NCBI GenBank assembly: GCA_016218495.1
Contig: JACRDU010000094.1
Span: forward strand, 42,608-106,607
Direction: 5' to 3'
Origin: Elusimicrobiota bacterium
GTDB lineage: Bacteria > Elusimicrobiota > Elusimicrobia > UBA1565
DNA length: 64,000 nt
Shown: positions 1-64,000 of the stretch, one piece after another
Layout of the letters: every line of letters starts with the position of its first letter
Position numbering within the stretch: position 1 is the first letter of the stretch
Translations under genes and position numbers: made by a program
Notes under the pieces: generated by a model
The model's input: only the letters and a program-made list of their open reading frames with translations
Told to the model about the DNA's origin: nothing
The model's database searches: none

Positions 1-979
1 TCATCGCCGTGAAGCCGGAGCGCCCCACATAGAGCCCGCGCAGGGCCTCCCGGGCGGCGGCCATCGCCAGGACCGTGGCGAGCAGCCCGCCGGCCGCCGG
101 CCAGGCCAGGCGCTGCGGCCCCCCGGGGGAGCGGCGGGCCTCATAGAGGAAGAAGAGCAGGGAGGCCCCCAGCACGGCGGCCAGCATGAAAACGGGGTGG
201 GCGTAGAAGCGGAACTCGGGCGGCAGGGACAGGAGCCACCCCAGGCCGGCCAGCGTCTGGACCCCCGTCGTCCAGAAGGCCAGCCCCCCGCCCAGACGGC
301 CCACCCAGGACAGGTGCTCCTTGTCCAGGTCCGGACGGACCTCGAAGTAGCGCGCGTAGAGCATCAGGTAGACGCCCGTCGCCGCGAAGGCCGGGACGAT
401 GAAGTGCAGGAAGCGCGGCAGGGAGAAGTCGTGCAGCACCAGCCCGGAGGTCACCGCGGCGCCGGCCTGCGTGTACCAGCCCAGCCACTTCTCCGGCTGG
501 AGCATCTGGAAGTTGAGCGCGTGCATCGTGAACCCGGCCGTCAGGAACATCGCCAGGGAGAACACGCCCGCGGCCAGGCCGAGCCGGTCCGCCTCGGAGC
601 GCATCGTGAACACATAGGTCGAGCCGTAGCCCGCCATCATCACGAAGACGAAGGCGATGACCCAAGCCGCCGACAGCGTGTTCGATGCGTACCAGAAGGG
701 GTCGTAGATGACCTGCACGAAGAGCAGCGGGGCCACGCCTAGCAGGATGGCCGTGGACACGCAGGCCGCCGCCGACTTCCCCATGCCGCGCGACAGCGCC
801 GTCCAGCGCTCCCCGCCCTTGAGGCGCCCGAACACGGCCAAGGCCGTCGTGCCCACGCTCAGGTTGACGAAGAGGATGTGCAGGGCGAAGGTCAGGACCA
901 TCAGGGCCTGGAACACGGCCGGGTAGAACGGGACCCCCATCGGGTCCTGGAGCAAGGAGAGCATCGTGCCGGTCTGCAT
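1..979 (-). CDS. Polytopic membrane protein, probable partner subunit of the upstream bd-like oxidase (CydB-like?). The 3' end lies beyond the window.
   Basis: ATG at 979..977 is preceded by GAGGAA and lies 11 nt downstream of the stop of the 990..2309 gene. Hand translation gives MQTGTMLSLLQDPMGVPFYPAVFQALMVLTFALHILFVNLSVGTTALAVFGRLKGGERW...LLFVQVIYDPFWYASNTLSAAW, which is hydrophobic with TM-like segments. The frame runs off position 1 without a stop, so it is absent from the ORF track. Confidence 0.4.
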   Translation of the reverse strand, partial: MQTGTMLSLLQDPMGVPFYPAVFQALMVLTFALHILFVNLSVGTTALAVFGRLKGGERWTALSRGMGKSAAACVSTAILLGVAPLLFVQVIYDPFWYASNTLSAAWVIAFVFVMMAGYGSTYVFTMRSEADRLGLAAGVFSLAMFLTAGFTMHALNFQMLQPEKWLGWYTQAGAAVTSGLVLHDFSLPRFLHFIVPAFAATGVYLMLYARYFEVRPDLDKEHLSWVGRLGGGLAFWTTGVQTLAGLGWLLSLPPEFRFYAHPVFMLAAVLGASLLFFLYEARRSPGGPQRLAWPAAGGLLATVLAMAAAREALRGLYVGRSGFTAM

Positions 980-989
980 GGGTTCCTCG

Positions 990-2309
990 TTACCGTCCGT
1001 TGCGCGCCAACGCGACCAGGTAGGCGGCCAGCGCCTCCTTCTCGGCCTGGTTCCCCACGAAGGGCGGCATGTAGGGATAGCCTTCCAGCGCGTCGAGGAA
1101 GCCCGTCATCGCCGCGGGGTCGTCCATCCCCAGGCCCCGGACCAGCCTCGGCAGGGGCCGCAGGCCGCGCTCCTGCAGGGTGTGGCAGGCGCTGCATTCC
1201 AAGAGCGCCAGCATCCGCCCCGCCTCGGCGCGGTTCGAGTCGCCGAGCGTGCGCAGGCCCTCGGGGACGAAGGGCGCGGCGGCCAGGATGCCGGTCCGCG
1301 CGAAGCGCCCCGCGTCGGAGCCCACGCCCTTGGCGGGCAGGTCGGCGCCGATGATCTGGTTCGAGTACATCATCCCCGGCATCAGGTAGGGCTTGCGGAT
1401 GAGCTCGCGGGCGCGCTCCAGCGCGAAGACCGAAGCGAACAGGACGACGATGGCCCCCAGCGCGGCGGCGGTGCCGACGCGCAACGGCTTGAACGCCAGC
1501 ACGGCGAAGTACAGCCCGACGGCCAGCGCCGGGTAGAGCATCCAGCGCCCGAGCGCCGGGGTCAACAGGGCGTCGAGCACGTCGTGCAGCGCGGCAGGCA
1601 GGCTGGCGTGGTACCAGGCGAAGCAGGCCGCGCCGAGCAAGGTCCCCGCCAGACCCGTCACGCCGGCGGCCCGCACCACCTCGGCGCGCGCCCTCTCGTC
1701 TTTGAGCCGCGCGGCGACCAGCACGGCGAACGCCGCGGCCAGCGCGAACATCGCCGTCGTGCGCAGCAGCAGCTGCGGCCAGTAGGTCTGGTTGAAGAAG
1801 CCGTCGAAGAACCCGCCGGTGGCCAGCCAGCGGCCGGGCGTCAGCATGAAGGTCAGGATGCCGACGATGACGACCATGGTCGTCCAGGAGGCGGCGGCGA
1901 ACACCCAGCCGACGGTCAGATGCGTCCTGCGGTCGACCTTGTCGAAGCTGTAGGTGTAGAGGAAGATGCCGGCCACCTCGATGAGGAAGAACACCCACTC
2001 GGTGGCCCAGCCCCAGACATAATTATGGATGAGGCCCGAGATGCCGCGCGGAGCGGCGACGGTGGCCGAGAACCAGATGCCGACGCCCGACAGCGAGCCG
2101 AAGACATAGGAGAAGACCAGGAGGAACTTGGAGTACTTCTTGACGAACTCGAGCAGCTCCGGGCGCTCCTCGCGGTAGGCCTTGCCCTCCAGGTAGACGC
2201 TCAGCCACATCGCGCTGGTGGCCAGATGCGACGGGAGCATATGGAAGGTGGCGATGAGGGCGAGCACGCCTCCCGCGGTAAGATAGGGTACTTCCCAGAC
2301 TGGGTACAT
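990..2309 (-). CDS. Cytochrome bd-type quinol oxidase subunit I-like membrane protein with a fused C-terminal monohaem cytochrome c domain.
   Basis: 439 aa and multi-TM. The N-terminal region resembles the CydA core (…NYVWGWATEWVFFLIEVAGIFLYTYSF compared with CydA …EGLMAFFLESTFVGLFFFGW). The C-terminal ~100 aa carry CSACH (CxxCH) and a downstream YMPPF Met-ligand context typical of class I cytochrome c. Confidence 0.5.
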   Translation of the reverse strand: MYPVWEVPYLTAGGVLALIATFHMLPSHLATSAMWLSVYLEGKAYREERPELLEFVKKYSKFLLVFSYVFGSLSGVGIWFSATVAAPRGISGLIHNYVWGWATEWVFFLIEVAGIFLYTYSFDKVDRRTHLTVGWVFAAASWTTMVVIVGILTFMLTPGRWLATGGFFDGFFNQTYWPQLLLRTTAMFALAAAFAVLVAARLKDERARAEVVRAAGVTGLAGTLLGAACFAWYHASLPAALHDVLDALLTPALGRWMLYPALAVGLYFAVLAFKPLRVGTAAALGAIVVLFASVFALERARELIRKPYLMPGMMYSNQIIGADLPAKGVGSDAGRFARTGILAAAPFVPEGLRTLGDSNRAEAGRMLALLECSACHTLQERGLRPLPRLVRGLGMDDPAAMTGFLDALEGYPYMPPFVGNQAEKEALAAYLVALARNGR

Positions 2310-2374
2310 GCGGCCTCCGCTATTAAGGAGCGGGAACGCAACAGACCTGCCCTGGGCGTTTGCTTTAATGCCGC

Positions 2375-4108
2375 GTGCCCTCCTCCCGCGTCATCGACGC
2401 CGCCTGCCTGGCCTTCGCGGGATGGACGATGCTCGTGCATGCGGTGGGGGCCCTGGGCGGCGGCTCTTGGACCTTGGTCTGGGCCGCCGCCCTGGCCGGC
2501 GCGGGCGCGCTGGCTCGGGCGCTCCGGCGGGGAGTACCCGCCCCCGACGCGCCGGACGGCTCCGAAAGGGCCCTCTGGGCGCTGGTTGTCCTCGCCGTAG
2601 CGGTGACCATGCTGGCGCACCGCCCGGACGGCGACGATGCCGTCTACCTCAGCATCGCCTCGGGCGTGGCCGACTTCCCGGCAAGGCCCCTGCTGCGTTT
2701 CGACGCCACCTACGGCCTGCCGGGGCTGCCCATCCTGTTCGCCCCGTACCGCATCCACTCCGTCGAGGCGCTCTACGGGGCCATCTCGCTGCTCTCGGGG
2801 ATGTCCGCCATCGCCGCCGCCCACCTGGTCTGCGCGCCGCTATGGGCCTCCCTGGTCCCGCTGGCCTACGCCAGGCTGCTGGCGGGATTCGGAGGCCGCC
2901 GGACGCTCGGCGTGGCGACGGCGATGGCATTCCTCCTCATGGACGGCAACGGCCACGGCGGCTGGGGGAACACCTCGTTCGTGCGCCTCTTCCAGGGGAA
3001 GGCCCTGTTCCTGTCGGTCTTCGCCCCGCTCATCCTAGCCTACGCGCGCGCCTTCTCCGTCAATCCGACGCGGCGAAACTGGGTCCTCCTCGCCGCGGCC
3101 CTGCTCGCCTCGGTCGGGGCGTCTTCCACGGCCGTCTGGGTCGGGCCCCTCCTGGCCGGGGCCGCCCTGGCCGCCTCATGGAGGCCGGAGCGCGCGGCCA
3201 CCCGGACCGCCCTGCTGGGCCTGAGCGCCGCCGCCTACCCCGCCCTGGCCGGCCTCCTGCTGCGCGCCATGATTGGCGGCGCGATCGCCTCGCCCGCCCT
3301 CCCGCCGGGCCGGGAATCGGCGCTCCTCCAGGAGACCCTCCGCTATGTCCTCGGGGGCGCCCCGCATGCCGCCGCCTGCCTGGCCCTCAGCGCCGGCGCC
3401 GCCTTCCTCCAAAGGGAGCAGGGCGCAAGGCGCCTGGGCGCGGTGCTCGCAATCCTCCTGCTGGCCCTGTTCAACCCCTGGACCGCCCCAGCCGCGGCGC
3501 TCCACCTGACGGCCCCGAGCGCGTTCTTCCGCGTCTTCTGGCTCATCCCCTTCCCCCTCGCCGCCGGGCTGGCCGCCATGCGCGCCTGCGACCGCGCGGA
3601 ACGCCCCGGTGCCCGCGCCCTTTGCGCCGCCCTGCTGGCCGCGGCGCTCCTGAGCGGCCGCTCGACCCTGTCCGCCGCCGATTTCACGGTCCTCAAGGCG
3701 CCGGGCCTCAAGGTCCCTCAGGAATATCCCTTGGTCCTGGCGCTCAACGCCGCGGTGCCGCCGGGGTCCCTCGTGCTCGCCCCGGCCGAGGTTTCGCTGT
3801 GGATGGTCACGCAGAACCATCACCCCTATCCCCTGCTCGTGAAGTACACGTCCTACGATTCCATCAACCGCCGCCTCCCTCCCGAAGAGCTGCAGAGGAG
3901 GCGACGGCTGATGGCTCATGTGGGAGGGCCCGCCCCCGCGCCGACGACGCCCGCGGACCTAGCGCGGGGTCTGGAAGAGCTCTCCCTCTCCGGGGTCTGC
4001 CTCGACCTGCGATTGCCCTGGAACGAGGAGACGCGCCCCGTCCTGCGCAGGGCGGGGTTCCGGCCCGGCCCCCTCGTGCCGGGCTATGAAATCTGGGCTC
4101 GGCCCTGA
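2375..4108 (+). CDS. Hypothetical polytopic integral membrane protein (>=12 predicted TM; possibly GT-C/glycosyltransferase-like).
   Basis: 577-aa ORF, strongly hydrophobic with repeated Ala/Leu-rich helices. It is chosen over the Arg-rich shadow ORF 2308..4089 in another frame. Confidence 0.5.
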   Translation: MPSSRVIDAACLAFAGWTMLVHAVGALGGGSWTLVWAAALAGAGALARALRRGVPAPDAPDGSERALWALVVLAVAVTMLAHRPDGDDAVYLSIASGVADFPARPLLRFDATYGLPGLPILFAPYRIHSVEALYGAISLLSGMSAIAAAHLVCAPLWASLVPLAYARLLAGFGGRRTLGVATAMAFLLMDGNGHGGWGNTSFVRLFQGKALFLSVFAPLILAYARAFSVNPTRRNWVLLAAALLASVGASSTAVWVGPLLAGAALAASWRPERAATRTALLGLSAAAYPALAGLLLRAMIGGAIASPALPPGRESALLQETLRYVLGGAPHAAACLALSAGAAFLQREQGARRLGAVLAILLLALFNPWTAPAAALHLTAPSAFFRVFWLIPFPLAAGLAAMRACDRAERPGARALCAALLAAALLSGRSTLSAADFTVLKAPGLKVPQEYPLVLALNAAVPPGSLVLAPAEVSLWMVTQNHHPYPLLVKYTSYDSINRRLPPEELQRRRRLMAHVGGPAPAPTTPADLARGLEELSLSGVCLDLRLPWNEETRPVLRRAGFRPGPLVPGYEIWARP

Positions 4109-4173
4109 AGGCCCAAGGCGGCCTGGGCCCTAGGCCCCTCGAAGAAGACCCGCATCCCGCGCACCCTGAGCTC

Positions 4174-4659
4174 ATGAGAGCCCTGCTCGCCTCGGTCCTG
4201 CTGGCGGCCACGGCATCGGCCGCCGTCCAGCCCATGCCCTTGCGCCACGACCCCAAGTGCGTGCTCGAGGCGGTGGCCTTCGCGATGAACGTGCGCATCG
4301 ACCCGGCCCGGCCGCTGCCCTCCATCCAGCTCGAGACCAAGACGCCCCTGGCGGAGTTCCAGCGCGCGGCCAAGGAGCAGTGGGGCACGGAGCCCGACGT
4401 GTTCACGAACCTCTATTGGGCCGCCGAGGAGAAGATCTTCCTCATCGAGGACGTCGGCTACTACACCCGCCTCCGGCGCGACATCGCCGACTCCCTGGCC
4501 CACGAATACGCGCACTACGTCCAGGTGCACTACAAGGGCTACAAGCCGCAGGACCTGGGCTGGGGTGAGGACGAGGCCATCCACATCCAGACCTGGTTCC
4601 GCGACAACTACATCCGGGGCACGGCCCCCGCCGGCGCCCCCGCCTGCGCGCCGCGCTGA
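4174..4659 (+). CDS. Small secreted protein with an HExxH zincin-like motif (putative mini metallopeptidase).
   Basis: Signal peptide MRALLASVLLAATASAAVQP; motif SLAHEYAHYVQVH (HExxH plus a third His 5 residues after the second His). The mature protein is ~140 aa. Confidence 0.5.
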   Translation: MRALLASVLLAATASAAVQPMPLRHDPKCVLEAVAFAMNVRIDPARPLPSIQLETKTPLAEFQRAAKEQWGTEPDVFTNLYWAAEEKIFLIEDVGYYTRLRRDIADSLAHEYAHYVQVHYKGYKPQDLGWGEDEAIHIQTWFRDNYIRGTAPAGAPACAPR

Positions 4660-4668
4660 AGCTTCCGG

Positions 4669-5340
4669 TCAATCCTGCTTGAAGTCGTGGTCCCAGCCGC
4701 CGGCCAGCTCTATGGTCATCGAGGTGCGCCCGGCCCGCCCGCCCCAGTAGCGCTCTTCCTTCCAGGACCCGTTCTCCTGCCAGCGGATCTTGCCCGAGTC
4801 CTTGCGCGCCTCGTAGCTGATGACGACTTCGTTGGAGCCTGACACCGGCGCTCCCCAGTTGCCCTTGTCCTGGTCCCAGTACTTCCCGGTGAAGCCCAGC
4901 ACGTCGCGCCCCGTGGCTTCGTCGCGGGTCAGGCTGACGGTGCCCTCCACGTAGCCGGTGGCGATCCACAGCCTGAGGGCGTAGGGGTCGTTCTGGTCGA
5001 CGCGGTAGGTGCCGTTGCCCTGCCGGCCTGGCCCGTCCACCGTCCCGGTCTTGCCCGCCGAGCCCAGGGCCATGAAGCCGGTCTGCAGGGGGCCGTTGGC
5101 GGACTTGGCGCCTGTTTCGGAAGGGGCGGAGGGGCACTGCGAGCCGAAGAGGCCGCAGGCCGGGACGCGGAAAGCCTGCTCGTCGTCGGGCATCGGCACC
5201 GCCACGGGCGCCTTGTCCATGACGGGGAACCCGCCTTGCCGCAGCGCGGCGCGCGCCGCGCCCATCAGGTCGCGCTGCACGGGAGCCGGCGCCGCGGCCG
5301 CTAAGGCCGGGATGACGGCTAGGGCGGCGTACCACCTCAT
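4669..5340 (-). CDS. Secreted hypothetical protein.
   Basis: The internal start MRWYAALAVIPALAAAAPAPV (signal peptide) is used rather than the Arg-rich upstream extension of ORF 4669..5466. A Cys pair is present (CGLFGSQC). The gene is convergent with the 4174..4659 gene. Confidence 0.45.
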   Translation of the reverse strand: MRWYAALAVIPALAAAAPAPVQRDLMGAARAALRQGGFPVMDKAPVAVPMPDDEQAFRVPACGLFGSQCPSAPSETGAKSANGPLQTGFMALGSAGKTGTVDGPGRQGNGTYRVDQNDPYALRLWIATGYVEGTVSLTRDEATGRDVLGFTGKYWDQDKGNWGAPVSGSNEVVISYEARKDSGKIRWQENGSWKEERYWGGRAGRTSMTIELAGGWDHDFKQD

Positions 5341-5423
5341 CGCCGAGATGATGACCGGGGACCCGGGGAGGCGCCGGGGCCTTTGGGCGGCCCGCCCCCT
5401 GGGTCCTGGGGCCTGGGATGTTT

Positions 5424-6140
5424 CTATTCGCCGACGAAGCGGCCCGTGCGCAGGAAAGCCAGGCATTGCGCGGCCGTATCGGGCGCGTTCATCAGGAAGG
5501 TATGCGTGCGGTGCAGGACGCGGAAGTCCTTCATACCCTCGAGGCGGGTCTCCGACACGGCGACGACCCCGTCGTTGGGCTCGTCGAAGGTCAGCCTCTG
5601 CCCGCGGTCGCCGGCGATGACGCCGAACTCGACTCCGGGGACGGGAAGCAGCGCATAGAAGTCCGGGGCGGCCAGGCGTTGGCCGCTGTCGCCGGTCACC
5701 CAGCGGTAGGGGAGCACGGTCCTGAACTTGACGGCCAGGCGCGCGGGGGAGTTCGGCGGAGCCAGCATGACGATGCGGGCCAGGCCCGGCGCATAGCCGG
5801 CCTTGAAGCCGTTGCGGATGACGACGTTGCCCAGGGAATGTCCGACGAGGTGATAGGCCGCCGTCCCAGCTTGGCCGGCCACCGTCTCGCGCAGACGCGC
5901 CGTAATCTCTTCCAACGACTCGGTCGTCTGGTTGTAGGGGACGTTGACCGTCCGGAACCCCGCCTTGCGCAGGCGGTAGGCCAGGAGCGTCATCGAGGCC
6001 CGCGTACGACCCATGCCGTGCACCAGGAACACGGTCTCTTTCCCGACGGTCCCGCGCGCCCTCACCCCCACGCAGGCCGCGGACAACAGGGCCGTCCCGG
6101 ACAACACGCCCCCCAGGATGCCCCTGCGGATGTTCGACAT
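5424..6140 (-). CDS. Alpha/beta-hydrolase (lipase/esterase-like, PGAP1/LCAT-type) with an N-terminal signal or lipoprotein sequence.
   Basis: GHSLG nucleophile elbow (GxSxG) in ...YHLVGHSLGNVV...; N-terminal hydrophobic segment ...TALLSAACVG. Confidence 0.7.
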   Translation of the reverse strand: MSNIRRGILGGVLSGTALLSAACVGVRARGTVGKETVFLVHGMGRTRASMTLLAYRLRKAGFRTVNVPYNQTTESLEEITARLRETVAGQAGTAAYHLVGHSLGNVVIRNGFKAGYAPGLARIVMLAPPNSPARLAVKFRTVLPYRWVTGDSGQRLAAPDFYALLPVPGVEFGVIAGDRGQRLTFDEPNDGVVAVSETRLEGMKDFRVLHRTHTFLMNAPDTAAQCLAFLRTGRFVGE

Positions 6141-6223
6141 CTGATTAGTCTACCCTCCCCGTCCCGACAAATCCACGGGCCTTGCCTCCATATTTGTGCC
6201 TGCGAATGGGGAGGTGTTATCCT

Positions 6224-6901
6224 ATGGCCATGTACGCTCTTCTTTGCTTCTTGCTGTTTCTCGCTTCTTCGCCAGCGGGCGCGGCCGACAAGCCCGGCGC
6301 CGGCGACTACATCTTCTCCCAGTCCCACGACGTCAGCGTCTGCCGGAGGTTCGATCCGGAAAGGCACTGCATCGAACAGGAACGAAAGGCCTTCGGGTTC
6401 GAGGAGAAAATCCATCTGACGGAGTTCGTCCGGGACGGGAAGACCGGGCGCTGGAGCGCGAAGGTGCGTGCCCTGGGGCAGAGCCATCTCATCCCCATGG
6501 ACGTCCTGCACAGGCATTCCGCCTGCGACAGGCTGATGGACGAGTATCGGGCCGGCCTCGGCCGGGCGCCCAAAGACTGCAGGCAGGATTCGGAGTGTTC
6601 CCTTTTCCCCACCCCCTGGAATTCATGCCTTCCGCCTCGAGCCGCGAGGAACAGCAAGGAGCTCGCTGCCGTCTTGAAGAGGCTGCTCTGCGCAATCCCC
6701 GTGGGCGGCTGCCTGGTATTGCACCCCCCCTGCGCCGCCGTCCCGCCCGGAGAGGCGAAATGCGTCAAGTCGGCCTGCGAGAACATCGATGTCGGCTTCG
6801 GGCGTGGGCGGTTCCTTAATAAAGCCGGCCAACCCGAAGGCGCATTCAGCGATTCGCCGGAGGCTGAGACGAGCTTGCCTCGGGCCTCCCCGGTTCGTTG
6901 A
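6224..6901 (+). CDS. Secreted cysteine-rich hypothetical protein (local GC lower than surroundings).
   Basis: Start MAMYALLCFLLFLASSPAGAA (signal peptide) is preceded by GGGGAGGTG. There are ~16 Cys in a ~200-aa mature protein. Codon usage is visibly less GC-rich (atgtacgctcttctttgcttcttgctgtttctc...). Confidence 0.45.
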   Translation: MAMYALLCFLLFLASSPAGAADKPGAGDYIFSQSHDVSVCRRFDPERHCIEQERKAFGFEEKIHLTEFVRDGKTGRWSAKVRALGQSHLIPMDVLHRHSACDRLMDEYRAGLGRAPKDCRQDSECSLFPTPWNSCLPPRAARNSKELAAVLKRLLCAIPVGGCLVLHPPCAAVPPGEAKCVKSACENIDVGFGRGRFLNKAGQPEGAFSDSPEAETSLPRASPVR

Positions 6902-6905
6902 GGTC

Positions 6906-7472
6906 CTAGCCGCTCTTCCGCTTGGCTTCCCAAGCGACGGCGTCCGCCAGCATTTCGCGGCTGTAAGCCGCTTCCCGGAGCAGGTCCGTCTTCGTGGAGG
7001 AATCCGGGGAGTCCCGCAGGAAGGCCTCGTAGCCGGCGGCGAACTCCGCCGCGACCCTCAATCCGGCCGCGGCGGCGAGGGCGTCCCTCAGGCGTGCATC
7101 GAGCCCACCTGGCAGCTCAGAAACCCGGGGATGGACCTCCAAGAGTCGGGCATAGAGCGCCGCCCGAGCAGGTGTGCCCATCCCCTCCCATCCGTCGCCG
7201 ACGGCAGCGAAGATGCCCGACAAGACCGCTTCGACATCCGCGCCGTAGGACGGGGACCGTGTCCTGAGATAGGCCGCCGCGGGGAACACCAGGAGCACGA
7301 GCACGACGCCGAGGAAGACGACCGACCTCTGGACGACGCCGACCGCAAACGGATCCCCGGCCGCATAGCGGCCGATGAACCCGACGACCGCATATCCCGC
7401 CCCGACCAGGACGATGACCGCTTGGAGCCAGCCCGGCAGCCGCCCGAAAGAGCGGTACGGGTGCCATCTCAT
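6906..7472 (-). CDS. Hypothetical membrane protein (2 TM plus a soluble C-terminal domain).
   Basis: 188-aa ORF with the hydrophobic N-terminal half LQAVIVLVGAGYAVVGFIG...VVFLGVVLVLLVFPAAAYL. It is chosen over Arg-rich shadow ORFs in other frames. Confidence 0.4.
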   Translation of the reverse strand: MRWHPYRSFGRLPGWLQAVIVLVGAGYAVVGFIGRYAAGDPFAVGVVQRSVVFLGVVLVLLVFPAAAYLRTRSPSYGADVEAVLSGIFAAVGDGWEGMGTPARAALYARLLEVHPRVSELPGGLDARLRDALAAAAGLRVAAEFAAGYEAFLRDSPDSSTKTDLLREAAYSREMLADAVAWEAKRKSG

Positions 7473-7501
7473 GCCGAATTGATGTCGGCTCGGCTCACAG
7501 C

Positions 7502-8329
7502 CTACCGCTCCTTCTTGCCCATGGGCTTCTTGTAGTCGTAGCCCTGGTCCATCGCCCGGCGCATGTAGGTCGGGCGGCCGATTTCAGGCCGCCCCTTGGC
7601 CGTGGGGAGCTTCGCCTTGGCACGGCCAGCTTCCAGCGCCTCGGCGACGCGCTGCGCCGCGCCGATGCGCAGCGCGAGGCCCGGGTGGGAGCGGAGGTAG
7701 GCCGTCCCGCGGGCCTTGGCCCCGAGCTTCTTGAGGGCCGAGACCAGGGCCGCCGGCGGCAGCCCGGCTTCCTTCAGCATGCCGGCGGCCAGCTCGTCGG
7801 CCTCCTTCTCCTGCCCCAGGCCGTAGCGCAGGTCGGCGACGAGCTCTTTGAGCCGGGCGATCTGCCCGCTCTTCTCGCCGTGCTGGGACTCCGAGAACTC
7901 GCCCAATTGCTCCTTGGCCATGCGGGCGACGAACACCGTGACGGCGTGGTCCTGGGCCGCATGGGCCATCTCGTGCGCCATAATCGCGGCGGTCTCGTCC
8001 TTGGAGAGGCCCAGGTCCAGCAGCCCCTGGTGCACGATGAGGGTTCCGTAGGGCGTGGCGAGGATGTTCGGCGCAGGGTCCGCGGCCGCGTAGAAGCGCC
8101 AGGAGCGGTTGAGCCCGATTCCGGCTTTCGCGGCCAGCTTCGCGCCCGTCGTCTTGAGCCAGCCGGGGGCCGGCTCTAGGACGCTCTTGCCGCCGCGGGT
8201 GTATTCCTGCATGAAGGCGTTGTGCATGTTGGCCCGCAGGTTCATGCGCTTGCGGTCCTCCCACTCGTCGCTCGCGCGTGAGGGGAGGAGGGCTGCACAC
8301 AGGAGCAGGAAAGCCGCCGTCAGCCTCAT
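7502..8329 (-). CDS. Secreted M48-family Zn metallopeptidase.
   Basis: The start is re-derived at MRLTAAFLLLCAALLPSRA (signal peptide; AGGAG immediately before ATG at 8329..8327). The HExxH motif lies in ...ETAAIMAHEMAHAAQDH... Confidence 0.7.
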   Translation of the reverse strand: MRLTAAFLLLCAALLPSRASDEWEDRKRMNLRANMHNAFMQEYTRGGKSVLEPAPGWLKTTGAKLAAKAGIGLNRSWRFYAAADPAPNILATPYGTLIVHQGLLDLGLSKDETAAIMAHEMAHAAQDHAVTVFVARMAKEQLGEFSESQHGEKSGQIARLKELVADLRYGLGQEKEADELAAGMLKEAGLPPAALVSALKKLGAKARGTAYLRSHPGLALRIGAAQRVAEALEAGRAKAKLPTAKGRPEIGRPTYMRRAMDQGYDYKKPMGKKER

Positions 8330-8414
8330 CTCCTGATGGTATGGGGGAGTTCCCGAACCGTCAAGGGCGGCATAATTATTGATTCTCTGGAGTTGAAACA
8401 GCGGAGGCCCGACC

Positions 8415-8714
8415 ATGACCAAGACCGTCGCAGGAATCCTCCTCACCCTCCCCATGTGGGTCGCGGTCTTCGCCCGGATGGGGGCGCTGGGAGGCACTTT
8501 GCACCCCGAGTCGTGGTTCGTCATCGACTACGCCCTCCTGCCGGCCGGGGCCGTCCTCGCCCTGGTCTCCCTGGCACTGTTCGTCTCCGCCGCCGTCAAG
8601 CAGCCGCGCATGGAGCATCCTTGGCGCCTTGCCTCCTGGGGCCTGTCCGCCCTCGGCCCCTGGGGCATGCTCCTGCTGTTCCAGGTCCTCTGGCAGTTCT
8701 CCAGAAGCCCTTAA
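8415..8714 (+). CDS. Small hypothetical membrane protein (2-3 TM).
   Basis: 99-aa ORF. GGAGG lies 6 nt before the ATG. Hydrophobic segments ILLTLPMWVAVFA and LPAGAVLALVSLALFVSAAV. It ends 15 nt before the HK gene. Confidence 0.4.
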   Translation: MTKTVAGILLTLPMWVAVFARMGALGGTLHPESWFVIDYALLPAGAVLALVSLALFVSAAVKQPRMEHPWRLASWGLSALGPWGMLLLFQVLWQFSRSP

Positions 8715-8728
8715 TGCCATAATCTCCC

Positions 8729-9808
8729 ATGGCCGCCGTCCTGGACGAAGAGACGCTTCTCCTGGGCTTCCTCTCCCGCGTCAGCGCCTGCGCCGTCGTC
8801 GTCGTCGGGGAGGACGGGGCGATCGCGACGGTCAACCGGCGCACGGAGGCCCTCTTCGGCTACGAATCCGACGAGCTCCTCGGCAAGCCGGTCGAGGTCC
8901 TCATCCCCGAGGCGCAGCGGGGAGGCCACGCGCGCCAGCGCGACGCCTTCCGCGCCGAGGCCAGGCCGCGCCCGATGGGGACCGGCCGCGACCTGACAGG
9001 GCGCCGCAAGGACGGCTCGCAGGTGCCCGTCGAGATCGCCCTCGACCCCTTCACGGCGGACGGCAAGCGCTTCGTCGCGGCCTACATCCTCGACATCTCC
9101 CGCCGCCGCAACCTGGAGGCCGGCAAGGACGAGGCCGTCTCCCTGGCCAGCCACGAGATCCGCGCCCCCATCACCTCCATCGGCCTGGCCCTGTCGATGA
9201 TGTCCAAGGACATGGCCGACCAGGTCCCCGAGAACCTGCGCCGCATCCTAGCCATCGCCGACCGCGAGTGCCGCCGCCTGCGCCGGCTCGTCGACGACTA
9301 CCTGAACCTCACCAAGCTCGAGGCGGGCGGGGTGCCGTTCGACATGCGCCGCCTGATGCTCGGCCCCGTCGTGCGCCGGGCCGTGGAGGCCGCCGGCGCG
9401 CTGGGCGCCCCGCGCGGCGTGCGCCTGACATTCGACGACCGCGCCCCCGGCGCCGCCGCCTTCATCGACGCCGACCGCCTCGTGCAGGCCGTCACCAACC
9501 TGCTCTCCAACGCGGTCAAGTTCTCCCCGCGGGACGCGACGGTGTCGGTGGCGCTCGAGGAGCGGGGCGCCGTGCTGCGCGTATCGGTCGCCGACCAAGG
9601 GCCTGGCATCCCGGCCGAGTTCCGCCCCCGCATCTTCTCGAAGTTCGCCCAAGCGCAGGGGACGGCGCCCGCCGACCCGCGCGAGAAGGGCACCGGCCTG
9701 GGGCTGAGCCTGGTCAAGGCCGTGGCGGAACGCCTGGGCGGGCGGGCCGGCTTCGACAGCGAGCCCGGGAAGGGCTCGACGTTCTACATCGAGCTTCCTA
9801 AGGCCTGA
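8729..9808 (+). CDS. PAS-domain sensor histidine kinase.
   Basis: N-terminal PAS-like domain (…VNRRTEALFGYESDELLGKPVEVLIPE…). HisKA H-box SHEIRAPITSI. HATPase_c motifs (N-box LLSNAVKFS, G-boxes DQGPGIP / GTGLGLSLVK). Confidence 0.85.
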   Translation: MAAVLDEETLLLGFLSRVSACAVVVVGEDGAIATVNRRTEALFGYESDELLGKPVEVLIPEAQRGGHARQRDAFRAEARPRPMGTGRDLTGRRKDGSQVPVEIALDPFTADGKRFVAAYILDISRRRNLEAGKDEAVSLASHEIRAPITSIGLALSMMSKDMADQVPENLRRILAIADRECRRLRRLVDDYLNLTKLEAGGVPFDMRRLMLGPVVRRAVEAAGALGAPRGVRLTFDDRAPGAAAFIDADRLVQAVTNLLSNAVKFSPRDATVSVALEERGAVLRVSVADQGPGIPAEFRPRIFSKFAQAQGTAPADPREKGTGLGLSLVKAVAERLGGRAGFDSEPGKGSTFYIELPKA

Positions 9809-10853
9809 GCGACCCCGTAGCCAGGTCGGCTTCGTAGCGCTGCGCCGGGAGGGCCCCGGCCGGGAAGTCGGCGTTGAGCAGCACGGAGAGGGCCGGGGTG
9901 AGCAGGTCCCTACGGCTCAGCTCGACCTCGTAGGTCCGCCCCCCCAGCAGACGGGCCGAAGACGCGGCCGGGAAGACCGCGTCGAAGCCTCCCCGGTCGG
10001 CGAAGACGCGCCTCAAGAACTTGTCGGCCTTGCGCTTGGACCAGCGCTGCCGGTCCACCAGCGCGGCGCGCAGGGCCGCCGCGCGCCGCGCGGCCCCGCA
10101 GTCGACGAGCTCCTGCGGCGTGCGCGCCGGACCGCCCTCGCCGTCCAGGGCCTCCTCGAGGGTGCGCGGACAGCGCTCCGGGGACGGAGCGGTGAGCAGG
10201 AAGCCCCGGACGAGCTCCACGGCGGCTTGGCCGTCGGCCGGGTCCGGAGCCGGGGCGGGCGGCGGGGGTAAGACGAAGGCGACGGGTTTGGGCGCCGGCG
10301 GCCTGGCCGGAGCCGGCGCGGGGACCGGCCGGGAGGGCGTCGCCGCGGGGATAGGCGGAGCGGTCGGCGTTACCGGGGCGACCGGGGCCTCGGGCGCCGG
10401 TCGCCCGCCGCGCCAGGCCAACCCCAGCGCCGCCAGGCCGACCAGCCCCGCCACGGCGGCCACGGAGTAAATCGCCCCCCGGATGCCCTTGAGGGCCGCC
10501 TCGGCCGCCTCGAGCCGGGCCCCCAGGCGGGCCAACTCGTCGCGGGCTCCTTCCATGGCCGCGCGTTGGGCTACGACGCTCTCCACGACCTCGAGCTTGA
10601 GCGACAGCGCGTCGCGCTCGTTGGCCCGCCGGGCCGCCGTATAGGCGTCCAGGGCGGCGGCGGAGCGGGCCTGGCTGGCGCCGCGGTCCCTGGTGTCCAT
10701 CAGCACGGCCAGGAGCGGGACCTCCCCCGCCTCCGTCCAACGCGAGTTGTCCGAGTCGAAGCGTTCCTGCGCCTGGACCAGGGTCCCGCGGCCGAAGTCG
10801 GGCAAAGACAGCAGAGTCTCCGCCTCCAGGGGGCCGCAGACGCGCTTGTCCAT
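9798..10853 (-). CDS. Membrane-anchored protein with an N-terminal DUF4339 (GYF-like) domain, one TM, a Pro-rich linker and a C-terminal domain of unknown function.
   Basis: The start is re-derived at MDKRVCGPLEAETLLSLPDFGRGTLVQAQ…W…AGEVPLL (DUF4339-like pattern). TM IYSVAAVAGLVGLAALGLAW, then PAPEAPVAPVTPTAPPIP… It lies 15 nt downstream of the PorV-like gene. The 5' extension of ORF 9798..11279 overlaps that gene in another frame and is rejected. Confidence 0.55.
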   Translation of the reverse strand: MDKRVCGPLEAETLLSLPDFGRGTLVQAQERFDSDNSRWTEAGEVPLLAVLMDTRDRGASQARSAAALDAYTAARRANERDALSLKLEVVESVVAQRAAMEGARDELARLGARLEAAEAALKGIRGAIYSVAAVAGLVGLAALGLAWRGGRPAPEAPVAPVTPTAPPIPAATPSRPVPAPAPARPPAPKPVAFVLPPPPAPAPDPADGQAAVELVRGFLLTAPSPERCPRTLEEALDGEGGPARTPQELVDCGAARRAAALRAALVDRQRWSKRKADKFLRRVFADRGGFDAVFPAASSARLLGGRTYEVELSRRDLLTPALSVLLNADFPAGALPAQRYEADLATGSLRP

Positions 10854-10867
10854 CAGGGCGTAGTACT

Positions 10868-12253
10868 TCACGGGGTTAGGATGCCCGGGCCCTGTTTCAG
10901 ACGCAAGGCCTCGATCAGCTGCCGGCGCTGCGCGTCGGTGGGATGGGCCTCGAACGCCGCGCGCAGCTGCGCCTCGGCCTCCGTCCCGCGGCCTTCGGCG
11001 GCGAGGCAGCGGGCCAACCCGAGGCGGGCGTCGACGACGTCGGGGCCGTTGGAGCCGTCCGCCTCGGCCGCCGCCAGCGCGGCCTCGAAGTCGGCGCGGG
11101 CCGTCCCCAGGTCGCTGCGCACCGCGGCCAGGCGCCCGCGCAGGACCAGCCAGCGCGTGCGTTGGCCCGGCTGCCCGGCTTGGAGGAGCGGCTCGGCCTC
11201 CTGGAGGTGGCGCGCCGCCGCGTCCAGGTCCCCGCCCATCAGCGCGGCTTCGGCCTTGCCCAGGTGCGAGGTCAGCCACAGATGGCGCGACACCTCGGGC
11301 ATCGGCGCCCGCCCGGCGTCGGGGGGCGCAGGCGCCTTAGGCTCCGCCCCGGCCGAGGGCCCCCAGCGCAGGGCCGCGCTGACGCGGTGGGCGCTGCCCA
11401 GGTCGCCGAAGGAGACGAAGGCGTAGTCGAAGCGGAAGGCAGGGGCGACCCAGCCCACGCCGGCGCTCAGGCCCAGCCCGGCGTCGTTGCGCATGTCGTA
11501 GCCCAGGCGCAACGGCAGCCGACCCAGGGCCAGCGTCTCGAGGCCCACCGCCACGACGGGGTCCTCCAGGCGCTTCTTCGTCACGTCGAGCGCCAGCGTG
11601 GTCTGCTGGCCGCGCAGGCTGCGGGTATAGGCCCCGCCCAGGCGCAGCTGGGTGGGCAGCTTCTCGGAGGCGCGCTGGAACTTGACGTCCGGCCCCGCGT
11701 TGCGCAGCGCGGCGCCCAAAGCGGCCCCCGGCAGCGCCGCGGGCCGCCACAGCGCCCCGGCGTCGAAGGCCATCGTCTGAGCGGTGACCGCCTCGATGGA
11801 CTCGCGTATGTACTTCACGGCACCGCCGACGGCCCAGGTCCCGCCGAAGCGCCGGCCGTAGCCTCCCGACAGGGCCAGGTCGGAGATCCCGTAGCTGCCC
11901 AGGCCGGCGCCGGTCCGGTTGGCGATGGTCGTCTTCGGGACGTCGCCGAAGCTCAGGTAGTTGAGCTGGGCCCCCCAGCCCCGGCGCGCGGCGAACGAGG
12001 CGTATTCCTGGCTCACGCCCTCGAAGTACTGGTTGTGCATGAAGACGGCCTCGTTGCGCTCCACGAAGCCCAGCCCGCCCGGGTTGTAGAGCAGGGCGTT
12101 GGCGTCCGAGGCCAGCGCGGTGTAGGCTCCACCGAGCGACACCGGCCGCGCGTCGGCGTCGAGCGAGAGGAACTCGAAGGGGTGCGCGCCCGGCCCGGCC
12201 TGGGCGGGGAGGGCCAGCAGCAGGGCCAGCGCGCAGGCCGCGAGGCGCCTCAT
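10868..12253 (-). CDS. PorV-like (T9SS shuttle / UPF0164-FadL-like) outer-membrane beta-barrel protein with a C-terminal TPR-like helical domain.
   Basis: ATG at 12253..12251 overlaps the TGA of the giant gene (ATGA). Signal peptide MRRLAACALALLLALPAQA. PorV-family N-terminal signature …RPVSLGGAYTALASDANALLYNPGGLGFV…, then beta-strand-rich sequence ending ~res 330. A helical, Ala/Leu-rich C-terminus follows (…GDLDAAARHLQEAEPLL…ARLGLARCLAAEGRGTEAEAQL…). Confidence 0.65.
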   Translation of the reverse strand: MRRLAACALALLLALPAQAGPGAHPFEFLSLDADARPVSLGGAYTALASDANALLYNPGGLGFVERNEAVFMHNQYFEGVSQEYASFAARRGWGAQLNYLSFGDVPKTTIANRTGAGLGSYGISDLALSGGYGRRFGGTWAVGGAVKYIRESIEAVTAQTMAFDAGALWRPAALPGAALGAALRNAGPDVKFQRASEKLPTQLRLGGAYTRSLRGQQTTLALDVTKKRLEDPVVAVGLETLALGRLPLRLGYDMRNDAGLGLSAGVGWVAPAFRFDYAFVSFGDLGSAHRVSAALRWGPSAGAEPKAPAPPDAGRAPMPEVSRHLWLTSHLGKAEAALMGGDLDAAARHLQEAEPLLQAGQPGQRTRWLVLRGRLAAVRSDLGTARADFEAALAAAEADGSNGPDVVDARLGLARCLAAEGRGTEAEAQLRAAFEAHPTDAQRRQLIEALRLKQGPGILTP

Positions 12254-15200
12254 CGGATGACCCCGATCTTCACCACGACGGGCTCCGCGCCCGGGCTCTT
12301 GATGACGGCGAAGTAGCCGCCCGACGCCACGTCCTCCCCGCTGGAGTTGCGCGCGTCCCACTGCACGGTGCCGGTACCCGAATCGGTGCCGAAGGAGGCC
12401 ACCTCGCTGCCGGTCAGGGTGTAGATGGTGATGCGCACCGAGGCCGGCAGGTTGTCGAAGAGGATGCCCGACAGTGGGTCGCCGCGGCTGAAGGCCCGGC
12501 CCTCGTCGGGGTTGCCCCCGCTGGGCTTGTACGGGTTCGGATAGACGGTCACCGAGGAGAGGTTCGCGGCCACGGCGCCAATCAGCGAGAAGAAGCTGAA
12601 GTGCGGGGTATGCCCCGTCACGGTGCGCGCCGTCTCGTCCACCGACGCCGAGAACTCCTTCTTCCACTTGCCCGAAGGGGCGTCGTAGGTGACGATGCTC
12701 AGGTTGGCGGCCCGCAGGGTCGTGCCGTCCACCACGCCGTCCCCGTCGCTGTCGGGGTAGTTGAAGACCAGGGCCGCCGTCTGCCCGCCGGCCAGCAGGC
12801 TCTGCCCGCTGCCCAGGTTCACCTCGAGCGTCGCCCCGATGGAGACCACATCGGCGGCGTGGGACGGCGCGCCGGCCGGGTTGACCTGGACGGTGACCAC
12901 CGTGGTCGAGGCGCTCACCGCGCCGGCCGGGATGAGCACCTTGGTGACCACCGCGCTGCCCGACTCGGCGGCCGCTATGGTGTTCGACACGGCGTTGTTG
13001 ACGGTCTGCTCCTTCTTGACCCGCCCCCCGCCCTGGTCGGTCTCGCGCACCTCGAAGTTGACCGGGTCGACCGACACGGAGACGAGGCCGGGCGAGGGGT
13101 CGGAGTTGGAGAAGACGTCCGTGGCCACGGCGCGCAGGTCGTACTCCGCCGGCGCCAGGCCGGTCACGTCCCAGTGCACGAAGTAGGGGTGGTCGGCGTC
13201 GGGGTTCGCGTGCTGGAGGTTCGCCGCCGGTATGGCCGTCCAGGCCGCGCCGCTGGAGGCCCGGTACTGGAACAGGACCTGGCGCGTGCGCTCCGGCTCG
13301 CCGCTGACCAGCTCCGCCATCACCAGCACGCGGTTGCCGCTGATGCGCTTGCCCGAGGCCGGCACCTTGATGGCGGCGCGCACCCCGGACAGCGAGCCCA
13401 GGGCCGGCGCCGCCGTCACCGCCCCCGGCCCGGCCTCCTCGCGCCCGCAGCGGTTGAGGGCCCGCAGTCCGAACTTGTAGACGACGCCGTTGGCTAGCGC
13501 CCCGGTCGTGTACGAGGTCGCCGACGCCCCGAGCGCGGCCAGCGGCGCCGCATAGTCGACCGTCCCCGTGCCGCTGTCGTAGTAGAGCCGGTAGCCGGTC
13601 AGGCCCGGGTCCGGGGAGGAGACCCAACTCAGGCGGATGACGCTGCCCGGCAGGCTCTCCGCGCTCAGCTCGCCGGCCCCCAACGGGGTGCTGGGCAAAG
13701 TGACGAACGACACCACGGCGTCGAAGGCGGTGAAGGCGCCGCCCAAGCCGCGGTTGCGCACCCGGTAGTAGTAGGTCGAACAGCCCTGCAGGCCGGCATC
13801 GGCGTGGACGGCGGTCGTCCCGGTGAAGACCGAGGCGTAGGAGGCCGAATCGCTCGAGCGCTGCACCTCGGCGAGGGTCCCGGCGGGGTTGCCGTTGAGC
13901 CCCCAGCTCAGGGTGGCGCTGGTCGCGGAAACGGCCGCGGCCGTGCCCGCCGGCGGCAGCGCGGGGGTGTAGACCGTGGCGGCGGCGGAGAGGGCCCCCG
14001 CCCGGGTCTCGGCCACCGCCGCTACGGCGAGGCCTACGGCCGAGTTCGGGGACAGCCCCGTCTGCACGAAGGCCGGCGCCGAAGGCGCGGCCAGCAGGGC
14101 GCCCGTGGCCGGAACGCGGGCCTGGTAGCCCTCGGCCCCGGCGACGGCGGCCCAGGTCCAGGAGACCGACGACGCCCCGAGCGCCGCCCCCGAGGGAGCG
14201 CCCGGCGCGCCCGGCGCGGCCCCGCCGAAGTCCCAGTTGCGGTTCCCGCCGGAATTGACGCTGTCGCCGGACGCGGCGCGGATGGGAATCCCGCCGGAGG
14301 CGTCGGAGTCCGAGACCTGGGCGCGGGAGACCGCCGCCGTGCCGGTGACCACGAGGTACCACGGGGACCCTGCCGTCGAGCTGCGCAGGCGCAAGCGCGG
14401 CGTCAGGCCGGGGGCGCCCAGGGACAGCGCGGCCACGGTCAGCGTGCTGCCGGCCTGCACGGTGACCGAGGACTGGGACGCCGCCTCCAGCGCGTTCAGG
14501 GCCGTGAAAGGCGAGAACCTCAGGCGCTGTTCGCCGGTGCCGGTCAGGCGCAGGGTGCCGGCGGGGAACTGCGCGGGACCTCCGGGCTCCAGCCAGTCCC
14601 CGCGCACGCGGTGGGTGAAGGCGCCTCCGTCGAAAGCCCCGGTCGTTATGGTGACGCCTCCGTTCAGCTCCAGCGGACCCAGCGCGCGCAGATAGGCGAT
14701 GCCGTTGGTTCCGAAACCGACCTCCAGGTTCTTGAAGGGGTTCCCCGCCAACGGGGCCACCGAGGCCCTGTTCGGCGCGCTCATCTGCATGAAGGTGACG
14801 GTGCTGGCCTGCGCGTTGAAGTACCCGCCGGTCTGGGTCCAGGCCCCGATGCGCAGGTTTCCGGCCCCGCCCAAGGTGAAGGTGCCCGCCAGCAGCGAGA
14901 AGGAATGCGCCTCGACCGTGGCCCCGTGGACGAAGGCCGCCCCGCTGGAGTTCGTCACCTCGACATGCGGGAGCTGGGGACGGCCGGTGCCCGTGACGAC
15001 TTGATAGCTGGACCCGTAGAATTCCAGCATGTCGCCTGCGCTGTAGGCGCAGCAATACGGGCTGTCGATGCGCATGTTCCCGCCCACGCGCACGCGCCCG
15101 TTCCCCCACTGGAACCGCCCGTACCCGCTCATCAGCACGTCGCCGGTCACGGTCACCGTGGCATTGGATATCTGGAAGACCCCGGTCGTGAGCTGGACCG

Positions 15201-18200
15201 TCCCGACGACGAGGCCCGTCGTCGCGACGACGGCGGGCCCGCCATATGACCCGCTCAGGGTCAAGCTGGAAAGGCTCAGCGGCAGGTCGAAGAAGGTGAA
15301 CTTCACCAGCGGGGTGGAGAAGACGACGGAGTCGCCCGACCTGGGAACCCGGTCGCCGACCCAGTTGGCGGCCTCGGAGGCATTGATGCTCGTCCCGCCC
15401 CCGTCCCAATAGCGCGTCGCGGGACCCTCCGACGTCCATGTCGAGGCCGACGCGGCGTACTCCGTCGCCGTTCCGACGGCATTGCGCGCGCGCACGCGGG
15501 CATAGTAGGTCGCCTCGGGGGTCAGCCCCGCGAATGAAGCCGAGAAAGCGTCCGCGCTCCAGGCGCCTGCCGTCTCCGCACCGAAGCCGGCCAGCGTCGA
15601 GACCGCGGCCTGGAACTGCGTGCCGGACGGGTTGCCCCCCGAGCCCCAGGAGAAGGTCAGGGAGGACGGGGACACCATGGTGAACGCGATGCCCGTCGGG
15701 ACGGCGGCGGCGGTGTAGGTCGAGGCCGTCACGGTCCCCGTCTCGGTGCCGGCCGCGTTGCGCGCCTTGGCGGTGAAGGTGTACTGCGTGTTCGGCGAGA
15801 GCCCCGTGAACTGGCGCGCCGTGCCGGGGTCGTAGGACTCGTGCGTGGCCAGGGTCGCGCCGTTCGTCCCGCCGACGACATAGGCCCGCCCGGCGATGAC
15901 GGCCCCGGCGGCCCGGCCGCGTGCCGTGGGCAAGCCGGTGCGCAGCGTCCAGGCGTCGGCGGACGGGTCGTACTCCTGCGTCACGCCGATGGGCCCCGCC
16001 GTGGCGGACCCCCCGAAGAGGTATATTTTCCCCCCGATGGCGGCGAAGGCCGGGTAGGAGACGGCGAAAGGGGCGCCCGACACCGTCGACCAGGAATCCA
16101 GCCCGGGGTCGTAGCGCATCCCGCTCGAGAGGGTGACGCCGTCGTAACCCGCCAGGGAATAGAGCCTACCCCCCACCTCGGCCGCCGCCATGGCATGGTT
16201 GATGCCGGGCAAAGAAGCCCGGGCCGACCAGGCCCCGGCGTCCGCGTCGAAGGCGCTGACCGCGGCGATGTAGCCCGACGCGCCCAGGCCCCCCAGGCCG
16301 ACGAGGCTGCGGCCCAGCACGGCCAGCCCCATGCCGGTGCGAGAGCTGGGCAAGGGTTGGAGCGAGGTCCAGGCGTTCGCGCCGGGGTCGTAGCGCCTGT
16401 TCCCCGACAGCAGCCCACCGGAGTTCTCGCCTCCGACGGCGTAGACGGCGCCGCCCAGCGCGACGGCGGCCAGCGCGTTGGCGGCCGCCGGCAGCGGCGC
16501 CTTCGTCGTCCAGGCGTCGGTGAACGGGTCGTATTCGGTGTTGGCCGTCACCGAAGCGGTGGTCCAGCCGCCCAGCGCGTAGAGCCGTCCATTCGCCGCG
16601 GCGGCGGCCAATGCGTAGCGCGCCGCCGGCAGCGGCGCCTTCACCGTCCACGCTTCGCCGTGCCAGCCCGCGTAGACGCCGTCCTTGGCGATGTTCGTGC
16701 CCGACAGACCCGCCCCGAGGTTCGTGAAGGCCGGCGTCGGCGAATAGGCCGCGACGACCAGGGTCGTGGTGGAGATTTCATCAAAGACGATGGCGGTCGG
16801 GGCCTGAATCAGCGTGATGGTCGAGCCCAGCGCGGTGTAGGGGCCGGAGGGCACGGTGGACACGCGGGCGTAGTAGCTGGTGTTGGCCGAAAGGCCTGAG
16901 AATGCCGCCGAGAGGTTCAGGGTCGCAGACGAAGTCAGCGTCCCCGAGAAGTCGGCCGCCGTCGCTACCTGGGCGGCGTACTGGGTTCCGACGGGGAAGG
17001 ATGAGCCCCAGTTGAGCGCCAAGCCCGTGACAGAAACGCCGCTGACCGGGGCCGAAGAGAGCGACCAGGCTGTGAGCACGCCGGTCCGCGTGCTCTGGAT
17101 GGCGTCGTAATCCGTGGTCACCCCCACGGCGTTTCGCGCCCGTACGCGGGCGTAGTATGTGGCGGACGCCAGAAGGCCGGTGAAGGTCGCGGACGTGGCC
17201 CCGGCCGTCCAGTCGCCCACGGCTTCCGAGGGGAATGCGCCCATAGTCGAGACCGAAGCCTGGAACTCGGTCCCCGCCGGGTTCCCGTTGGCGCCCCACG
17301 ACAGCGTCAGCGAAGACCCGCCGACCATCGCGATGGCCGAGCCCGTCGGGACGGCGGCGGCGGTGTAGGTCGAGGCCGTCACCGTCCCCGTCTCGGTACC
17401 GGCCGCGTTGCGCGCCTTGGCGGTGAAGGTGTACTGCGTGTTCGGGGACAGTCCCGTGAACTGCCGCGCCGTGCCGGGGTCGAACTCCTCGTTCGCCGCC
17501 AGCGCGGGCCCGTTCACGCCGCCGACCACGTACGCCCGGCCGGCGATGACGGCACCGGCGGCCCGGCCCCGGGTGGTGGGAAGGCTCGTGCGCAGAGCCC
17601 AGGCGTCGGCGGACGGGTCGTACTCCTGGGTCACGCCGATGGGCCCCGCTGTGGCCGAGCCCCCGAAGAGGTATATCTTCCCTCCGATGGCGGCGAAGGC
17701 CGGGTAGGAGACCGCGAACGGGGCCGACGACACCGCCGACCAGGAATCCAAGCCGGGGTCGTAGCGCGTCCCGCTCGAGAGGGTGACGCCGTCATAGCCC
17801 GCCAGCGAATAGAGCCTACCCCCGACCTCGGCCGCCGCCATCGCATGGTTGATGCGTGCCAGCGGCCCGCGCGAGCCCCAGGAGTCCGTCGCCGGGTCGT
17901 AGGCGTCCACCGCCGTGATGTAGCCGGACCCTCCCAGCCCTCCCAAGGAGTAGATCTTCCCACCGAGCACGGCCGCGCCCACCCCGGTCCGGGCGGACGG
18001 CAGGGCTGCCGCCGAACTCCAGGAGTTCGTCTGGGGGTCGTAGCGCTGATGGACCGACAGGAGCCCGCCCGAGTCCTCCCCCCCGACGGCGAATATCTTC
18101 CCTCCCAGGCTGACGGCGCCCAGCGCGTTCGAGGCGCTTGGCATAGCGGCCTTCGCCGTCCAGGCGTTCGCCTGCGGGTCGTACTCGGCATTGGTCGAGA

Positions 18201-21200
18201 GCGCCGACACGCCCCAGCCGCCCAAGGCATAGATGCGTCCGCCCGCGGCGGCGGCCGACAGCCCGTAGCGTGCCGACGCCATCGCGGTCTTGGCCGTCCA
18301 GGCCTCCCCGTGCCAACCCGCGTAGACGCCGTCCTTGGCGATGTTCGTGCCCGAAAGGCCGGCCCCTAGGTTCGTGAAGGCGGGCGTCGGGGAGTAGGCC
18401 GCGACGACAAGGGTCGTGGTGGAGATTTCATCAAAGACGATGGCGGTCGGGGCCTGGATCAGCGTGATGGTCGAGCCCAGCGCGGTGTAGGGGCCGGAGG
18501 GCACGGTGGACACGCGGGCGTAGTAGCTAGTGTTGGCCGAAAGGCCTGAGAATGCCGCCGAGAGGTTCAGGGTCGCAGACGAAGTCAGCGTCCCCGAGAA
18601 GTCGGAGGCGGTCGAGAGCTGGGCCGTGTATGGAGTCTCGGACGGGAAGCCTGAGGCCCAGTTCACGCTCACGCTGGTGCCGAAGACGCCGGTGAACTGG
18701 CCGGAGGAGATGGTGGGGGGGTACATCCAATCGACGCGGCCCGAGGGGTCGTTCTCGAAGCCGGGGCCCGACTTGGAGCCGCGATAGTCCCGCATGGTGA
18801 TGCGCGAGCCGGCGCCCAGCAGGCTGCCGTCGATGTTGACGCTGACGGCGGCCAGGAATTCCATCGCGGTGATGGTGGCCACATGCGTGCCGCCTTGGAA
18901 TTGGACTCCGGTGGAGGCCGTCACGGTCATCGACGCGATGCTCAGAGGCCCATTGGCGGTGGCGTCGACAAGCAGTCCGACCGCCAAGGCGTTCAAGGTA
19001 GTCGAAGCCAATGTGATGCCTACGCTCCCGCCTCTGAGCTGCACGGCCCGCCCGGAGCCTCCCGTGGCGTGGAAGGCGGTCCGCTCCGCCAGGGTGCCCG
19101 TTCCCGTGAAGATGTCGAGGGCGTCCGGGCCGGCGACATAAGAGTCGCGCAGGCTGATGCCGGAGGAACCCGCCACCATGAAGGCTGGCACCGAACCCGA
19201 GCCGGTGACGGTGCTGCGGGCGATGAGGGCCCGCTGGCCGAACTCGGCATAGACCCCGTAGCCCCCCCCCAGGAGCCAGGAATCGGACACCCATGTGTCC
19301 GGCGCTGAGTAGAGGTAGAACGCCTTGGAAGTCGGGCCGGAAGCCGCCGCCGTGCTCTTTGACAGGGTGTTGGAGCTGGCCGCGAAGCCGAAGGTGACGG
19401 CGTTGCCCGCCAAGCTGTAGAGATAAGAGCGCGAGATCGTGTTCGTCGAGGCGTTGTCTAGGTAGAGCGCCGAGAATCCCGCGCTTCGGGCCGTGACGGT
19501 CGAACGGTCGATCAGGTTGCCGTTGGCGTTGGCGCCCAGGAAGGCCGCATAGCCCGTCGTGTTGATGATCATGTTCAAGACGATGCTGTTGGAGGCCGCC
19601 GTCGTCATGTACAGCGCGTAGGCCGCCGGAGCGTCGGACAGCAGCGTGCTCTGCTGGATGGTGTTGGCGTTGGCGCCGTTGCTAAGGGCCATAGCCGTGC
19701 CGCTCGACGAATAGATGTAGCAGGATGTGATGCTGTTCGAGGAAGAGGCGTCAATCGACGCTCCTCCCCCCGTGCCGTAGGCGGCCAAAGTCGAGCCCTG
19801 TACCAGGTTCCCGTCCGAGAGGTCCGTCAGGCTGAGAGCGCTGCCTATGACGCTGCGCAGCACGCTGCCAGATACCGTGTTAAACGAGGAAGACTGGGCG
19901 ACGAAGGCTGAGAGATTCCCGGCGATTACGGTGGAGTCCTCGATTCGGTTCCAGTTCGCGCCGGCGATGAGGGTGGCGGCGATGCCCGTGGCGCTGTAGA
20001 TGTAAGCCCGCGAGACGGTGCTGTGGGTCACCCCCGCCATCGCCAGGCCGTATTCCGCGGTCCCCGTGGTCGTGATGGTGCTCTCTACCACGCTATGGTA
20101 GGAGCCGCCCATGGACAATCCCCGCCCCACCGAGGAACGCAGGAAGCTGCGGGCGATGGTGGTCGAGGAGCTCCCGGCGGATATCGAGGCCGCGTAGTTT
20201 CCAATGGCGCCGGCCGTCGCCGTGCTCCGGTCCATCACGGAATTGACGGCCCCGAGCATGACGGCCACGCCCGAGGTGTTGTGAGCCGAGCTTTCAAGGA
20301 TGGTGTTGTCCGGCCCGGAGAGCCAAAGGGTGTGGTTCGCCGCGGAGGCGTTGCTGAAGGTGCTGCGATAGAGGGTGTTGTGGTGGGCGCTGGCGCCGTT
20401 GAAGTAGACCGCTCGTCCCACGCCGACCGCCACGGTCGAGAACTCGACACGGCCGTAGGACTCCATGTCGATAGCGGCCACCACGACCTGGGTGCTCGAC
20501 TCGACAAGCACCCTTGAGACCGTCACATAGCCCGATGTGACCGCTATGCCCCAGTTGACCGCCGCGCTGGGGGCGATGCGCAGGGTTTCGATGCTGACGC
20601 TCGTGGCCTTGACCTGGAACGCCGCGGTGGAGGCGGCTGGCGGGTCGACGGTGGGGGGAGAGGACAGGGCGGTGTCGCCCAGGATGCGCAGGCGGTAACC
20701 GTTGGTCGCCTTGTTGGCGACCGTAACCTGTTCTTGATAGGTGGCGCTGTCGCGGATGACGACGCAGGTCTCGGCGCTCAGCGACGCCGGGACTGCCGCC
20801 AGCGCCGCGGTGAGCGTCGTAAAGGGGGCTCCGGCCTTGGCTACGTCGAGGCTCAGGGCGCAGCCGGGCGGCGCGGGGTACGCTGTCGTCCGAGTCGAGC
20901 CCAGGACGCCGTAGGCCGTCTCGACACCCACGGAATTGCGGGCCTGGACGCGGAAATACCAGGTCGTGAGCGCGGACAGAGAGGTCATCGTCGAGACGAG
21001 GGAAGTCTGCCAGGAGCCGGTCTGCGAGGAGGCTCCGGAATTGAAGTCGGAGGCCGTCGACAGATGAACGCGGAACTCGGTGCCGCCGGGGTTGCCGTTG
21101 GCCAGCCACTGCACGGCGACCGAGGTGGCGAAGACGCCGATGAAGGCGGGGGCGGCCGTGGAGGGGACGGCGGCCCAGGTGTAGGTCGAGAAGGCGGAAC

Positions 21201-24200
21201 TCTCCCCGGTCTCGACGCCGGCCCTGTTGCGCGCCTTGGCCTTGAACGAGTACTGCGTGTTCGGCTGCAGCCCGCTGAAGTGCCGCGCCCGCGCCATGTC
21301 GAACGACCAGGCCGTGCTGGTCACCGCCACGTCGGTGCCGCCTCCGGCCCCGTAGAGCTGGCCGTTCAAGACCGCCAGCCCGAACGCCGTGCGCGCCGGG
21401 GCCAGGCTACTGTACCTGGCCCAGGCGTCGACGGCGGGGTCATACTCCTCCACCAGCCCGCTGGCCGCGACGGGGTCCCGGCCCCCGACGACGTAGATCT
21501 TGCCGCCCACGGCCGCCGAGCGCCCCGCGTAGCGGGCCGGCGACGGCAAGACCGTCGGGGAGGACCAGGAGCCCAAGCCGGCGTCGAAGGCGGCGTGCAG
21601 GGTGGAGGGGACCCCGGAGGCCGTGCTACCCGCCACCAGGTAGACCTTCCCGCCCAGCGCGGCCGCGGCGCCTATCCCCCAGGCCGTCGGCACCGCCGTC
21701 CCGGTTGCCCAGGCACCCGCCGCCGGGTCGAAGGCCTCGTTGGCGCTCATCAGGTTCGACCCGCTCCAGCCGCCCAGCACGTGGACGCGGCCGTTGAGCT
21801 CGACGGCGCCCGCATAGGAGCGCGCCGTCGGCATCGCCGTCTTGCTGCTCCAGGCGTTGGCTGCGATGTCGTAGGCGTAGTTCGTCGTCAGCACCGGCCC
21901 GCCGCTGGCCCCGCCGACGACGTAGATGGTCCCCCCGACCCGCGCGGAGGCGAAGTCGGCGCGAGTGGCGGGCATGGCGGCCAATGCGCTCCAGGCCCCC
22001 GACGAGGGGTCGTAGGCCTCGGCGGAGGAGATGTAGGTGGTGCCGTCGTGGCCACCGTAAGCGTAGAGCCGGCCGGCGTAGGCGCAGAGGCCCGAGTTGT
22101 TGCGACCGGTGCTCATCGGGGGCAGCCACGCCCAGGCGTCGGACTTCCAGCCAGCGTACGCCCCGTCGCGGGCGATGTTGACCCCGCTCTGCCCGGCGTC
22201 TGAGCGCAGCGCCCCGGCCCCGGCGGCGTGGGCCCAGGCCACCAGGCTGTGCGAGGAGACCTCGTCGAAGAAGACCGCCGTCGGCGACTCGATGAGGGTG
22301 ACCGTGGAGCCCAGGGCGGTGAAGGGCCCGGAGAGGCCGGTGGAGACGCGCGCGTAGTAGCTGGTGTTGGCGCTCAAAGCCGAAAAGGATGCGGCGAGGT
22401 TCAGGGTCGTCGACGAGGCCAGGGTCCCCGAGAAGTCGGCAGCAGTAGACAGTTGAGCGGTATATTGGGTCCCGCCGGGGAAGCCCGACGCCCAGCCCGC
22501 CGTCAGGGCGGAGGTCCCCACCGAGCTCAAGCCCACGGCGGACAACATCCCGGGCTCCGCCACGAAGACGCTGCTCTCCGTGCCCCAGCCGCTGCGCGCC
22601 AGGCCGCCGTCGATGGTCTGCAGGCGGATGTAGTAGGTCGTCCCGGAGCGGATGTTGGCGGAGGCCGTGCCCAGGTCCACGCGGAAGTAGAGCCCGTGCT
22701 TGGCCGTCGCGTCCCCCGGCCAGACCCGGTAGGCCGGGCGCGGGTACGGGGTGTAGAGCGGCGAGCCGTTGTTCCAGGACACGGCGAAGCTCCCCGGCGA
22801 GGTCACGCGCAGGCCGTCGGGGGAAAGGGTCATCGGCGCGCTGGCCATGACCAAAGCGTAGGACAGGCTGGCCGTGGCCGAGGCCCCGTCGTAGGCCCCG
22901 GCGGCCCACTTGACCGTCATCGTCCCCCCGCCGGGCGCCAGGTCCAGGGTGACCGTATCCACGGCCGGGGCGCTGGGCGGCGCGTTGTACGGGGCCGCGT
23001 CGTTAAGCAGCAGGACTTCGTCCGTGCCTTGGTCCCAGTTGGCCACCAGCGCGTCCAGGTCCCCGTCGCCGTCGTAGTCCGCCCAAGCCGCGTCGACGCT
23101 GGCGTCGCCGGTCTCGGTCAGCAGGATTTTGGCGAAGACGCCACCGTCGTTGCGCAGCAGGTACTCGCGGGAATTCGTGCCGGACCCCGCCACGAGGATG
23201 TCCGCGTCCCCGTCGGCGTCGTAGTCGCCCACGGCCACGGCATAGGACGAAGAGGTGCCGGGGATGAGGGTCTTCACGAAGGCGCCGCCCGTGTTGCGCA
23301 GCAAGGCGATGTCGTCGAACCAGCCGTTGGCGACCACGGCGTCGAGGCGTCCGTCGCCGTCGAAGTCGCCCCAGGCCACATCTGCCGAGGAGCCTGCGGT
23401 ACCAGACAGGGTTACCGGGGTCAAGGTCCCGCCGTCGTTGCGCAAGAGGACCTCGTCGCCGGAATCGTTGGCCAGGATGGCGTCGAGGTCCCCGTCGTTG
23501 TCGTAGTCGCCCCAGGCGATGGCCTTCGTGTTGCCGCCGGTGCCTTCGATGGTGACGGCGCTCAGGACCCCGCCGTCGTTGCGCAGCAGGATTTCGTCGG
23601 CATCGGCCGGCGTCGCCTGCGCCAGCAAGGCGTCCGGGTCGCCGTCGTTGTCGTAGTCGCCCCAGGCCACGGCCACGCCCGACCCCGCCGTGCCGGGGAT
23701 GGTGACGGGCGCCCAGGTCCCCGCGTCGTTGCGCAGCAGGACGGCCCCCGAGTTGTCGCTGTTGGTGGCCAGCAGGGCGTCGAGGTCCCCGTCCCCGTCG
23801 GCGTCGGCCCAGGCCACGGCCCCGGCGTTGCGGGCGGAGGAGGTGATGACGACCTGGGTCAAGGTCCCGGCGCCGTCGTTGCGCAGGATGAGGGCGTCCA
23901 TGTTGGCGCTGTTGGCCACGAAGGCGTCCAGGTCCCCGTCCTTGTCGTAGTCCCCCCAGGCGACCCCGAAAGAGATTAGGCCGCTGCCCAGTTGGGTGCG
24001 CACGGAGAACAGCGGTGTGCGCGTGGAGCCCAGGACGGTGAAGGGGCCGGCCGGGGCCGTGGCCACGCGGGCGTAGTAGGTGGCATAGAGCGCCAAGCCC
24101 GTGAAGGTCGCCGAGAGGTTGAGCGTCGCCGACGAGGCCACGGTCCCCGAGAAGTCGGAGACTGAGGAGAGCTGGGCGGTGTATTGGGTGCCAGCCGGAT

Positions 24201-25332
24201 AGTTCGAGGCCCAATTGACCGTCAGGCTGGTGCCGAACACCCCCGAGAACGGGGCTGACGCGATGAAGGCGTAGGCGTCCTTCAGCACCCGGTAGTCCGC
24301 CCCGTTGCCCAGGCCGCTCAGGTAGACCCCGCCCGAGCCGTCGACAGCGACGCCGCGCGCCTCGCTGTTGACCGAGCCATCCGCATAGAGCGTCGTCGAG
24401 ACCAGGGTCCCGTCGGCGTCGTAGCGCCAGAGTCGGAAGTCGTTGGCCGACGCGCCGGCGGAGCTTCCCGCCGCGAAGACCCGGCCGCCGGCGTCCACAG
24501 CCACCGCATAGCCGAAATCGCCGCCGCTGCCCCACGTGCGCGACCAGGCCAAGGTCCCGGAAGGGCTGTACTTGAGGAGCAGGAAGTCGGGGCCGCTATA
24601 GCCGACGACATAGACATTCCCCGAAGCGTCGATGGTCACGCCCCGGGCCCGCTCCGATTGGCCCGTCGTGTAAGTGCTGAGCCAGACGATGTTCCCCGAG
24701 GGGTCGAACTTGATGGTCTTGATGTCGTCATTGGCATCGCCGTGGTGGCCCACCGCGTAGGCGTAGCCGGAGGCGTCGACGGCAAGGGCCCCCATTCCGT
24801 CGTTGAGGCCGCTGTCGTAGGAGCGGCTCCAGACCACGGCGCCCGTGGAGGCGTATTTGATCAATCGCCAGTCCGAACCGCTGGTGCCGCCGACGATGAT
24901 GGATCCGTCGGCAGCGCTACCCGCCCCCCAGGCCAGGTCCGTCCCCCCGCCGTCGTAGCTCCCCGTCAAGGCCACGCCGCCGGTGGAGGTGAACTTCACG
25001 AAGCGAAAGTCCAGGTTCGAGCCGTTGAAGGTCTGCCCCGCCGCGTACACGTTCCCCGCGGCGTCCAGCGAAAATCCCCCGGCCGCGTCGAGGTTGCCGC
25101 TGTCATAGGTCCAGGTCGACAGAATGACGCCGGCGGACGAGAGGCGGACGATGTTGATGTTGCTGCCGCTGTTGCCGGAGGTATAGACGGCGCCGGAGGC
25201 GTCCAAAGCCAACCCGTGCGCCGCCTCGGAATCCCCGCCGTCCCAGACCAGGTCCCAGAGCGGCGCCGCGGCGGCGTAATTAGGGAAAGCCGATGCCAGC
25301 AGGGACGCTAATAGGAAAGCCCGGGGTGACAT
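12250..25332 (-). CDS. Giant (4360 aa) secreted multidomain surface protein / adhesin-like T9SS cargo.
   Basis: Signal peptide MSPRAFLLASLLASAFPNYAAAA. SBBP-type beta-propeller repeats (DASGNVYVVG…). Seven FG-GAP/VCBS repeats (WGDYDNDGDLDA…RNDGG). Three 6-7-blade Kelch propellers (…YAYGGHDGT…, …YALGGW…). A PbH1-type right-handed beta-helix (repeated S.xNTI..S / NxxxxN ladders). >12 FN3-like modules with the recurring motif TAQLSTxSDFSGT…YYARV. The C-terminal 80 aa match the T9SS type-A CTD (…VTVYPNPYKP…VRITIYTLTGSEVASF…WDARNSSGEDVASGGYFAVIKS…VVVKIGVIR). Confidence 0.85.
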   Translation of the reverse strand: MSPRAFLLASLLASAFPNYAAAAPLWDLVWDGGDSEAAHGLALDASGAVYTSGNSGSNINIVRLSSAGVILSTWTYDSGNLDAAGGFSLDAAGNVYAAGQTFNGSNLDFRFVKFTSTGGVALTGSYDGGGTDLAWGAGSAADGSIIVGGTSGSDWRLIKYASTGAVVWSRSYDSGLNDGMGALAVDASGYAYAVGHHGDANDDIKTIKFDPSGNIVWLSTYTTGQSERARGVTIDASGNVYVVGYSGPDFLLLKYSPSGTLAWSRTWGSGGDFGYAVAVDAGGRVFAAGSSAGASANDFRLWRYDADGTLVSTTLYADGSVNSEARGVAVDGSGGVYLSGLGNGADYRVLKDAYAFIASAPFSGVFGTSLTVNWASNYPAGTQYTAQLSSVSDFSGTVASSATLNLSATFTGLALYATYYARVATAPAGPFTVLGSTRTPLFSVRTQLGSGLISFGVAWGDYDKDGDLDAFVANSANMDALILRNDGAGTLTQVVITSSARNAGAVAWADADGDGDLDALLATNSDNSGAVLLRNDAGTWAPVTIPGTAGSGVAVAWGDYDNDGDPDALLAQATPADADEILLRNDGGVLSAVTIEGTGGNTKAIAWGDYDNDGDLDAILANDSGDEVLLRNDGGTLTPVTLSGTAGSSADVAWGDFDGDGRLDAVVANGWFDDIALLRNTGGAFVKTLIPGTSSSYAVAVGDYDADGDADILVAGSGTNSREYLLRNDGGVFAKILLTETGDASVDAAWADYDGDGDLDALVANWDQGTDEVLLLNDAAPYNAPPSAPAVDTVTLDLAPGGGTMTVKWAAGAYDGASATASLSYALVMASAPMTLSPDGLRVTSPGSFAVSWNNGSPLYTPYPRPAYRVWPGDATAKHGLYFRVDLGTASANIRSGTTYYIRLQTIDGGLARSGWGTESSVFVAEPGMLSAVGLSSVGTSALTAGWASGFPGGTQYTAQLSTAADFSGTLASSTTLNLAASFSALSANTSYYARVSTGLSGPFTALGSTVTLIESPTAVFFDEVSSHSLVAWAHAAGAGALRSDAGQSGVNIARDGAYAGWKSDAWAWLPPMSTGRNNSGLCAYAGRLYAYGGHDGTTYISSAEAYDPSSGAWSALAAMPATRADFASARVGGTIYVVGGASGGPVLTTNYAYDIAANAWSSKTAMPTARSYAGAVELNGRVHVLGGWSGSNLMSANEAFDPAAGAWATGTAVPTAWGIGAAAALGGKVYLVAGSTASGVPSTLHAAFDAGLGSWSSPTVLPSPARYAGRSAAVGGKIYVVGGRDPVAASGLVEEYDPAVDAWARYSSLAPARTAFGLAVLNGQLYGAGGGTDVAVTSTAWSFDMARARHFSGLQPNTQYSFKAKARNRAGVETGESSAFSTYTWAAVPSTAAPAFIGVFATSVAVQWLANGNPGGTEFRVHLSTASDFNSGASSQTGSWQTSLVSTMTSLSALTTWYFRVQARNSVGVETAYGVLGSTRTTAYPAPPGCALSLDVAKAGAPFTTLTAALAAVPASLSAETCVVIRDSATYQEQVTVANKATNGYRLRILGDTALSSPPTVDPPAASTAAFQVKATSVSIETLRIAPSAAVNWGIAVTSGYVTVSRVLVESSTQVVVAAIDMESYGRVEFSTVAVGVGRAVYFNGASAHHNTLYRSTFSNASAANHTLWLSGPDNTILESSAHNTSGVAVMLGAVNSVMDRSTATAGAIGNYAASISAGSSSTTIARSFLRSSVGRGLSMGGSYHSVVESTITTTGTAEYGLAMAGVTHSTVSRAYIYSATGIAATLIAGANWNRIEDSTVIAGNLSAFVAQSSSFNTVSGSVLRSVIGSALSLTDLSDGNLVQGSTLAAYGTGGGASIDASSSNSITSCYIYSSSGTAMALSNGANANTIQQSTLLSDAPAAYALYMTTAASNSIVLNMIINTTGYAAFLGANANGNLIDRSTVTARSAGFSALYLDNASTNTISRSYLYSLAGNAVTFGFAASSNTLSKSTAAASGPTSKAFYLYSAPDTWVSDSWLLGGGYGVYAEFGQRALIARSTVTGSGSVPAFMVAGSSGISLRDSYVAGPDALDIFTGTGTLAERTAFHATGGSGRAVQLRGGSVGITLASTTLNALAVGLLVDATANGPLSIASMTVTASTGVQFQGGTHVATITAMEFLAAVSVNIDGSLLGAGSRITMRDYRGSKSGPGFENDPSGRVDWMYPPTISSGQFTGVFGTSVSVNWASGFPSETPYTAQLSTASDFSGTLTSSATLNLSAAFSGLSANTSYYARVSTVPSGPYTALGSTITLIQAPTAIVFDEISTTTLVVAAYSPTPAFTNLGAGLSGTNIAKDGVYAGWHGEAWTAKTAMASARYGLSAAAAGGRIYALGGWGVSALSTNAEYDPQANAWTAKAAMPSASNALGAVSLGGKIFAVGGEDSGGLLSVHQRYDPQTNSWSSAAALPSARTGVGAAVLGGKIYSLGGLGGSGYITAVDAYDPATDSWGSRGPLARINHAMAAAEVGGRLYSLAGYDGVTLSSGTRYDPGLDSWSAVSSAPFAVSYPAFAAIGGKIYLFGGSATAGPIGVTQEYDPSADAWALRTSLPTTRGRAAGAVIAGRAYVVGGVNGPALAANEEFDPGTARQFTGLSPNTQYTFTAKARNAAGTETGTVTASTYTAAAVPTGSAIAMVGGSSLTLSWGANGNPAGTEFQASVSTMGAFPSEAVGDWTAGATSATFTGLLASATYYARVRARNAVGVTTDYDAIQSTRTGVLTAWSLSSAPVSGVSVTGLALNWGSSFPVGTQYAAQVATAADFSGTLTSSATLNLSAAFSGLSANTSYYARVSTVPSGPYTALGSTITLIQAPTAIVFDEISTTTLVVAAYSPTPAFTNLGAGLSGTNIAKDGVYAGWHGEAWTVKAPLPAARYALAAAAANGRLYALGGWTTASVTANTEYDPFTDAWTTKAPLPAAANALAAVALGGAVYAVGGENSGGLLSGNRRYDPGANAWTSLQPLPSSRTGMGLAVLGRSLVGLGGLGASGYIAAVSAFDADAGAWSARASLPGINHAMAAAEVGGRLYSLAGYDGVTLSSGMRYDPGLDSWSTVSGAPFAVSYPAFAAIGGKIYLFGGSATAGPIGVTQEYDPSADAWTLRTGLPTARGRAAGAVIAGRAYVVGGTNGATLATHESYDPGTARQFTGLSPNTQYTFTAKARNAAGTETGTVTASTYTAAAVPTGIAFTMVSPSSLTFSWGSGGNPSGTQFQAAVSTLAGFGAETAGAWSADAFSASFAGLTPEATYYARVRARNAVGTATEYAASASTWTSEGPATRYWDGGGTSINASEAANWVGDRVPRSGDSVVFSTPLVKFTFFDLPLSLSSLTLSGSYGGPAVVATTGLVVGTVQLTTGVFQISNATVTVTGDVLMSGYGRFQWGNGRVRVGGNMRIDSPYCCAYSAGDMLEFYGSSYQVVTGTGRPQLPHVEVTNSSGAAFVHGATVEAHSFSLLAGTFTLGGAGNLRIGAWTQTGGYFNAQASTVTFMQMSAPNRASVAPLAGNPFKNLEVGFGTNGIAYLRALGPLELNGGVTITTGAFDGGAFTHRVRGDWLEPGGPAQFPAGTLRLTGTGEQRLRFSPFTALNALEAASQSSVTVQAGSTLTVAALSLGAPGLTPRLRLRSSTAGSPWYLVVTGTAAVSRAQVSDSDASGGIPIRAASGDSVNSGGNRNWDFGGAAPGAPGAPSGAALGASSVSWTWAAVAGAEGYQARVPATGALLAAPSAPAFVQTGLSPNSAVGLAVAAVAETRAGALSAAATVYTPALPPAGTAAAVSATSATLSWGLNGNPAGTLAEVQRSSDSASYASVFTGTTAVHADAGLQGCSTYYYRVRNRGLGGAFTAFDAVVSFVTLPSTPLGAGELSAESLPGSVIRLSWVSSPDPGLTGYRLYYDSGTGTVDYAAPLAALGASATSYTTGALANGVVYKFGLRALNRCGREEAGPGAVTAAPALGSLSGVRAAIKVPASGKRISGNRVLVMAELVSGEPERTRQVLFQYRASSGAAWTAIPAANLQHANPDADHPYFVHWDVTGLAPAEYDLRAVATDVFSNSDPSPGLVSVSVDPVNFEVRETDQGGGRVKKEQTVNNAVSNTIAAAESGSAVVTKVLIPAGAVSASTTVVTVQVNPAGAPSHAADVVSIGATLEVNLGSGQSLLAGGQTAALVFNYPDSDGDGVVDGTTLRAANLSIVTYDAPSGKWKKEFSASVDETARTVTGHTPHFSFFSLIGAVAANLSSVTVYPNPYKPSGGNPDEGRAFSRGDPLSGILFDNLPASVRITIYTLTGSEVASFGTDSGTGTVQWDARNSSGEDVASGGYFAVIKSPGAEPVVVKIGVIR
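15440..18650. repeat. Intragenic tandem duplication, two copies of ~1650 nt (~550 aa each: FN3-Kelch propeller-FN3-FN3).
   Basis: Near-identical DNA at a 1650-nt offset: 16741-16980 vs 18391-18630, 15841-16260 vs 17491-17910, 15680-15840 vs 17330-17490. The flanks (15351-15680 vs 17001-17330) are ~70-75% identical. A 107-aa protein stretch LSTASDFSGT…GEAWT occurs twice identically. Duplicated shadow ORFs appear in the track (16880 vs 18530; 16781..17299 vs 18527..19294). Confidence 0.85.
22950..24000. repeat. Array of 7 FG-GAP-type coding repeats (~150 nt period) within the giant gene.
   Basis: Protein repeats WGDYDKDGDLD / WADADGDGDLD / WGDYDNDGDPD / WGDYDNDGDLD / WGDFDGDGRLD / VGDYDADGDAD / WADYDGDGDLD, each followed by …LLRNDGG…. 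The periodic signature also shows in shadow ORFs 22228..23979(+) and 23003..24535(-). Nucleotide coordinates are approximate. Confidence 0.6.
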
Positions 25333-25352
25333 GGTCTCGGCGCGCCGCCCTC

Positions 25353-25381
25353 AGTATTGGGCCGCGACCACCGGCTGTCAA
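25353..25381 (-). promoter_or_regulatory. Putative sigma70-like promoter for the giant cargo gene (TTGACA-17-AATACT).
   Basis: Minus-strand reading: TTGACAgccggtggtcgcggcccAATACTgagggcggcgcgccgagaccATG. The -35 is a perfect TTGACA and the -10 matches 4/6. The ~20-nt leader contains GAGGG. Confidence 0.35.
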
Positions 25382-25446
25382 CGAGAAATTATCCTGCGAA
25401 TGACAGCTGAAAGCGTCGAAGATGTCATCCGTCAGGGAGCCCGACA

Positions 25447-25475
25447 TTGACAGGGAAGGACCTGCCGGTTAGATT
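25447..25475 (+). promoter_or_regulatory. Putative sigma70-like promoter (TTGACA-17-TAGATT) driving a leaderless or near-leaderless transcript of the 25481 gene.
   Basis: ttgacagggaaggacctgccggttagattctggcATG. The ATG begins 6 nt after the -10 hexamer, and there is no room for an SD. Confidence 0.4.
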
Positions 25476-25480
25476 CTGGC

Positions 25481-25978
25481 ATGAGACAATTACTCCTCGT
25501 CGCGCTCCTGGCCTGGGGCGGGTATTACGCGTTCAAACGGTTCGCCGTCGGCTCGGACGCGTATCAGGCCTATGCGAAATACTCGGAGGCCTACCGCTTC
25601 GGCAAGTGCCCGGAGCTCAAGGAGATGACCGAGGAGAACGCCCTGGCCGACGTGGAGCAGTACTGCGCCTCTTCCACCTTCATGGGCCGTCCGATGCCGT
25701 CGGCGGCGAGCATGGCCAATGACATGGCCATGACCCCTTCCGGGGTCATGCTCAAGATCGTGCGCAAGGTGGAATCCGAGACCAAGGACTCCTCTGGGGT
25801 GGTCACGCTCAAGCTGGTGGAGACGCTGGGCGGAAGCGCGGCGCGCGACCCGGCGTTCAACGCCGCGCCCAGGAAGGTGGTCGCCAGGCTCCGGAAGTCA
25901 GGAGGCGCCTGGAAGGTGCTGGAGGCCGTGAACCCCGACGCCCCGCCCGCGCCGGCGCAAGACGCGCCGGCCCAGTAG
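25481..25978 (+). CDS. Hypothetical protein with an N-terminal TM anchor.
   Basis: 165-aa ORF with N-terminal LLLVALLAWGGYYAF. It is divergent from the giant gene and convergent with the response regulator (3-nt gap). Confidence 0.5.
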   Translation: MRQLLLVALLAWGGYYAFKRFAVGSDAYQAYAKYSEAYRFGKCPELKEMTEENALADVEQYCASSTFMGRPMPSAASMANDMAMTPSGVMLKIVRKVESETKDSSGVVTLKLVETLGGSAARDPAFNAAPRKVVARLRKSGGAWKVLEAVNPDAPPAPAQDAPAQ

Positions 25979-25981
25979 CGC

Positions 25982-26680
25982 CTATTTCTCGCCTTCGGCC
26001 ACGTACACGTAGCCGAAGCCCTTCACCGCCATGATGCGCTTCTGCAGCATCACCGGCAGGGCCTTGCGCAGGCGGTTCATCAGGATGTCCAGCGCGCGCG
26101 AGAGCTCGGGGCGCTGGCGGCCCTCCACCACGGAGAACAGCAGGTCCTTGTTCACCGGCTCCGGGCTGCGCTCGAGCAAGGCGTAGAAGAGCTCGAAGGT
26201 CTTCGGCGTCAGGCTGGCCACCTGCAGCTCGCGGAAGAAGACCTTGCGCGTCTCCATCTGCAGGGTGACATCGCCCTTCTTGAAGAGGTTGAGGTCCAGC
26301 TCCCGGCGGCGGAACACGGCGCGCAACGTGGCCAGCAGCTCGGCCGGGTTGTCGTTCTTTTGGACGAAGTAGTCGGCCCCCCACTCCAGCCCCATGATCT
26401 TGTCCTTGCGGTGGGCCGTGATCATGACGATGGGCGTCTTTCCCAGGGCGGGGATGGAGCGCACCATCTTGCAGACCTCCATCCCGTCCATGTCGGGCAG
26501 GCCCAGGTCCAGCAGGATGCAGTCGGGCAGGGCCTTGCGTGCCAGTTCGATGGCCTCGGCCCCGGTCTTGGCCAGGTAGAGGTCCTGGTAGCCGGCGTGC
26601 TTGAGCCAGACCTTCAGCAGCTCCTGCCACGCCGGGAAGTCCTCGACGATGAGGATCTTCTGGGTACCTCCCGATTCCAT
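25982..26680 (-). CDS. OmpR/PhoB-family two-component response regulator (REC plus a winged-helix DNA-binding domain).
   Basis: KILIVEDF…DCILLDLGLPDMDG…TPIVMITA (phospho-acceptor Asp context), and C-terminal trans_reg_C-like …KTFELFYALLERSPEPVNKDLL…VKGFGYVY. No cognate kinase is adjacent. Confidence 0.85.
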   Translation of the reverse strand: MESGGTQKILIVEDFPAWQELLKVWLKHAGYQDLYLAKTGAEAIELARKALPDCILLDLGLPDMDGMEVCKMVRSIPALGKTPIVMITAHRKDKIMGLEWGADYFVQKNDNPAELLATLRAVFRRRELDLNLFKKGDVTLQMETRKVFFRELQVASLTPKTFELFYALLERSPEPVNKDLLFSVVEGRQRPELSRALDILMNRLRKALPVMLQKRIMAVKGFGYVYVAEGEK

Positions 26681-26801
26681 GCCCGCAGTGTATTGGAAAA
26701 GCTTCTGTTTTTCAATGCTATTCTAAGGAGCCCCAAAATAGATGGAACCAAATCGGGGGGGTGCGCGTACTAGCATCAGGGGAACCCCCCTGGAGGTTGT
26801 G

Positions 26802-27302
26802 ATGAAGACCATGATGACGCTGGCTCTGCTGGGAGTCCTCCTCGCGCCCGCCGCGGCGCGAGCCGACGACACGAAAGCCCCCCCGCCCGCCGCCGAGAAG
26901 GAGGGTGCGCGGCCCGACAAGGCCGAGCGGGCCGAGATGCGCGAGAAGGGCAGCGCCTTCCGAAAGGAACAGGAGGCCCGCCGGCAGGGATTCCGCGAGG
27001 GCCAGAAGGCCGAACGCGAGAAGTTCAAGGAATCGCTCAAAGACCTCAAAGGCCCCGAAGCCAAGGCCGCCAAGGCGAAGTTCAAGGCCGAGCAGCAGGC
27101 CAAACGCGAGGCCTTCCAGAATGAACAGAAGGACCGGCGCGAGCAGTTCAAGAAGGAGAACCCCAAGCTGGCCGAGCGCTGGGAGAAGCAGAAGGCGCGC
27201 CGCGAAGAGATGAAGGAACGGCGGGAAGAGCGCCGCGAGAAACACGGCCGACCCGGCGCCGACGAAGGCAAGGACCATCCGGAGACGCCGAAAAAGCCTT
27301 GA
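26802..27302 (+). CDS. Secreted, highly charged K/E/R-rich repeat protein (periplasmic helical protein, function unknown).
   Basis: Start MKTMMTLALLGVLLAPAAARA (signal peptide; GGAGG before ATG). Repeated …(A/E)KxKFK(A/E)ExxxK… motifs. It lies downstream of an AT-richer intergenic region shared with the regulator. Confidence 0.5.
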   Translation: MKTMMTLALLGVLLAPAAARADDTKAPPPAAEKEGARPDKAERAEMREKGSAFRKEQEARRQGFREGQKAEREKFKESLKDLKGPEAKAAKAKFKAEQQAKREAFQNEQKDRREQFKKENPKLAERWEKQKARREEMKERREERREKHGRPGADEGKDHPETPKKP

Positions 27303-27420
27303 CCACCCTAGCCCCGGGCCCGGCCGGAGGGCCGGGCCCGGGGGGCGCGTTTGACACGGCCGCCGCCCGGCGGGTATGATGTTTCTGCTGGAAAGAGAAA
27401 GATTTTTCAGCGGAGGACCC

Positions 27421-28029
27421 ATGAGCCAAGACATTTTGAACATGCGCGCGCGATTCTTCGGCGCCGCAGCGCTCTGCGCCCTGTTCGCGCTTTCCGCCTG
27501 CACCCCCAAGAAGACCGTCAAGAAGACCACCGGCCTCAGAGACGACGCCGCCGTCGCCGCGGCGGGCGCGGGGACCGAAGAGGCCGTCACCTTGCCCAGC
27601 GCCGCCGACGTCGAGGAAGCGCGCATCCGGGGCAAGGAGTTCGCTTCTGCCGCCGAACTGCAGCCGGTCCGCTTCGACTTTGACGCCTATTCGGTGGCCG
27701 AGGAGGGACGCATCGCGCTGCGGGCGAACGCCGATTACCTCAAGCAGCACCCGGACCTGGAAATCCTGGTCGAGGGCCACTGCGACGAGCGCGGGACCAC
27801 CGAGTACAACCTGGCCCTCGGGCAGAAGCGCGCCAAGGCGGTGCGCGAATACTACATCAGGCTGGGCGTGCCGGGCGGCAAGCTGGCCACCATCTCCTTC
27901 GGCGAGGAGCGCGGCGCCTGCGCCGAGCCGACCGAGGACTGCTGGGGCCGCAACCGCCGCGCCGAGACCAAGATCCGCGCCCAGGTCTCCTCGGCCCCTT
28001 ACAACTCGGGCTCGTCGGTCGTGCGCTAG
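27421..28029 (+). CDS. pal: Peptidoglycan-associated lipoprotein Pal (OmpA-family C-terminal domain).
   Basis: GGAGG lies 5 nt before ATG 27421. Lipobox ALFALSAC. OmpA-like domain …VRFDFDAYSV…LEILVEGHCDERGTTEYNLALGQKRAKAV…. Confidence 0.8.
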   Translation: MSQDILNMRARFFGAAALCALFALSACTPKKTVKKTTGLRDDAAVAAAGAGTEEAVTLPSAADVEEARIRGKEFASAAELQPVRFDFDAYSVAEEGRIALRANADYLKQHPDLEILVEGHCDERGTTEYNLALGQKRAKAVREYYIRLGVPGGKLATISFGEERGACAEPTEDCWGRNRRAETKIRAQVSSAPYNSGSSVVR

Positions 28030-28035
28030 CCGGCG

Positions 28036-28890
28036 ATGAGACCCGCCACCGTCCTGCGCCTCCTGCCGGCCCTGCTGCTCGGCGGCTGCGTCGCCACGCA
28101 GCGCGACATCCTCGATCTGTCCCAGCAGAACGACACCATCCAGCTCCAGGTCCAGAACCTCAAGAAGCTGATGACCCAGATCCAGTCCAACCAGGCCGAC
28201 CTCAACGCGCGCCTCGAAGAGGTCCACAAGGACATGACCGTCCTCAACGAGAACCTCAAGGACAACCGCGAGGCCTCCACGCGCGTGTCGGCGAAGATGG
28301 ACGACCTGGGGGCCGCCCTCGGGATGAAGGTCTCGAACCTCCAGCGCGGCATCGAGGCCACGCAGGAGACGCTGAAGGCTGCCGAGGAGCGCCGGCGCAC
28401 CGAGGCCGCCGAGGCGGAGCGCCGCGCCGCGGCCGAGGCCGAGCGCCAGAAGGCCGAGGCCGAAGCCCGGGAGAAGGCCGCCGCCGAGGCCGCGAAGGCC
28501 CTCAAGCCCAGCGACGTCTTCCAGCAGGCCCGCGCCCAGCTGGAGAAGAAGCAGTATGACCCGGCCGCGCAGGGCTTCGAGCTCTACCTCGAGAAATTCC
28601 CGAAAGGCGAGACGGCCGACCTGGCCGGCTACTACCTGGGCCAGGCGCGCTTCGCCCAGGAGCGCTGGGAGGACGCGGCCCGCGCCTTCGCCGTCGTGCT
28701 CGACCGCTTCCCGAAGAGCGAGGTCACCCCGGGCAGCCGGCTGCGCTACGCGCAGTGCCTCCTCAAGATGAAGACGCACGGGGACGAAGCCAAGCGCTAC
28801 CTCGAATCCATCCCCTCGGACTTCCCCAAGTCCCCCGAGGCCGTCAAAGCCAAGGAGCTGCTCAAGACCCTCGGCGGCAAGAAGGGATGA
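28036..28890 (+). CDS. cpoB: Tol-Pal system protein CpoB/YbgF (coiled coil plus TPR).
   Basis: Lipoprotein-like N-terminus LLLGGC. An N-terminal coiled coil (QLQVQNLKKLMTQIQSNQADLNARLEEV…) and a C-terminal TPR-like region (…YYLGQARFAQERWEDAARAF…) are present. It is located between pal and tolB. Confidence 0.7.
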   Translation: MRPATVLRLLPALLLGGCVATQRDILDLSQQNDTIQLQVQNLKKLMTQIQSNQADLNARLEEVHKDMTVLNENLKDNREASTRVSAKMDDLGAALGMKVSNLQRGIEATQETLKAAEERRRTEAAEAERRAAAEAERQKAEAEAREKAAAEAAKALKPSDVFQQARAQLEKKQYDPAAQGFELYLEKFPKGETADLAGYYLGQARFAQERWEDAARAFAVVLDRFPKSEVTPGSRLRYAQCLLKMKTHGDEAKRYLESIPSDFPKSPEAVKAKELLKTLGGKKG

Positions 28891-30164
28891 GCCGGGCCGC
28901 CGGCCTGCTGGCCCTCCTGCTGGCCGCCCTCCCCGCGCGGGCGGCCGAGGTCTACATCGGCGTGGAGGGGACGGCGGGCCGCTCGGCGTTCGCGATGGGC
29001 CTGGACGCCTTCGCCCCCGCCGACCCGAAGAGCGCCCAGGACGCCGACGCCGCTCGGCGCCTGCGCGAGGTCCTGCGCGCGGACCTGCTCTTCTCCCGCA
29101 CCTTCGACCTGCGCGAGGAGCCCCCGCCCGCCGACGCGCCGGACGCCCTGCAGGCCTGGAAGGACCGCGGCTCGGCCTTCCTCGTGCGCGCCGCGGCGGG
29201 GCAGTCGGCCGACATGCTCTCCCTGCAGGTGTCCCTGTTCGACCTCGGCGCCCGGCAGCCGCTCATGTCGCGCTACTACCGCCAGAAGGCGGACAACTGG
29301 CGCCTGCTCGCCCACGCGGCCGCCGACGACATCGTCCGGCAGCTCACCGGGCGCAAGGGCGTGGCGCGCTCGCGCATCGCCTTCGTCAACGACCAGACCG
29401 GCTCCAAGGAGGTCTACATCGTCGACTACGACGGGGCGGCCCCCCGCCAGGTCACCTCGAACCGCACCCTGAACCTGCTGCCGCGCTGGCGCCCGGACGG
29501 CCGGGCCCTGGCCTTCACCAGCTACAAGGACGGCAACCCCGACCTCTTCCTCTACGACTTCGAGCGCGGGCGCTCCTCCGTCGTCTCGGACCGCCAGGGC
29601 CTGAACATCGCCGGGGGCTTCTCCCCCGACGGCGCCACGCTGGCGGCGACCATCTCGCGCGGCAAGGAGCCCAACGTCCATCTCATCGACATGAAGACCG
29701 GCTCGGCCAAGGCGGTCACCAGCCATTTCGGCGTGGACTCCTCCCCCACCTTCTCGCCCGACGGGCTCCAGCTCGCCTTCGTCTCGGACCGCGCGGGGAA
29801 CCCCCAGGTCCACCTGCTGGAGCTCGCCGGCGGGCGCACCAAGCGCCTGACCCACCTCAACTGGTCCGACAGCCCCTCCTGGTCGCCCACCGGCGAATGG
29901 ATAGCCTTCTCCGGGCGCGCCAACCGCAAGGACACCCTCGACATCTTCCTCGTGGACGTCACCGGCACCCGCCTCGTGCAGCTCACCCACGGCGAGGGCC
30001 AGAACGAGGCCCCGTCCTGGTCGCCCGACGGGCGCTTCCTGGTGTTCTCGAGCTCCCGCGCGGGCGGCAAGCCGAAGCTCTACATCATGGACGCCGACGG
30101 GAGCGGTCCGCGGGTGCTGGCCGACCTGCCCGGCGGCTCCTACACCCCCAACTGGGGGCCTTGA
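28887..30164 (+). CDS. tolB: TolB periplasmic beta-propeller protein.
   Basis: The start is re-derived at MSRAAGLLALLLAALPARA (signal peptide), with the ATG overlapping the cpoB stop (ATGA). Repeated propeller blades (…PRWRPDGRALAF…, …FSPDGATLA…, …FSPDGLQLAFVSDRAG…, …WSPTGEWIAF…, …WSPDGRFLVFSS…). Confidence 0.85.
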   Translation: MSRAAGLLALLLAALPARAAEVYIGVEGTAGRSAFAMGLDAFAPADPKSAQDADAARRLREVLRADLLFSRTFDLREEPPPADAPDALQAWKDRGSAFLVRAAAGQSADMLSLQVSLFDLGARQPLMSRYYRQKADNWRLLAHAAADDIVRQLTGRKGVARSRIAFVNDQTGSKEVYIVDYDGAAPRQVTSNRTLNLLPRWRPDGRALAFTSYKDGNPDLFLYDFERGRSSVVSDRQGLNIAGGFSPDGATLAATISRGKEPNVHLIDMKTGSAKAVTSHFGVDSSPTFSPDGLQLAFVSDRAGNPQVHLLELAGGRTKRLTHLNWSDSPSWSPTGEWIAFSGRANRKDTLDIFLVDVTGTRLVQLTHGEGQNEAPSWSPDGRFLVFSSSRAGGKPKLYIMDADGSGPRVLADLPGGSYTPNWGP

Positions 30165-30195
30165 ATTTTTCCGCCTCGCGGGGCGTAATTAGGGG

Positions 30196-31127
<932 letters not shown>

Positions 31128-31131
<4 letters not shown>

Positions 31132-32357
31132 ACCTGCCCGAACTGCGCCGGGCGCGCAAGGAGTGGCTCACCAACCCACGGCTCCTAATAGGAACGATAG
31201 GGGCGAGCGCCGTCCTCGCCGTCTTCGCCGGCAACCTCGGCAAATACAACGCCGGCTCGCAGCTGACGGGGTCCGTAATCTACTGCCAGTTCGTCGTCCT
31301 GTTTTTCTACGGCATCCCCTGCCTCGTCGCCGATTTCGTCGAGGAGCACCAGAAGAAGACATGGGACCTGCTGGCGCTGACCCCCCTGAGCGCGTCGGAG
31401 ATAGTCCTTGGGAAGCTCGTCGCGGCGACTTCGTACGCGGTGTTCCTGGCCGCGGTCATGGCCCCGTGGGCGCTCTACGCACAGAGCCTGCCCGGAGCGG
31501 GAGGCGTCCTGAATCTGACGCTGAACTGGGCCTGGATGGGCGTCGCGTTCGTCGGGACCGCATTTCTTTCTCTCGCTGCGGCCGCCGCCACGGCCCGTCT
31601 CCAGGAAGGGAGAATCGGCATAGGCGGCCTGGCCCTGGGCGGCCTGGGCTTCCTGGGCGCCCTCTTCGGCCAGACCGTCGTCGGGACTTCCCGGAACCCC
31701 CAGGTCCTCGGCCCCGCCCTGTTGCTTTGCTCGGGCCTCTGGTGGACGGCCTGGGCGGCGGTCGCGGCCTTGCGTCAAGTCGGGCGCTTGCTTTCGGAAC
31801 GGCCAGCCAGTTGGGTGTTCCCGGGATTTCTGGCGGCGCTCTGGACCTATGCCCTCCTCTTCGCGCCGCTCTTCGCCGTCACCAAGCTGTCCATCGGGCT
31901 CTATGTATGCGCCACGGTCCCGGCTGTCGCCGCCCTTATGGGAGCGCTGCTGGACCGCGATACCCCTTCCGACGCCGGGCGGGTGCCGTCATGGGCCTGG
32001 TCCCTCCTCACGGTGGCCGGACTCTGCGCCGCCACGGGCCTCATGGTCCCCGACGCCCGACGCATCGCACTGATGGCCCCGCTCTTCCTGACCCGGGACC
32101 TGCTGCTCCTGGCCCGCATCCGCAGGAGCCGCGTCAAGAACGCTGAGACGGTCGCCATCGGGCTCATCGGGCTGCTCTATCTCGCCCCTGCCGCCTATTT
32201 CGCGGCGGCGCGCGACGGCGTTGGGCTGCATTGGGTCGTCCCGATGGTCGATCCCGCCATGGGCTGGGCGTCGAACTGCCTGCCCGCGCTGGCGCACGCG
32301 CTGGGCGCCGCCCTGCTTTTCAGGTCTGGGGGGAAGAAGAGCCTGAAGCCATCATGA
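31128..32357 (+). CDS. ABC-2-type transporter permease.
   Basis: GTG start overlaps the ATPase stop (GTGA). 409 aa with many TM helices. Confidence 0.6.
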
Positions 32358-33492
32358 CGCCGGCCCCGGCCGCCGCTCCGACGAGCAGGCCGATGACGGC
32401 GCCGATGGGGCCGCCGATGAAGAAGCCGGCGATGGCGCCAAGCAGGCCGCCGCCCATCCCGCCCTTGCCGACGGGGCTCTTCAGGACTCCCATGATCGAC
32501 GAGCCGATGCCGCCGCCCCCGGCGCCGGCCTTGGAGGCGTAGGTCTGCTCGTCCTTGCCCGGGGTCTTCGGCGGCGGGACCTCGAATTCGTCGGGAGAGG
32601 GGTTGCGCGCCGTGAGCGGCCCGGACGGAGCCGCGGGCGGAGGCGGAGCGGGAGAGAGGCGTTCGCCGGCCGGGGCTTCGGGCGGCTTCGGGGCTGCCGG
32701 CGCCTCGCCGGGCGCGGCCGGCGGGTTCGGGCGGGCGTCCACCACGCTGCCGCCGCCCGGGGCGGGGGCGCCGGGGGCGCGGCGCGAGCCGTCGAAGACC
32801 GATCCGCCGTTGACCGGGGTCTGGGTGCGGCGTGCGTCGGCCAAGAGGCGCTCAGCGGATTCGAGCTGCTGGCGGACGGTGGCCAGCCGCGCCGGGGTGT
32901 CGGCGGAGAGCCCGGCCAAGGTGCTCGCCATCGCCTCGCGGCCGGTCTTGACCATCTCCTCGGCGACGCCTGCGGCGGAATAGCGGAAGAACTTCGCCTT
33001 GCCGAGCTTGTCGGTCAGTTGCTCCTTGGCCTCGGGGGAGATGGAGCGCAGCTGCGCCACGTTGAAGCTGAGCTCGAAAGCGTCCATGCGGCTGGTGACC
33101 TCGCCCATGACCTGCCCGCCCCAGTTGTCCTGGTCGATCTTGGCCAGCCACGGGAGCTGGTCGCGCATGGAGGCGACCGTGGGCTTCACCCCGCCCTGCC
33201 CCTGGCCCGGCTTGTAAGTCTTCGCGAAGGTCTCGATGCGGGCCAGCCATTCGGATTGGAAGCGCTTTTTCTCGGCCTCGACGGCCTCCAGCGCGGAGGA
33301 GACGACACGGCGCAGGCCGGCCTTCAGGGCCTCGTCGGCCTGCGGGTCCGCCTTGATGGCGTGGATGATGCGCTGCTCGTCGGCGTTGAAGACCTCGTTC
33401 CAGACCTGGCCCGCCGTCGGAGCGGCCGAGGCCCGGACGGCGAGGCATAGGGCAGCGGCGAGGGCCGTCGAAACCGGATGCGGTAGGCGCAT
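32320..33492 (-). CDS. Secreted hypothetical protein with a helical N-domain, a Pro-rich linker and a C-terminal glycine-zipper membrane anchor.
   Basis: Signal peptide MRLPHPVSTALAAALCLAVRASA; …PAPGGGSVVDARPNPPAAPGEAPAAPKPPEAP…; C-terminal GGGLLGAIAGFFIGGPIGAVIGLLVGAAAGAG. Its 3' end overlaps the permease 3' end by 38 nt (convergent). Confidence 0.45.
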   Translation of the reverse strand: MRLPHPVSTALAAALCLAVRASAAPTAGQVWNEVFNADEQRIIHAIKADPQADEALKAGLRRVVSSALEAVEAEKKRFQSEWLARIETFAKTYKPGQGQGGVKPTVASMRDQLPWLAKIDQDNWGGQVMGEVTSRMDAFELSFNVAQLRSISPEAKEQLTDKLGKAKFFRYSAAGVAEEMVKTGREAMASTLAGLSADTPARLATVRQQLESAERLLADARRTQTPVNGGSVFDGSRRAPGAPAPGGGSVVDARPNPPAAPGEAPAAPKPPEAPAGERLSPAPPPPAAPSGPLTARNPSPDEFEVPPPKTPGKDEQTYASKAGAGGGGIGSSIMGVLKSPVGKGGMGGGLLGAIAGFFIGGPIGAVIGLLVGAAAGAGVMMASGSSSPQT

Positions 33493-33614
33493 GGGCAGAG
33501 GATAGCGGCCTCCCCCTCCCGCTCACAGGGTCGCCGGACCTCAACTACCCTGGGTCCAAGGACCTATTCCATCCCCCCGTTTCGGTGCCTGGCACCAAAG
33601 GGGTATTCCATCCG

Positions 33615-34220
33615 CTACTTGTGTTCTTTGGTGAAGCAGCGGCGGCAGCGCGCCTCGTACTTGTCGGCGGCGCCGACGCTGATGCGCTTGCGGGTGTGGG
33701 TGAGGCGCTGGGAGCGGTTGGCCGGGTTCCCGCAGGAGACGCAGATGGCCAGGTTCTTCGTCACGAACTCGGCCACGGCCATGAGCCGGGCTGTCACCTC
33801 GAAGGGCTGGCCCTTGTAGTCCTGGTCGAGCCCTGCCGCGATGACGCGCCGGCCGGAGTCGGCCAGAGCCTCGCAGACCTCGACCACGGCGGGGTCGAAG
33901 AAATGGACCTCGTCGATGCCGACCACCTGGGTGTCGGGATGGACGCGCTCGAGGATCTCCCTGGCCGAGCGCACGGGCACGCAGGGGATCTTGAGCTTGT
34001 CGTGGGAGATGATGTGGTTGCGCCCGTAGCGGGTGTCGAGGGCCGAGTTGAAGACGACGACCTTCTGGCGGGCGATTTTGGCCAGGCGCAGGCGGCGGAT
34101 GAGCTCCTGGGTCTTGCCGGAGAACATGCTCCCGCAGACGACCTCGACCCAGCCCGAGGTCAGCCCCAAGGGCTTGAGGTTCGGCGACAGGTCCGGCGCA
34201 TGGGCGATCACGGCGTTCAT
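33615..34220 (-). CDS. tdk: Thymidine kinase.
   Basis: The start is re-derived at MNAVIAHAPD… P-loop GSMFSGKT. Zn-ribbon …CVSCGNPANRSQRL…CRRC. The ATG overlaps the rfbB stop (ATGA). Confidence 0.85.
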   Translation of the reverse strand: MNAVIAHAPDLSPNLKPLGLTSGWVEVVCGSMFSGKTQELIRRLRLAKIARQKVVVFNSALDTRYGRNHIISHDKLKIPCVPVRSAREILERVHPDTQVVGIDEVHFFDPAVVEVCEALADSGRRVIAAGLDQDYKGQPFEVTARLMAVAEFVTKNLAICVSCGNPANRSQRLTHTRKRISVGAADKYEARCRRCFTKEHK

Positions 34221-35227
34221 CGCTTCCCCCCGAATCCATAGTTGGCCTTGTAGTAGGTCTTCACGTCCTTGCGCCCCTTCAGAGGCCGCCACCAGGCCTC
34301 GTTGGCCCGGTACCAGGCCACCGTCCGCCGCAGGGCCTCCTCGAAGGTGGTCTCGTGGCGGAAGCCCAGCCGTCGGAGCTTGGAGCAGTCGACGGCGTAG
34401 CGGCGGTCGTGGCCCTTGCGGTCGGGCACGGGCGTCACCAGGGTGGGCGGAACCCCCATGATGCGGCGGACGCGCTCGATGAGCTGCTTGTTGGTCAAAG
34501 ACGCCGTCCCGCCGATGTTGTAGACCTCCCCGGGCGTTCCTTTGCGCAGGACCAGGTCGACCCCGCGGCAGTGGTCGGTGACATGGACCCAGTCGCGGAT
34601 GTTGAGGCCGTCGCCGTAGAGCGGGAAGGGGATGCCGTCGAGCCAGTTCGTGATCATTAGCGGCAAGGCCTTCTCGGGGAACTGGTAGGGGCCGAAGTTA
34701 TTGGAGCAGCGGGTCACGAGGACCGGGAACTCATGGGTGACGAAGGCCGCCCGGACCATGAGGTCGGAGGCCGCCTTCGAGGCGGCGTAGGGGCTGTTGG
34801 GCAGCAGGGGGTCGGCCTCCTTGGACTCCCCCCTCTCCACGGAGCCGTAGACCTCGTCGGTGGAGACGTGGACGAAGCGCCCCACGCCCGCGGCGCGCGC
34901 CGCGTCGAGCAGCACCTGGGTGCCCGTGACGTTCGTGCGCAGGAAGGCCGAGGCGTCGAGGATGGAGCGGTCGACATGGCTCTCGGCCGCGAAGTGGACG
35001 ACGGCGTCGACGCCCCGCATGGCCTTGGCCACGGTCTTGGGGTCGGCGATGTCGCCGCGAACCCAGCGGTGGCGGGCGGCGCCGTCCATGCCTTTGAGGT
35101 TGGCCGGGTTGCCCGCGTAGGTGCGCAGGTCGAGGTTCACGATGCGCAGGGCCGGATGCTTCTTGAGCGACCAGCGCACGAAGTTGGAGCCGATGAACCC
35201 CAACCCGCCCGTTACGAGGAGCTTCAC
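34217..35227 (-). CDS. rfbB: dTDP-glucose 4,6-dehydratase.
   Basis: GTG start at 35227..35225 overlaps the epimerase stop (GTGA). RfbB signatures: VTGGLGFIGSNFV, TYAGN, HFAAESHVDRSI, STDEVYG, SPYAASKA, CSNNFGPYQFPEKALPL, IRDWVHVTDH, YNIGG, DRKGHDRRYAVD. The long Arg-rich 5' extension of ORF 34217..35713 is rejected. Confidence 0.8.
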   Translation of the reverse strand: MKLLVTGGLGFIGSNFVRWSLKKHPALRIVNLDLRTYAGNPANLKGMDGAARHRWVRGDIADPKTVAKAMRGVDAVVHFAAESHVDRSILDASAFLRTNVTGTQVLLDAARAAGVGRFVHVSTDEVYGSVERGESKEADPLLPNSPYAASKAASDLMVRAAFVTHEFPVLVTRCSNNFGPYQFPEKALPLMITNWLDGIPFPLYGDGLNIRDWVHVTDHCRGVDLVLRKGTPGEVYNIGGTASLTNKQLIERVRRIMGVPPTLVTPVPDRKGHDRRYAVDCSKLRRLGFRHETTFEEALRRTVAWYRANEAWWRPLKGRKDVKTYYKANYGFGGKR

Positions 35228-36186
35228 AGGCCGCCTTTGCGCTTGAAGTAGTGCTCTTCGAAGTAGCGGTAGGTGTCCCGCAGGCCGCCCTCGAAGTTCA
35301 TCACCGGCTTGTAGCCCAGCAGGCGTCTGGCCTTGGAGACGTCGGCCCAGGTCTTGCGCACGTCGCCGCGCCGGACCGGGCCGTGCTTGCGCTCGAGCCT
35401 GCGCCCGACCAGGCGCTCGATGACGGCGATGAGGTCGAGCAGGGAATAGGTCTTGCCGTTGGCGATGTTGAAGACCTCGCCCACGCCCCGGCTGGAGCGC
35501 GCGGCCAGGACGTTGGCCTGGACCACGTTGGAGACGTGGGTGAAGTCGCGCTGCTGACGGCCGTCGGAGTGGACCTCGAGCGGCACGCCGCGGAAGGCCT
35601 GTTCCATGAACTTCGGGATGACGGCGGAATAGAGGGACTCCGGGTCCTGGCGCGGGCCGAAGACGTTGAAATAGCGCAGGGCGATGGATTCCAGGCCCAT
35701 CGTCTTCGTCCACAAGAGCGCGTAGTGCTCACCGCACAGCTTCGAGGCGGCGTAGGGGCTCAGCGGGCGAGGGCGATGCTCTTCCTTCATGGGGAAGGAC
35801 CTGGTGTCGCCGTAGGCCGACGAGGTCCCGGCGTACACGAAGCGCTTCACCTTCGCCGCCGTCGCGGCGATGAGCAGGTTCAGGGTCCCCGTGGCGTTGG
35901 CGTCGTGGGAAGCCGTGGGGTTGTCCACGGACTTCGGCACGGAGCGGATGGCGGCCTGGTGGAGGACGAAGGAGGCGCCCTTGACCGCCTTGGCGCAGTC
36001 GGCGGGCCGGAGCAGGTCGCCGCGCACCAGCTCGACCTCGGAGCGGAAGCTTTTCATCTTGGCCGGCGAGCCGGTCGAGAAGTTGTCGAAGACGCGGACC
36101 TTCTCGCCCTGCTTCACGAGGGCCTCGGCGATGTTGGAGCCGATGAAGCCGGCGCCGCCCGTGACGAGCCAGATGGGTTTGGGCAT
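35224..36186 (-). CDS. NAD-dependent nucleotide-sugar epimerase/dehydratase (UDP-glucose / UDP-GlcNAc 4-epimerase family).
   Basis: VTGGAGFIGSN Rossmann motif and the YxxxK catalytic context (SPYAASKLCGE). Confidence 0.75.
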   Translation of the reverse strand: MPKPIWLVTGGAGFIGSNIAEALVKQGEKVRVFDNFSTGSPAKMKSFRSEVELVRGDLLRPADCAKAVKGASFVLHQAAIRSVPKSVDNPTASHDANATGTLNLLIAATAAKVKRFVYAGTSSAYGDTRSFPMKEEHRPRPLSPYAASKLCGEHYALLWTKTMGLESIALRYFNVFGPRQDPESLYSAVIPKFMEQAFRGVPLEVHSDGRQQRDFTHVSNVVQANVLAARSSRGVGEVFNIANGKTYSLLDLIAVIERLVGRRLERKHGPVRRGDVRKTWADVSKARRLLGYKPVMNFEGGLRDTYRYFEEHYFKRKGGL

Positions 36187-36252
36187 TGGGGGGAAATCCT
36201 CCGCGGGGGCGATTCTACCAAAACCCCCGGAGCCCTGCTATCCTAAGGAGGC

Positions 36253-36912
36253 GTGGACCCCTACGAGCCATATTGGCGCCTGCTGGAGCTCGAGCCTGGG
36301 GCGGACCTGGGCGAGCTCAAGCGCGCCTATCGCGAACAGGCCAAGACCTGGCATCCCGACCGGTTCCCCTACGACGCCACCCTGCGCCAGGGCTGCGAAG
36401 ACCGCATGCGCCTCATCAACCAGGCCTACGAGGCGCTCACGGCCCTGCTCGAGGGGGGCGCCCCCCCCCATCCCGACGCGCAAGGGTGGCGGCCGGCCCC
36501 GGAAGAATCCGAGGCCGCCGGAGACCTCAGCGCCTGGCGCCCCGCCCCGCCCCCCTTCGTGCCCAGCCGCCCGCCGGGGGGCATACCGGCCTTCGCCTCG
36601 ATGGGGCGCCTGGCCGCCGCCATGTCCGCCGCGGGGCTGGCGCTGTCGGTCCTCTTCGTGCTGCCCAACCAGACCTGGGCCCCCTATTGGACGGGGATGC
36701 GGCTGGTCGCGGGCCCCGCCCTGGCCTATGCCGCCGCCGCCTCCTTCGCGCGCGGGGTCTGGGAGATGGGCCTCGGTCTGATCCTCCTCGCCCTGGCGCT
36801 AAACCCAGTCATCCCCGTGCCGATGGGCCTGGAGGAATGGCGCATCTTCAACGGGCTCACGCCCCCTCTGCTCATCGGGATGTTCGTCTGGATCTCCAAG
36901 CGAGGGGGCTGA
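36253..36912 (+). CDS. J-domain (DnaJ-like) protein with a C-terminal multi-TM domain.
   Basis: GTG start preceded by AAGGAGG. J-domain YWRLLELEPGADLGELKRAYREQAKTWHPDRF with the HPD motif. C-terminal hydrophobic segments (…LALSVLFVLPNQ…, …LGLILLALALNPVIPVP…). Confidence 0.6.
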   Translation: MDPYEPYWRLLELEPGADLGELKRAYREQAKTWHPDRFPYDATLRQGCEDRMRLINQAYEALTALLEGGAPPHPDAQGWRPAPEESEAAGDLSAWRPAPPPFVPSRPPGGIPAFASMGRLAAAMSAAGLALSVLFVLPNQTWAPYWTGMRLVAGPALAYAAAASFARGVWEMGLGLILLALALNPVIPVPMGLEEWRIFNGLTPPLLIGMFVWISKRGG

Positions 36913-36913
36913 C

Positions 36914-37828
36914 ATGAGGCGCATCGCCATCGTCGGAACGGGCTTCGTCGGGGCCACGGTCGCCTACGCCCTGCTGCAGCGCGGGGTCTCGGAGGCCATC
37001 GACCTGGTGGACGCCGACGCCGAGCGCGCCCTCGGCGAGGCGATGGACCTGTCCCACGCCCTCCCGTTCGTCAAGAACTGCCGCGTGCGCCCCTGCTCCC
37101 TCGACGAGGCGCGCGGCGCCGACCTCGTCATCGTCTGCGCCGGGCGCAACTCGGTCCCCGGGGAGACGCGGCTGGACCTGTGCCGGGACAACGCCGCGCG
37201 CATCCGGCTCATCTGCGCCGCCCTGCGCGCCTGGTCCCCCCTGCCCGTGGTCCTGGTCGTCTCGAACCCCGTCGACGTCCTCACGCACGTCGCCTGGAAG
37301 GAGATGGGGCGGCCTGAAGGCCGCGTCCTGGGCTCGGGCACGACGCTCGACACCGCCCGCCTGAAGACCCTGCTCGGCGAGCGCTTCGGGATGGACCCCC
37401 ACAGCATCCACGGCTACATCCTGGGCGAGCACGGCGACTCGGAGTTCGCGGCCTGGAGCACCGTGTCGGCGGGAGGCGTGGCGCTGGCGCGCTGGCCCGG
37501 CTACGACGCGGCCGCGCTCGAGGCCGTCTTCACCCAGGTGCGCACCGCGGCCTACGAGATCATCAAGCGCAAGCGCGCCACCTATTACGCCGTGGCCGCC
37601 GCCGTCGCCGTCATCGCCGAGGCCGTCATCCGGGACCAGAGGACGGTCCTGCCGGTCAGCGTGCCGGCCGAAGGCCGCTACGGCCTGCCCGACGTGAGCC
37701 TGTCGCTGCCCTGCGTGCTGGGACGGCAGGGCTTGGTCAGGGTGATGGAGCCGGAGCTGGACCCGGCGGAGCTGGCGGCGCTGCGCCGTTCCGCGTCGGT
37801 GCTGGAGAAGGCCCTGGCCGCCGCCTGA
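36914..37828 (+). CDS. ldh: L-lactate dehydrogenase-like NAD-dependent 2-hydroxyacid dehydrogenase (LDH/MDH family).
   Basis: IAIVGTGFVGATVAYAL (NAD-binding); LVIVCAGRNSVPGETRLDL; catalytic-His region IHGYILGEHGDSEFAAWS. The residue at the Q102-equivalent position appears to be Ser, so substrate specificity is uncertain. Confidence 0.75.
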   Translation: MRRIAIVGTGFVGATVAYALLQRGVSEAIDLVDADAERALGEAMDLSHALPFVKNCRVRPCSLDEARGADLVIVCAGRNSVPGETRLDLCRDNAARIRLICAALRAWSPLPVVLVVSNPVDVLTHVAWKEMGRPEGRVLGSGTTLDTARLKTLLGERFGMDPHSIHGYILGEHGDSEFAAWSTVSAGGVALARWPGYDAAALEAVFTQVRTAAYEIIKRKRATYYAVAAAVAVIAEAVIRDQRTVLPVSVPAEGRYGLPDVSLSLPCVLGRQGLVRVMEPELDPAELAALRRSASVLEKALAAA

Positions 37829-37834
37829 GCGGGC

Positions 37835-39937
37835 CTACTCCTGGTCGTCGGACTTCTTCTCGCCGCGCCAGGGGAACCACTCCTTCTCCCAGTCCTTGCG
37901 CTCCACGCGGCGCTCCGGCGCGCGGCCCGTCATCAGGTCGATGCGGATCAGGAACTCCTTCACGCCGCCCGGACGGAAGCGCAGCAGCGCGCGGGTATGG
38001 AAGTCGTGGAAGTCCCGCGTGACGGCGAGCTCCTTCTCGAAGACCTGGTAGCCGCGCAGGTCGAAGCCACCGGGCGTGCGCAGCTGCTGCCTCAAGGCGC
38101 CCTGGAACACCCACTTCGAGGACCTCGGAGCCCACCCCCCCTCCACCGCGGCGAAATACAGGTCGGGGCGGTCGAGGGTATGGGAGAAGCCAAACGAGGC
38201 GAAGTTCGCGTCGCGCTCCCCCCGGTCCGCCTGGAAGAGGACGGCCCGGTTGCCCTGCGCGAGCTGGTACTCGTCGCGCAGCGAGAGCTGGATGCCGTGC
38301 GGGGCGAAGAACGTCATGTCTCCCGTGAAGGGCAGGATGCGCTCCCGGAACCCGCGCGGGTCCAGGCGCGAGGGGCGGTAGTCGTAGCCCGAGGCGAAGC
38401 GCAGCATGAGCCGACGGTCGGGCCGTATGGCGTCCGAAACGCTGAACAGGCTCTTCTCCACCCCGTAGTCCGGAGCTCCGGCGTCATGGCGCAGGGTGTC
38501 GGCCCGGGTCCGGCCGATGAACCCGTAGTTGAGGTCCCAGGCTCCGGCCAGGCTGTCCAGGCGCAGGTTCGTGCCGAGCTCGTAGAAGCCGGTATAGACG
38601 TCCTGCATGACCTGGGTGGAGCGCTGGGTGGTCAGCGCCTCCCGCCTGTCCTCGTAGACCTCACGCAGGGCCGCCCGCGGCGTGAGGCTCACCCCGCGCA
38701 TCAGGTTGACCGTCTGAGTGGTCTCGGCCCCGGCCCCGACGGCATGCTGCTGGAACCCGCGCGCGCGGTCATAGGTGTTGTCGGCGAAGGAGTTCACCGT
38801 GAAGAGCAGCGGGACCTTCGGGATGGCCAGAGGGGCGGTCTGCCAGTCCAGGCGCGGCGTGCTCTCCCGGGCCCTTGAGAAGCGCCCCCCCGGCGCGCCG
38901 GTGTCCGAGCGCGCGTAGGAGAGGCGCGTCGTGCTGAACGCCGTGCGGCGCACGAAGGCCGCGGAGTTGACCAGCTCCGGGGTCACCCGGAAGGCGCTCG
39001 AGCGCACGTAGTTGTTGTTGACCTCGGGGTCGGACTGGGCCTGGAGGCGGCCCTGGAAGGCGTAGCTCGAGCCGAAGGACTGGTACTGCGAGCCGAGCAC
39101 GGTCCAGCGGTCGCGACCCGCCTCGTCGTCGCCGATGTGGTAGCCGTACAGCGCCCCGCGCGAGTCCTCGGACGGATGGAACTCCAGCTCGGAGCCGGCC
39201 GCGAAGCCCTGCTCCGAGTAGCCGTCCAGGAAGAGCTTCCCGTACAAGGACGGCGTGATGTTGAACAGGGTGTTCGAGCGCAGCGAAGCGCCGTTGCGCT
39301 TGTCGTAGCCCGGGATGACGCGCGTGCGCAGCAGGCGCTTGCGCTTGAGCGACTTCCAGAGGAACGGGCTGTAGAAGACCGGGACCTTCCCGACGTAGAA
39401 GCGCACGTTGTAGGCCGTCATGTAGCGGCGCGGCGTGATGTGAAGGCTCGTCGACCGGAAATGATAGTGGGGGGGCAGCCCGTCGCAGCTGGTGAAGAGG
39501 GCTCCCTTGAAATGGCCCCGGCCCTCGGCGTCCAGCGAGCCGCGCCGGCCCCAGACGTGCCAGGGAGGGTATTCCGCCCGGACGTCCCCGACCCAGCCGG
39601 AGCGGTCGGCCAGGTCGAACTCGCCCTCCTCGCCGCGCAGGACGGTCAGCCCGTCGTCCACCTCGAAGGTCCCGCGCGCGCGGGCCTTGCGGGTCTCCAT
39701 GTCGACGCGCACCTCGGAGCCGCGCAGGGTCCAGGTCGAGCCCTTCAGCTCGACGGAGCCTTTCAGGAGGATTTTGGCGTCGGCCCCCGTGGTGCTCCCC
39801 TCGTATTCGAAATAGTCGGCGGAATAGACCACGGGAGAGGAGACCGGCGCTTGCGGGAGGATGAAGTCCGCCGCGGGGGCGGTGGATTGCGCCGCAACCG
39901 GTCCCGCCAGCAGAGCCGCCAGCAGGATGCTATTCAC
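37835..39937 (-). CDS. lptD: LPS-assembly outer-membrane protein LptD (OstA family).
   Basis: Signal peptide MNSILLAALLAGPVAAQ. N-terminal OstA-like beta-jellyroll (…ILLKGSVELKGSTWTLRGSEVRVDMETRKARARGTFEVDDGLTVLRGEEGEFD…), followed by a ~550-aa beta-barrel-like region rich in alternating aromatics. Confidence 0.65.
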   Translation of the reverse strand: MNSILLAALLAGPVAAQSTAPAADFILPQAPVSSPVVYSADYFEYEGSTTGADAKILLKGSVELKGSTWTLRGSEVRVDMETRKARARGTFEVDDGLTVLRGEEGEFDLADRSGWVGDVRAEYPPWHVWGRRGSLDAEGRGHFKGALFTSCDGLPPHYHFRSTSLHITPRRYMTAYNVRFYVGKVPVFYSPFLWKSLKRKRLLRTRVIPGYDKRNGASLRSNTLFNITPSLYGKLFLDGYSEQGFAAGSELEFHPSEDSRGALYGYHIGDDEAGRDRWTVLGSQYQSFGSSYAFQGRLQAQSDPEVNNNYVRSSAFRVTPELVNSAAFVRRTAFSTTRLSYARSDTGAPGGRFSRARESTPRLDWQTAPLAIPKVPLLFTVNSFADNTYDRARGFQQHAVGAGAETTQTVNLMRGVSLTPRAALREVYEDRREALTTQRSTQVMQDVYTGFYELGTNLRLDSLAGAWDLNYGFIGRTRADTLRHDAGAPDYGVEKSLFSVSDAIRPDRRLMLRFASGYDYRPSRLDPRGFRERILPFTGDMTFFAPHGIQLSLRDEYQLAQGNRAVLFQADRGERDANFASFGFSHTLDRPDLYFAAVEGGWAPRSSKWVFQGALRQQLRTPGGFDLRGYQVFEKELAVTRDFHDFHTRALLRFRPGGVKEFLIRIDLMTGRAPERRVERKDWEKEWFPWRGEKKSDDQE

Positions 39938-41180
39938 GCGCCATCCCCGCCAGGTAGAAGGACCCGATCATCGCGCCCGAAGGGGCCGGGTCGTCGAACC
40001 AGCTCCGCACCGCCTCCGGCGCGGACGAGAAGGCCCGCACGTCGCGGGCGCCGCAGGCCCTCAGGCGCTCTGCCAGGAGTTCGGCCGGCAGGGCCCGGGG
40101 CGAAGGAGGCGCCGCCACGAGGAATCGTCCGCCCAGGGGCGCGGCCAGGGCGGCCAGGCGCTCCCAGTCCTTGTCGGCCAGCGTCCCCATCAGGAAGACC
40201 GGCTCGCCGCCCGAATAGGGGGAACGCCTCCAGGTCGCGGCGAACGCCTCCAGGGCCGGCTCGTTATGGGCTCCGTCGATGACCCGCACCCGGCCGTCGG
40301 CGGTCCTGCGCACCTCGAAACGGGCCGGCCACGAGGCGCGGGAAAGGCCGTCCAAGGCCGGGGCGAGCCGCACCGCCAGCCCCCGCCCCGGCAGCGCCTC
40401 CAGGGCGGCGACGACGAGCCCCGCGTTCTTGAGCGCGGGGTCGCCCAGGAGCGGGATGCGCAGGCGGGTTCCCCCCGTGGTCCGGGCGTCCTGGAAGCCC
40501 GCCCCCCAGTCCTCGCCGACGCGGACCAAGGCGGGGACTGAGCGCAACGGGGCCCCGGCCTGGCGGGCGCGCGCTTCGAGCGCGGCGCGCGGCACGGGCG
40601 CGTCCTCCCCGCACAGGACGGGCACGCCGGGCTTGAAGATGCCCGCCTTCTCGACGGCGATCTTCTCCAGGGTGTCGCCCAGGTGCTGGGCATGGTCCCA
40701 GCCGATGGAGGTGACGACGCTGAGCAGCGGGGAGCGCAGGGCGTTGGTGGCGTCGAGGCGCCCGCCCAGCCCGACCTCGACGACGGCGGCATCCACCCGC
40801 TCGCGCCGGAAATGCAGGAAGGCGGCGGCCGTGACCAGCTCGAAGTATGTGGACTCCTCGGGCTCGCAGAGCTTGAGGCGGTGTATGAGCGCGGCGAAGT
40901 CCGCCTCGGAGACCATCCGCCCGTCGACGCGGATCCTCTCCCGCGGGGAACTCAGGTGCGGCGAGGTGTAGAGGCCCGTCTTCAGGCCCGCCCCGCTCAG
41001 AGCCGACGCCAGCATGGCGCAGAACGAGCCCTTGCCGTTCGTGCCGGCCACGTGGACGGCGGGCAAGCCGTCGTGCGGGTCCCCGGCGGCGGCGAGCAAG
41101 GCTTCGATGCGGCTCAGCCCGAGCTTCCAGCGCGTCTCTTGGCGCCCCTCGAGGAATGCCAGCGCGCCGGCGTAATCCAT
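39930..41180 (-). CDS. folC: Bifunctional folylpolyglutamate synthase / dihydrofolate synthase.
   Basis: The start is re-derived at MDYAGALAFLEGR…; P-loop-like HVAGTNGKGS; Mur-ligase-family motifs. The N-terminal half of ORF 39930..42314 is Arg-rich shadow overlapping murA and is rejected. Confidence 0.8.
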   Translation of the reverse strand: MDYAGALAFLEGRQETRWKLGLSRIEALLAAAGDPHDGLPAVHVAGTNGKGSFCAMLASALSGAGLKTGLYTSPHLSSPRERIRVDGRMVSEADFAALIHRLKLCEPEESTYFELVTAAAFLHFRRERVDAAVVEVGLGGRLDATNALRSPLLSVVTSIGWDHAQHLGDTLEKIAVEKAGIFKPGVPVLCGEDAPVPRAALEARARQAGAPLRSVPALVRVGEDWGAGFQDARTTGGTRLRIPLLGDPALKNAGLVVAALEALPGRGLAVRLAPALDGLSRASWPARFEVRRTADGRVRVIDGAHNEPALEAFAATWRRSPYSGGEPVFLMGTLADKDWERLAALAAPLGGRFLVAAPPSPRALPAELLAERLRACGARDVRAFSSAPEAVRSWFDDPAPSGAMIGSFYLAGMARE

Positions 41181-42427
41181 CAGCGCAGGCGCCGGATGCG
41201 GGCGCCCAACCGCCTGAGGACGGTCTCCAGCCGTTCGTAGCCGCGGTCGATGTGGTAGACGCGCTGGATGACGGTCCGGCCCTTGGCGGCCAGGGCGGCG
41301 ACGACCAGCCCGGCCCCGGCCCGGATGTCGGAGGCCATCACGGCGGCCCCGGTGAGCTCGGAGACGCCGGTGACGAAGGCCGCGTCGCCGGACACCGCCA
41401 CCCGCGCCCCCATGCGCGCCAGCTCGGCGGCATGGAGGAAGCGCCGCTCGAAGATGGACTCGCGGATGCGGCTGTCGCCCTTGGCCTGGGACATATAGGC
41501 CATCCAGGGCGCCTGGACGTCGGTGGGGAATCCCGGATGGGGCTCGGTGGTCACCGAGATCGGCCGCGGCCTGCCCTCGGCCGACACCCTGAGGCCGCCG
41601 CGGACGGCCGCCACCCTGGCCCCCGCCCTCTTCATCGCGGCGATGAGCGCCGCGAGGTGCTCCGGACGGGCGTCCTTGAAGGTCACCGTTCCGCCCGCCG
41701 CGGCGACGGCCAGCATCAGGGTGCCGGCCTCGATGCGGTCCGGGATGACGCGGTGGCGCACGCCCTTGAGGCGGGACACGCCGTCCACGACGATGCGGGA
41801 GGTCCCGGCGCCCGACACCTTGGCCCCCATCGCGCGCAGGAAGCCGGCCAGGTCCTCGATTTCGGGCTCGCGGGCGGCGCCTTCGATGACGGTGCGTCCG
41901 GGGACGGCGGCGGCGGCCGTCATGATGTTCTCGGTGGCCCCCACCGACGGGAAGCGGAAGCGGACCTTGGCAGGCCTCAAGCGTCCGGAGAGGACGACGT
42001 CGCCCTCCTGGGCCGCATAGGCCGCCCCCAGGGTCTCGAGGCCTTGGATGTGGATGTCCACAGGCCGCAGGCCGATGGCGCAGCCGCCGGGCAGGGAGAC
42101 GCGGACCTTGCCGAAGCGGGCCAGGAGGGGCCCCGCCACCAGGATGGAGGCGCGCATCTGCTTGACGATGTCGTAGGAGGCGTGGGTCTTCAGCGGCCGG
42201 GCGTAGGAGATGCGCAGGCGCTTGCCGGTCCAGACCACCTTCTTGCCCAGGGTCTCGAGCAGGCGCACGGTCGTGCGGATGTCGCGCAGGCGCGGGACGT
42301 TGTCGATGACGCACTCGTCATCGGTGAGCAAGGTGGCGATGAGGATGGGGAGAGCCGAGTTCTTCGACCCGTTGACCAGGTACGAGCCCTTGAGGCGGCG
42401 GCCGCCGTCGATGACGAATTCGTCCAT
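41180..42427 (-). CDS. murA: UDP-N-acetylglucosamine 1-carboxyvinyltransferase.
   Basis: 415 aa with a MurA/EPSP-synthase fold sequence (…LPGGCAIGLRPVDIHIQGLETLGA…; active-site Cys in GGCAIG). The stop overlaps the folC ATG by 1 nt. Confidence 0.9.
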   Translation of the reverse strand: MDEFVIDGGRRLKGSYLVNGSKNSALPILIATLLTDDECVIDNVPRLRDIRTTVRLLETLGKKVVWTGKRLRISYARPLKTHASYDIVKQMRASILVAGPLLARFGKVRVSLPGGCAIGLRPVDIHIQGLETLGAAYAAQEGDVVLSGRLRPAKVRFRFPSVGATENIMTAAAAVPGRTVIEGAAREPEIEDLAGFLRAMGAKVSGAGTSRIVVDGVSRLKGVRHRVIPDRIEAGTLMLAVAAAGGTVTFKDARPEHLAALIAAMKRAGARVAAVRGGLRVSAEGRPRPISVTTEPHPGFPTDVQAPWMAYMSQAKGDSRIRESIFERRFLHAAELARMGARVAVSGDAAFVTGVSELTGAAVMASDIRAGAGLVVAALAAKGRTVIQRVYHIDRGYERLETVLRRLGARIRRLR

Positions 42428-42444
42428 GGCGCGATTCTACAAAC

Positions 42445-43301
42445 TTAGACCGAAGCCGCCGCGAGGCGCTCGACGCCCTGCAGGTCCGTGAAGATGCGCA
42501 CCTGCGAGAGACCCGCCTTGGCGAGGATGCGCGCCACGGCGGCGGCCTGCCCGGACCCGAATTCGAGCACCAGGCGCCCGCCGGGCTTCACCAGCCGCCT
42601 GGCGTCCCCGGCGATGGCCCGGATATGGTCGAGGCCGTCCTTGCCGCCGTCGAGGGCCAGGCGGGGCTCCTTGAGGACCTCGGGCTCCAGCCCGTCCACC
42701 GCGGCCGAGGGGATGTAGGGCGGGTTGGAGACCGCCAGGTCGGCCCAGGCCGCGCCCGAATGCGGCTTGAAGAGGTCTTCCCTCAGCACGCGAACGCGGG
42801 TCGAGACGTGGTTCGCCATGGCGTTCTCTTCGGCGAGCTTCAGGGCCGCCGGGCTGACGTCCGTGGCGTAGACCTGGGCCGTCGGCAGCCGCTTGGCCAG
42901 CGCCACGGCCACGCAGCCGGAGCCCGTGCCGACGTCGACGACCTGCAGGCTCCGGCGCCCCAGGGCCTCCGCCTCCGATACCGCCAGCGTGACGAGCTCT
43001 TCGGTCTCCGGGCGCGGGACGAGGACCGACTCGTTGACCTTGATGCGGCAGCCGGCGAAGGGCTGCCAGCCCAGGACATAGGCCAGCGGCATGCGGCGGC
43101 CGCGTCGCTTCACGAATTCCCAGAAGTGCATGGAGTTGCGCTGAGACAGCGCCGCCGCGCGCTCCGCGAGCACACGCCCCCGGCCGACCTCCAAGACCTC
43201 GGCCATCAGGAACTCCGCGTTGGCCGAAGCCTCGGGGACGCCCCGCTCGGCGAGGAAGGCCTCGGCCCGGGCCAGCCAGCCGGCCACGGTCTCGGGGCCG
43301 T

Positions 43302-43305
<4 letters not shown>
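42445..43305 (-). CDS. prmC: Release-factor glutamine N5-methyltransferase PrmC/HemK.
   Basis: SAM motif [16 protein letters not shown]; catalytic NPPY ([10 protein letters not shown]). The ATG overlaps the prfA stop. Confidence 0.85.
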
Positions 43306-44369
<1,064 letters not shown>

Positions 44370-44370
44370 A

Positions 44371-44412
44371 AAAAAAGAAGGAGCCCCGGCCGCTAGGCCC
44401 GGGGCTCCTCTC
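44371..44412 (-). terminator. Rho-independent terminator downstream of rpmE. Its U-tract abuts the prfA start codon.
   Basis: Minus-strand transcript: GGAGCCCCGGGCC-uagc-GGCCGGGGCUCC followed by UUCUUUUUUU and then AUG of prfA. Confidence 0.6.
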
Positions 44413-44420
44413 GAGGGACG

Positions 44421-44789
44421 CTAGTCCTTCTTCGCGCCCGTCGTCTTCTTCTTCGCCGCGGCCTTCTTTTCGTCGTCTTTGCCGACCTTGGGGGCGGTGG
44501 AGAGGGTCTTGAGCTTCTTGTTCGTCCCCTGCGGCACCGAGGTCACCTTCTTGACCTCCGTCTGGGCCTCGCGGACGATGGTCTTGCCCTCGGTCTTGGC
44601 GAAGCGCTTCTGGAAGCGCTCGACGCGGCCGGCGGAGTCGACCAGGCGCTGCTTGCCGGTGAAGAAGGGGTGGCAGGCCGAGCAGATCTCGAGCTTGATC
44701 TCCTTCTTGGTGGAGCGGGTGGTGAACGCGGCGCCGCAGGCGCAACTAGCGGCCGCGACGTAGTAATTGGGGTGGACGTCAGCCTTCAT
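44421..44789 (-). CDS. rpmE: Ribosomal protein L31 (Zn-ribbon type) with a ~50-aa Lys-rich C-terminal extension.
   Basis: [10 protein letters not shown]…[14 protein letters not shown]…[15 protein letters not shown] matches L31. The tail is …[44 protein letters not shown]. Confidence 0.85.
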
Positions 44790-44823
44790 GTGTGTTTCCT
44801 TCCTCTATTCGGACTAGGTTCCC

Positions 44824-44840
44824 ATTATAGCAAAACCGGG
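44824..44840 (-). promoter_or_regulatory. Extended -10 promoter (TGcTATAAT) for rpmE.
   Basis: Minus-strand reading …cccggttTTGcTATAATgggaacctagtccgaatagaggaaggaaacacacATG. Perfect TATAAT with an upstream TG and a weak -35. It lies ~30 nt after the rho stop. Confidence 0.45.
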
Positions 44841-44859
44841 CCCTCCCACGACGGGGGCC

Positions 44860-46323
44860 CTATTCCAGCGACGACAGCTCCATGGCCTTGAGGAAGTCCT
44901 TGTTGGACTTGGTCGCCAGCAGCTTGTCGGAGAGCAGCTGCATCGCGTCCACCGAGGCCAGGCTGGCCAGGATCTTGCGCAGGATCCAGGTCTTGTTGAG
45001 CTCGTCCTCGGAGAGCAGCAGCTCCTCCTTGCGGGTCCCCGAGCGGTTGATGTCGACGGCCGGGAACAGCCGGCGGTCCGCCATCTTCCGGTCGAGCACC
45101 ACCTCGGAGTTGCCGGTTCCCTTGAACTCCTCGAAGATGACCTCGTCCATGCGCGAGCCCGTTTCGACGAGGGCGGTCGCCACGATGGTGAGCGAGCCCC
45201 CCTCCTCGACCTTGCGCGCCGCCCCGAGGAAGCGCTTGGGGCGCTGCAGCGAGGTGGCTTCGAGGCCGCCGGAGAGCACGCGCCCCGTGGATGGGGCGAT
45301 CGTGTTGTACGCGCGGGCCAGGCGGGTGATGGAGTCGAGCAGGATGACGACGTCGCGCCCCATCTCCACCTGGCGCTTGGCCTTCTCGATGACCATCTCC
45401 GCGACCTGCACGTGCCGGTCGGCGGGCTCGTCGAAGGTGGAGGCCACGACCTCGCCCTTGACCGAGCGCTGCATGTCGGTGACCTCTTCGGGCCGCTCGT
45501 CGATGAGGAGCACGATCAGCACGATGGTCGGGTGGTTCTCGGTTAGCGCGTTGGCGATCTTCTGGAGCATCACCGTCTTGCCGGTCTTCGGCGCGGCGAC
45601 GATGAGGGCGCGCTGCCCCATGCCGACGGGGGCCACGAGGTCGATGACCCTGGTCACGATCTCCTGGCGGGAGGTCTCCAGCCGGAAGCGCTGGTTCGGG
45701 TGCAGCGGGGTGAGGTTCTCGAAGGCCGTGCGCGTCTGGAGCTGCAGGGCCGGCACGCCGTTGATGTTGAGGACCTGGAGCAGGGCGAAGAAGCGCTCTC
45801 CGTCCTTGGGGCCGCGCACGTTGCCGGCGACCGTGTCGCCCTTGCGCAGGCCGAACTTCTTGATCTGGGACGGCGAGACGTAGATGTCGTCCGGGCCCGG
45901 CAGGTAGTTGTAGTCGGGGGAGCGCAGGAACCCGAAGCCGTCCGGGAGCACCTCGAGGACGCCCTCGTCGTAGATGACGCCGTTGGCGCGCGCCTGGCCC
46001 TCGAGTATCTTGACGATGAGCTCCTGCTTGCGCAGGCCGCTGATGGCTTCGAGGCGCATCTCCTCGGCGAGCTTGATGAGCTCGGGGATCTTCTTCTTGG
46101 CGAGCTGGTTGACGTCCAGGGGCTGGCGCGCCGGCTGCGCAGGCTGGCTGCCCTGAGGGACGGCGGGGGCCGGCGCGGGGGGGTCGCCCTGCGGGGCGGG
46201 AGCCGGGGCCGGGGGAGGACCGTCTCGGCGGCGGTCCTGGCGCTCCCTGTGGCCGTCCGGGCGCCCGTTCTCGGGCTTGCCTTCCCCGCGCGGGGCGTCC
46301 GTCGGCTTCGTGGTGTGGCTCAT
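44860..46323 (-). CDS. rho: Transcription termination factor Rho with an N-terminal low-complexity (Arg/Pro-rich) extension.
   Basis: Start re-derived at [15 protein letters not shown]… (GGAGG 7 nt upstream; ATGA overlap with coaE). Rho_N helix bundle [19 protein letters not shown]; CSD-like RNA-binding region; Walker A AAPKTGKT; RecA-like core. The first ~75 aa (…[29 protein letters not shown]…) are disordered. Confidence 0.9.
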
Positions 46324-46940
46324 GTGCGGCCTCCAAGGCCCGAGGCTAACAGCTCGAAAGCCTGTTGGTATTCGGCGACGGCGCGGCGTAGGGCCGCGCG
46401 CGGGCCGCCGTTGGGGATCACGACGTCGGCCATCCCGGCCTTGCGGGCCTCGGGCCATTGGGCCCGGGCCCGGCGCCGCGCCGCCGCGCGGCTGCCGCCG
46501 TCGCGTCGCAGGACGCGGGCGGCGCGCAATCCGGCGGGCGCGGTCACGCAGACGGTCAGGTCGAATTCCTTCTCCATCCTCTTCTCGAAGAGCAGCGGGA
46601 CGTCGATGACGGCGACCGGCCGGCGCCCCTCGGCCATGCGGCGCGAGAGCTCCTTGAGGATGCCGGGATGGCTGGCCCGCTCGAGCCGGCGGAGCGCCGC
46701 GGGGTCGCGGAAGACCGCTTCGGCTATCCGCCGGCGGTCCAGGCCGCCGTCCGGCTTGAGGACGCCGCGCCCCATGGCCGCCACGACGGCACGGTAGACG
46801 GGCCCGCCCCGGCGCGAGAGCTCGTGGGAGAGCGCGTCGGCCGAATGGGTCTCCGCCCCGGCGGCCGCGAAGGCCCGCAGGGCCTCCGACTTCCCCGCGC
46901 CGATGGCGCCGGTCAGGCCGACGAGGAGGCGCCGTCTCAA
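46320..46940 (-). CDS. coaE: Dephospho-CoA kinase.
   Basis: P-loop [14 protein letters not shown]. The start overlaps the rhomboid stop (ATGA) and the stop overlaps the rho start (ATGA). Confidence 0.8.
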
Positions 46941-47788
46941 GCGGCCCCTCCGCCGCCCTTCTTGCGCGCCTGGCGCTTCAGGATGTCCCGCTCCCGCTCG
47001 GTCAGGGAGGCTTCGCCCTCGGCCAGGATCTTGTCCAGGATGCGGTCCACCTCGGCCATGTCGTCGGAAGGCTCGAGGGCCTCCTCCCGCCGCGGCGCGC
47101 CCACGGCCTGGGGGCGCCGGCGCGGCTTAGGGGCGGAGGCCCCGCGTTCCGGCCCCATCCCCGAGAAGAGGGACTTCATCCTCAGCGAGGCCTCGAACCA
47201 CCAGCGGATGTAGAGATAGCCGATGACCATCCCGCTCAGGTGCGCCACGCGCGCGCTGGCCGGGTTCGCGGCCGACGCCCCGGCGAAGAACTCGATGGCG
47301 CCGAAGAGCAGGGCCATGTGCTTGGCCTTGATCGGGAAGAAGAAGTACAGGTAGACCACCGCCTCCGGGTAGAGCATCGCGAAGGCGGTCAGCAGGCCGA
47401 AGACCGCGCCGGAGGCGCCGATGATGACATGGTGGGCGTTGGGCGCGACGGCGACGCTGACCAGCCCGGCCCCGACGCCGGTCAGCAGGAAGTACTTGAG
47501 GAACTCCCGAGGGCCCCACTGGGCCTCGACGGGCATCCCGAACATCCAGAGCGCGAAGAGGTTGAAGAGCACGTGGAAGAAGCTGCCGTGGAGGAAGAGA
47601 TAGGTGAACGGCTGCCAGACCCAGCGCTCATGCACGACCTGGTAGGGCACCAGCCCGAAGAGGGTCTGGAACTGGCCGCCGACCAGCAAGGAGAGGATGT
47701 AGACCGCCGCGTTGGCGACGATGAGGCCCTTGATGACCGGGGACATCGCCCGGAAGTCCAGCGGCCCGTGCCCGAATTGTCTGCTCAT
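46937..47788 (-). CDS. Rhomboid-family intramembrane serine protease.
   Basis: Multi-TM; catalytic Ser in GASGAVFG; catalytic His in …[10 protein letters not shown]… The ATG (M8 of the TTG-initiated track ORF) overlaps the polA stop (ATGA). Start choice is uncertain by a few codons. Confidence 0.7.
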
Positions 47789-50421
47789 AGAGGCTCCATC
47801 TCGTCCCAATTCGGCCCGGCCTTCAGGTCGACGACGACGGGCACCTGCAGAGGGACCGCCTTCTCCATGAGGCCCTTGGCCCAGGCGCCGAAGGCCTCCG
47901 CCTCCTTGCGCTCGACCTCGAAGACGAGCTCGTCATGGACCTGAAGCAGCATCCGGGCCCCCTTCCGCCCGGCGCCCATCTCGGCATGGATGTCGACCAT
48001 CGCCTTCTTGATGATGTCGGCCGAGCCGCCTTGGATGGGGGTGTTCACCGCCATCCGCTCGGCGCCCATGCGCAGGCGCGGGTTCTTGGCGGCCAGCTCG
48101 GGGAAGCGGCGGACCCGGCCGAGCAGGGTGCGCACGCAGCCCTCCTGCTTGGCGGAAGCCATGGTCTGGTCGAGCCACCTCTTGACCCCGGCGTAGCGGG
48201 CGAAATAGCCCTTGATGAACTCCTGGGCCTCCTTCTGGCTGATGCCCAGGCCCCGCGCCAGGCCGAAACCGGTCTGCCCGTAGACCACCCCGAAGTTGAC
48301 GGCCTTGGCGCGCCGCCGCATCTCCTTGTCCACCGATTCGAGCGGGACGCCGAAGACCTCCGAGGCCGTCCGGGCATGGACGTCCCCTCCGGAGCGGAAC
48401 GCGTCGACCAAGGCCGGGTCCGCGGAAAGGTGGGCGAGGACGCGCAGGTCGATCTGGGAGTAGTCGGCCGACAGCAGGACCTTCCCGGCCGGGGCCACGA
48501 AGGCCCGGCGGATGCGCCGACCCAGCGGCGTGCGCACCGGGATGTTCTGCAGGTTGGGGTCCGAGCTGGAGAGCCGGCCCGTGGCCGTGCCCGCCTGGTC
48601 GAAGTGGGTCCGCACGCGGCCGTCTACGGGGTCGCGCTTGGCCAGCAGCGCCTCGACATAGGTCGACTGGAGCTTGGTGATCTCGCGCCAGTCGAGGACG
48701 AGCCGCGGGACCGGATGATGGGCCGAGAGGACGGCCAGCGCCTCTTCGTCGGTGGACCGGCCGCCCTTGTCCGTCTCGTGGGGGACCGGCAGGCTGAGCT
48801 CGTCGTAGAGGTAGGCCGAGAGCTGCTTGGTGGAGGCGATGTTCACCGGGCGTCCGGCGGCGTTCTCGACCTCGCGCAGCACCTGCGCGATGCGCGCCGC
48901 GAACTCCGTGCGCAGCCGCGAGAGGTAGCCGGCGTCGACCAGCACGCCGGCGGCCTCCATCTCATCGAGCACGGCGCGCGCCGGCAGCTCGAGGCCGGCG
49001 TAGAGCCCGCCGAGGCCGGCGGCCTCGAGCTCGCCCTCGAGCACGCCGAGGAGCGCCGGAACCGAGGCGGCGCGGCGCGCCAGGCCCGCATCCCCTCCCA
49101 GCGCGGCCCCCCGGGACTCGAGCAGGCTGGGCAGGTCGGGCCTGCGGGAAGGCTCCAGACAATAAGCGGCGAGATAGGTGTCTCCCGCGGCCCCGCCCAG
49201 CGTGATGCACTCGCCGCGCAGCAGGCGGGAGACCTCCTTGAGGTCATGCCCCACCTTCCTCGGCACAGGGGCGGACAGGAGGGCCTCCAGGGCCTTGCGG
49301 TTCTTGGAGAACGCCATGCCTTCGAAGACCGCCGTGCCGCCGTCCGGCAGGGCCAGTGCGATATGCGGGGTCCCGTCCGAGAGCAGGTCGGCCTGGGGCG
49401 AGGGCTCCGCGGCCACCGAGACCAGCGCGGCCTTGGCGGCGGCCTTGAGCAGGGCGGCGGGGTCGGTTTCCTTGTAAGAGAAGGCAAGGGGGGCCCCGGG
49501 GGCGCTCCGGGCCCCGTCGGCCGCCGGGACGGCGGGGGCGGGGGCGGGTGCGCCGAGCTCGCGCAGCAGGCTGAAGAACTCCAGCCGGGTGAAGAGCTCT
49601 GCCAGGCCCTGCGCCTTGCCCAGGGCCGCGACGCAGGCCCCGGGCTGCAGGGGGACGGGGGCCTTGGATTCGAGGCGGATGAGCCCCCGCCCCTTCAGGA
49701 CGGCCGCCTCGCCGTCGAGGAAGGCCTTGGCGACGCGCTCGGGGATGTCGGCATGCCCCTTGTGGGCGGCCTTCAATATCCCGTCCAGGGTCTGGAACTT
49801 GGAAAGGAGCGTCACGGCCCCGACGGGCCCGACACCGGCCACGCCCTTCACGTTGTCGGAAGAGTCGCCCACGATGGCGAGGTAGTCCACGAGCTGGTCG
49901 GGGCGGACCTTGAACTTCTCCTCGACCCTGCCCGCGTCGAAGAGGACGCCCTTCGCCTCGTTCCAGACCTTGACCCGGTCGTCGACCAGCTGCAGCGCGT
50001 CCTTGTCCCCGCTGACCAGGACGACCTTGAGCCCTTCGGCGACACCCCGTGCGGCCAAGGTTGCCATCAGGTCGTCGGCCTCGAAGCCGGGGACGGCGGC
50101 CGTGGGGAGGCCCATGACCCGCACCATCTCCTCGGCCAGGCCCAGCTGCTTCTTGAGGTCGGCGTCGGTCTCCGCGCGCTGGGCCTTGTATTCGGCGTAG
50201 GCCTTGTGCCGGAAGGTGGGCTCCGGCGTGTCGAAGCAGACGGCGACGAAGTCGGGCTTCTGCTTCTTGAGCAGGCCTACGAGCATCCGCGCGAAGCCGT
50301 AGAGGGCGCCGACCGGCTCCCCCGCCTTGGTGGTCAGGGGAGGCAACGCATGGGACGCCCGGTGAAGGTAGGCGTGCGCGTCGATCAGGTAGAGTGATTT
50401 CTCGGCGGTCTTCGTCGACAT
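47785..50421 (-). CDS. polA: DNA polymerase I (5'-3' nuclease plus polymerase; the 3'-5' exonuclease motifs appear degenerate).
   Basis: N-terminal 5' nuclease (…LYLIDAHAYLHRA…GFEADDLMATLA…). Polymerase motifs A (LLSADYSQIDLRVLAHLS), B (RRRAKAVNFGVVYGQT) and C (QVHDELVFE). No clear DxE / YxxxD exonuclease motifs in the middle domain. Confidence 0.9.
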   Translation of the reverse strand: MSTKTAEKSLYLIDAHAYLHRASHALPPLTTKAGEPVGALYGFARMLVGLLKKQKPDFVAVCFDTPEPTFRHKAYAEYKAQRAETDADLKKQLGLAEEMVRVMGLPTAAVPGFEADDLMATLAARGVAEGLKVVLVSGDKDALQLVDDRVKVWNEAKGVLFDAGRVEEKFKVRPDQLVDYLAIVGDSSDNVKGVAGVGPVGAVTLLSKFQTLDGILKAAHKGHADIPERVAKAFLDGEAAVLKGRGLIRLESKAPVPLQPGACVAALGKAQGLAELFTRLEFFSLLRELGAPAPAPAVPAADGARSAPGAPLAFSYKETDPAALLKAAAKAALVSVAAEPSPQADLLSDGTPHIALALPDGGTAVFEGMAFSKNRKALEALLSAPVPRKVGHDLKEVSRLLRGECITLGGAAGDTYLAAYCLEPSRRPDLPSLLESRGAALGGDAGLARRAASVPALLGVLEGELEAAGLGGLYAGLELPARAVLDEMEAAGVLVDAGYLSRLRTEFAARIAQVLREVENAAGRPVNIASTKQLSAYLYDELSLPVPHETDKGGRSTDEEALAVLSAHHPVPRLVLDWREITKLQSTYVEALLAKRDPVDGRVRTHFDQAGTATGRLSSSDPNLQNIPVRTPLGRRIRRAFVAPAGKVLLSADYSQIDLRVLAHLSADPALVDAFRSGGDVHARTASEVFGVPLESVDKEMRRRAKAVNFGVVYGQTGFGLARGLGISQKEAQEFIKGYFARYAGVKRWLDQTMASAKQEGCVRTLLGRVRRFPELAAKNPRLRMGAERMAVNTPIQGGSADIIKKAMVDIHAEMGAGRKGARMLLQVHDELVFEVERKEAEAFGAWAKGLMEKAVPLQVPVVVDLKAGPNWDEMEPL

Positions 50422-50441
50422 CGTACGGTACGTCGGACCCG

Positions 50442-51008
50442 TCAGCCGGCCTTCAACGCCTCGCGAACGGCCTTCTCCATCCCTTCATGCACGGTCTGGT
50501 CGTACCCGAACCACTGCGTCAGGACCCTGCCTTCCCTGTCTATCAGGAAGGCCTGCGGCAGCCCCCGGAGCTTGTAGGCCTCGCGGGCCGCCTCATCCTC
50601 ATCGAGGAGCACCGTATAGGTCATCCGGTGCTCTTTTACGTAGTCCGGCACGGCATCGGCGACCGAATCGACACTGACGCCCACGACCTCAAGGCCCGAC
50701 CCCTTGAACTCGCGATAGAGCCGGTCCAGGGCCGGCACCGACTCCTCGCACGGGCCACAGTAGGTGGCCCAGAAGTCGAGGAGGAGCACCTTGCCCCTGA
50801 AATCGCCCAGGCGGACGGTCTTGCCCGCGAGGTCCTTCAGCGCGAAGTCCGCCGCCGGGGGCGCCGCCTTCCCGGCCTCGGGGGCCGGGCGGCAGGCCGC
50901 CAGCGCCAGCAGGGCGCAGGCAAAGAGTCTAGTTGACCAGTTCGTCGAGGGTCTTCTTGATGTCGGCCTTGGAGTGAACGCCGACGAGCTGGTGTTCGAC
51001 CTTGCCAT
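50442..51008 (-). CDS. TlpA/ResA-like periplasmic thiol-disulfide oxidoreductase (thioredoxin fold, lipoprotein-like N-terminus).
   Basis: WATYCGPCEE (CxxC) and TlpA-like context (…LLLDFWATYCGPC…GLEVVGVSVD…). Hydrophobic/lipobox-like LFACALLALAAC. The only ATG/GTG/TTG start in frame (51008) lies 80 nt inside trxA, so the start is uncertain. Confidence 0.65.
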   Translation of the reverse strand: MARSNTSSSAFTPRPTSRRPSTNWSTRLFACALLALAACRPAPEAGKAAPPAADFALKDLAGKTVRLGDFRGKVLLLDFWATYCGPCEESVPALDRLYREFKGSGLEVVGVSVDSVADAVPDYVKEHRMTYTVLLDEDEAAREAYKLRGLPQAFLIDREGRVLTQWFGYDQTVHEGMEKAVREALKAG

Positions 51009-51252
51009 TCTTGAAGAAGAGCATCGTTGGAATCGCGGAGATGTTGAAGCGGGTCGCCGCGTTGGGGTTGTCGTCCGTGTTGAGCTTGGTGACCTTGACC
51101 TTCCCCGCGTACTCCTTGGCCAGCTCTTCGACGATAGGGCCCAGCATCCGGCACGGGCCGCACCAGGGCGCCCAGAAATCGACCAGCACGGGCTGCGGGC
51201 TCGTCAGGACCTCTTTATCGAAGGTGTCGTCGGTGAGCTGGAGTTCGGACAT
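50929..51252 (-). CDS. trxA: Thioredoxin.
   Basis: 107 aa; WAPWCGPCRM active site. RBS CCAGGAGG. Confidence 0.9.
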   Translation of the reverse strand: MSELQLTDDTFDKEVLTSPQPVLVDFWAPWCGPCRMLGPIVEELAKEYAGKVKVTKLNTDDNPNAATRFNISAIPTMLFFKNGKVEHQLVGVHSKADIKKTLDELVN

Positions 51253-51311
51253 CGGGGACTGCCTCCTGGGTGGCGGGAAATCGTCGGGGATGTGAGTCGT
51301 ACGACAAGACG

Positions 51312-51340
51312 ATGATAGCAGGGAGACCCCGCCTTGTCAA
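51312..51340 (-). promoter_or_regulatory. Putative sigma70-like promoter for trxA (TTGACA-17-TATCAT).
   Basis: Minus-strand reading agcattgacaaggcggggtctccctgcTATCATcgtc…(≈60-nt leader)…ccaggaggcagtccccATG. It lies immediately after the REC gene stop. Confidence 0.5.
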
Positions 51341-51342
51341 TG

Positions 51343-51726
51343 CTAGCGCTCGATGAGGTAGTGGATCTCTTCCCAGAGGGCGTCCAGGTTGATCGGCTTG
51401 GACAGGTAGGCGTCGGCGCCGGTCAGGAGCCCCTCGGCCCGGTCGGCGGGCTCCGTGTACTTCGCCGAGAGCATCACGACGGGGATGCCCTTGAGCCGAG
51501 GGTCCCGCTTCATCCGGCGGCACAGCTCGATGCCGTTGCCGTCGGGGAGCTGCACGTCGAGCAGGACCAAGGCGGGCAGCCTCTCCGCCATCACCCGTAA
51601 GGCGTCGCCGGCCGACACGGCCCCCTCGACGGCCACGTCCTTCAGGGACATGGCGTCGGCCAAGGTCTCCCGGAAATGGCTGTCGTCGTCGACGAGCAGG
51701 ACCGCCGTCTTCGTCGCGGCGGTCAT
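51343..51726 (-). CDS. Stand-alone receiver (CheY-like REC) domain protein.
   Basis: Start re-derived at MTAATKTAVLLVDDD…; phospho-acceptor context ALVLLDVQLPDGNG; …PVVMLSAKYT…; ~127 aa. The ATG overlaps the stop of the M50-S8 gene (ATGA). The long 5' extension of ORF 51343..52086 is rejected. Confidence 0.75.
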   Translation of the reverse strand: MTAATKTAVLLVDDDSHFRETLADAMSLKDVAVEGAVSAGDALRVMAERLPALVLLDVQLPDGNGIELCRRMKRDPRLKGIPVVMLSAKYTEPADRAEGLLTGADAYLSKPINLDALWEEIHYLIER

Positions 51727-54700
51727 TTGGCCCCGCCCATAATCCACAAGGACAGCCGGGACACCCAGCCCGGGGCGGCGGGGGCGAAGCCCTCGGCCAG
51801 GAGCTTGTCGTAGGCGGCCTTCACCGAGTTGAAGCCGGAGCCGATGGAGGCCTCGCTCTGGTTGAGCTCGTTGGTCAGGGTCGCCATCACGGCGTTGACG
51901 ATGGCGTCGAGCTTCGCGCCCTTCTCGGTCACGCCGAACATCATCGCCAGCAGCGCCAGCGTGCCGGCGAACTTGGGCGTGGACATCGAGGTGCCGGAGA
52001 TGGCCCGGGTCTTTCCGCCCGGCCAGGCGCCCTCGGTGTCGTTGCCCTGCTCGGCGGCCTCGGGCTTGCGCGGGTAGTCCTTCCACTCCCCGCCGCGGCG
52101 GGTCACGGCGGAGCCGGGGCCCTTCGAGGAGAAGCTCGTGACCGTCTTGTTCTTGTCGGTGGCCGCGATGGAGAGCACGCGGTAGGCTCCCGTCTTCGCA
52201 TCCTTATAATAGGCGATGGCCGGGGAGCCGATGCTGTTCGCCCCCGCGTAGCCGTTGTTGCCGGCGGCGAAGACCATGATGTGGCCCTCTTCCGCCAGCT
52301 TCTTGACCAGCTGGGAGTCCGGGCTGGCCGGGTCCCCGCCGTCGTCGCCCCAGGAGTTCGACATGATGATGTTGCCGTCGTTGGCCGCCATCGTCAGCCC
52401 CTTGAGCACGTCGTCGGTGGTCGCCCCGCCGTCGGTGAAGGCCTTGTAGTGGGTGATGCTCTTGAGCCAGGGGGCATAGTTGAGGACCATCGAGGTCACC
52501 CAGGTCCCATGTCCGTTGTCGTCGATGCCGTCGCCGTTGGGCCGGACGTCCTTGTGCCCGGCCAGGCCGGGCTTGACCAGGGGGTGCTCGATGTCCACGC
52601 CCGTGTCGATGACGGCCACCTTGGGCTGGGCCGGGGCGTCGCCGAAGAGCCGCAGCAGGCTGCGGGCCAGCCAGGACCGGAAGCCCACCCCGGGGGCCCC
52701 CCAGCGCGCGCGGGCGATCTCATGGACCTTGTCCGCGGCGGAGAGCTTCAGGGTGTCCTTCATCGAGATGGAACCCCATTGGGTCTCGCTGGCCGGCCGC
52801 ACCGCGCCGGGCGTGTCTTCGATGGGGCGCACGATGGAGCGCGCCTCGTTCTGGTAGACCTTGAAGCCGCGCGCGGCCATATCGGCCTCGAACCGCTCCG
52901 CGGCCGCGAGCGGGACGCGGATGGAGGCCGTGTTGATGCGCTTGTAGGCCGCGACCGGGGCCGCGCCGTAGATGGAGAGGGCCTGGGCTCCGAGGCCGGC
53001 CGCCTCGAGCTCGGCCGACAGCGCCCCCTGCTGGCTGGCGAAGAGGGTGACGCCGCCGGGCCGGGTGACGTCGATGAGCCCGAGGTGGATGTCGGAGCCC
53101 AAGGGCCGCTGGGTTCCCTGGAGCTGCACGAGCACCAGCTTGGATTCAGGCATGGGGGCCGCGGCGGGAGCGGAGGGCGACCCGGGGGCCGCCGCCAGGC
53201 TCATGAAGAGGGCCAGCGGCAGGAAGAGGGCGCTCGTCACGCCCGTGATGAGTCCCATCAGGGCCCCGCCGCCGTACATCAGGGTGAGCACCAGGCCGTA
53301 GAGCTGGAGCCCCGCATGCCGGTCGAGCCAGGCCGCAGCGCCCGGCGCCTTGAGCCAATCGGCGACGACATGGCGCACGATGTGGTGGCCGTCGAGCGGG
53401 AAGAACGGCAGCAGGTTGAAGATGCCGAGCATCACGTTGAAGAGGACGAAGGCGTGCGCGGCGGCCGCCGCAAGGCCGCCGATGCCCGCAGCCGCCAGGC
53501 CGATCCCGGCGGCCGCGCCGAGCAGGGCCAGGGCGAAGTTGACGGCGGGGCCGGCGAAGGCGATCTTCGCCATGTCGGCGCCCGGCTTGCGCAGGTTCTG
53601 CTCCTTGACCTGGACGGGGACGGCCCCGCCGAAGAGGAGGCCGGTGAAGGCCAGGGTCAGCAGCGGCACCGCTATGGTCATCAGCGGGCTGATGTGGGTC
53701 AAGAGGTCGCGCGGGGTCCAGCCCAGACGGCCCTGCAGGCGGGCCGTGGGGTCGCCCAGCTTATCGGCCGCCTTGGCGTGGCCCATCTCATGGAGGATCA
53801 GCGAAGGGACGACGAAGGCCGCGTACAGCGGGGCCATCACGAAGAAAGCGGGGGAGATGGCGTGGGTCAGGACGCCGACGCCCAGGCCCGCGCCGAGCAG
53901 GAGCGCCGAGCCGGCCCAGGTGCTGACGAAGCGGCCGGCCGCGCCGAAGCGGGAGACCCAGGACGGGGACATCATGCTGAAGAGCTCGGAGCTCCCGCCG
54001 CGCTCCCCGCCGAAGTCGGGGTCGGAGCGGTCGTCGGGCCCGCCTTCGCCGCCGCGCCGGGGCGTGTTGCCCAGGTCGTCGAGGCCGTCGGTGGAATCGG
54101 GGCTGTCGGCGGGGTTCCCCTTCGTCTCATCGGGCATGCCCTTGGACTTGGCCAGACCCGAGCGCGAGGAAGACGCGCCCTTGGCGGCGTTGAAGGTCCC
54201 GCCGACCTGGCCGGCGCGCGCCGCGGAGCCGTCGAAGAGGCGGCCCAGCGCGGAGGGGCCGGTCCAGCCCTTGCGCACGGAAGAGAACAGGCCGTCGTTG
54301 CCGCCCCGGTCCCCGCCGTAGTCGGGGTCGGAGCGGTCGTCGGGCCCGCCTTCGCCGCCGCGCCGGGGCGTGTTGCCCAGGTCGTCGAGGCCGTCGGCGG
54401 AGTCCGGGCTGTCGGCGGGAGTCCCCGTCGTCTCATCCGGCATCGCCTTGTCCTTCTTGAATTCGGAACGGTAGGCGGAGGCGCCGGGCACGGAGAGCGG
54501 CAGGGCGGCGGCGGCTTGCGCGGCGGCGGTCGTCTCGGCGCGCGGGATGGAGACGACGGGCAGCCCGAGGCTCGGGGAGACCAAGGCGCCGGGCGTCGCC
54601 AGGCCGAGGGCGCCCGGCTTGACCATCGTGACGGCGCCCGCCGCCCCGATGGAGCCGACGGGGCTCACGCCCGTCGCAGTGGGAGCGGCCATCCTGCCGA

Positions 54701-54788
54701 GCTGGGCCCAGGCGTTGGAGCCGGGGGCGAGCGCGATGAGGGAGAGGGAAATGGAGAGGGCGACGGCGGAGCGCAGTGTCTTGGTCAT
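51723..54788 (-). CDS. Multidomain protease: signal peptide, acidic tandem repeats, M50 (site-2-protease-like) intramembrane metalloprotease domain and a C-terminal S8 subtilisin-like serine protease.
   Basis: Start re-derived at MTKTLRSAVALSISLSLIALAPGSNAWAQ (AAGGAGG ~18 nt upstream). M50 motifs LILHEMGHAKAA (HExxH in TM) and FNLLPFFPLDGHH (NxxPxxxLDG). S8 triad VAVIDTGVD (Asp), DNGHGTWVTS (His), SGTSMSTPKFAG (Ser). The upstream part of ORF 51723..56135 is Arg/Gly-rich shadow and is rejected. Confidence 0.65.
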   Translation of the reverse strand: MTKTLRSAVALSISLSLIALAPGSNAWAQLGRMAAPTATGVSPVGSIGAAGAVTMVKPGALGLATPGALVSPSLGLPVVSIPRAETTAAAQAAAALPLSVPGASAYRSEFKKDKAMPDETTGTPADSPDSADGLDDLGNTPRRGGEGGPDDRSDPDYGGDRGGNDGLFSSVRKGWTGPSALGRLFDGSAARAGQVGGTFNAAKGASSSRSGLAKSKGMPDETKGNPADSPDSTDGLDDLGNTPRRGGEGGPDDRSDPDFGGERGGSSELFSMMSPSWVSRFGAAGRFVSTWAGSALLLGAGLGVGVLTHAISPAFFVMAPLYAAFVVPSLILHEMGHAKAADKLGDPTARLQGRLGWTPRDLLTHISPLMTIAVPLLTLAFTGLLFGGAVPVQVKEQNLRKPGADMAKIAFAGPAVNFALALLGAAAGIGLAAAGIGGLAAAAAHAFVLFNVMLGIFNLLPFFPLDGHHIVRHVVADWLKAPGAAAWLDRHAGLQLYGLVLTLMYGGGALMGLITGVTSALFLPLALFMSLAAAPGSPSAPAAAPMPESKLVLVQLQGTQRPLGSDIHLGLIDVTRPGGVTLFASQQGALSAELEAAGLGAQALSIYGAAPVAAYKRINTASIRVPLAAAERFEADMAARGFKVYQNEARSIVRPIEDTPGAVRPASETQWGSISMKDTLKLSAADKVHEIARARWGAPGVGFRSWLARSLLRLFGDAPAQPKVAVIDTGVDIEHPLVKPGLAGHKDVRPNGDGIDDNGHGTWVTSMVLNYAPWLKSITHYKAFTDGGATTDDVLKGLTMAANDGNIIMSNSWGDDGGDPASPDSQLVKKLAEEGHIMVFAAGNNGYAGANSIGSPAIAYYKDAKTGAYRVLSIAATDKNKTVTSFSSKGPGSAVTRRGGEWKDYPRKPEAAEQGNDTEGAWPGGKTRAISGTSMSTPKFAGTLALLAMMFGVTEKGAKLDAIVNAVMATLTNELNQSEASIGSGFNSVKAAYDKLLAEGFAPAAPGWVSRLSLWIMGGAK
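54000..54450. repeat. Two ~150-bp near-identical direct repeats (spaced ~300 bp) encoding acidic Pro/Asp/Gly-rich modules in the M50-S8 protein.
   Basis: 54005-54150 vs 54308-54450 are almost identical. The protein modules are K(A/G)MPDET(T/K)G(T/N)PADSPDS(A/T)DGLDDLGNTPRRGGEGGPDDRSDPD(Y/F)GG(D/E)RGG. Confidence 0.75.
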
Positions 54789-54929
54789 GGCCCCATTGTA
54801 GCGGCCGCCTCCTTCCTTAGTATGAGACCGAGGGCCCAGCGGGGGGGCGTTATAGGGCCCAACAGGACGTGGGACGGCGGGACCGCCCCCCGGGGCCGTT
54901 GGACCCCCCGCGAATGCTAAGCTTGCTAC

Positions 54930-56618
54930 GTGTCGGCAGCCCTCCTCGCGCTGATGCTCTTCGCCCCTGCCCCCGCCGGGGCGGCCGGGCAGGGCGACCC
55001 GGTCCTGGACGCTCTGAGCGCCGAGCTGTCGCGCTCCTTCTCGGGCCTGCGCCGCAAGCACCCGGCCCCGCCGCTGTACTACCTCTCCTATCAGGCCCTG
55101 GAGACCCGCTCCCTCGGCCATACCGCCGTCCTCGGCTCGATGCTCGCCGAGTCCGAATCCGCTTCGCGCACCCTCGACGTCGATGTCCGCGTCGGCAGCC
55201 CGCTGCTCGACAACACACACGAGATCAAGGGCGCCGAGAGCGCCGGCCACGAGGACGCCTCGACCTCCGGCCCCCTGCCGCTGGGCGACGACCCGCTCGC
55301 GCTCAGGATGGCGGCCTGGGCCTTGACCGACATGGCCTTCAAGGACGCCCAGGCCCGCTACACGAAGACCACGGCCGACCGGGCGGTCAGCGCGGACGAG
55401 AGCGACACTTCGGGGGATTTCACGCTTCAAGAGGGCCTGCGGCACTCCGAGCCGCCCCCCCCCGCCCCGCGAGACCCCGGCCCCTGGCGCGAGCGCCTGC
55501 GCCGGGTCTCGGCGCGGGCGGCGCGCCACCCCGCCCTCGTCTCGTCGCAGGTCTCCCTGTCCCAGGATTCCGTGCGGTCCTGGTTCGTGGACTCGCAGGG
55601 CGCGGCGCTGGCGACCTCGGAGACCTCGGTCCGCCTCGACCTGTCGCTGACGGCCCGCACCACCGACGGGATGGCCCTCGACCGGAGCGCGTCCTGGACG
55701 GCCCGTACCCCGGACGGGCTCCCGTCGGAGGAGGAGGCCGCGCTGACCCTCGACCGTCTGGCCGGAGAGCTCCGCGCGCTGTCGACCGCGCCCGACGCCG
55801 TCCCCTACCACGGCCCGGCCGTGTTCGGGTCGACCGCCGCGGCCGTGCTCTTCCACGAAATCCTCGGCCACCGCCTCGAAGGGCAGCGCCAGAAGCTCGA
55901 GTCCGAGGGACAGACCTTCGCGACGAAGCTGGGCCAACCCGTCACGGCCCCGTTCATCTCCGTCTTCGACGACCCGACTCTGGACTCCCTGGCCGGTTTC
56001 CCGCTGGCGGGCCATTACCGCTTCGACGACGAAGGCCGCCCGGCCGAGCGGGTCGACCTGGTCAAGGACGGCCGCCTGACGGGCTTTCTGATGTCGAGCA
56101 TGCCCATCGCCGCGTTCCCGCGCTCGAACGGGCATGGACGCCGCTCCCCCGGCCGCAGGGCCGTGGCGCGCATGGCCAACCTCGTGGTCTCCGCTTCGAC
56201 GACGGTGCCGTCGGCGGACCTGCGGGACCTCCTGCGCGCCGAGCTCCTACGCCAGAAGAAGCCCTGGGGGCTCTGGTTCTCCGACGTCGAGAGCGGCTAC
56301 ACCACGACGACGCGCGACGCCACCCAAGCCTTCGAGGTCGACCCCAAGCTGGTCTACCGGGTCTGGGCCGACGGAAGGCCCGACGAACCCGTGCGCGGAG
56401 TCAACATCGTCGGGACCCCGCTGACCTCGTTCACCAAGATCATCGCCGCTGCCGACGACATGGGGGTCTTCAACGGCGTCTGCGGCGCGGAGTCCGGCTG
56501 GGTCTCCGTCTCGGCCGCCTCCCCCAGCCTCCTGTTCAGCGAAATCGAGGTGGAGAAGGGGGTCAAGGACGCCGAGCGCCCGCCGCTCCTGGCCCCCCCC
56601 GCCCAGGACAAGCGATGA
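54930..56618 (+). CDS. Secreted TldD-like metallopeptidase (TldD/PmbA family, HExxxH-containing subunit).
   Basis: GTG start; signal peptide MSAALLALMLFAPAPAGAAG. TldD motifs FHEILGHRLEG (HExxxH), RSNGHGRR, GVFNGVCGAESGWVSVSAASPSLLF. Confidence 0.75.
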   Translation: MSAALLALMLFAPAPAGAAGQGDPVLDALSAELSRSFSGLRRKHPAPPLYYLSYQALETRSLGHTAVLGSMLAESESASRTLDVDVRVGSPLLDNTHEIKGAESAGHEDASTSGPLPLGDDPLALRMAAWALTDMAFKDAQARYTKTTADRAVSADESDTSGDFTLQEGLRHSEPPPPAPRDPGPWRERLRRVSARAARHPALVSSQVSLSQDSVRSWFVDSQGAALATSETSVRLDLSLTARTTDGMALDRSASWTARTPDGLPSEEEAALTLDRLAGELRALSTAPDAVPYHGPAVFGSTAAAVLFHEILGHRLEGQRQKLESEGQTFATKLGQPVTAPFISVFDDPTLDSLAGFPLAGHYRFDDEGRPAERVDLVKDGRLTGFLMSSMPIAAFPRSNGHGRRSPGRRAVARMANLVVSASTTVPSADLRDLLRAELLRQKKPWGLWFSDVESGYTTTTRDATQAFEVDPKLVYRVWADGRPDEPVRGVNIVGTPLTSFTKIIAAADDMGVFNGVCGAESGWVSVSAASPSLLFSEIEVEKGVKDAERPPLLAPPAQDKR

Positions 56619-58315
56619 GGACGGCCGCCCTCCTGGCCCTCTTGACGGCCTCCGGGCACGCGCGTCCCCCCGCCAAGGCCGCCTCGGACGCCGTCCTCAC
56701 GGCCGCGCTCCGTGAGATGGAACGCTCCCTCGCCGGGCTCTCCCTGGACAACGTGCGCCCATTCCGGCTGTCGTACACCCTGCTGAGCGCCCGCAAGGTC
56801 TCCGCGGAAGCCTCCTTCGGCTCGCTGGAGAGCTCGGCCGTGGAGACCGACCGGCTCGCATCGGCCGACCTGCGCGTCGGGTCGCCCGATTTCGACAACA
56901 CGGATTTCATCGGGGCAGACGGGGGCGGCCACGCCCCCTTCACCATCCAGGTCCCCCAGGAGGACGGCGCCCTCGGTCTCCGCTACGGCCTGTGGTGGAT
57001 GACCGACTCGGCCTTCAAGTCGGCCCACCGGCGCTGGTCCCAGAAGGACGCGTTCCGCCGCGCCAAGAACCTGCCCGAGCTCCTTGCGGATTCCGTCCCC
57101 GCCCCGGTCGCCGTCTACGACGCGGTGGAGCAGGACACCGCCCTTCCCGTGGCGCGGGCCGAAGAGGCCTCACGGGCCGCTTCGGCGGCCCTGCGCGGGA
57201 ACCCGTCCCTCCATTGGGGCCGGGCCGCGGTCCGCTCGGAGGAGGGCCTCCTGCGCTTCCTCGACTCGGAGGGGCGGCGCGTCCGCAGGACCGATGCGCG
57301 CTACGAGGCCCTGATCGCCGCCGAGACCCAGGCCCCCGACGGCATGCCGCTGCGCCAGGAGCGCCGCTTCCTGACCCGGCGCGCCTCCGCGCTGCCCTCC
57401 GACGCCGCCCTCGCCGCCGAAGCCCGGGAGCTGGCCGCGGACCTGGCGGACCTGGCGGCGGCCCCCGGCTTCGAGACGCCCTACATCGGCCCGGTCCTCT
57501 TCGAGGGTCAGGCGGCGGGAGAGTTCTTCCACCAGCTCCTGGCCCGGGGGCTCCAGGCCCCCCGCGAGATGCTCCGCGAGAGCGAGTCGCTGCGCGACGC
57601 GTTCGGCCCCGGCGAGCTCACGGGCCGCCTGGGCCTGCGCGTCGCCGGGAGAATCCTGTCGGCCTATGACGACCCTCTGCGCGAGGAAGAAGGCGGGGTC
57701 CTCCTGTCCGGCTACGCCCCGGTCGACGACGAGGGGGTCCCGGCCCGGCGCATCGCCCTGCTGGAACGCGGAATCCTCAAGGGACTCCCTCTCGGGCGCG
57801 CCCCCGCCCGCAGCCTGAGCGGCTCCAACGGCCACGCCCGCGCGTCGCTCTCCCACCTTCCTTCCCCGCGCGCCGCCTGCCTGTTCGTGGACGCCGAAGG
57901 GAGCCTGGACGCGCAGGCCCTGCGCGCGGAGCTGCTGCGCCGCGCCGGGGACTTCGGCCTCTCCTACGCCGTCGTGGTACGGCGCCTCGCGGGGACATCC
58001 GAGATGCGGGACGGGGACCTGCTGCCGCCTCCGGCCTATGCCCTGAAGGTCTATCCCGACGGCCGCGAGGAGCCGCTGCGGGGCGCGGTGTTCGACGGCG
58101 TGACGATGCGGGCCCTGCGCGATGTGGCGGCCGCCGGCGCCCGGCGCCGCGTCTACAACTACATGCAGCCCGGGCCTTACGGGTCCGCCGACGACGCCGT
58201 CCCGGCCAGCATCGTCCATCCCGACATCCTCGTCACCGAGATGGAGCTGGTGCCCGACGAGCGCGAACCTGACCGGGACCCGGTGCTCCCGAGCCCACTG
58301 GAGGACGCACGATGA
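56615..58315 (+). CDS. Secreted TldE/PmbA-like partner protein (TldD/PmbA family; HExxxH degenerate).
   Basis: The ATG overlaps the upstream stop (ATGA). Signal peptide MRTAALLALLTASGHA. Family motifs FHQLLARG (no Glu after His), GSNGHARAS and the C-terminal TldD/PmbA fold. The N-terminal 580 aa of ORF 54869..58315 are rejected. Confidence 0.7.
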   Translation: MRTAALLALLTASGHARPPAKAASDAVLTAALREMERSLAGLSLDNVRPFRLSYTLLSARKVSAEASFGSLESSAVETDRLASADLRVGSPDFDNTDFIGADGGGHAPFTIQVPQEDGALGLRYGLWWMTDSAFKSAHRRWSQKDAFRRAKNLPELLADSVPAPVAVYDAVEQDTALPVARAEEASRAASAALRGNPSLHWGRAAVRSEEGLLRFLDSEGRRVRRTDARYEALIAAETQAPDGMPLRQERRFLTRRASALPSDAALAAEARELAADLADLAAAPGFETPYIGPVLFEGQAAGEFFHQLLARGLQAPREMLRESESLRDAFGPGELTGRLGLRVAGRILSAYDDPLREEEGGVLLSGYAPVDDEGVPARRIALLERGILKGLPLGRAPARSLSGSNGHARASLSHLPSPRAACLFVDAEGSLDAQALRAELLRRAGDFGLSYAVVVRRLAGTSEMRDGDLLPPPAYALKVYPDGREEPLRGAVFDGVTMRALRDVAAAGARRRVYNYMQPGPYGSADDAVPASIVHPDILVTEMELVPDEREPDRDPVLPSPLEDAR

Positions 58316-58677
58316 GCGGAGCGATTCAGTTGAACGGGGTGGAATGCCGGTGCAAGGTCGGGGTCCCGGACTGGGAGCGCCGCAAGCGCCAGCGCATCCT
58401 GCTGGACCTCATCGTCACCGCGGACCTGCGCGCCGCGGCCCGCTCGGACGACCCGAAGGACTCCCCGGACTATCACGGCCTCGAGAAGGCCGTGCGCGCC
58501 GCCGTCGAAGGCGGCGAATTCCGCCTCCTCGAGCGCCTGTCGGAAGCGGTCGCCGACGCCGCCCTCTCCTTCGACCGCCGCATCCAGGCCGTCGCCGTCT
58601 CCGCCCGCAAGCGGCCCGCCGTCATGAAGCGCACCCAGGAAGTCGTCGTCCGCCTCTCCAAAGCGCGCCGGCCCTAG
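58312..58677 (+). CDS. folB: Dihydroneopterin aldolase.
   Basis: 121 aa; …GVPDWERRKRQRILLDLIV…DYHGL… matches the FolB family. The ATG overlaps the upstream stop (ATGA). Confidence 0.7.
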   Translation: MSGAIQLNGVECRCKVGVPDWERRKRQRILLDLIVTADLRAAARSDDPKDSPDYHGLEKAVRAAVEGGEFRLLERLSEAVADAALSFDRRIQAVAVSARKRPAVMKRTQEVVVRLSKARRP

Positions 58678-58787
58678 GCTCCGGGTCGTTGGAATAATAA
58701 CAGGCACGATGGACTAGGTCTTAAGGCCTAAAGACGGGCTTCCCGTACGGCCCGGGCCTTGACGGCCCTCCGGACCCATAATCAGGC

Positions 58788-59891
58788 ATGAACCGGAGGT
58801 GGGCCGTCCTCGCGGCCGTTTTCGCGTTGTGCGCGCCGGCGCGGGCACAAGAACAGCTTTCCCGGGATTTTTCGGCGCTTTCATCCGAGGTGAAGCAGGA
58901 AGGCGAAGACCTGGCCGAGAAGGTCTCCAAGCGCAGCTCGCCCCGCCCCGTCGTCCGCATCCTGAGCTGGAACATCCAGACCTTCGGCGCCTCGGTCAGC
59001 CCGCAGCGCGAGGCCGCCTACGGCGAGATCCTCGGCCAGATGCTGTCCACCACCCGCTCGGCCCGGATCATGGCGTTCCAGGAGATCGCCAACGCCACCG
59101 GGGCCGCGAAGGTCTCCGGCCTGCTCCCCGGCGGCACGGACCGCTGGCAGGGCTCCTTCACCAACACCAACGACGGCATGGACAACGGCTTCTTCGCGGC
59201 CAACGACGTGGGCATGGACTGCGAGCGCCCGCTCTTCGCGCAGCAGGGCGAGAACGGCCGCTGGCGCAGCGACAAGGAGCAGATGGCGCATCCGCCGCGC
59301 GCCGCCCACATCCGGGTCGGCGACCTGGACTTCACCCTAATCACCATCCACCTGACCTTCAAGGGCGGGGACACCCGCGAGAGCGGCCGCGAGCTGTGGA
59401 ACCTGATGAACTGGCTGGCCCAGTACCTCTCCAAGGACGGCGCCGACCCGGACGTCGTCATCGCGGGGGATTTCAACATCCCCACCAAGAAGGGCTCCTC
59501 CGGCGGGCTCACCATCGAGGACTTCGTGGGCAAGCACCCCACCTTCGGGTCCCCGCAGGCCACGGCCGGCGGGCGCCTGGCGCCCTGGGCGCTGGTCGCC
59601 CTCGTCGACGAGGCCACGTCGCGCAACCGCGAGGGCAAGCCGGTCAACAACTACGACCACTTCGTGATGACCGGAGACCTCTACAACGAGGAGTACGCCC
59701 TCAACTCGGCCGGGGTCGTCCCCCACGACTACATGCACTCGATGGAGCAGCGCCACGGGGTGCTCGTCTCCGACCATTATCCGATCTCCGCGGGCTTCTA
59801 CACCTCCGGAGCCGGCAACGACGGCCGCCCCATCGCCGCGGACGGGGACACGGCCTGCCGGGTCCTGCTGTCGATGGCGCCGTTGCAGTAG
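58788..59891 (+). CDS. Secreted endonuclease/exonuclease/phosphatase (EEP) family protein.
   Basis: Signal peptide MNRRWAVLAAVFALCAPARA. EEP motifs …VRILSWNIQTFG…, …IMAFQEI…, …VIAGDFNIP…, …SDHYPI…. Confidence 0.7.
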   Translation: MNRRWAVLAAVFALCAPARAQEQLSRDFSALSSEVKQEGEDLAEKVSKRSSPRPVVRILSWNIQTFGASVSPQREAAYGEILGQMLSTTRSARIMAFQEIANATGAAKVSGLLPGGTDRWQGSFTNTNDGMDNGFFAANDVGMDCERPLFAQQGENGRWRSDKEQMAHPPRAAHIRVGDLDFTLITIHLTFKGGDTRESGRELWNLMNWLAQYLSKDGADPDVVIAGDFNIPTKKGSSGGLTIEDFVGKHPTFGSPQATAGGRLAPWALVALVDEATSRNREGKPVNNYDHFVMTGDLYNEEYALNSAGVVPHDYMHSMEQRHGVLVSDHYPISAGFYTSGAGNDGRPIAADGDTACRVLLSMAPLQ

Positions 59892-59917
59892 GCTCTCAAC
59901 CCTAATACAATCCCCTG

Positions 59918-62158
59918 ATGCGGCCGGTGGGCGAAAGCGCTCCGCGCAAGGACGGTCCCGACAAGCTCTGCGGGGCCGCGCGCTACATAGACGACCACCC
60001 CATCCCCGGGGCCCTCTTCGGAGTCACCGTGCGCTCCCGCTCGGCTTCGGGCCGCATCAAGGGGGTCCGCTTCGACCCCTCCTTCCCCTGGGCGGAGTGC
60101 GTGGTGGCCGACGCCCGCGACATCCCGGGCAAGAACGCCGTCCACCTGCTCGGGGACGACCAGCCGCTCCTCGCCGACGGCGTCGTGCGGCACGCCTTCG
60201 AACCCGTCCTCCTCGTCGGCCACCCGGACCGGGCGACGGCCTGGCGGGCCCTCGAGAACGTAACGCTCGAGATAGAGCCGATCGAGCCGGTGCTGACGAT
60301 GGAGGACTCCGTCTCCCGCAAGCGCGTGATCTGGGGCGACGACAACGTCTTCAAGACCATCACCATCAAGAAGGGCGACGCAGCCGCCGCGCTCGCCCAA
60401 GCCCCCGTCGTCGTCGAAGGCGTGTACCGCGTCCCCCATCAGGAGCAGGCCTACATCGAGAACCAGGGGATGTCGGCCTGGTTCGAGGAAGACGGCACCC
60501 TCGTCGTGATGGGCTCGCTGCAGTGCCCCTACTACGTCCACAAAGCCCTGCAGCCCATCTTCGCCCTGCCCGCGGAGAAGGTCCGCGTCATCCATGCGGT
60601 GACCGGCGGCGGCTTCGGCGGCAAGGAGGAATACCCCAACATGCTGGGGGGGCACGCCGCCCTCCTGGCCCTGAAGGCCAAGCGCCCGGTGAAGATGATC
60701 TATGACCGGACCGAAGACATGCAGGCCACCACCAAACGCCATCCGGCGGTGGTCCGCCACCGCACCGGGCTGACCAAGGACGGCCGCCTGCTGGCCCAGG
60801 AGATAGACATCCTGATGGACGGCGGGGCCTACATGACCCTCTCCCCCGTCGTCCTCTCGCGCGGCATCCTGCACGCCACCGGCCCCTACGAATGCCCGAA
60901 CGTCTCGGTCCTGGCGCGCTCCGTCGCCACCAATACGCCGCCCAACGGGGCCTTCCGGGGCTTCGGCGCCCCGCAGACCCTCTTCGCGGCCGAGATGCAC
61001 TGGGAGAAGATCGCCTCGGTCCTGGGCAAGGACCCCGTCGACCTGCGCCGGCGCAACGCCGTCAAGGTCGGCTCCGTCCTCGCCACGGGGCAGGTCCTCA
61101 AGGAGAGCGTCAGCGCCGGGAAGGTCCTCGAGACGGCGGTCAAGCGCTCGAATTGGACTGCCGCGCGGCGCGCGCACGCCCGCTGGAACAAGGACCCCGG
61201 GAAGCCGACCTGGCGCGGGCTGGGCCTCTCGCTGGTCCACCACGGGGCGGGATTCACGGGCAACGGCGAGGTCTACCTGAAGAGCCGGGCGGGGCTCGCC
61301 ATCGACCGCGCCGGCCGCGTCACCGTCCTGGCCGGCTCCACCGAGATGGGGCAGGGCGCCTCGAGCACCCTGGCGCAGATCGCCGCCGACGCGCTGGGCG
61401 TCCCCTACGGCTCCGTCTCCGTCGAAAGGCCCGACACGGCGCGCGTTCCGGACAGCGGGCCGACGGTGGCCAGCCGCACGACGATGGTGGTGGGCGGGCT
61501 GGTCCGCCGCGCAGCCTCCGACCTCCGCACGGCCCTGGCCAAGGCCGCCGGCCGCGCCCCGAGCGGCGCGCCGGCCTTCCGGCGCGCCGCCCGCAAGCTC
61601 TGCGGCGCCGCCTCGGAGCGCCGTTTCCTGGCCGAGTACGAGCGGCCGGCCGGCCTGACCTTCGACGACGTGAACTACGTCGGCGACGCCTACGGCTCCT
61701 ACGGCTTCGCGGCCTGCGCCGTGGAGCTCGAGGTCGACCGGACGACCTTCGAGGTCCGCCTGCTGCGCGTGTTCACCGCCCAGGACGTCGGCAAGGCCGT
61801 GAACCCCCGCGTGGTCGAGGGCCAGATCGCGGGGGGGACCGTGCAGGGGCTGGGCTGGGCCCTGCTCGAGCAGTGCGTGTACAAGGACGGCGCCCTGCAG
61901 AACCCCCGCCTGACAGACTACGTCATCCCGACGGCGCTCGACGTGCCCGACATCGAGGTGGCCATCGTCGAGGACCCGTACTCCTGCGGGCCCTTCGGGG
62001 CGAAGGGCGTCGGCGAGATGCCGATGGACCCGCCCGGGCCGGCCGTGGCCGCGGCGGTATTCAACGCCACCGGGCTCTTCCTGCCGACCCTGCCCATCCT
62101 GCCGGAGAGGATTCAGGAAGCCGCCGACGAGGAAGCGGCCCGGAGGGCCCTGAAATGA
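59918..62158 (+). CDS. Xanthine dehydrogenase / aldehyde oxidase family molybdopterin-binding large subunit.
   Basis: 746 aa. N-terminal Ald_Xan_dh_C hammerhead (…KLCGAARYIDDHPIPGALFG…) and MoCo-binding domains (…GGGFGGKE…, …AFRGFGAPQ…, …GKAVNPRVVEGQI…GLGWAL…). Confidence 0.85.
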   Translation: MRPVGESAPRKDGPDKLCGAARYIDDHPIPGALFGVTVRSRSASGRIKGVRFDPSFPWAECVVADARDIPGKNAVHLLGDDQPLLADGVVRHAFEPVLLVGHPDRATAWRALENVTLEIEPIEPVLTMEDSVSRKRVIWGDDNVFKTITIKKGDAAAALAQAPVVVEGVYRVPHQEQAYIENQGMSAWFEEDGTLVVMGSLQCPYYVHKALQPIFALPAEKVRVIHAVTGGGFGGKEEYPNMLGGHAALLALKAKRPVKMIYDRTEDMQATTKRHPAVVRHRTGLTKDGRLLAQEIDILMDGGAYMTLSPVVLSRGILHATGPYECPNVSVLARSVATNTPPNGAFRGFGAPQTLFAAEMHWEKIASVLGKDPVDLRRRNAVKVGSVLATGQVLKESVSAGKVLETAVKRSNWTAARRAHARWNKDPGKPTWRGLGLSLVHHGAGFTGNGEVYLKSRAGLAIDRAGRVTVLAGSTEMGQGASSTLAQIAADALGVPYGSVSVERPDTARVPDSGPTVASRTTMVVGGLVRRAASDLRTALAKAAGRAPSGAPAFRRAARKLCGAASERRFLAEYERPAGLTFDDVNYVGDAYGSYGFAACAVELEVDRTTFEVRLLRVFTAQDVGKAVNPRVVEGQIAGGTVQGLGWALLEQCVYKDGALQNPRLTDYVIPTALDVPDIEVAIVEDPYSCGPFGAKGVGEMPMDPPGPAVAAAVFNATGLFLPTLPILPERIQEAADEEAARRALK

Positions 62159-62613
62159 TCCGCCTGAGCGTCAACGGCCGCCGCCGCGCCTACGCCGGCC
62201 CCCCCTTCGCTCGCCTGATCGACGCGCTGCGCGAGGATTGGGGCCTGACCGGGACGAAGGAAGGCTGCGGCGAAGGCGAGTGCGGGGCCTGCACCGTGCT
62301 CATCGACGGGGAGCCGGCCAACGCCTGCCTGGTCCCGATGGGCCAGCTCGACGGCGCCCGCGTGGAGACCGTGGAGGCCCTCGGGACCCCCGAGCGCCTG
62401 AACCGCCTGCAGCGGGCCTTCGCCGAGAAGGGCGGCGCCCAATGCGGCATCTGCACGCCGGGGATGCTCATGGCGGCGGAAGCCCACCGGCGCGCCAAAG
62501 GGCGCAAGGACCGCGAGGGCATCTGCCGCGCCCTGTCCGGGAACCTCTGCCGCTGCACCGGCTACAAGCACATCATCGAGTCGGTCTCCGCCGCGCTCAA
62601 GGGGAAGAAGTGA
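62155..62613 (+). CDS. (2Fe-2S)-binding small subunit of the molybdo-hydroxylase.
   Basis: The ATG overlaps the large-subunit stop (ATGA). Cys cluster I CGEGECGACTV and cluster II CGICTPG…CRCTGY. Confidence 0.85.
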   Translation: MIRLSVNGRRRAYAGPPFARLIDALREDWGLTGTKEGCGEGECGACTVLIDGEPANACLVPMGQLDGARVETVEALGTPERLNRLQRAFAEKGGAQCGICTPGMLMAAEAHRRAKGRKDREGICRALSGNLCRCTGYKHIIESVSAALKGKK

Positions 62614-62630
62614 GGGGCGACGCCGGCTCG

Positions 62631-63479
62631 ATGACCTACCTCCGGCCCCGGGACCCCGAAGAGGCGCTCCGGCTGGCCGGCGAGTGCCCCGACGCGCTGG
62701 CGCTGGCCGGCGGCACCGACATCATGGTCGCCTGGAACGCGGGGCGCCTGAACGGGAGGTCCATCCTCGACCTCTCCGGGCTGGACGACTGGCGCCGCGT
62801 CAGCACGACGCGCGACGGCATCGACATCGGCGCGCTGGTCACCCACGCCCAGCTCATCCGCCATCGGGAACTCGCCGCCGGGTGGCCCCTGCTCGCGGCC
62901 GCCTGCGCCACCGTGGGCGGGCCCCAGATCCAGGCCCGCGGCACCCTGGGCGGGAACATAGCCAACGCCTCGCCGGCAGGGGACACCTTCCCGGCCCTCG
63001 CCGTCTACGAGGCCCGCGTCCGGGTCCGGTCCAGCCGCGGCGGCCGGGAGCTCCCCTTCGCCGAGGTCTTCGCCGGGGTCAAGCGCACGCACCTGGCCCC
63101 CGGCGAGCTGATAGTCTCGGTCCATCTCCCCCGCCCGCCGGAGCCCGACCGCCAGCTCTTCCGCAAGGTCGGCACCCGCGCGGCCCAGGCCATCTCCAAG
63201 GCCGTTGCGGCGGGGCTCCTGTGGACCGACTCCGGCGGCTCGGTCCGCGAGCTGCGCTTCGCCCTCGGCTCGATGGCGCCCACGGTCCGGCGCCTGCGCC
63301 GTGCCGAGGAGTTCCTGCGCGGACGGCGCCTGGACAAGGGGGTCGTCTCCGAGGCGGCCCGCCTGCTCGAGGAAGACGTCTCCCCCATCAGCGACGTCCG
63401 CTCGACGGCCGCCTACCGCCTGCGCGCCTCTCAGAACATCCTGAGAGGGTTCCTGGAGGGCCGTCTTGAAACACCTTAG
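62631..63479 (+). CDS. FAD-binding medium subunit of the molybdo-hydroxylase (CoxM/XdhB-like).
   Basis: MTYLRPRDPEEALRL…LAGGTDIMV…GTLGGNIANASPAGD (FAD-binding PCMH fold). An alternative GTG start at 62610 overlapping the small-subunit stop is possible. Confidence 0.8.
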   Translation: MTYLRPRDPEEALRLAGECPDALALAGGTDIMVAWNAGRLNGRSILDLSGLDDWRRVSTTRDGIDIGALVTHAQLIRHRELAAGWPLLAAACATVGGPQIQARGTLGGNIANASPAGDTFPALAVYEARVRVRSSRGGRELPFAEVFAGVKRTHLAPGELIVSVHLPRPPEPDRQLFRKVGTRAAQAISKAVAAGLLWTDSGGSVRELRFALGSMAPTVRRLRRAEEFLRGRRLDKGVVSEAARLLEEDVSPISDVRSTAAYRLRASQNILRGFLEGRLETP

Positions 63480-64000
63480 GACGGTCCTCGAACCCGAGTC
63501 CATCGCCCCCATCCTCGCCGCGCTGGCGGACGCCGAAGACGGCTTCCTGCTGCGTCACCCCGGGCACGGAGGGGAGCGCAGGCCCGTCCATGTCCTCTAC
63601 GGCGGGGCGCACCTGTTCTCCTCCGACACGCCCTCCAAACTCGGAACGCTCGCGCGCAAGGCCCTCGACTCCCGGCTGCCCGACGCCGCCGCGCTCGAGC
63701 GCGTGCTGGGGATCGACCCGCGCTTGGCTGGGCGCGTGCGTGAACGCGTCGTTGAAAAGCTCGTCCGGGAGCCGGTCGAGGACTTCCGCATCGACTTCGA
63801 GGACGGCTACGGCCCCCGTCCCGACGCGGAGGAGGACGCCCACGCCCTCGGCGCCGCGGTCGAGACCGCGGAAGGCATGCGGCGGGGGACCCTGCCGCCG
63901 TTCATCGGCATCCGGATCAAGCCTCTGACGACCGAGCTGTCCGCCCGGGCGGCCCGCACCCTCGACGTCTACCTCTCCACCCTGCTGGCCGAGGTCCGCG
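63466..64000 (+). CDS. Hypothetical protein, partial; the 3' end lies beyond the window. It possibly has an aldolase / citrate-lyase-like fold.
   Basis: TTG start preceded by GGAGGG. Translation LKHLRTVLEPESIAPILAALADAEDGFLLRHPGHGGERRPVHVLYGGAHLF…DFRIDFEDGYG…, an open frame to the window end. It is in the same operon position as molybdo-hydroxylase accessory genes. Confidence 0.35.
   Translation, partial: MKHLRTVLEPESIAPILAALADAEDGFLLRHPGHGGERRPVHVLYGGAHLFSSDTPSKLGTLARKALDSRLPDAAALERVLGIDPRLAGRVRERVVEKLVREPVEDFRIDFEDGYGPRPDAEEDAHALGAAVETAEGMRRGTLPPFIGIRIKPLTTELSARAARTLDVYLSTLLAEVR

Follow-up and report, generated by a model that had tools for sequence, protein, structure and literature searches.

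The 64,000-nt stretch of DNA analysed here (the window) begins with two genes encoded on the (-) strand, designated A and B. Gene A (990..2309) encodes an OR-C1a-type subunit of 439 amino acids with a CydA-like eight-helix membrane domain followed by a C-terminal cytochrome c domain, and ends with a TAA stop codon at 990..992; the ORF and its CSACH and YMPPF motifs (residues 372-376 and 413-417) were present as the initial annotation had described them. Gene B (1..979) is the 5' part of an OR-C1b-type partner gene, starting with the ATG at 979..977 and having 326 of its 406 codons inside the window; it contains the peptide LLFVQVIYDPFWYASNTLSAAW that had been quoted for the truncated, co-operonic polytopic partner. 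The two genes had been described as overlapping, but a 10-nt gap, CGAGGAACCC (980..989, (-) strand), lies between the stop codon of A and the start codon of B. This spacer carries a Shine-Dalgarno-like GAGGA, suggesting that A and B are co-transcribed and that their translation is initiated separately. Third-codon-position GC was 0.95 in gene A and 0.97 in gene B, as opposed to 0.43-0.67 in the overlapping alternative ORFs, and each gene has hundreds of conserved homologues, from which we conclude that both are real genes. The NCBI record of protein A starts 14 codons later and thus gives a product of 425 amino acids; based on a ribosome-binding GGAGG at 2318..2314 and an N-terminus, MYPVWEVP, that is kept across the family alignment, we regard the 439-amino-acid start as the correct one. 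Gene A is separated from a divergent DUF6077 gene (2375..4108, (+) strand) by a 65 bp intergenic region (2310..2374), presumed to hold the promoter. No sigma-70-like consensus promoter was found around the cassette, including this region, and no terminator was found around it either. The full downstream gene, whose recovery had been proposed, was obtained as a 406-amino-acid protein (P0122) from the same NCBI MAG, identical over the 326 in-window residues, and a Logan contig extends gene B by 38 codons past the window.

The membrane domain of A (residues 12-312; 1374..2276, (-) strand) was delimited with an AlphaFold2 model (pLDDT 80, pTM 0.78) and alignments, and comprises eight predicted transmembrane helices (12-46, 50-84, 89-120, 127-156, 176-199, 205-236, 251-273 and 280-312). 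Pfam PF01654 (CydA) matched residues 17-223 of A over profile positions 7-223 of 418, with an E-value of 2.2e-5 and a score of 23.7 bits, which is below the gathering cut-off of 26.2 bits. The same profile matched all 31 family members tested, with a best E-value of 6e-10, and each of these also carried the cytochrome c domain. Hence the CydA-family match on which the initial annotation had staked its proposal of a CydA-like domain fused to a monohaem cytochrome c held for the family, although A taken alone stayed sub-threshold. A local hhalign comparison of A with a small CydA alignment was weak but collinear (E 2.9e-4); E. coli CydA used as a single sequence gave no informative alignment, the output in -glob mode was meaningless, and NCBIfam yielded nothing useful, only a spurious CbiM match far under its cut-off. 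As no CydA chain appeared among the PDB sequence matches of A or of the profiles of A and B, where weak cytochrome c matches were the only result, fold comparison was needed to link the two proteins to CydA.

Aligned with E. coli CydA by HMM and by hhalign, A has H23 in the place of the haem ligand H19, and E104 and E111, with six residues between them, in the places of E99 and E107; these columns, as well as a nearby tyrosine pair (Y118 and Y120), are invariant in the family. H130 and T144 align with E. coli H126 and S140. Near the end of the membrane domain, the motif E302-x-x-R305-K-P307-Y308 resembles the E445/R448/P450 region; E302 is probably the equivalent of E445, an assignment that rests on this short motif. 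The membrane part of A is a true CydA relative with the CydA fold and its four-helix haem-binding core, and it retains the residues that serve as ligands and proton channel at the oxygen-reducing site of bd oxidases. The haem b558 ligands, on the other hand, are absent: H186 aligns with L182/R183 by hhalign, no equivalent of M393 exists and no conserved methionine is found in TM7 of the family alignment. Thus, of the haem ligands that were to be checked, the equivalents of His19 and Glu99 are kept, whereas those of His186 and Met393 are missing from A. The Q-loop is absent as well, the TM6-TM7 loop of the model being only ∼14 residues long.

The cytochrome c domain of A (residues 333-437; 999..1313, (-) strand) was defined by Pfam and by invariant residues. 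Cytochrome_CBB3 (PF13442) matched residues 361-431, and likewise all 31 family members, and weak matches to CcoP, c6 and c551/552 chains were obtained in the PDB. The haem c motif C372-S-A-C375-H376 (1182..1196, (-) strand) is invariant in the alignment, as is the candidate axial ligand Met414 in YMPPF (residues 413-417; 1059..1073, (-) strand). In the model, lysine and arginine residues cluster in the odd-numbered loops (TM1-2, 3-4, 5-6 and 7-8), which by the positive-inside rule would place the domain following TM8 in the periplasm. Subunit A no longer has the haem b558 site for quinol oxidation or the Q-loop, and carries instead a monohaem cytochrome c domain, presumably periplasmic.

Ten transmembrane helices are predicted for subunit B, which contains no CxxCH motif. 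The first eight helices of its model align with those of A, and the extra two (334-363 and 372-403) take the place of the cytochrome c domain; shorter B relatives of ∼360 amino acids match profile positions 12-360 only. Direct comparison of A and B with hhalign gave an E-value of 1.7e-4 over 259 columns, with H23 of A opposite H34 of B, and comparison of B with the small CydA alignment gave a statistically weak E-value of 5e-3. Structurally, B is closer to CydA than to CydB, and neither B nor any of 31 B homologues matched PF02322 (CydB). The TM3 segment was devoid of glutamate in 31 of 31 B sequences, so that the E99/E107 pair is absent. In 80 of 84 loci, gene A is immediately followed by gene B, three of the remaining four being truncated contigs, and nearly all related loci have 5-160 nt between the two genes. 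B is therefore a CydA-fold paralogue lacking the Glu pair and nearly always encoded immediately downstream of A.

Residues H34, Q89, H153, H183, R189 and H192 of B are invariant in its clade; M306, R310, E311 and R314 are positioned past the window edge. Conservation in the wider B family was assessed with 116 representatives at 50% identity. H34 was present in all of them, whereas H192 and M306 were both present in 94 and both absent in 21, a co-occurrence with a Fisher p of 3e-22 when shared ancestry is ignored. B thus retains equivalents of H19 and, judging from a weak hhalign alignment of its ‘RFLHFIV’ with ‘KFVHTVA’ of E. coli, of H186, the latter histidine being preceded by a conserved periplasmic loop (W165, W168 and Y169). 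His192 and Met306 come and go as a pair across the family, which suggests that B carries a haem b of its own. The pair is missing in ∼19% of the representatives, and in two such loci that were checked the partner A is still OR-C1a-like and offers no consistent compensating ligand in the form of an H186-like histidine, indicating that this haem is not essential. The conserved histidine and the co-varying His/Met pair provide concrete targets for mutagenesis in a partner protein that is otherwise unannotated.

A poorly characterised bd-like family had been anticipated for this locus, and the pair indeed matches OR-C1a/OR-C1b, a family within the cytochrome bd superfamily that was named in 2021 on the basis of genomes (Murali, Gennis and Hemp; bioRxiv 10.1101/2021.01.16.426971). 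The available sections of that preprint give H24, E105, E112, Y119, Y121, H131, S145 and F183, the lack of M393 and eight helices as the signature of OR-C1a. The counterparts in A (H23, E104, E111, Y118, Y120, H130, T144 and L182) fall at exactly these positions minus one. A further shares with OR-C1a the eight helices, the H19/E99/E107 equivalents with their six-residue Glu spacing, the tyrosine pair, the absence of b558 ligands and Q-loop and the C-terminal CxxCH domain, and, as in OR-C1, it is adjoined by a CydA paralogue without the Glu pair. Two differences concern the helix number of the partner, ten predicted here and eight as stated for OR-C1b in what is a description rather than a definition, and the haem content, the OR-C1a reference being a multihaem Desulfovibrio protein and A a monohaem one. 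Table S7 of the same preprint nevertheless contains monohaem ‘a’ subunits together with zero-haem-c ‘b’ subunits annotated as ‘hypothetical protein’, Elusimicrobiota are already scored as OR-C positive and cytochrome c is proposed as the OR-C electron donor (bioRxiv 10.1101/2021.01.16.426971). The available parts give no E445 equivalent for OR-C1a in the published table, and neither the E445/R448/P450-like motif of A nor the H19- and H186-like histidines and co-varying methionine of B figure in their OR-C1 description. The literature search found no OR-C enzyme that had been studied biochemically, genetically or structurally. As the family already has a name, given from genomes, and no biochemical work on it was found, this locus is a typical further example of OR-C1 rather than a new kind of system, and adds little beyond that.

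Other known systems resemble the pair in part. Canonical bd quinol oxidases (bd-I of E. coli, 6rko; the Geobacillus enzyme, 5ir6; and those of Mycobacterium, 7d5i and 9r2g) differ from A and B in having a CydA with haem b558 (H186/M393) and a Q-loop, a CydB without haem ligands, no haem c and quinol as donor. CydAA' (qOR4a/qOR4b) of Caldivirga maquilingensis, as far as its available descriptions go, likewise consists of two CydA-fold paralogues rather than CydA and CydB, the second without a quinol site, and is the only such pair for which O2 reduction has been shown experimentally; unlike A and B, it is archaeal, lacks a cytochrome c domain and oxidises quinol via the b558 site of subunit I. 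The OR-N ‘bd-like oxidases’ of Nitrospirota and Nitrospinota, according to the portions of the sources available, share the lack of a quinol site, the proposed use of cytochrome c and duplicated CydA paralogues, several members having ten helices like B. In contrast to A, however, their CydA-like subunit has no fused haem c and different conserved residues, and their genes are often part of larger operons that also contain petABD-like genes or separate genes for cytochrome c. The quinol-interacting NrfD/ActC/ActF subunits of alternative complex III and polysulfide reductase are also among the closest known systems.

At least 547 species-level genomes, many of them from anaerobes and sulfur-cycling bacteria, encode a relative. 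Family members cluster in strict anaerobes and in organisms that disproportionate sulfur (Thermodesulfovibrionales, Thermodesulfobacteriota and Elusimicrobiota) and also occur in the aerobes or microaerophiles Thiomicrospira and Hydrogenovibrio; the published tables, in the parts available, add Lysinibacillus, Chitinophaga and Hydrogenobacter (bioRxiv 10.1101/2021.01.16.426971). Recurrent neighbours in other genomes include a flavodiiron protein, a peroxiredoxin, Fur/PerR-family and Rrf2 regulators, and a flavocytochrome c sulfide dehydrogenase with a dihaem cytochrome c, which fit a connection with oxygen or oxidative stress and with cytochrome c donors. No third gene was universally conserved around the pair in 82 loci, the best neighbour cluster being found in nine, and the 64,000-nt window contains no oxygen-related or cytochrome c neighbours of A and B. 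In the locus of the 82% orthologue, an RnfC-like gene and a BMC-domain gene lie downstream of B.

On balance, the explanation that we favour, with a little more confidence than doubt, is that the locus encodes a two-subunit, haem-only OR-C1 enzyme that, going by its conserved residues, would reduce O2 with a periplasmic cytochrome c as donor. Judging from the residues kept and lost, the electron donor of A is likely a periplasmic c-type cytochrome and not quinol. A soluble or membrane-tethered cytochrome of this type would reduce the fused haem c, from which electrons would pass to a pair of haems for which H23, E104 and probably E302 of A would serve as ligands; there, O2 would be reduced to water with protons taken from the cytoplasm through a channel formed by E104, E111, H130 and T144. 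B would be the structural counterpart of CydB, in most members probably binding a low-spin haem b via His192 and Met306, and probably a further haem at His34, which all representatives keep. In the cell, the enzyme might work as a cytochrome c oxidase that scavenges oxygen or operates under microaerobic conditions, and OR-C enzymes would then constitute a third kind of cytochrome c oxidase, built on a bd scaffold with haems only and no copper. Canonical bd oxidases have been reported to be sulfide-tolerant. If this property is shared, the enzyme would suit anaerobes and sulfur-cycling bacteria, and a bd oxidase fed by cytochrome c could account for the removal or respiration of O2 by such organisms in sulfidic habitats, a role to which the flavocytochrome c sulfide dehydrogenase genes adjoining the pair in Thiomicrospira-type bacteria also point.

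It is possible, if unlikely, that the pair is instead a bd-fold haem protein whose substrate is not O2, acting in the reduction or detoxification of NO or H2O2 or as a transmembrane electron conduit in anaerobic or fermentative metabolism. SMUL_0150 of Sulfurospirillum multivorans was ∼40-fold up in cells adapted anaerobically to pyruvate fermentation, and ∼7-8-fold up in fermentative compared with respiratory growth in two species (PMC6242987). This is the sole expression datum found for the family and, being anaerobic, it counts against an oxygen reductase. The concentration of the family in strict anaerobes and sulfur disproportionators points in the same direction, as do the Rrf2 regulators and flavodiiron proteins encoded nearby, members of families that deal with NO as well. 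However, oxygen-defence enzymes of anaerobes are commonly made without oxygen being present, the family extends to the aerobes and microaerophiles named above, and in characterised bd oxidases it is the H19/E99/E107/H126/S140 set, conserved here, that defines where O2 is reduced and how protons are supplied.

A quinol-dependent enzyme appears rather improbable, whether as a quinol oxidase or as a quinol:cytochrome c oxidoreductase with a b558-like haem in B and an exit via the fused haem c; the latter would represent a bd-derived alternative to complex III. In its favour, B keeps the H186-like histidine, which co-varies with Met306 as expected for a b558-like His/Met low-spin haem and follows the conserved periplasmic tryptophan/tyrosine loop. 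Neither subunit, however, has a Q-loop or a K252/E257-type region, A lacks both b558 ligands, the B-to-CydA alignment is weak, and the His/Met pair is missing from about a fifth of the B family, the two loci checked still pairing with an OR-C1a-type A. Moreover, A keeps its oxygen-site and proton-channel residues without variation across the family, although a pure electron-transfer module would not need them. The quinol:electron-acceptor oxidoreductase suggested by the initial annotation was accordingly not borne out by A, and the available literature predicts a cytochrome c donor. Little credence is likewise given to the pair being not primarily an oxygen reductase but a bd-derived redox module used under anoxia, in which the haems of both subunits, including the His/Met haem b and the His34 site of B, and the haem c would form an electron path between the quinone pool or the cytoplasmic side and periplasmic c-type cytochromes; if true, the pair would be a complex, not recognised before, that transfers electrons in the respiration or fermentation of sulfur-cycling anaerobes.

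Finally, an oddly annotated canonical CydAB quinol oxidase, as the weak PF01654 match and the label ‘cytochrome ubiquinol oxidase subunit I’ given to many homologues at NCBI might imply, is highly implausible and was rejected, since A has a fused cytochrome c domain and neither the H186/M393 ligands nor a Q-loop, its partner has no PF02322 (CydB) match, and a genuine cydAB operon is located near the pair in Dissulfurispira thermophila and at least a cydA gene in a second locus (L015).

Subunit A, a CydA-like protein of 439 aa with a C-terminal cytochrome c domain, is encoded at 990..2309 on the reverse strand of the window (G+C ∼70%). Its ATG is preceded, at a distance of 5 nt, by GGAGG, and its N-terminus, MYPVWEVP, is nearly invariant among homologues; for these two reasons the 439-aa start was preferred over that of the NCBI record of A (P0001, 425 aa, ‘cytochrome C’), which is 14 codons past the conserved MYPVWEVP, lacks the stretch encoded at 2268..2309 (−) and is likely a mis-call. 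The initial annotation had the gene of the partner, subunit B, overlapping that of A, but a 10 nt spacer, CGAGGAACCC, separates the TAA stop of A from the start of B, the sequence of which begins at position 979 on the same strand and runs off the window edge. The full downstream gene was recovered as P0122 (406 aa, ‘hypothetical protein HY928_09925 [Elusimicrobia bacterium]’, on a 135,743-bp contig), the start of which is identical to B over all 326 window codons. The alternative ORFs overlapping A and B are high-GC artefacts; GC at the third codon position was 0.95 and 0.97 in the A and B frames, respectively, versus 0.43–0.67 in these numerous ORFs.

Pfam analysis of the window protein revealed matches to Cyt_bd_oxida_I (residues 17–223, 23.7 bits) and Cytochrome_CBB3 (residues 361–431, 24.7 bits), both below the respective cut-offs of 26.2 and 27. 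Each model was matched by all 31 diverse A-family members tested, at E-values down to 6e-10 and 1.7e-7, respectively. Apart from the overlap, the cassette anatomy initially proposed holds, a CydA-like membrane part joined to cytochrome c and followed by a membrane-protein gene. The family alignment shows no variation in the haem c motif C372-x-x-C375-H376 or at Met414. Alignment of the A profile with Escherichia coli CydA was weak but collinear (hhalign E 2.9e-4) and equated H23, E104, E111, H130 and T144, all invariant in the family alignment, with CydA H19, E99, E107, H126 and S140, although six residues separate E104 from E111 instead of the seven in E. coli. Where CydA has the b558 ligand H186, A has L182/R183, the family alignment contains no conserved Met in helix 7, and the helix 6–7 loop, in the place of the Q-loop, comprises only ∼14 residues. 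With these ligand positions replaced and so short a loop, the earlier suggestion of a quinol:electron-acceptor oxidoreductase is unsupported for subunit A. As the basic residues of A are concentrated in loops 1–2, 3–4, 5–6 and 7–8, the positive-inside rule predicts that the two termini, and with them the cytochrome c domain, lie in the periplasm.

The bd superfamily comprises qOR, OR-C and OR-N in the classification of Murali, Gennis and Hemp (bioRxiv 10.1101/2021.01.16.426971), who describe OR-C1a as adjoining its paralogue OR-C1b and note that E99/E107 are kept in ‘a’-type but not in ‘b’-type subunits. Their Table S6 gives H24, E105, E112, Y119, Y121, H131 and S145 for the OR-C1a reference, which has 8 helices, F183 in the place of H186 and no M393. 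The corresponding residues of the window protein are H23, E104, E111, Y118, Y120, H130, T144 and L182, all offset by exactly one. These signature residues and the PF01654-type matches in 31/31 members uphold the bd-like placement of the initial annotation. Table S7 of the same preprint contains many monohaem OR-C1a proteins from cultured bacteria, of similar length where coordinates are given, with Hydrogenobacter thermophilus, Desulfovibrio vulgaris DP4, Thermodesulfovibrio aggregans, Sulfurospirillum, Thermocrinis, Lysinibacillus and Chitinophaga among the hosts. Its OR-C1b entries have zero CxxCH and are named ‘hypothetical protein’, several sharing a genome with OR-C1a under consecutive gene identifiers, and the phylum table marks Elusimicrobiota as positive, apparently in the OR-C column. 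Based on the signature match and these two tables, the window pair is very probably an OR-C1a/OR-C1b pair. The invariant A motif E302-x-x-R305-K-P307-Y308, at the periplasmic end of helix 8, resembles CydA E445-x-x-R448-Q-P450-W451, a counterpart chosen by local profile alignment (E 0.016); as the published table gives no E445 equivalent for OR-C1a (bioRxiv 10.1101/2021.01.16.426971), this putative equivalence serves as a lead only. No functional data on OR-C were found in later papers up to 2026 citing the classification, nor did the literature searched contain an OR-C enzyme that had been purified, structurally solved or mutated. As far as found, the cassette is thus a typical member of a family delineated by phylogenomics and apparently never characterised experimentally.

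Neither the window B protein nor its 31 homologues matched any Pfam or NCBIfam model, and every database name for B is ‘hypothetical protein’. Alignment of the A and B profiles spanned 259 columns (E 1.7e-4) and placed A H23 against B H34, and the B motif E311-x-x-R314-x-x-Y317 matched the E302 motif of A (segment alignment E 1.5e-4); neither the Glu pair nor CxxCH is present in B. A HMMER search with the B profile, covering all 1.84 billion representatives, matched 1411 clusters at E ≤ 1e-3, of which 767 reached E ≤ 1e-10. Conservation was assessed in 116 near-full-length sequences (115 representatives at 50% identity, and P0122). His34 was present in all 116, Gln89, Arg189 and Arg310 in 113 each, Arg314 in 110, His192 in 94 and Met306 (P0122 numbering, past the window edge) in 95. 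His192 aligned to E. coli H186 (‘RFLHFIV’ versus ‘KFVHTVA’; hhalign E 5e-3), whereas Met306 was assigned to helix 8 and CydA M393 to helix 7. His192 and Met306 occurred together in 94 sequences, were both missing in 21 and were discordant in one (Fisher p 3e-22, uncorrected for phylogeny), a pattern expected of two axial ligands on one low-spin haem b. This candidate site is absent from the OR-C description in the published sections and tables drawn on here. At two loci where B lacks both residues, A is still a monohaem OR-C1a and there is no consistent compensating His, so that the candidate B haem would be accessory, not essential. Among 149 newly listed representatives, two B-family proteins, P0361 (588 aa) and P0470 (429 aa), carry C-terminal cytochrome c extensions with two and one CxxCH, respectively, indicating that the haem c module can sit on either subunit.

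A search of 5.8 billion proteins returned 515 relatives of A, the best 120 of which showed 54–82% identity; among the matches listed were Elusimicrobiota, Nitrospirota/Thermodesulfovibrionales, Desulfobacterota, Syntrophales and Caldimicrobium, and one relative lies in the complete genome of Dissulfurispira thermophila. When one genome was scanned per species, relatives turned up in at least 547 genomes, which added Aquificota, Deferribacteres, the Thiomicrospira/Hydrogenovibrio/Thiomicrorhabdus group and gut Sutterellaceae. B followed A within 5–160 nt at 80 of the 84 loci, one of them with a larger gap of 397 nt; the exceptions were three contigs ending at A and the Nitrospirota locus L014, where B may truly have been lost or the 9-kb MAG contig may be mis-assembled. 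In L014, OR-C1a is followed by unrelated genes (4780..9020), one rich in Gly/Asp repeats.

Clustering of 853 flanking ORFs revealed no third conserved gene around A–B, the best neighbour cluster occurring in 9 loci. Lineage-specific neighbours, confirmed with Pfam, included an Rrf2 regulator, which precedes the cassette by 50–57 nt at four Nitrospirota/Thermodesulfobacteriota loci and closely follows it at one or two others; a flavodiiron protein, ∼400 nt past the cassette at four loci that are all or mostly from Thermodesulfobacteriota; a peroxiredoxin; and a Fur/PerR-family regulator. Genes immediately past A–B in gammaproteobacterial sulfur oxidisers and Sutterellaceae code for an FCSD-type sulfide dehydrogenase flavoprotein at 8 loci and for a dihaem cytochrome c at 9. 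One or both follow A–B in Thiomicrospira, Hydrogenovibrio, Thiomicrorhabdus and Sutterellaceae, ∼300–450 nt past B in L074, L075, L077, L080–L082 and L084 and 10–16 nt past it in L083–L085, which suggests a chain from sulfide through cytochrome c to OR-C in those genomes. At four Nitrospirota loci (L003, L014, L016 and L019), the cassette closely follows YtkA-like, DsbD_2, CcoI-type P-type ATPase and FixS-like genes, which are normally tied to cbb3 oxidase maturation. A copper ATPase there adjoins a predicted copper-free oxidase. In L003 (D. thermophila AP022873.1, 1..9311), canonical cydAB and an Rrf2 gene lie 6–8 kb upstream of the cassette.

The analysis shows a CydA-type fold, conserved site residues, a lost quinol site in A, a predicted periplasmic haem c domain and pairing with B at almost every locus; as to function, we lean slightly towards cytochrome c-dependent oxygen reduction. 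Electrons would enter via the fused haem c from a periplasmic c-type cytochrome and then reach a haem pair at A H23/E104(/E302), where O2 would be reduced with protons delivered along an E104/E111/H130/T144 path; B would have a CydB-like structural role and may carry an extra haem. An oxygen-linked role is favoured by the flavodiiron, peroxiredoxin, Fur/PerR-family and Rrf2 genes adjoining the cassette in anaerobes and by flavocytochrome c sulfide dehydrogenase adjoining it in microaerophilic sulfur oxidisers. An observation that speaks against a simple aerobic role comes from Sulfurospirillum multivorans, whose OR-C1a member SMUL_0150 was ∼40-fold up in anaerobic cells adapted to pyruvate fermentation, and this type of protein was ∼7–8-fold higher in fermentative than in respiratory growth in two species (PMC6242987, Table 2), a rise that the oxygen-reductase model does not explain.

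The sole neighbour of the cassette in the window is a divergent gene for a DUF6077 polytopic membrane protein (2375..4108, +), an arrangement shared with the 82% orthologue locus L002 but not with more distant loci. No other respiration-related genes were found within the 64 kb. A giant 4360-aa ORF (12250..25332, −) with many Kelch repeats and FG-GAP, fibronectin type III, right-handed beta-helix and purple-acid-phosphatase N-terminal domains presumably encodes a huge secreted or surface protein. A 1470-aa ORF (51723..56135, −), combining a Peptidase_M50 segment (about residues 894–931) with a C-terminal subtilase S8 domain (1171–1397), may be over-extended or an unusual fusion. A xanthine dehydrogenase/CO dehydrogenase-family molybdoenzyme is encoded at 59918..63479 (+), its large MoCo-binding subunit (59918..62158) being followed by the FAD-binding subunit (62238..63479) on the same strand.

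Follow-up and report, generated by a model that had tools for sequence, protein, structure and literature searches.

A two-gene module of a T9SS-type CTD cargo and a PorV/PorQ-family barrel recurs throughout the Elusimicrobiota

What does a barrel of the PorV type do directly behind the gene of a giant protein that ends in a T9SS-type C-terminal domain (CTD), in an organism from outside the FCB group? The locus lies on a contig of an Elusimicrobiota MAG, within a 64-kb stretch of DNA that was analysed as a whole and is called the window here. T9SS has been described as FCB- or Bacteroidota-specific (PMC12398890, PMC12365241), Elusimicrobiota is a phylum outside the FCB group, and a literature search for Elusimicrobia together with T9SS returned no paper linking the two. 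Three minus-strand genes at the locus turned out to be real, encoding a 4360-aa multidomain protein (the cargo, gene 1), a 461-aa barrel with a TPR domain (gene 2) and a 357-aa membrane protein (gene 3) (Table 1). Synteny was analysed in 1.09 Mb of Elusimicrobiota DNA comprising 63 non-redundant barrel-centred loci and the window, and the two-gene module of CTD cargo and barrel recurs throughout the Elusimicrobiota.

Table 1 Features of the cargo-barrel locus and its neighbours, in window coordinates.
Feature	Position	Strand	Remarks
PAS-HisKA-HATPase histidine kinase	8729..9808	+	convergent with gene 3, overlaps its 3' end by 11 nt
Gene 3	9798..10871	-	357 aa, MBI5596403.1, hypothetical
Gene 2, PorV/PorQ-family barrel-TPR gene	10868..12253	-	461 aa
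C-terminal TPR domain of gene 2	10895..11287	-	aa 323-453, seven helices in the model
Barrel domain of gene 2	11363..12178	-	aa 26-297, N-terminal plug segment, then 14 beta-strands
Gene 1, cargo gene	12250..25332	-	4360 aa, NCBI MBI5596405.1, 'VCBS repeat-containing protein'
CTD of gene 1	12253..12552	-	aa 4261-4360, T9SS-type beta-sandwich
Conserved C-terminal stalk of gene 1	12553..14220	-	about aa 3705-4260, fn3 and Ig-like, ends in a TGHTPHFSFF motif
Promoter-like site	25353..25381	-	TTGACA-17-AATACT, ~20 nt ahead of the ATG of gene 1
Divergent ORF	25481..25978	+	165 aa
OmpR-family response regulator	25982..26680	-	Response_reg 84.2 bits, Trans_reg_C 43.7 bits, both above cut-offs

The first-pass annotation had proposed a giant protein with a signal peptide and many modules, and both the open reading frame and its domain matches bear this out. 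The protein carries a signal peptide (Sec-type N-terminus), beta-propeller-like repeats, FG-GAP/VCBS repeats, three Kelch propellers and fn3 domains, then a beta-helix region, the conserved stalk and the CTD. The stalk is common to all 26 cargoes compared (alignment consensus), and the N-terminal 'heads' vary. These heads consist of binding-type domains, with fn3 in 23, Kelch in eight and NosD/beta-helix in four of the 26 cargoes, and no enzyme domains were found in any of the 26. At the extreme C-terminus the CTD motifs YPNP, GGY and KIGVIR-COOH (the G-x-Y, K-hydrophobic-terminal type) can be read directly, together with an insertion, KPSGGNPDEG...SG, that is typical of the paired Elusimicrobiota subfamily. 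The AF2 model of the CTD (pLDDT 90.5) has seven strands, and its top fold matches were PorZ (5m11, E 1.2e-6, 27% identity), the CTD of NucA (8glk_D) and PorU (6za2); the best sequence match was to the C-terminus of the PorZ model (E 8e-10). Both PorZ and PorU are CTD proteins that remain attached to a barrel, PorQ and PorV, respectively (PMC5562754). The type-B model TIGR04131 gave no match to the window CTD at E <= 10, and CHU_C was sub-threshold (18 bits, cut-off 27). Of the earlier reading as a canonical type-A T9SS CTD, the T9SS type stands on the motifs and the beta-sandwich fold, but 'canonical' does not, with scores below the cut-offs of TIGR04183 (15.9 bits, cut-off 23) and PF18962 (12.2 bits, cut-off 27). 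Four homologous cargo CTDs that were tested score 23.0-25.5 with TIGR04183, at or slightly over its cut-off.

The junction between genes 1 and 2 reads ...atc cgA TGA ggc..., confirming the ATGA overlap of the cargo's TGA with the ATG of the barrel gene (12253). The suspected PorV-like nature of the barrel was likewise corroborated: gene 2 is a member of the NCBIfam PorV family (NF033709, 159.2 bits, cut-off 90, residues 26-294) and scores above the cut-off of Pfam UPF0164 (27.1, cut-off 21.4) and narrowly below that of Pfam PorV (26.4, cut-off 27). It reaches neither of the equivalog models NF033710 and NF033711 (PorV 63.2, cut-off 250; PorQ 109.8, cut-off 220), and the window barrel gave no match to the PorP_SprF model, nor gene 2 to DUF560 (Slam) at E <= 0.1. 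The AF2 model of gene 2 (pLDDT 92.4) shows a plugged 14-strand barrel with a helical N-terminal segment, followed by seven helices. In Foldseek its top match was PorV from the substrate-bound translocon (8gl6_F, E 1.5e-14), with FadL and TodX next, and a profile search of the PDB with the barrel found PorV at 6e-20.

Fusion of the barrel to a TPR domain of ~130 aa is confirmed by the seven helices of the model and by three TPR models that lie above their cut-offs when the tail is scanned alone (TPR_16 39.4, cut-off 32.7; TPR_19 33.3, cut-off 25; TPR_12 33.0, cut-off 30.1). Among the Elusimicrobiota barrels the ends vary: their tails are TPR (at least 31 of 39 scanned tails), OmpA (locus L050) or a carboxypeptidase-regulatory domain (CarboxypepD_reg) plus OmpA (locus L082), and about a third of the barrels are tail-less. 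The TPR_Slam model was matched by only three of the 39 tails, at up to 1.3e-5. Because paralogues carry OmpA at the same position, the TPR domain of gene 2 is probably periplasmic. PorE, which consists of TPR, beta-propeller, CarboxypepD_reg and OmpA domains, bridges PorP to peptidoglycan (PMC9143113, PMC12204202), and the tail domains of the Elusimicrobiota barrels echo PorE.

In the 1.09-Mb sample the barrel gene directly follows the CTD gene in 69 of 70 cases, mostly with a 4-nt (ATGA) overlap, and in the single exception the barrel lies immediately upstream. We saw no unpaired CTD in the sampled flanks, and the barrels that no CTD gene precedes are either at the end of a contig or fragmentary, short matches with low scores. 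The paired barrels are only 40-55% identical, yet this strict one-to-one adjacency is kept, and the identity matrices of CTDs and barrels correlate (r = 0.67; Mantel test, 0 of 2000 permutations). No third gene was found to be conserved around the pair, and the smallest modules have a 126-aa cargo that is hardly more than a CTD. The coupling of cargo and barrel is not due to chance, because 69 of the 70 homologous CTD genes precede a barrel gene. Phylum-wide synteny, co-inheritance and the fold evidence thus strongly support the proposal of a cargo-specific barrel instead of one generic PorV.

The outer parts of the locus required more revision. Gene 3 had been placed 15 nt after gene 2 and read as a DUF4339/GYF-like member of the module. 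Its start codon is the GTG at 10871, which shares bases with the TGA of gene 2 (GTGA), and this start is supported by homologues that begin MKYYA and by the 357-aa NCBI protein, which matches exactly. From its N-terminus, the protein has a GYF-like segment (not significant) and a coiled region, then a single TM helix (about aa 134-153) and a linker rich in Pro; its C-terminal domain of ~140 aa contains two conserved Cys. The DUF4339/GYF_2 match aligns profile positions 1-48 of 50 but is not significant (E 0.22; 11.8 bits, below the gathering cut-off of 25.8), and the pattern YY..GP..TLV..W.EAG.VP.L, conserved in seven gene 3 homologues, is suggestive only of GYF_2. Nor is the gene a conserved part of the module: these seven are its only homologues, they belong to a narrow lineage, and one is encoded away from any module. 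Gene 3 is a lineage-restricted orphan, an add-on whose tie to the module is uncertain. Upstream of the giant gene, the promoter-like site has 10 of 12 matches, with four such sites found versus 0.6 expected in shuffles; its position implies a short leader, and there is no clear Shine-Dalgarno sequence. A leaderless-type promoter had been placed divergently upstream; promoter-like sites occur on both strands of the spacer (25333..25480). The OmpR-type regulator, described as orphan and divergent, lies upstream of the operon and shares its strand, and since a PAS histidine kinase converges on gene 3 it is not obviously an orphan; both are neighbours of the operon by position.

We think that the locus is probably a single instance of a two-gene module for surface display, in which the barrel anchors its own cargo on the cell surface. 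The giant protein would be exported by Sec, with a variable binding head (Kelch, VCBS, beta-helix), an fn3/Ig stalk and a T9SS-type CTD. The co-translated 14-strand PorV/PorQ-family barrel would bind the uncleaved CTD and so hold the cargo at the cell surface, on the model of PorQ holding PorZ, PorV holding PorU and SprF holding SprB. The presumed periplasmic extension (TPR here; OmpA or carboxypeptidase-regulatory plus OmpA in paralogues) may fasten the barrel to the cell wall or to partners in the periplasm, which would give it the role that PorE has for PorP, but within one polypeptide.

In the T9SS attachment complex of Porphyromonas gingivalis, PorZ-PorQ and PorU-PorV form sub-complexes (PMC5562754, PMC10947112) in which, as we infer for the window, a 14-strand barrel of the PorV/PorQ family holds a surface protein. 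The likeness to PorZ-PorQ extends to the CTD, which is nearest to that of PorZ in sequence and fold, and to the barrel, which scores best on the PorQ/PorV models. Unlike in P. gingivalis, each cargo has its own translationally coupled barrel gene, the cargoes are giant adhesin-like proteins and not machinery components as PorZ and PorU are, the barrel bears a putatively periplasmic TPR, OmpA or CRD-OmpA extension and misses the equivalog cut-offs, and the host phylum is Elusimicrobiota. PorP/SprF barrels are encoded beside their cognate type-B CTD cargo (SprB-SprF; PG1035-PorP-PorE) and work with PorE (PMC9143113). Here, too, a dedicated FadL-type barrel adjoins a giant CTD cargo, which we propose it anchors, and the domain types of PorE (TPR...CarboxypepD_reg...OmpA), its tie from barrel to peptidoglycan, are found again. 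They are, however, fused to the barrel instead of being separately encoded, the barrel is of the PorV/PorQ family and not of PorP_SprF, and the CTD is not of the recognizable type B (TIGR04131, CHU_C); dependence on SprA is a feature of the known SprB system. The arrangement, which had been thought not to be described, thus has precedents in PorP/SprF with type-B cargo and PorE, PorZ-PorQ and PorU-PorV (PMC9143113, PMC5562754), whereas three things appear undescribed: a cargo-barrel pairing with a PorV/PorQ-family barrel, the fusion of such a barrel to PorE-like domains, and the occurrence of the pairing in Elusimicrobiota.

Adjacency and co-inheritance are equally compatible with a translocator role for the barrel. 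In such a self-contained two-partner system, which we regard as rather unlikely, the barrel-TPR protein would be a dedicated outer-membrane translocator and then the anchor, independent of the T9SS translocon, with the periplasmic TPR capturing the CTD or the unfolded cargo, as has been proposed for Slam/type XI or for TpsB-TpsA. Strict pairing, translational coupling, the lack of any other conserved neighbour and the nearly CTD-only cargoes of the minimal modules all favour it. In Slam, or type XI secretion, a DUF560 14-strand barrel with an N-terminal periplasmic TPR is encoded beside a lipoprotein cargo. The window shares this domain logic, with a (here predicted) periplasmic TPR and a 14-strand barrel encoded next to a cargo of their own that has a conserved C-terminal domain, and the few TPR_Slam matches fit it, but the barrel is clearly PorV-like and has no DUF560 homology, its TPR is C-terminal and the cargoes are not lipoproteins. 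The tail-less third of the barrels also means that the TPR cannot be essential. The position of the phylum outside the FCB group and the outcome of the literature search agree with independence from T9SS, as do the gene contents: neither the window nor the large ORFs flanking the other loci (~20 kb per genome) showed any T9SS core gene (SprA/Sov, PorK/L/M/N, PorU), so the anchoring analogy may lack the T9SS translocon, and the first-pass label of a T9SS cargo is an assumption. Against a translocator, barrels of the PorV/FadL type are plugged and narrow, and in T9SS they bind cargo and do not conduct it (PMC5562754, PMC9143113). Moreover, type-B cargoes and their cognate PorP barrels are equally one-to-one, and SprA is still required (PMC9143113).

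A classical T9SS shuttle, with the PorV-like barrel taking the cargo from an SprA-type translocon and passing it to a PorU-like sortase that cuts off the CTD and attaches the cargo to LPS, would bind the cargo only transiently, and we judge it improbable. A shuttle works for many cargoes, with about 110 free PorV to 2000 substrates (PMC5562754), but at the Elusimicrobiota loci each cargo gene has a barrel gene of its own. The top fold match of the barrel, to PorV from a substrate-bound translocon, and the CTD relatives that attain the type-A cut-off of TIGR04183 speak for a shuttle, but the barrel scores higher for PorQ than for PorV (110 vs 63 bits), the CTD is nearest to the uncleaved, barrel-bound CTDs of PorZ and PorU, wall-binding OmpA tails fit a static anchor and not a mobile shuttle, and neither the 26 cargoes nor the flanks showed a PorU-like C25 peptidase. 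That the barrel is a coincidental neighbour, a channel of the FadL kind that takes up hydrophobic compounds and has no functional relation to the giant protein, would suit FadL and TodX as next-best structural matches but is extremely improbable, being already contradicted by the synteny of such divergent barrels, their 4-nt overlaps and a family-level HMM assignment to PorV/PorQ, not FadL.

Beyond the proposed anchoring of each cargo by its own barrel, we tentatively raise the possibility that Elusimicrobiota lack the T9SS translocon and motor, and that the CTD-cargo/barrel pair is a self-sufficient, modular outer-membrane export-and-anchor system. If this is true, the pair could be the ancestral unit, with PorV, PorQ, PorP and the CTD signals recruited from it into T9SS in the FCB lineage, and it would explain how Elusimicrobiota display their unusually many giant proteins.

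Three successive minus-strand genes, delimited with a codon-position G+C model, form the operon in this ~70% G+C window (see table): the giant cargo gene (gene 1) is followed by genes for a PorV/PorQ-family barrel-TPR protein (gene 2) and a membrane protein (gene 3). The start codon of each downstream gene overlaps the preceding TGA by 4 nt, as the junctions read cgATGAgg and ccGTGAag, respectively. The first-pass annotation had gene 3 beginning 15 nt after the barrel gene, based on an internal ATG at 10853; we dropped this start in favour of GTG 10871, because orthologues start with MKYYA and the 357-aa NCBI product (MBI5596403.1, hypothetical, HY928_09980) is an exact match. In NCBI the giant protein is MBI5596405.1, annotated as 'VCBS repeat-containing protein'. 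A 'PorV/PorQ family protein [Elusimicrobia bacterium]' encoded on a 135,743-bp MAG contig has the same sequence as the gene 2 product. Ahead of the cargo ATG lies a promoter-like site, and another, on the plus strand, directly adjoins the ATG from which a divergent 165-aa ORF starts. The OmpR-type regulator, thought to lie divergently upstream, is upstream on the operon's own strand. A PAS histidine-kinase gene converges on the operon from downstream, its 3′ end overlapping that of gene 3 by 11 nt with no terminator-like site between them; in other loci, neither regulatory gene shows a link with the module. Elsewhere in the window and unrelated to the module, a 1021-aa protein with two near-identical acidic repeats combines, in an unusual fusion, a membrane metalloprotease-like middle (weak HExxH-type match) with a C-terminal subtilisin/mycosin-like domain.

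Coordinates of the operon, of its internal features and of related or neighbouring genes (L-numbers are homologous loci in other genomes)
Feature	Sequence	Coordinates	Strand	Remark
Gene 1, cargo	window	12250..25332	-	4360 aa
Gene 2, barrel-TPR	window	10868..12253	-	461 aa
Gene 3, membrane protein	window	9798..10871	-	357 aa
Promoter-like site	window	25381..25353	-	TTGACA-17-AATACT, ~20 nt ahead of cargo ATG
Cargo fn3/Ig stalk	window	12553..14220		alignment A6 of 26 cargoes
fn3-Kelch-fn3 tandem duplication	window	15524..18661		1650-nt (550-aa) unit
Older copies of that unit	window	near 21205..22495; 23944..24214		
PAS histidine-kinase gene	window	8729..9808	+	
Pal-, CpoB/YbgF- and TolB-like genes	window	27436..30164	+	~2 kb upstream of operon
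1021-aa protein	window	51723..54788	-	
Mini-module	L010	9624..10912		
Mini-module	L059	9495..10993		
Mini-module	L052	2758..4154		
Mini-module	L082	3546..5727		
Gene run 3′ of bare barrel	L010	10909..15578		
Divergent barrel with Peptidase_C14	L077	467..2473		668 aa
C14 + FGE-sulfatase protein	L008	11417..13285		
Gene 3 orthologue	L078	5055..6623		522 aa

The proposal that gene 2 encodes a PorV-like barrel fused to a TPR domain is borne out. The protein scores 159 bits on the PorV_fam model NF033709 (cut-off 90), and on the equivalog models it scores higher for PorQ (110 bits) than for PorV (63 bits), each under its equivalog cut-off. An AF2 model based on 120 homologues (pLDDT 92.4) places 14 strands at residues 67-297, preceded by a signal peptide and a helical plug segment; a linker of 25 aa then leads to seven helices (323-453), and the tail clears three TPR models. 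Foldseek ranks the PorV of the RemA-CTD-bound translocon first (8gl6_F, E 1.5e-14), ahead of FadL and TodX, and a search of PDB sequences with the family profile retrieved PorV at 6e-20.

The cargo has a Sec-type N-terminus and contains SBBP/delta-60-like repeats, ~6 FG-GAP/VCBS repeats, three fn3-flanked Kelch propellers and a right-handed beta-helix region. A tandem duplication of an fn3-Kelch propeller-fn3 unit at 91% DNA identity, with individual segments of 77-91%, indicates recent internal expansion of the gene, to which older copies (the third 73% and a fourth segment 63% identical) can be added; at this repeat, copies may have been collapsed or expanded when the MAG was assembled. The last 100 aa had been called a canonical type-A T9SS CTD. 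They remain below both type-A cut-offs (TIGR04183, 15.9 vs 23; PF18962, 12.2 vs 27) but match the PorZ model over its 100 C-terminal positions (E 8e-10). Furthermore, an AF2 model from 46 CTD sequences (pLDDT 90.5, seven strands) has T9SS CTDs as its three top PDB matches, namely PorZ (5m11; E 1.2e-6, 27% identity, rmsd 2.7 Å), the NucA CTD in a translocon complex (8glk_D) and PorU (6za2). By its predicted structure this is thus a true CTD of T9SS-type fold that belongs to a divergent subclass, and the label of a canonical type-A domain does not hold.

All named homologues of the barrel come from Elusimicrobiota or unclassified 'bacterium' MAGs, many with TPR, some with OmpA and some as bare barrels of ~300 aa. 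At five loci whose barrels are just 42-57% identical, a Kelch/fn3/beta-helix protein of 1570-5888 aa is encoded directly upstream. A scan with one genome per species yielded 66 loci (L012-L077), all again from Elusimicrobiota or unclassified MAGs, with multiple module paralogues in several genomes, and one of the scanned genomes is closed (CP096137.1, which has modules, among them L052); L066 belongs to an Elusimicrobiaceae MAG. Together with the window and six non-duplicate earlier loci, and minus three repeated contigs, these amount to 1.09 Mb of DNA, in which an ORF ending in G.xQWDxKNxxGxDVASGGYxAVIxSPGxxxVxKKxxIIR and a stop codon precedes nearly all barrel genes, most commonly with a 4-nt overlap. 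An HMM built from these tails detected 70 CTDs, 69 of them with a barrel within 400 nt downstream, which upholds the suggested tight coupling of the cargo to its own barrel; in the lone exception, L015, the barrel lies directly upstream of the CTD gene. Barrels lacking an upstream CTD gene either sit at the edge of a contig or are short, fragmentary matches with low scores. No unpaired CTDs occurred in the flanks, which supports the pairing but is only suggestive, because the sample is barrel-centred and not a genome-wide count. Pairwise identities of CTDs and barrels correlate (r = 0.67; 0/2000 permutations as high), which fits a pair inherited and duplicated as a unit without being proof of contact. 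All-against-all clustering of the flank ORFs gave only shadow ORFs and local orthologous synteny and no conserved third gene family near the pair, so that the module consists of two genes.

All 26 cargoes compared share a C-terminal fn3/Ig 'stalk' of ~550-650 aa, ending in the motif T-G-x-T-x-H-F-S-F-F, plus the CTD. Their N-terminal heads differ and are unrelated to each other, a layout that, as far as the alignment goes, suggests interchangeable tips on a shared base. The head domains are of binding type (fn3 in 23/26, Kelch in 8/26, NosD/beta-helix in 4/26, also FG-GAP, NHL and Big_2), and no peptidase C25 was found among the 26. Complete cargoes are 853 to 4366 codons long (median ~1670). 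In addition, barrels pair with minimal cargoes of 126-175 aa that have a signal peptide and little beyond the CTD; such mini-modules are natural minimal pairs suited to experiments on CTD-barrel recognition. In one of them (L010, a 126-aa CTD protein with a 303-aa barrel), the bare barrel is followed by four or five genes in the same orientation, with starts that overlap or lie close together. Their products (509, 458, 341 and 208 aa) are without Pfam family, and the genes may be an addition to the module that is specific to the lineage.

Gene 3, initially described as a DUF4339/GYF-like protein, has no significant Pfam or NCBIfam family (GYF_2, E 0.22). From a conserved N-terminal segment of ~60 aa it continues through a coiled region and one TM helix to a Pro-rich linker, and ends in a C-terminal domain of ~140 aa with two invariant Cys. 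In the two closest orthologous loci, L078 (56% identity) and L079, it lies after the barrel gene, and in L078 the putative periplasmic C-terminal domain is tandemly duplicated. Because only seven relatives exist among 5.8 billion clustered proteins, one of them (41% identical, in GCA_016196755.1) is encoded apart from that genome's module, and the downstream genes of more distant modules are unrelated, gene 3 is, judged by this distribution, a lineage-specific addition. The predicted topology, with a cytoplasmic N-domain, the TM helix, the Pro-rich spacer and a periplasmic C-domain, is reminiscent of envelope-spanning proteins of the TonB, TolA and GltJ type; since a weak GltJ match over a low-complexity region is its sole support, this likeness is a lead and not a finding.

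Among 69 full-length barrels, tails of 110-200 aa are present in 42, short tails in 6 and none in 21, and TPR were detected in at least 31 of the 39 tails scanned. The tail is an OmpA domain in L050 and CarboxypepD_reg plus OmpA in L082, where the partner is a canonical 174-aa CTD protein. OmpA domains bind peptidoglycan, from which we infer that the C-terminal extension, including the TPR, is periplasmic. The same domain types that occur here as barrel tails are found in PorE, which is composed of TPR, beta-propeller, carboxypeptidase-regulatory and OmpA domains and links PorP with peptidoglycan (PMC9143113, PMC12204202). Upstream of the operon we noticed, from translations read by eye, genes for a Pal-like OmpA lipoprotein, a CpoB/YbgF-like coiled-coil and TPR protein and a TolB-like propeller, perhaps of interest given the likeness of the barrel tails to CpoB- and Pal-type domains. 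In L077, the tail of a divergent barrel includes a caspase-like Peptidase_C14 domain, and a C14 and FGE-sulfatase protein adjoins another module in L008. Clan-CD peptidases and FGE-sulfatase folds are present in T9SS too (PorU, PorK/GldK).

Cargo-specific anchoring is the best-supported mechanism and probably the correct one: the cargo CTD would dock onto the PorV/PorQ-family barrel dedicated to it, whose periplasmic tail would couple the barrel to the wall or to a periplasmic partner. PorV keeps PorU, and PorQ keeps PorZ, on the cell surface (PMC5562754), and the module would be the fused PorV/PorQ-family counterpart of SprB-SprF/PorE and PorZ-PorQ. A self-contained translocator-anchor resembling Slam or TPS systems appears unlikely. 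In its favour, T9SS has been reported as FCB- or Bacteroidota-specific (PMC12398890, PMC12365241), and the Elusimicrobiota are a separate phylum outside the FCB group. No T9SS core genes were detected in the 64-kb window, including by an NCBIfam scan of unannotated genes, and no SprA-like or T9SS-related proteins among the large non-CTD flank ORFs, which encode oligopeptidase A, CoA-dehydratase activase and others; the CTD profile search, with its candidate-selection bias, returned only short proteins and no PorU- or PorZ-like Elusimicrobiota proteins, and is no gauge of T9SS presence. A classical, transient PorV-type shuttle is still harder to support: the gene ratio is 1:1, the affinities are PorQ/PorZ-like and the tails are wall-binding, all of which argues against it. 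That the barrel is a coincidental FadL-type channel is scarcely credible, since synteny excludes coincidence, and we rejected a FadL-like uptake role on this ground.

The label 'PorV/PorQ family protein' is the known part, already given by NCBI. What appears to be undescribed in the searchable literature is that barrels pair strictly with giant CTD proteins, that these CTDs form a distinct subclass with a conserved insertion, that the barrel is fused to PorE-like domains and that the module has a phylum-wide spread outside FCB; we found no paper there that connects T9SS, type IX secretion or PorV to Elusimicrobia or Elusimicrobiota. Sorting domains of the T9SS type and PorV-like barrels are usually viewed as parts of an FCB/Bacteroidota machine; here, an unrelated phylum has a strict one-cargo-one-barrel module with PorE-like wall-tethering domains fused to the barrel. 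With more than 50 co-evolving pairs and some cargoes of only ~126 aa, it is a natural compact model for CTD-barrel recognition, and it suggests a possible route for the origin of PorQ-PorZ-type anchoring and PorP-PorE tethering. The Elusimicrobiota are enriched in giant uncharacterised proteins (PMC11573180), for which the module is a likely display mechanism. Should these genomes prove to lack the T9SS core, the module would represent a categorically new outer-membrane secretion route.

Follow-up and report, generated by a model that had tools for sequence, protein, structure and literature searches.

In Porphyromonas gingivalis, the pairs PorZ-PorQ and PorU-PorV each combine a surface protein that ends in a type-A-like, Ig-fold C-terminal domain (CTD) with an outer-membrane barrel of the PorV/PorQ family, and both pairs belong to the T9SS attachment complex. 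In Bacteroidota, SprB-SprF and other pairs of type-B-CTD cargo with PorP-like proteins have the gene for a giant repetitive adhesin next to the gene for the barrel that anchors the adhesin by its CTD. RTX/BAP-type proteins such as LapA and MpIBP rely on T1SS signals and are retained by N-terminal modules. Environmental bacteria often encode giant secreted proteins in which propellers, beta-helices, and FN3 spacers are mixed, and FG-GAP/VCBS modules occur widely in the large secreted proteins of bacteria. In P. gingivalis, the CTDs of PorU and PorZ are retained, with PorV and PorQ as the respective tethers, and PorV acts as a cargo shuttle (PMC5562754). T9SS genes have been reported to be absent outside the FCB phyla (PMC11285876).

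We analyzed a 64-kb stretch of DNA (64,000 nucleotides; the window) from a MAG of the Elusimicrobiota, which are not part of the FCB group. The open reading frame at positions 12250 to 25332 is a genuine gene of this Elusimicrobia MAG. It is coding over its full length because GC3 is 0.92 versus a GC2 of 0.59. The giant gene is the first gene of an operon in which a PorV/PorQ-family barrel gene is second, and this translationally coupled gene is the most informative feature of the locus. We consider it moderately probable that the giant protein is a Sec-exported fibrillar adhesin whose CTD is docked to its own PorQ-like barrel on the outer membrane. The features of the locus are as follows.

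25447-25475, plus strand: second sigma-70-like match, divergent; a consensus match only
25353-25381, minus strand: sigma-70-like promoter match (TTGACA-17-AATACT) that lies 20 nt before the giant-gene ATG
12250-25332, minus strand: giant gene, a single ATG-to-stop open reading frame; 4,360 aa, 440 kDa
25264-25332, minus strand: putative Sec-type signal peptide MSPRAFLLASLLASAFPNYAAAA, followed by P; residues 1-23, read off the translation
24268-25263, minus strand: SBBP/delta-60-type beta-propeller, residues 24-355; DUF5122 2.6e-11, SBBP 3.5e-9, TIGR02608 1e-15
24013-24267, minus strand: FN3 type A, copy 1, residues 356-440
22990-24012, minus strand: putative 7-blade propeller of seven FG-GAP repeats, each with an acidic Ca-type loop, residues 441-781
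22549-22989, minus strand: 147-aa beta-rich domain that matches no family, residues 782-928
22294-22548, minus strand: FN3 type A, copy 2, residues 929-1013
21175-22293, minus strand: Kelch module 1, residues 1014-1386; conserved 55-aa lead-in, six-blade propeller, and the C-terminal half of an FN3
20884-21174, minus strand: FN3 type B, copy 1, residues 1387-1483
18721-20883, minus strand: PbH1-type right-handed beta-helix, residues 1484-2204, ~720 aa; PF13229 8e-21
17077-18720, minus strand: repeat unit 2 (FN3-A, Kelch module 2, FN3-B), residues 2205-2752
15430-17076, minus strand: repeat unit 3 (FN3-A, Kelch module 3, FN3-B), residues 2753-3301
14218-15429, minus strand: second beta-helix (predicted), residues 3302-3705, 404 aa, without a Pfam family
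12562-14217, minus strand: family-defining stalk, residues 3706-4257; roughly three FN3, one Ig-like domain, and a domain of ~170 aa that has a DSDGDG loop
12253-12561, minus strand: C-terminal sorting domain, T9SS type-A-like, residues 4258-4360; nearest the PorZ and PorU CTDs
10868-12253, minus strand: gene for a 461-aa PorV/PorQ-family outer-membrane barrel that has a TPR extension at its C-terminus; NF033709
9798-10871, minus strand: third gene of the apparent operon, ~357 aa; one hydrophobic helix and a proline-rich region

The giant protein has a pI of 5.0 and is rich in Ala, Gly, Ser, and Thr. Its putative signal peptide, read by eye from the translation, has a hydrophobic core and then AAA followed by P. 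The two sigma-70-like sites near the start of the gene, where 0.1 would be expected in shuffles, are consensus matches only. No promoter-like sites were found between the three operon genes, and one was found upstream of the giant gene. The ATG of the barrel gene overlaps the TGA of the giant gene (ATGA), and the GTG of the third gene overlaps the stop codon of the barrel gene (GTGA). A single terminator-like match, within the third gene, does not exceed the number obtained with shuffled sequence. Neither the third gene nor a divergent 165-aa gene matched a family or was conserved near relatives.

The first-pass annotation had called SBBP, FG-GAP, Kelch, beta-helix, FN3, and CTD modules from the translation, and all of them were recovered in the domain searches that it proposed, the CTD by weak matches, at coordinates that proved right to within ~50 to 70 residues. 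The Pfam search of the giant protein was run segment by segment. Residues 1 to 360 scored 44 bits with DUF5122 (cut-off, 27) and 36.9 bits with SBBP (cut-off, 20.5). The seven FG-GAP repeats with Ca-type loops that had been read at residues 441 to 781 were borne out by FG-GAP_3 (PF13517), which matched in 7 stretches with 149 bits (cut-off, 26.9). The repeats are 41 to 50 aa each, and every one has a D-x-D-x-D-G-type loop, DFDGDGRLD in the fifth. Integrin-alpha-type FG-GAP/VCBS propellers (PF13517, PF01839) have the same seven repeats with acidic loops, but the giant protein lacks the thigh/calf domains and the beta subunit of integrins. Kelch_1 (PF01344) matched three separate regions with 143.5, 195.1, and 76 bits, in agreement with the three Kelch propellers proposed, and six blades with a double-glycine signature (one of them AG) could be aligned in each. 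The beta-helix call likewise stood, with 74.7 bits for PF13229 (cut-off, 25.9) in two stretches of residues 1484 to 2204.

The fn3 model matched the giant protein at several sites, and there are ~14 FN3 spacers overall. The recurring TAQLST..DFSGT..YYARV module, read earlier as an FN3 motif, is present in four copies and, with an hhalign probability of 98.9 against the canonical FN3 copies, is a true FN3. The pair of FN3 domains that had been placed after the FG-GAP repeats held for residues 929 to 1013 but not for residues 782 to 928 (hhalign probability of 14% against FN3; no Pfam match). Only half of an FN3, the C-terminal one, comes after each Kelch propeller. The segment after the propeller is a clear FN3 C-terminal half (hhalign probability, 97.6), the segment before it, taken alone, had no significant similarity to FN3 (0.7), and the two segments spliced together aligned with the Pfam fn3 model over no more than its C-terminal half. 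A Kelch propeller nested inside an FN3 domain is thus only a possibility, though one that may prove a useful by-product. The unit described earlier as FN3-Kelch-FN3-FN3, twice over, is indeed a direct repeat of 1,650 nt, and a further copy is more divergent, although the FN3 that directly follows the Kelch propeller is a half domain. Unit 3 is 75% identical to unit 2 in amino acids and 78% in nucleotides, as a mosaic of blocks with 91 to 98% and 53 to 71% identity.

The C-terminal 650 aa are 45 to 51% identical to Elusimicrobiota proteins, and comparisons of sequence place the giant protein in an Elusimicrobiota family that is defined by this ~650-aa conserved stalk, ending in a T9SS-type-A-like CTD. 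The 21 related loci that were found all came from Elusimicrobiota or unclassified bacterial MAGs, rather than from the Gemmatimonadota, Eisenbacteria, or Bacteroidota suggested for comparison, which were also rejected as the source of the window. The N-terminal heads differ among family members (SBBP, beta-helix, Kelch, FN3), and the largest member has 5,888 aa. For example, L022 has SBBP, beta-helix, and Kelch in a single protein, L004 has about five Kelch modules, and L009 has a beta-helix with dozens of FN3; heads homologous to the PbH1 helix are found in L009, L011, L012, L021, and L022. The domain mix is fairly ordinary because the protein is one member of a family with swappable heads. 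Thus, the earlier description of an unusual domain combination was overstated, although among family members the FG-GAP propeller is found only in the 4,360-aa protein. The combination alone matters little, as relatives carry most of the same modules. The suggestion of module shuffling was supported, and the shuffling goes further than the first reading had it, with units duplicated within the gene and whole head modules swapped among family members. For uncultured groundwater and soil Elusimicrobiota, this is a phylum-wide family with a fixed stalk and swappable heads. No relevant papers came up in a literature search for links of Elusimicrobia to T9SS, PorV, or surface proteins with FN3.

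The CTD of the giant protein, searched alone, gave 16.3 bits with TIGR04183 (cut-off, 23), 22.8 bits with FlgD_ig (cut-off, 27), and 12.6 bits with PF18962, below the Por_Secre_tail cut-off; its C-terminus had weak FlgD_ig/CHU_C matches in Pfam. Across the family, the CTDs matched the PorZ C-terminus model in 21 of 21 members (best, 3e-17), TIGR04183 in 20 of 21 (best, 3e-7), and PorU in 12 of 21. The family CTD profile found the PorZ CTD in the PDB (5m11; 4.4e-10) and then PorU (6za2; 0.019). The barrel scored 159.2 bits with NF033709 (cut-off, 90) over model positions 4 to 323 of 326, and Pfam gave weak PorV and UPF0164 matches. Its equivalog scores were 109.8 bits for PorQ (cut-off, 220), 63.2 for PorV (250), and 40.9 for PorV2 (325). 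By these scores, it is a member of the PorV/PorQ family and not an ortholog of PorV or PorQ proper. An NCBI protein that is 100% identical to the barrel, from an "Elusimicrobia bacterium" MAG, is named as PorV/PorQ family.

A PorV-family gene directly followed the CTD gene in 23 of 23 loci with readable downstream DNA. The 23 comprise 19 distinct loci (20 were fetched, and L002 duplicates L001), the window, and L025 to L027, the last three obtained through PorV-family look-ups. As a cassette, the two genes are conserved throughout the Elusimicrobiota. No other open reading frames with the family CTD were found in the window or in the flanks of the loci. Pairwise identities of CTD and barrel were correlated (r = 0.94; partial correlation given the stalk, 0.88; Mantel, 0 of 2000), and the partial correlation of stalk and barrel was 0.41. 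The co-variation of CTD and barrel is thus far tighter than that of stalk and barrel. It could reflect adjacent segments co-inherited as one recombination block rather than contact.

The locus resembles the Porphyromonas pairs in that the best equivalog-level match of the barrel was PorQ and the family CTD profile matched PorZ first and PorU next. However, the match of the giant protein to PorZ is confined to the CTD, and neither the giant protein nor the barrel is orthologous. Unlike the Porphyromonas pairs, which are T9SS components, the cargo here would be a 440-kDa modular fibril, the genes are adjacent and overlapping, the barrel has a TPR tail (or OmpA), and the phylum lies outside the FCB group. 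The locus shares with SprB-SprF a gene for a giant repetitive surface protein that adjoins a dedicated outer-membrane barrel gene. SprB-SprF has a type B CTD and a PorP/SprF barrel, in contrast to the type-A/PorZ-like CTD and PorV/PorQ barrel here, and gliding motility is not implied. The likeness to LapA and MpIBP is in the logic of spacer arrays that project distal binding modules from one end anchored in the outer membrane, but the giant protein instead begins with a putative Sec signal peptide and ends in an Ig-like sorting domain.

The putative signal peptide is followed by a head of modules spaced by FN3, which in the favored reading would bind ligands, and then by the conserved stalk. 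Passage through the outer membrane would depend on the CTD, and the protein would keep its CTD afterward, an expectation that comes only from similarity to PorZ and PorU, and the CTD would dock to the dedicated barrel as in PorZ-PorQ and PorU-PorV of Porphyromonas. The TPR tail of the barrel, which is probably periplasmic, or OmpA in some relatives, might brace the anchor in the periplasm. By a rough estimate, the head could reach ~100 nm from the cell for multivalent binding to glycans, particles, or other cells, and the swapping and duplication of head modules between family members may have diversified binding specificity. It is reasonable to infer a multivalent carbohydrate- or cell-binding scaffold. 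The term adhesin is taken solely from the architecture because no ligand, lectin, or catalytic family was matched. Two further findings count against the favored reading, namely the scores of the CTD of the giant protein below the model cut-offs and the failure to find SprA/Sov or PorKLMN genes among the ~40 window genes scanned.

The giant protein might instead be a canonical T9SS cargo, with a full T9SS elsewhere in the genome, a PorU-type sortase that cuts the CTD, and the PorV-like barrel as a shuttle only; such a cargo would be either released or linked to LPS. This possibility would account for the TIGR04183 matches in 20 of 21 family CTDs, the NCBI name of a relative ("T9SS type A sorting domain-containing protein"), and a barrel that scores above the PorV/PorQ family cut-off, and it has a precedent in the shuttling of cargo by PorV in P. 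gingivalis (PMC5562754). We nevertheless consider it unlikely. T9SS genes are reported to be absent beyond the FCB phyla (PMC11285876), to which the source phylum does not belong, and no T9SS core genes were found in the 64-kb window, where ~40 genes were scanned, including for the SprA/Sov translocon, PorKLMN, and PorU. In addition, the CTD is nearest to those of PorZ and PorU, which escape cleavage, and the strict one-to-one pairing with tight CTD-barrel co-variation is more in keeping with a dedicated partner than with a general shuttle.

Another alternative is a secreted multi-enzyme for the degradation or modification of polysaccharides, with binding secondary; the PbH1 helix would then be a lyase or glycosidase, and the Kelch propellers would be similar to galactose oxidase or mutarotase enzymes. 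None of the enzyme-specific families scored above its cut-off (mutarotase models gave 26 to 41 bits against cut-offs of 243 to 416), the PbH1 helix had no relative in the PDB by sequence search, and the best structural match of the second helix was an adhesin-type autotransporter passenger. The ~14 FN3 spacers and the conserved anchoring stalk also fit a fibril better than an enzyme, and we regard the multi-enzyme as quite improbable. The concern that the giant open reading frame or its repeat count is an artefact of MAG assembly arises from the high-identity blocks of units 2 and 3, which are several hundred bases long, and from a Logan assembly, made independently from the same sample, that breaks at window position 15720, the edge of such a block. 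Furthermore, a look-up of the exact 4,360-aa sequence in the protein collection returned no record. However, one open frame and a GC3 of 0.92 are maintained over 13 kb, the Logan contig shows 100% identity across 5,367 nt, a stretch that takes in the last 1,156 aa as well as the two genes downstream, and other MAGs encode relatives of 3,300 to 5,888 aa. An artefact is therefore very unlikely.

A speculative and doubtful extension is that Elusimicrobiota have many copies of a self-contained surface-display cassette of giant cargo and PorQ-like barrel that needs neither the translocon nor the motor of the canonical T9SS. Such a cassette would consist of modular cargo with a PorZ-like CTD and a co-evolving barrel that carries a TPR or OmpA domain as its periplasmic brace. 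If this were true, CTD-dependent anchoring in Elusimicrobiota would have arisen independently or would be ancestral. If these genomes lack a canonical T9SS, then CTD-barrel anchoring can work, or arose, outside the T9SS; if they possess one, then the known range of the T9SS extends beyond the FCB phyla. A cassette outside the FCB phyla is more interesting than the domain combination.

The ~400-aa region that the first-pass annotation left unassigned (residues 3302 to 3705) models as a right-handed beta-helix resembling autotransporter passengers. Single-sequence AlphaFold modeling gave a pLDDT of 53, which was too poor, and the model used was from a 7-sequence alignment. The sequence profile of the region found neither a PDB relative nor a Pfam family, and the passenger helices of Vag8, pertactin, Hap, and VacA p55 are 8 to 13% identical to it. 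Autotransporters have a C-terminal 12-strand translocator, whereas in the giant protein the helix is in mid-protein among many domains. The giant protein is not an autotransporter because it lacks a translocator domain; a type V autotransporter was ruled out, as the C-terminus consists of FN3/Ig modules and the 103-aa Ig-like CTD and the autotransporter domain was unmatched. The Pfam-less beta-helix domain, with ~530 distant relatives, is a potentially useful by-product.

The giant gene (window 12250-25332, minus strand) is a single unbroken ORF, from ATG to TGA, that encodes a 4,360-aa protein of 440 kDa (pI 5.0), rich in Ala, Gly, Ser, and Thr. Spurious open ORFs are numerous in the window, which has a G+C content of ca. 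71%, and over the giant ORF GC3 was 0.92 and GC2 was 0.59, a coding signature along its full length. Domain searches recovered nearly every item (SBBP, FG-GAP, Kelch, PF13229, and FN3) that the first-pass annotation had read from the translation.

Modules of the giant protein, by residue
1-23, predicted signal peptide
24-355, SBBP/delta-60 propeller (DUF5122, 44 bits; SBBP, 36.9 bits; both exceed the cut-off)
356-440, FN3-A
441-781, seven FG-GAP repeats of 41-50 aa each (FG-GAP_3, 149 bits, 7 stretches)
782-928, beta-rich domain, no family recognized
929-1013, FN3-A
1014-1386, Kelch module 1 (window 21175-22293)
1387-1483, FN3-B
1484-2204, PbH1 beta-helix (PF13229, 74.7 bits)
2205-2752, FN3-A/Kelch module/FN3-B unit (Kelch at window 17362-18459)
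2753-3301, FN3-A/Kelch module/FN3-B unit (Kelch at window 15712-16809)
3302-3705, region previously left unassigned
3706-4257, stalk
4258-4360, C-terminal sorting domain (CTD)

All seven FG-GAP repeats have an acidic loop of the D-x-D-x-D-G type. The recurring motif TAQLST..DFSGT..YYARV does mark FN3 domains, as proposed: FN3-A aligned with the canonical FN3-B copies at an hhalign probability of 98.9. The previously unassigned region (404 aa; window 14218-15429) had no Pfam family and no sequence match in the PDB. A word-indexed search returned 1 homolog of it, and a full HMMER scan with an E cut-off of <= 0.001 returned 529 distant relatives. Giant proteins are numerous among these, and the domain matched as many as 30 stretches in a single protein. 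One relative of 6,191 aa (P0019) has 30 such stretches. The domain starts with W-D-G-G-G...NW and ends with ...LRSS..GTPW...DSDASGG...N.NW.F, and it looks like a widespread repeat or helix family that is as yet undescribed. Its predicted structure is a beta-helix, so that the giant protein, as modeled, holds two beta-helices of different kinds.

The suspected shuffling of modules within the giant gene is borne out by the last two Kelch units, which are a 1,650-nt tandem duplication (75% identity in protein, 78% in DNA). Their identity is a mosaic (window 15430-18720) of alternating blocks: the C-terminal half of FN3-A with the lead-in and Kelch blades 4 to 6 with the FN3 half share 91 to 98% of their nucleotides, and Kelch blades 1 to 3 and FN3-B share 53 to 71%. 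This pattern is consistent with intragenic recombination or gene conversion; gene conversion, diversification of part of the propeller, or an assembly chimera could each have produced it. That the gene itself is an assembly artifact is very improbable, and the idea is credible for repeat copy number only. Window 10354-15720, which covers the last 1,156 codons of the giant gene and both downstream genes, is 100% identical to an independent Logan assembly of run SRR12113407; that contig ends exactly at the border of a high-identity repeat block (15720), and short-read assembly across the Kelch repeats may be imperfect. Each Kelch propeller is preceded by a conserved 55-aa lead-in (PTxVxFDEVSS...AKDGxYAxW) and followed by only the C-terminal half of an FN3 domain, strands E-F-G (hhalign probability, 97.6), a layout also seen in five modules of a related locus, L004. 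The arrangement suggests, from sequence, that an FN3 domain may hold the propeller as an insertion in one of its loops, although the lead-in by itself had no significant likeness to FN3.

The C-terminal ca. 650 aa, stalk plus CTD, were 45 to 51% identical to the C termini of proteins of 1,000 to 1,500 aa that NCBI assigns to Elusimicrobia or Elusimicrobiota, several of which have Kelch heads. Searching the stalk alignment against GTDB species representatives yielded 21 loci, 20 from MAGs labeled Elusimicrobia, Elusimicrobiota, or Elusimicrobiaceae and 1 from an unclassified bacterial MAG; isolate names point to sampling of groundwater, peatland (palsa), and lakes. Members of this family share a constant stalk and CTD and differ in their heads: SBBP, beta-helix, and Kelch in L022; about five Kelch modules in L004 (17 Kelch_1 stretches in 3,691 aa); a beta-helix and a very long FN3 array in L009 (>4,175 aa); and SBBP and/or a beta-helix that is 31 to 33% identical to that of the window in L011 and L012. 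Another member, L027 (1-10004), is 5,888 aa long and has a PorV-TPR gene downstream of it. The domain combination that had been singled out as unusual is therefore real but not odd, because other members mix SBBP, beta-helix, and Kelch as well. FG-GAP is the sole head module unique to the giant protein, because an HMM of its FG-GAP repeats had zero matches in the related loci. Judged by these sequences, the combination is one product of family-wide shuffling, and it belongs to an already known type, giant modular CTD-bearing surface proteins. NCBI pipeline names for relatives are "T9SS type A sorting domain-containing protein" and "PorV/PorQ family protein."

The giant gene is the first of three overlapping genes, which make up an apparent operon.

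Genes around the giant gene, by window coordinates
8729-9808 (+), PAS histidine kinase
9798-10871 (-), third gene
10868-12253, barrel gene, 461 aa
25333-25480, divergent intergenic region, 148 nt
25481-25978 (+), gene of 165 aa, no family match
25982-26680 (-), OmpR-type response regulator
27376-30164 (+), Tol-Pal cluster (Pal, CpoB/YbgF, TolB)

The ATG of the barrel gene overlaps the TGA of the giant gene (CCGATGAGG), and the GTG of the third gene overlaps the stop of the barrel gene (GTGA). The only sigma-70-like matches are in the divergent intergenic region, TTGACA-17-AATACT facing the giant gene and TTGACA-17-TAGATT facing the 165-aa gene; no promoter-like sites were found between the three genes. 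The sole terminator-like match sits within the third gene, with no excess over shuffled sequences. The barrel scored 159 bits against the NCBIfam PorV/PorQ family (cut-off, 90) and ends in a TPR domain; its top equivalog-level match was PorQ, at 110 bits, under the cut-off of that model. It is 100% identical to an NCBI entry, "MAG: PorV/PorQ family protein [Elusimicrobia bacterium]," and Gemmatimonadota, Eisenbacteria, and Bacteroidota, raised earlier for comparison, are therefore rejected as the source. The third gene encodes a protein with a single hydrophobic helix and a long stretch rich in proline; it matched no family, and none of the 21 related loci has it.

The gene immediately after the CTD gene is of the PorV family in 19 of 19 distinct related loci with downstream DNA (20 fetched copies, L002 duplicating L001), and also in three loci found from the PorV side (L025 to L027). 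Scanned with the family CTD HMM, the window and all locus flanks contained no other ORF that carries this CTD. Over 21 pairs, CTD and barrel pairwise identities were correlated (r = 0.94; partial correlation given the stalk, 0.88; Mantel test, 0/2000), and the partial correlation of stalk and barrel was only 0.41. In one subgroup (L011, L012, L013, and L020), CTD and barrel have diverged and the stalk is ordinary. Such covariation would be expected of a physically interacting pair; the alternative is that two neighboring DNA segments were inherited as a block. In L025 (172-1632) the barrel is fused to OmpA in place of TPR. An OmpA peptidoglycan-binding domain replaces the TPR tail in some PorV-family partners, with P0232, P0248, P0257, and P0270 listed alongside L025. 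In L026 (9624-14844) a 126-aa ORF that is essentially a CTD alone (CTD HMM, 3e-44) precedes the PorV-family gene and overlaps it by 4 nt, and three uncharacterized genes follow, the first of which has SBBP-type repeats and looks like a lipoprotein. Either the cassette has decayed here, or it is split, with separate head and anchor genes.

The CTD of the giant protein was below threshold for TIGR04183, Por_Secre_tail, and FlgD_ig (Pfam). Among the 21 family CTDs, all matched the C terminus of the PorZ model (best, 3e-17), 20 matched TIGR04183, and 12 matched the PorU model; against the PDB, the family profile matched the CTD of PorZ in 5m11 (4.4e-10) and that of PorU in 6za2 (0.019). In Porphyromonas gingivalis, PorU and PorZ are the CTD proteins that retain the CTD, and PorV and PorQ act as their surface tethers (PMC5562754). 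The family thus resembles the PorZ-PorQ pair of that organism, the CTD being like PorZ and the neighboring barrel like PorQ, and because these matches are independent, retention and docking of the CTD are favored. The giant protein would be exported by Sec and cross the outer membrane in a CTD-dependent manner via a putative translocon. The CTD would then be kept and docked on the PorQ-like barrel, itself probably braced in the periplasm by its TPR or OmpA tail. The two helices, together with about 14 FN3 and Ig spacers, might form a fibril on the order of 100 nm, by rough estimate, presenting five propellers for multivalent binding of glycans, particles, or cells, which for the FG-GAP module may be Ca dependent.

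It is unlikely that the giant protein is a canonical T9SS cargo whose CTD is cleaved, as the pipeline names might suggest. T9SS genes are reportedly absent outside the FCB group (PMC11285876), to which Elusimicrobiota do not belong, and the ca. 40 window genes scanned, housekeeping genes like those for Tol-Pal, LptD, Rho, PolA, FolC, and RF-1, included no core T9SS gene. The more novel reading, that CTD anchoring here works independently of the canonical T9SS, is likewise doubtful. Still less probable is a polysaccharide-active enzyme, for which the PbH1 helix might be taken, since enzyme-specific models all scored under their cut-offs. The part that merits follow-up is the Elusimicrobiota cassette of cargo and barrel, with its conserved stalk, its coevolving CTD and barrel, and the fusions to TPR or OmpA; the searchable literature contained no description of it.

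A long ORF elsewhere in the window (51723-54920, minus strand) matched a subtilase model, Peptidase_S8 (1.4e-30, residues 766-992), and, partially, Peptidase_M50 (residues 489-526), and it does not contain the family CTD. As listed (51723-56135) it overlaps a better-scoring TldD-like gene (54930-56618, plus strand), and its start is therefore uncertain. The OmpR-type regulator and PAS kinase that flank the operon could be its regulators. The Tol-Pal cluster is 2 kb upstream of the giant gene, and in L005 (19355-21721) TolB-CpoB-Pal lies <10 kb from the family gene in another arrangement; this proximity is probably a coincidence.
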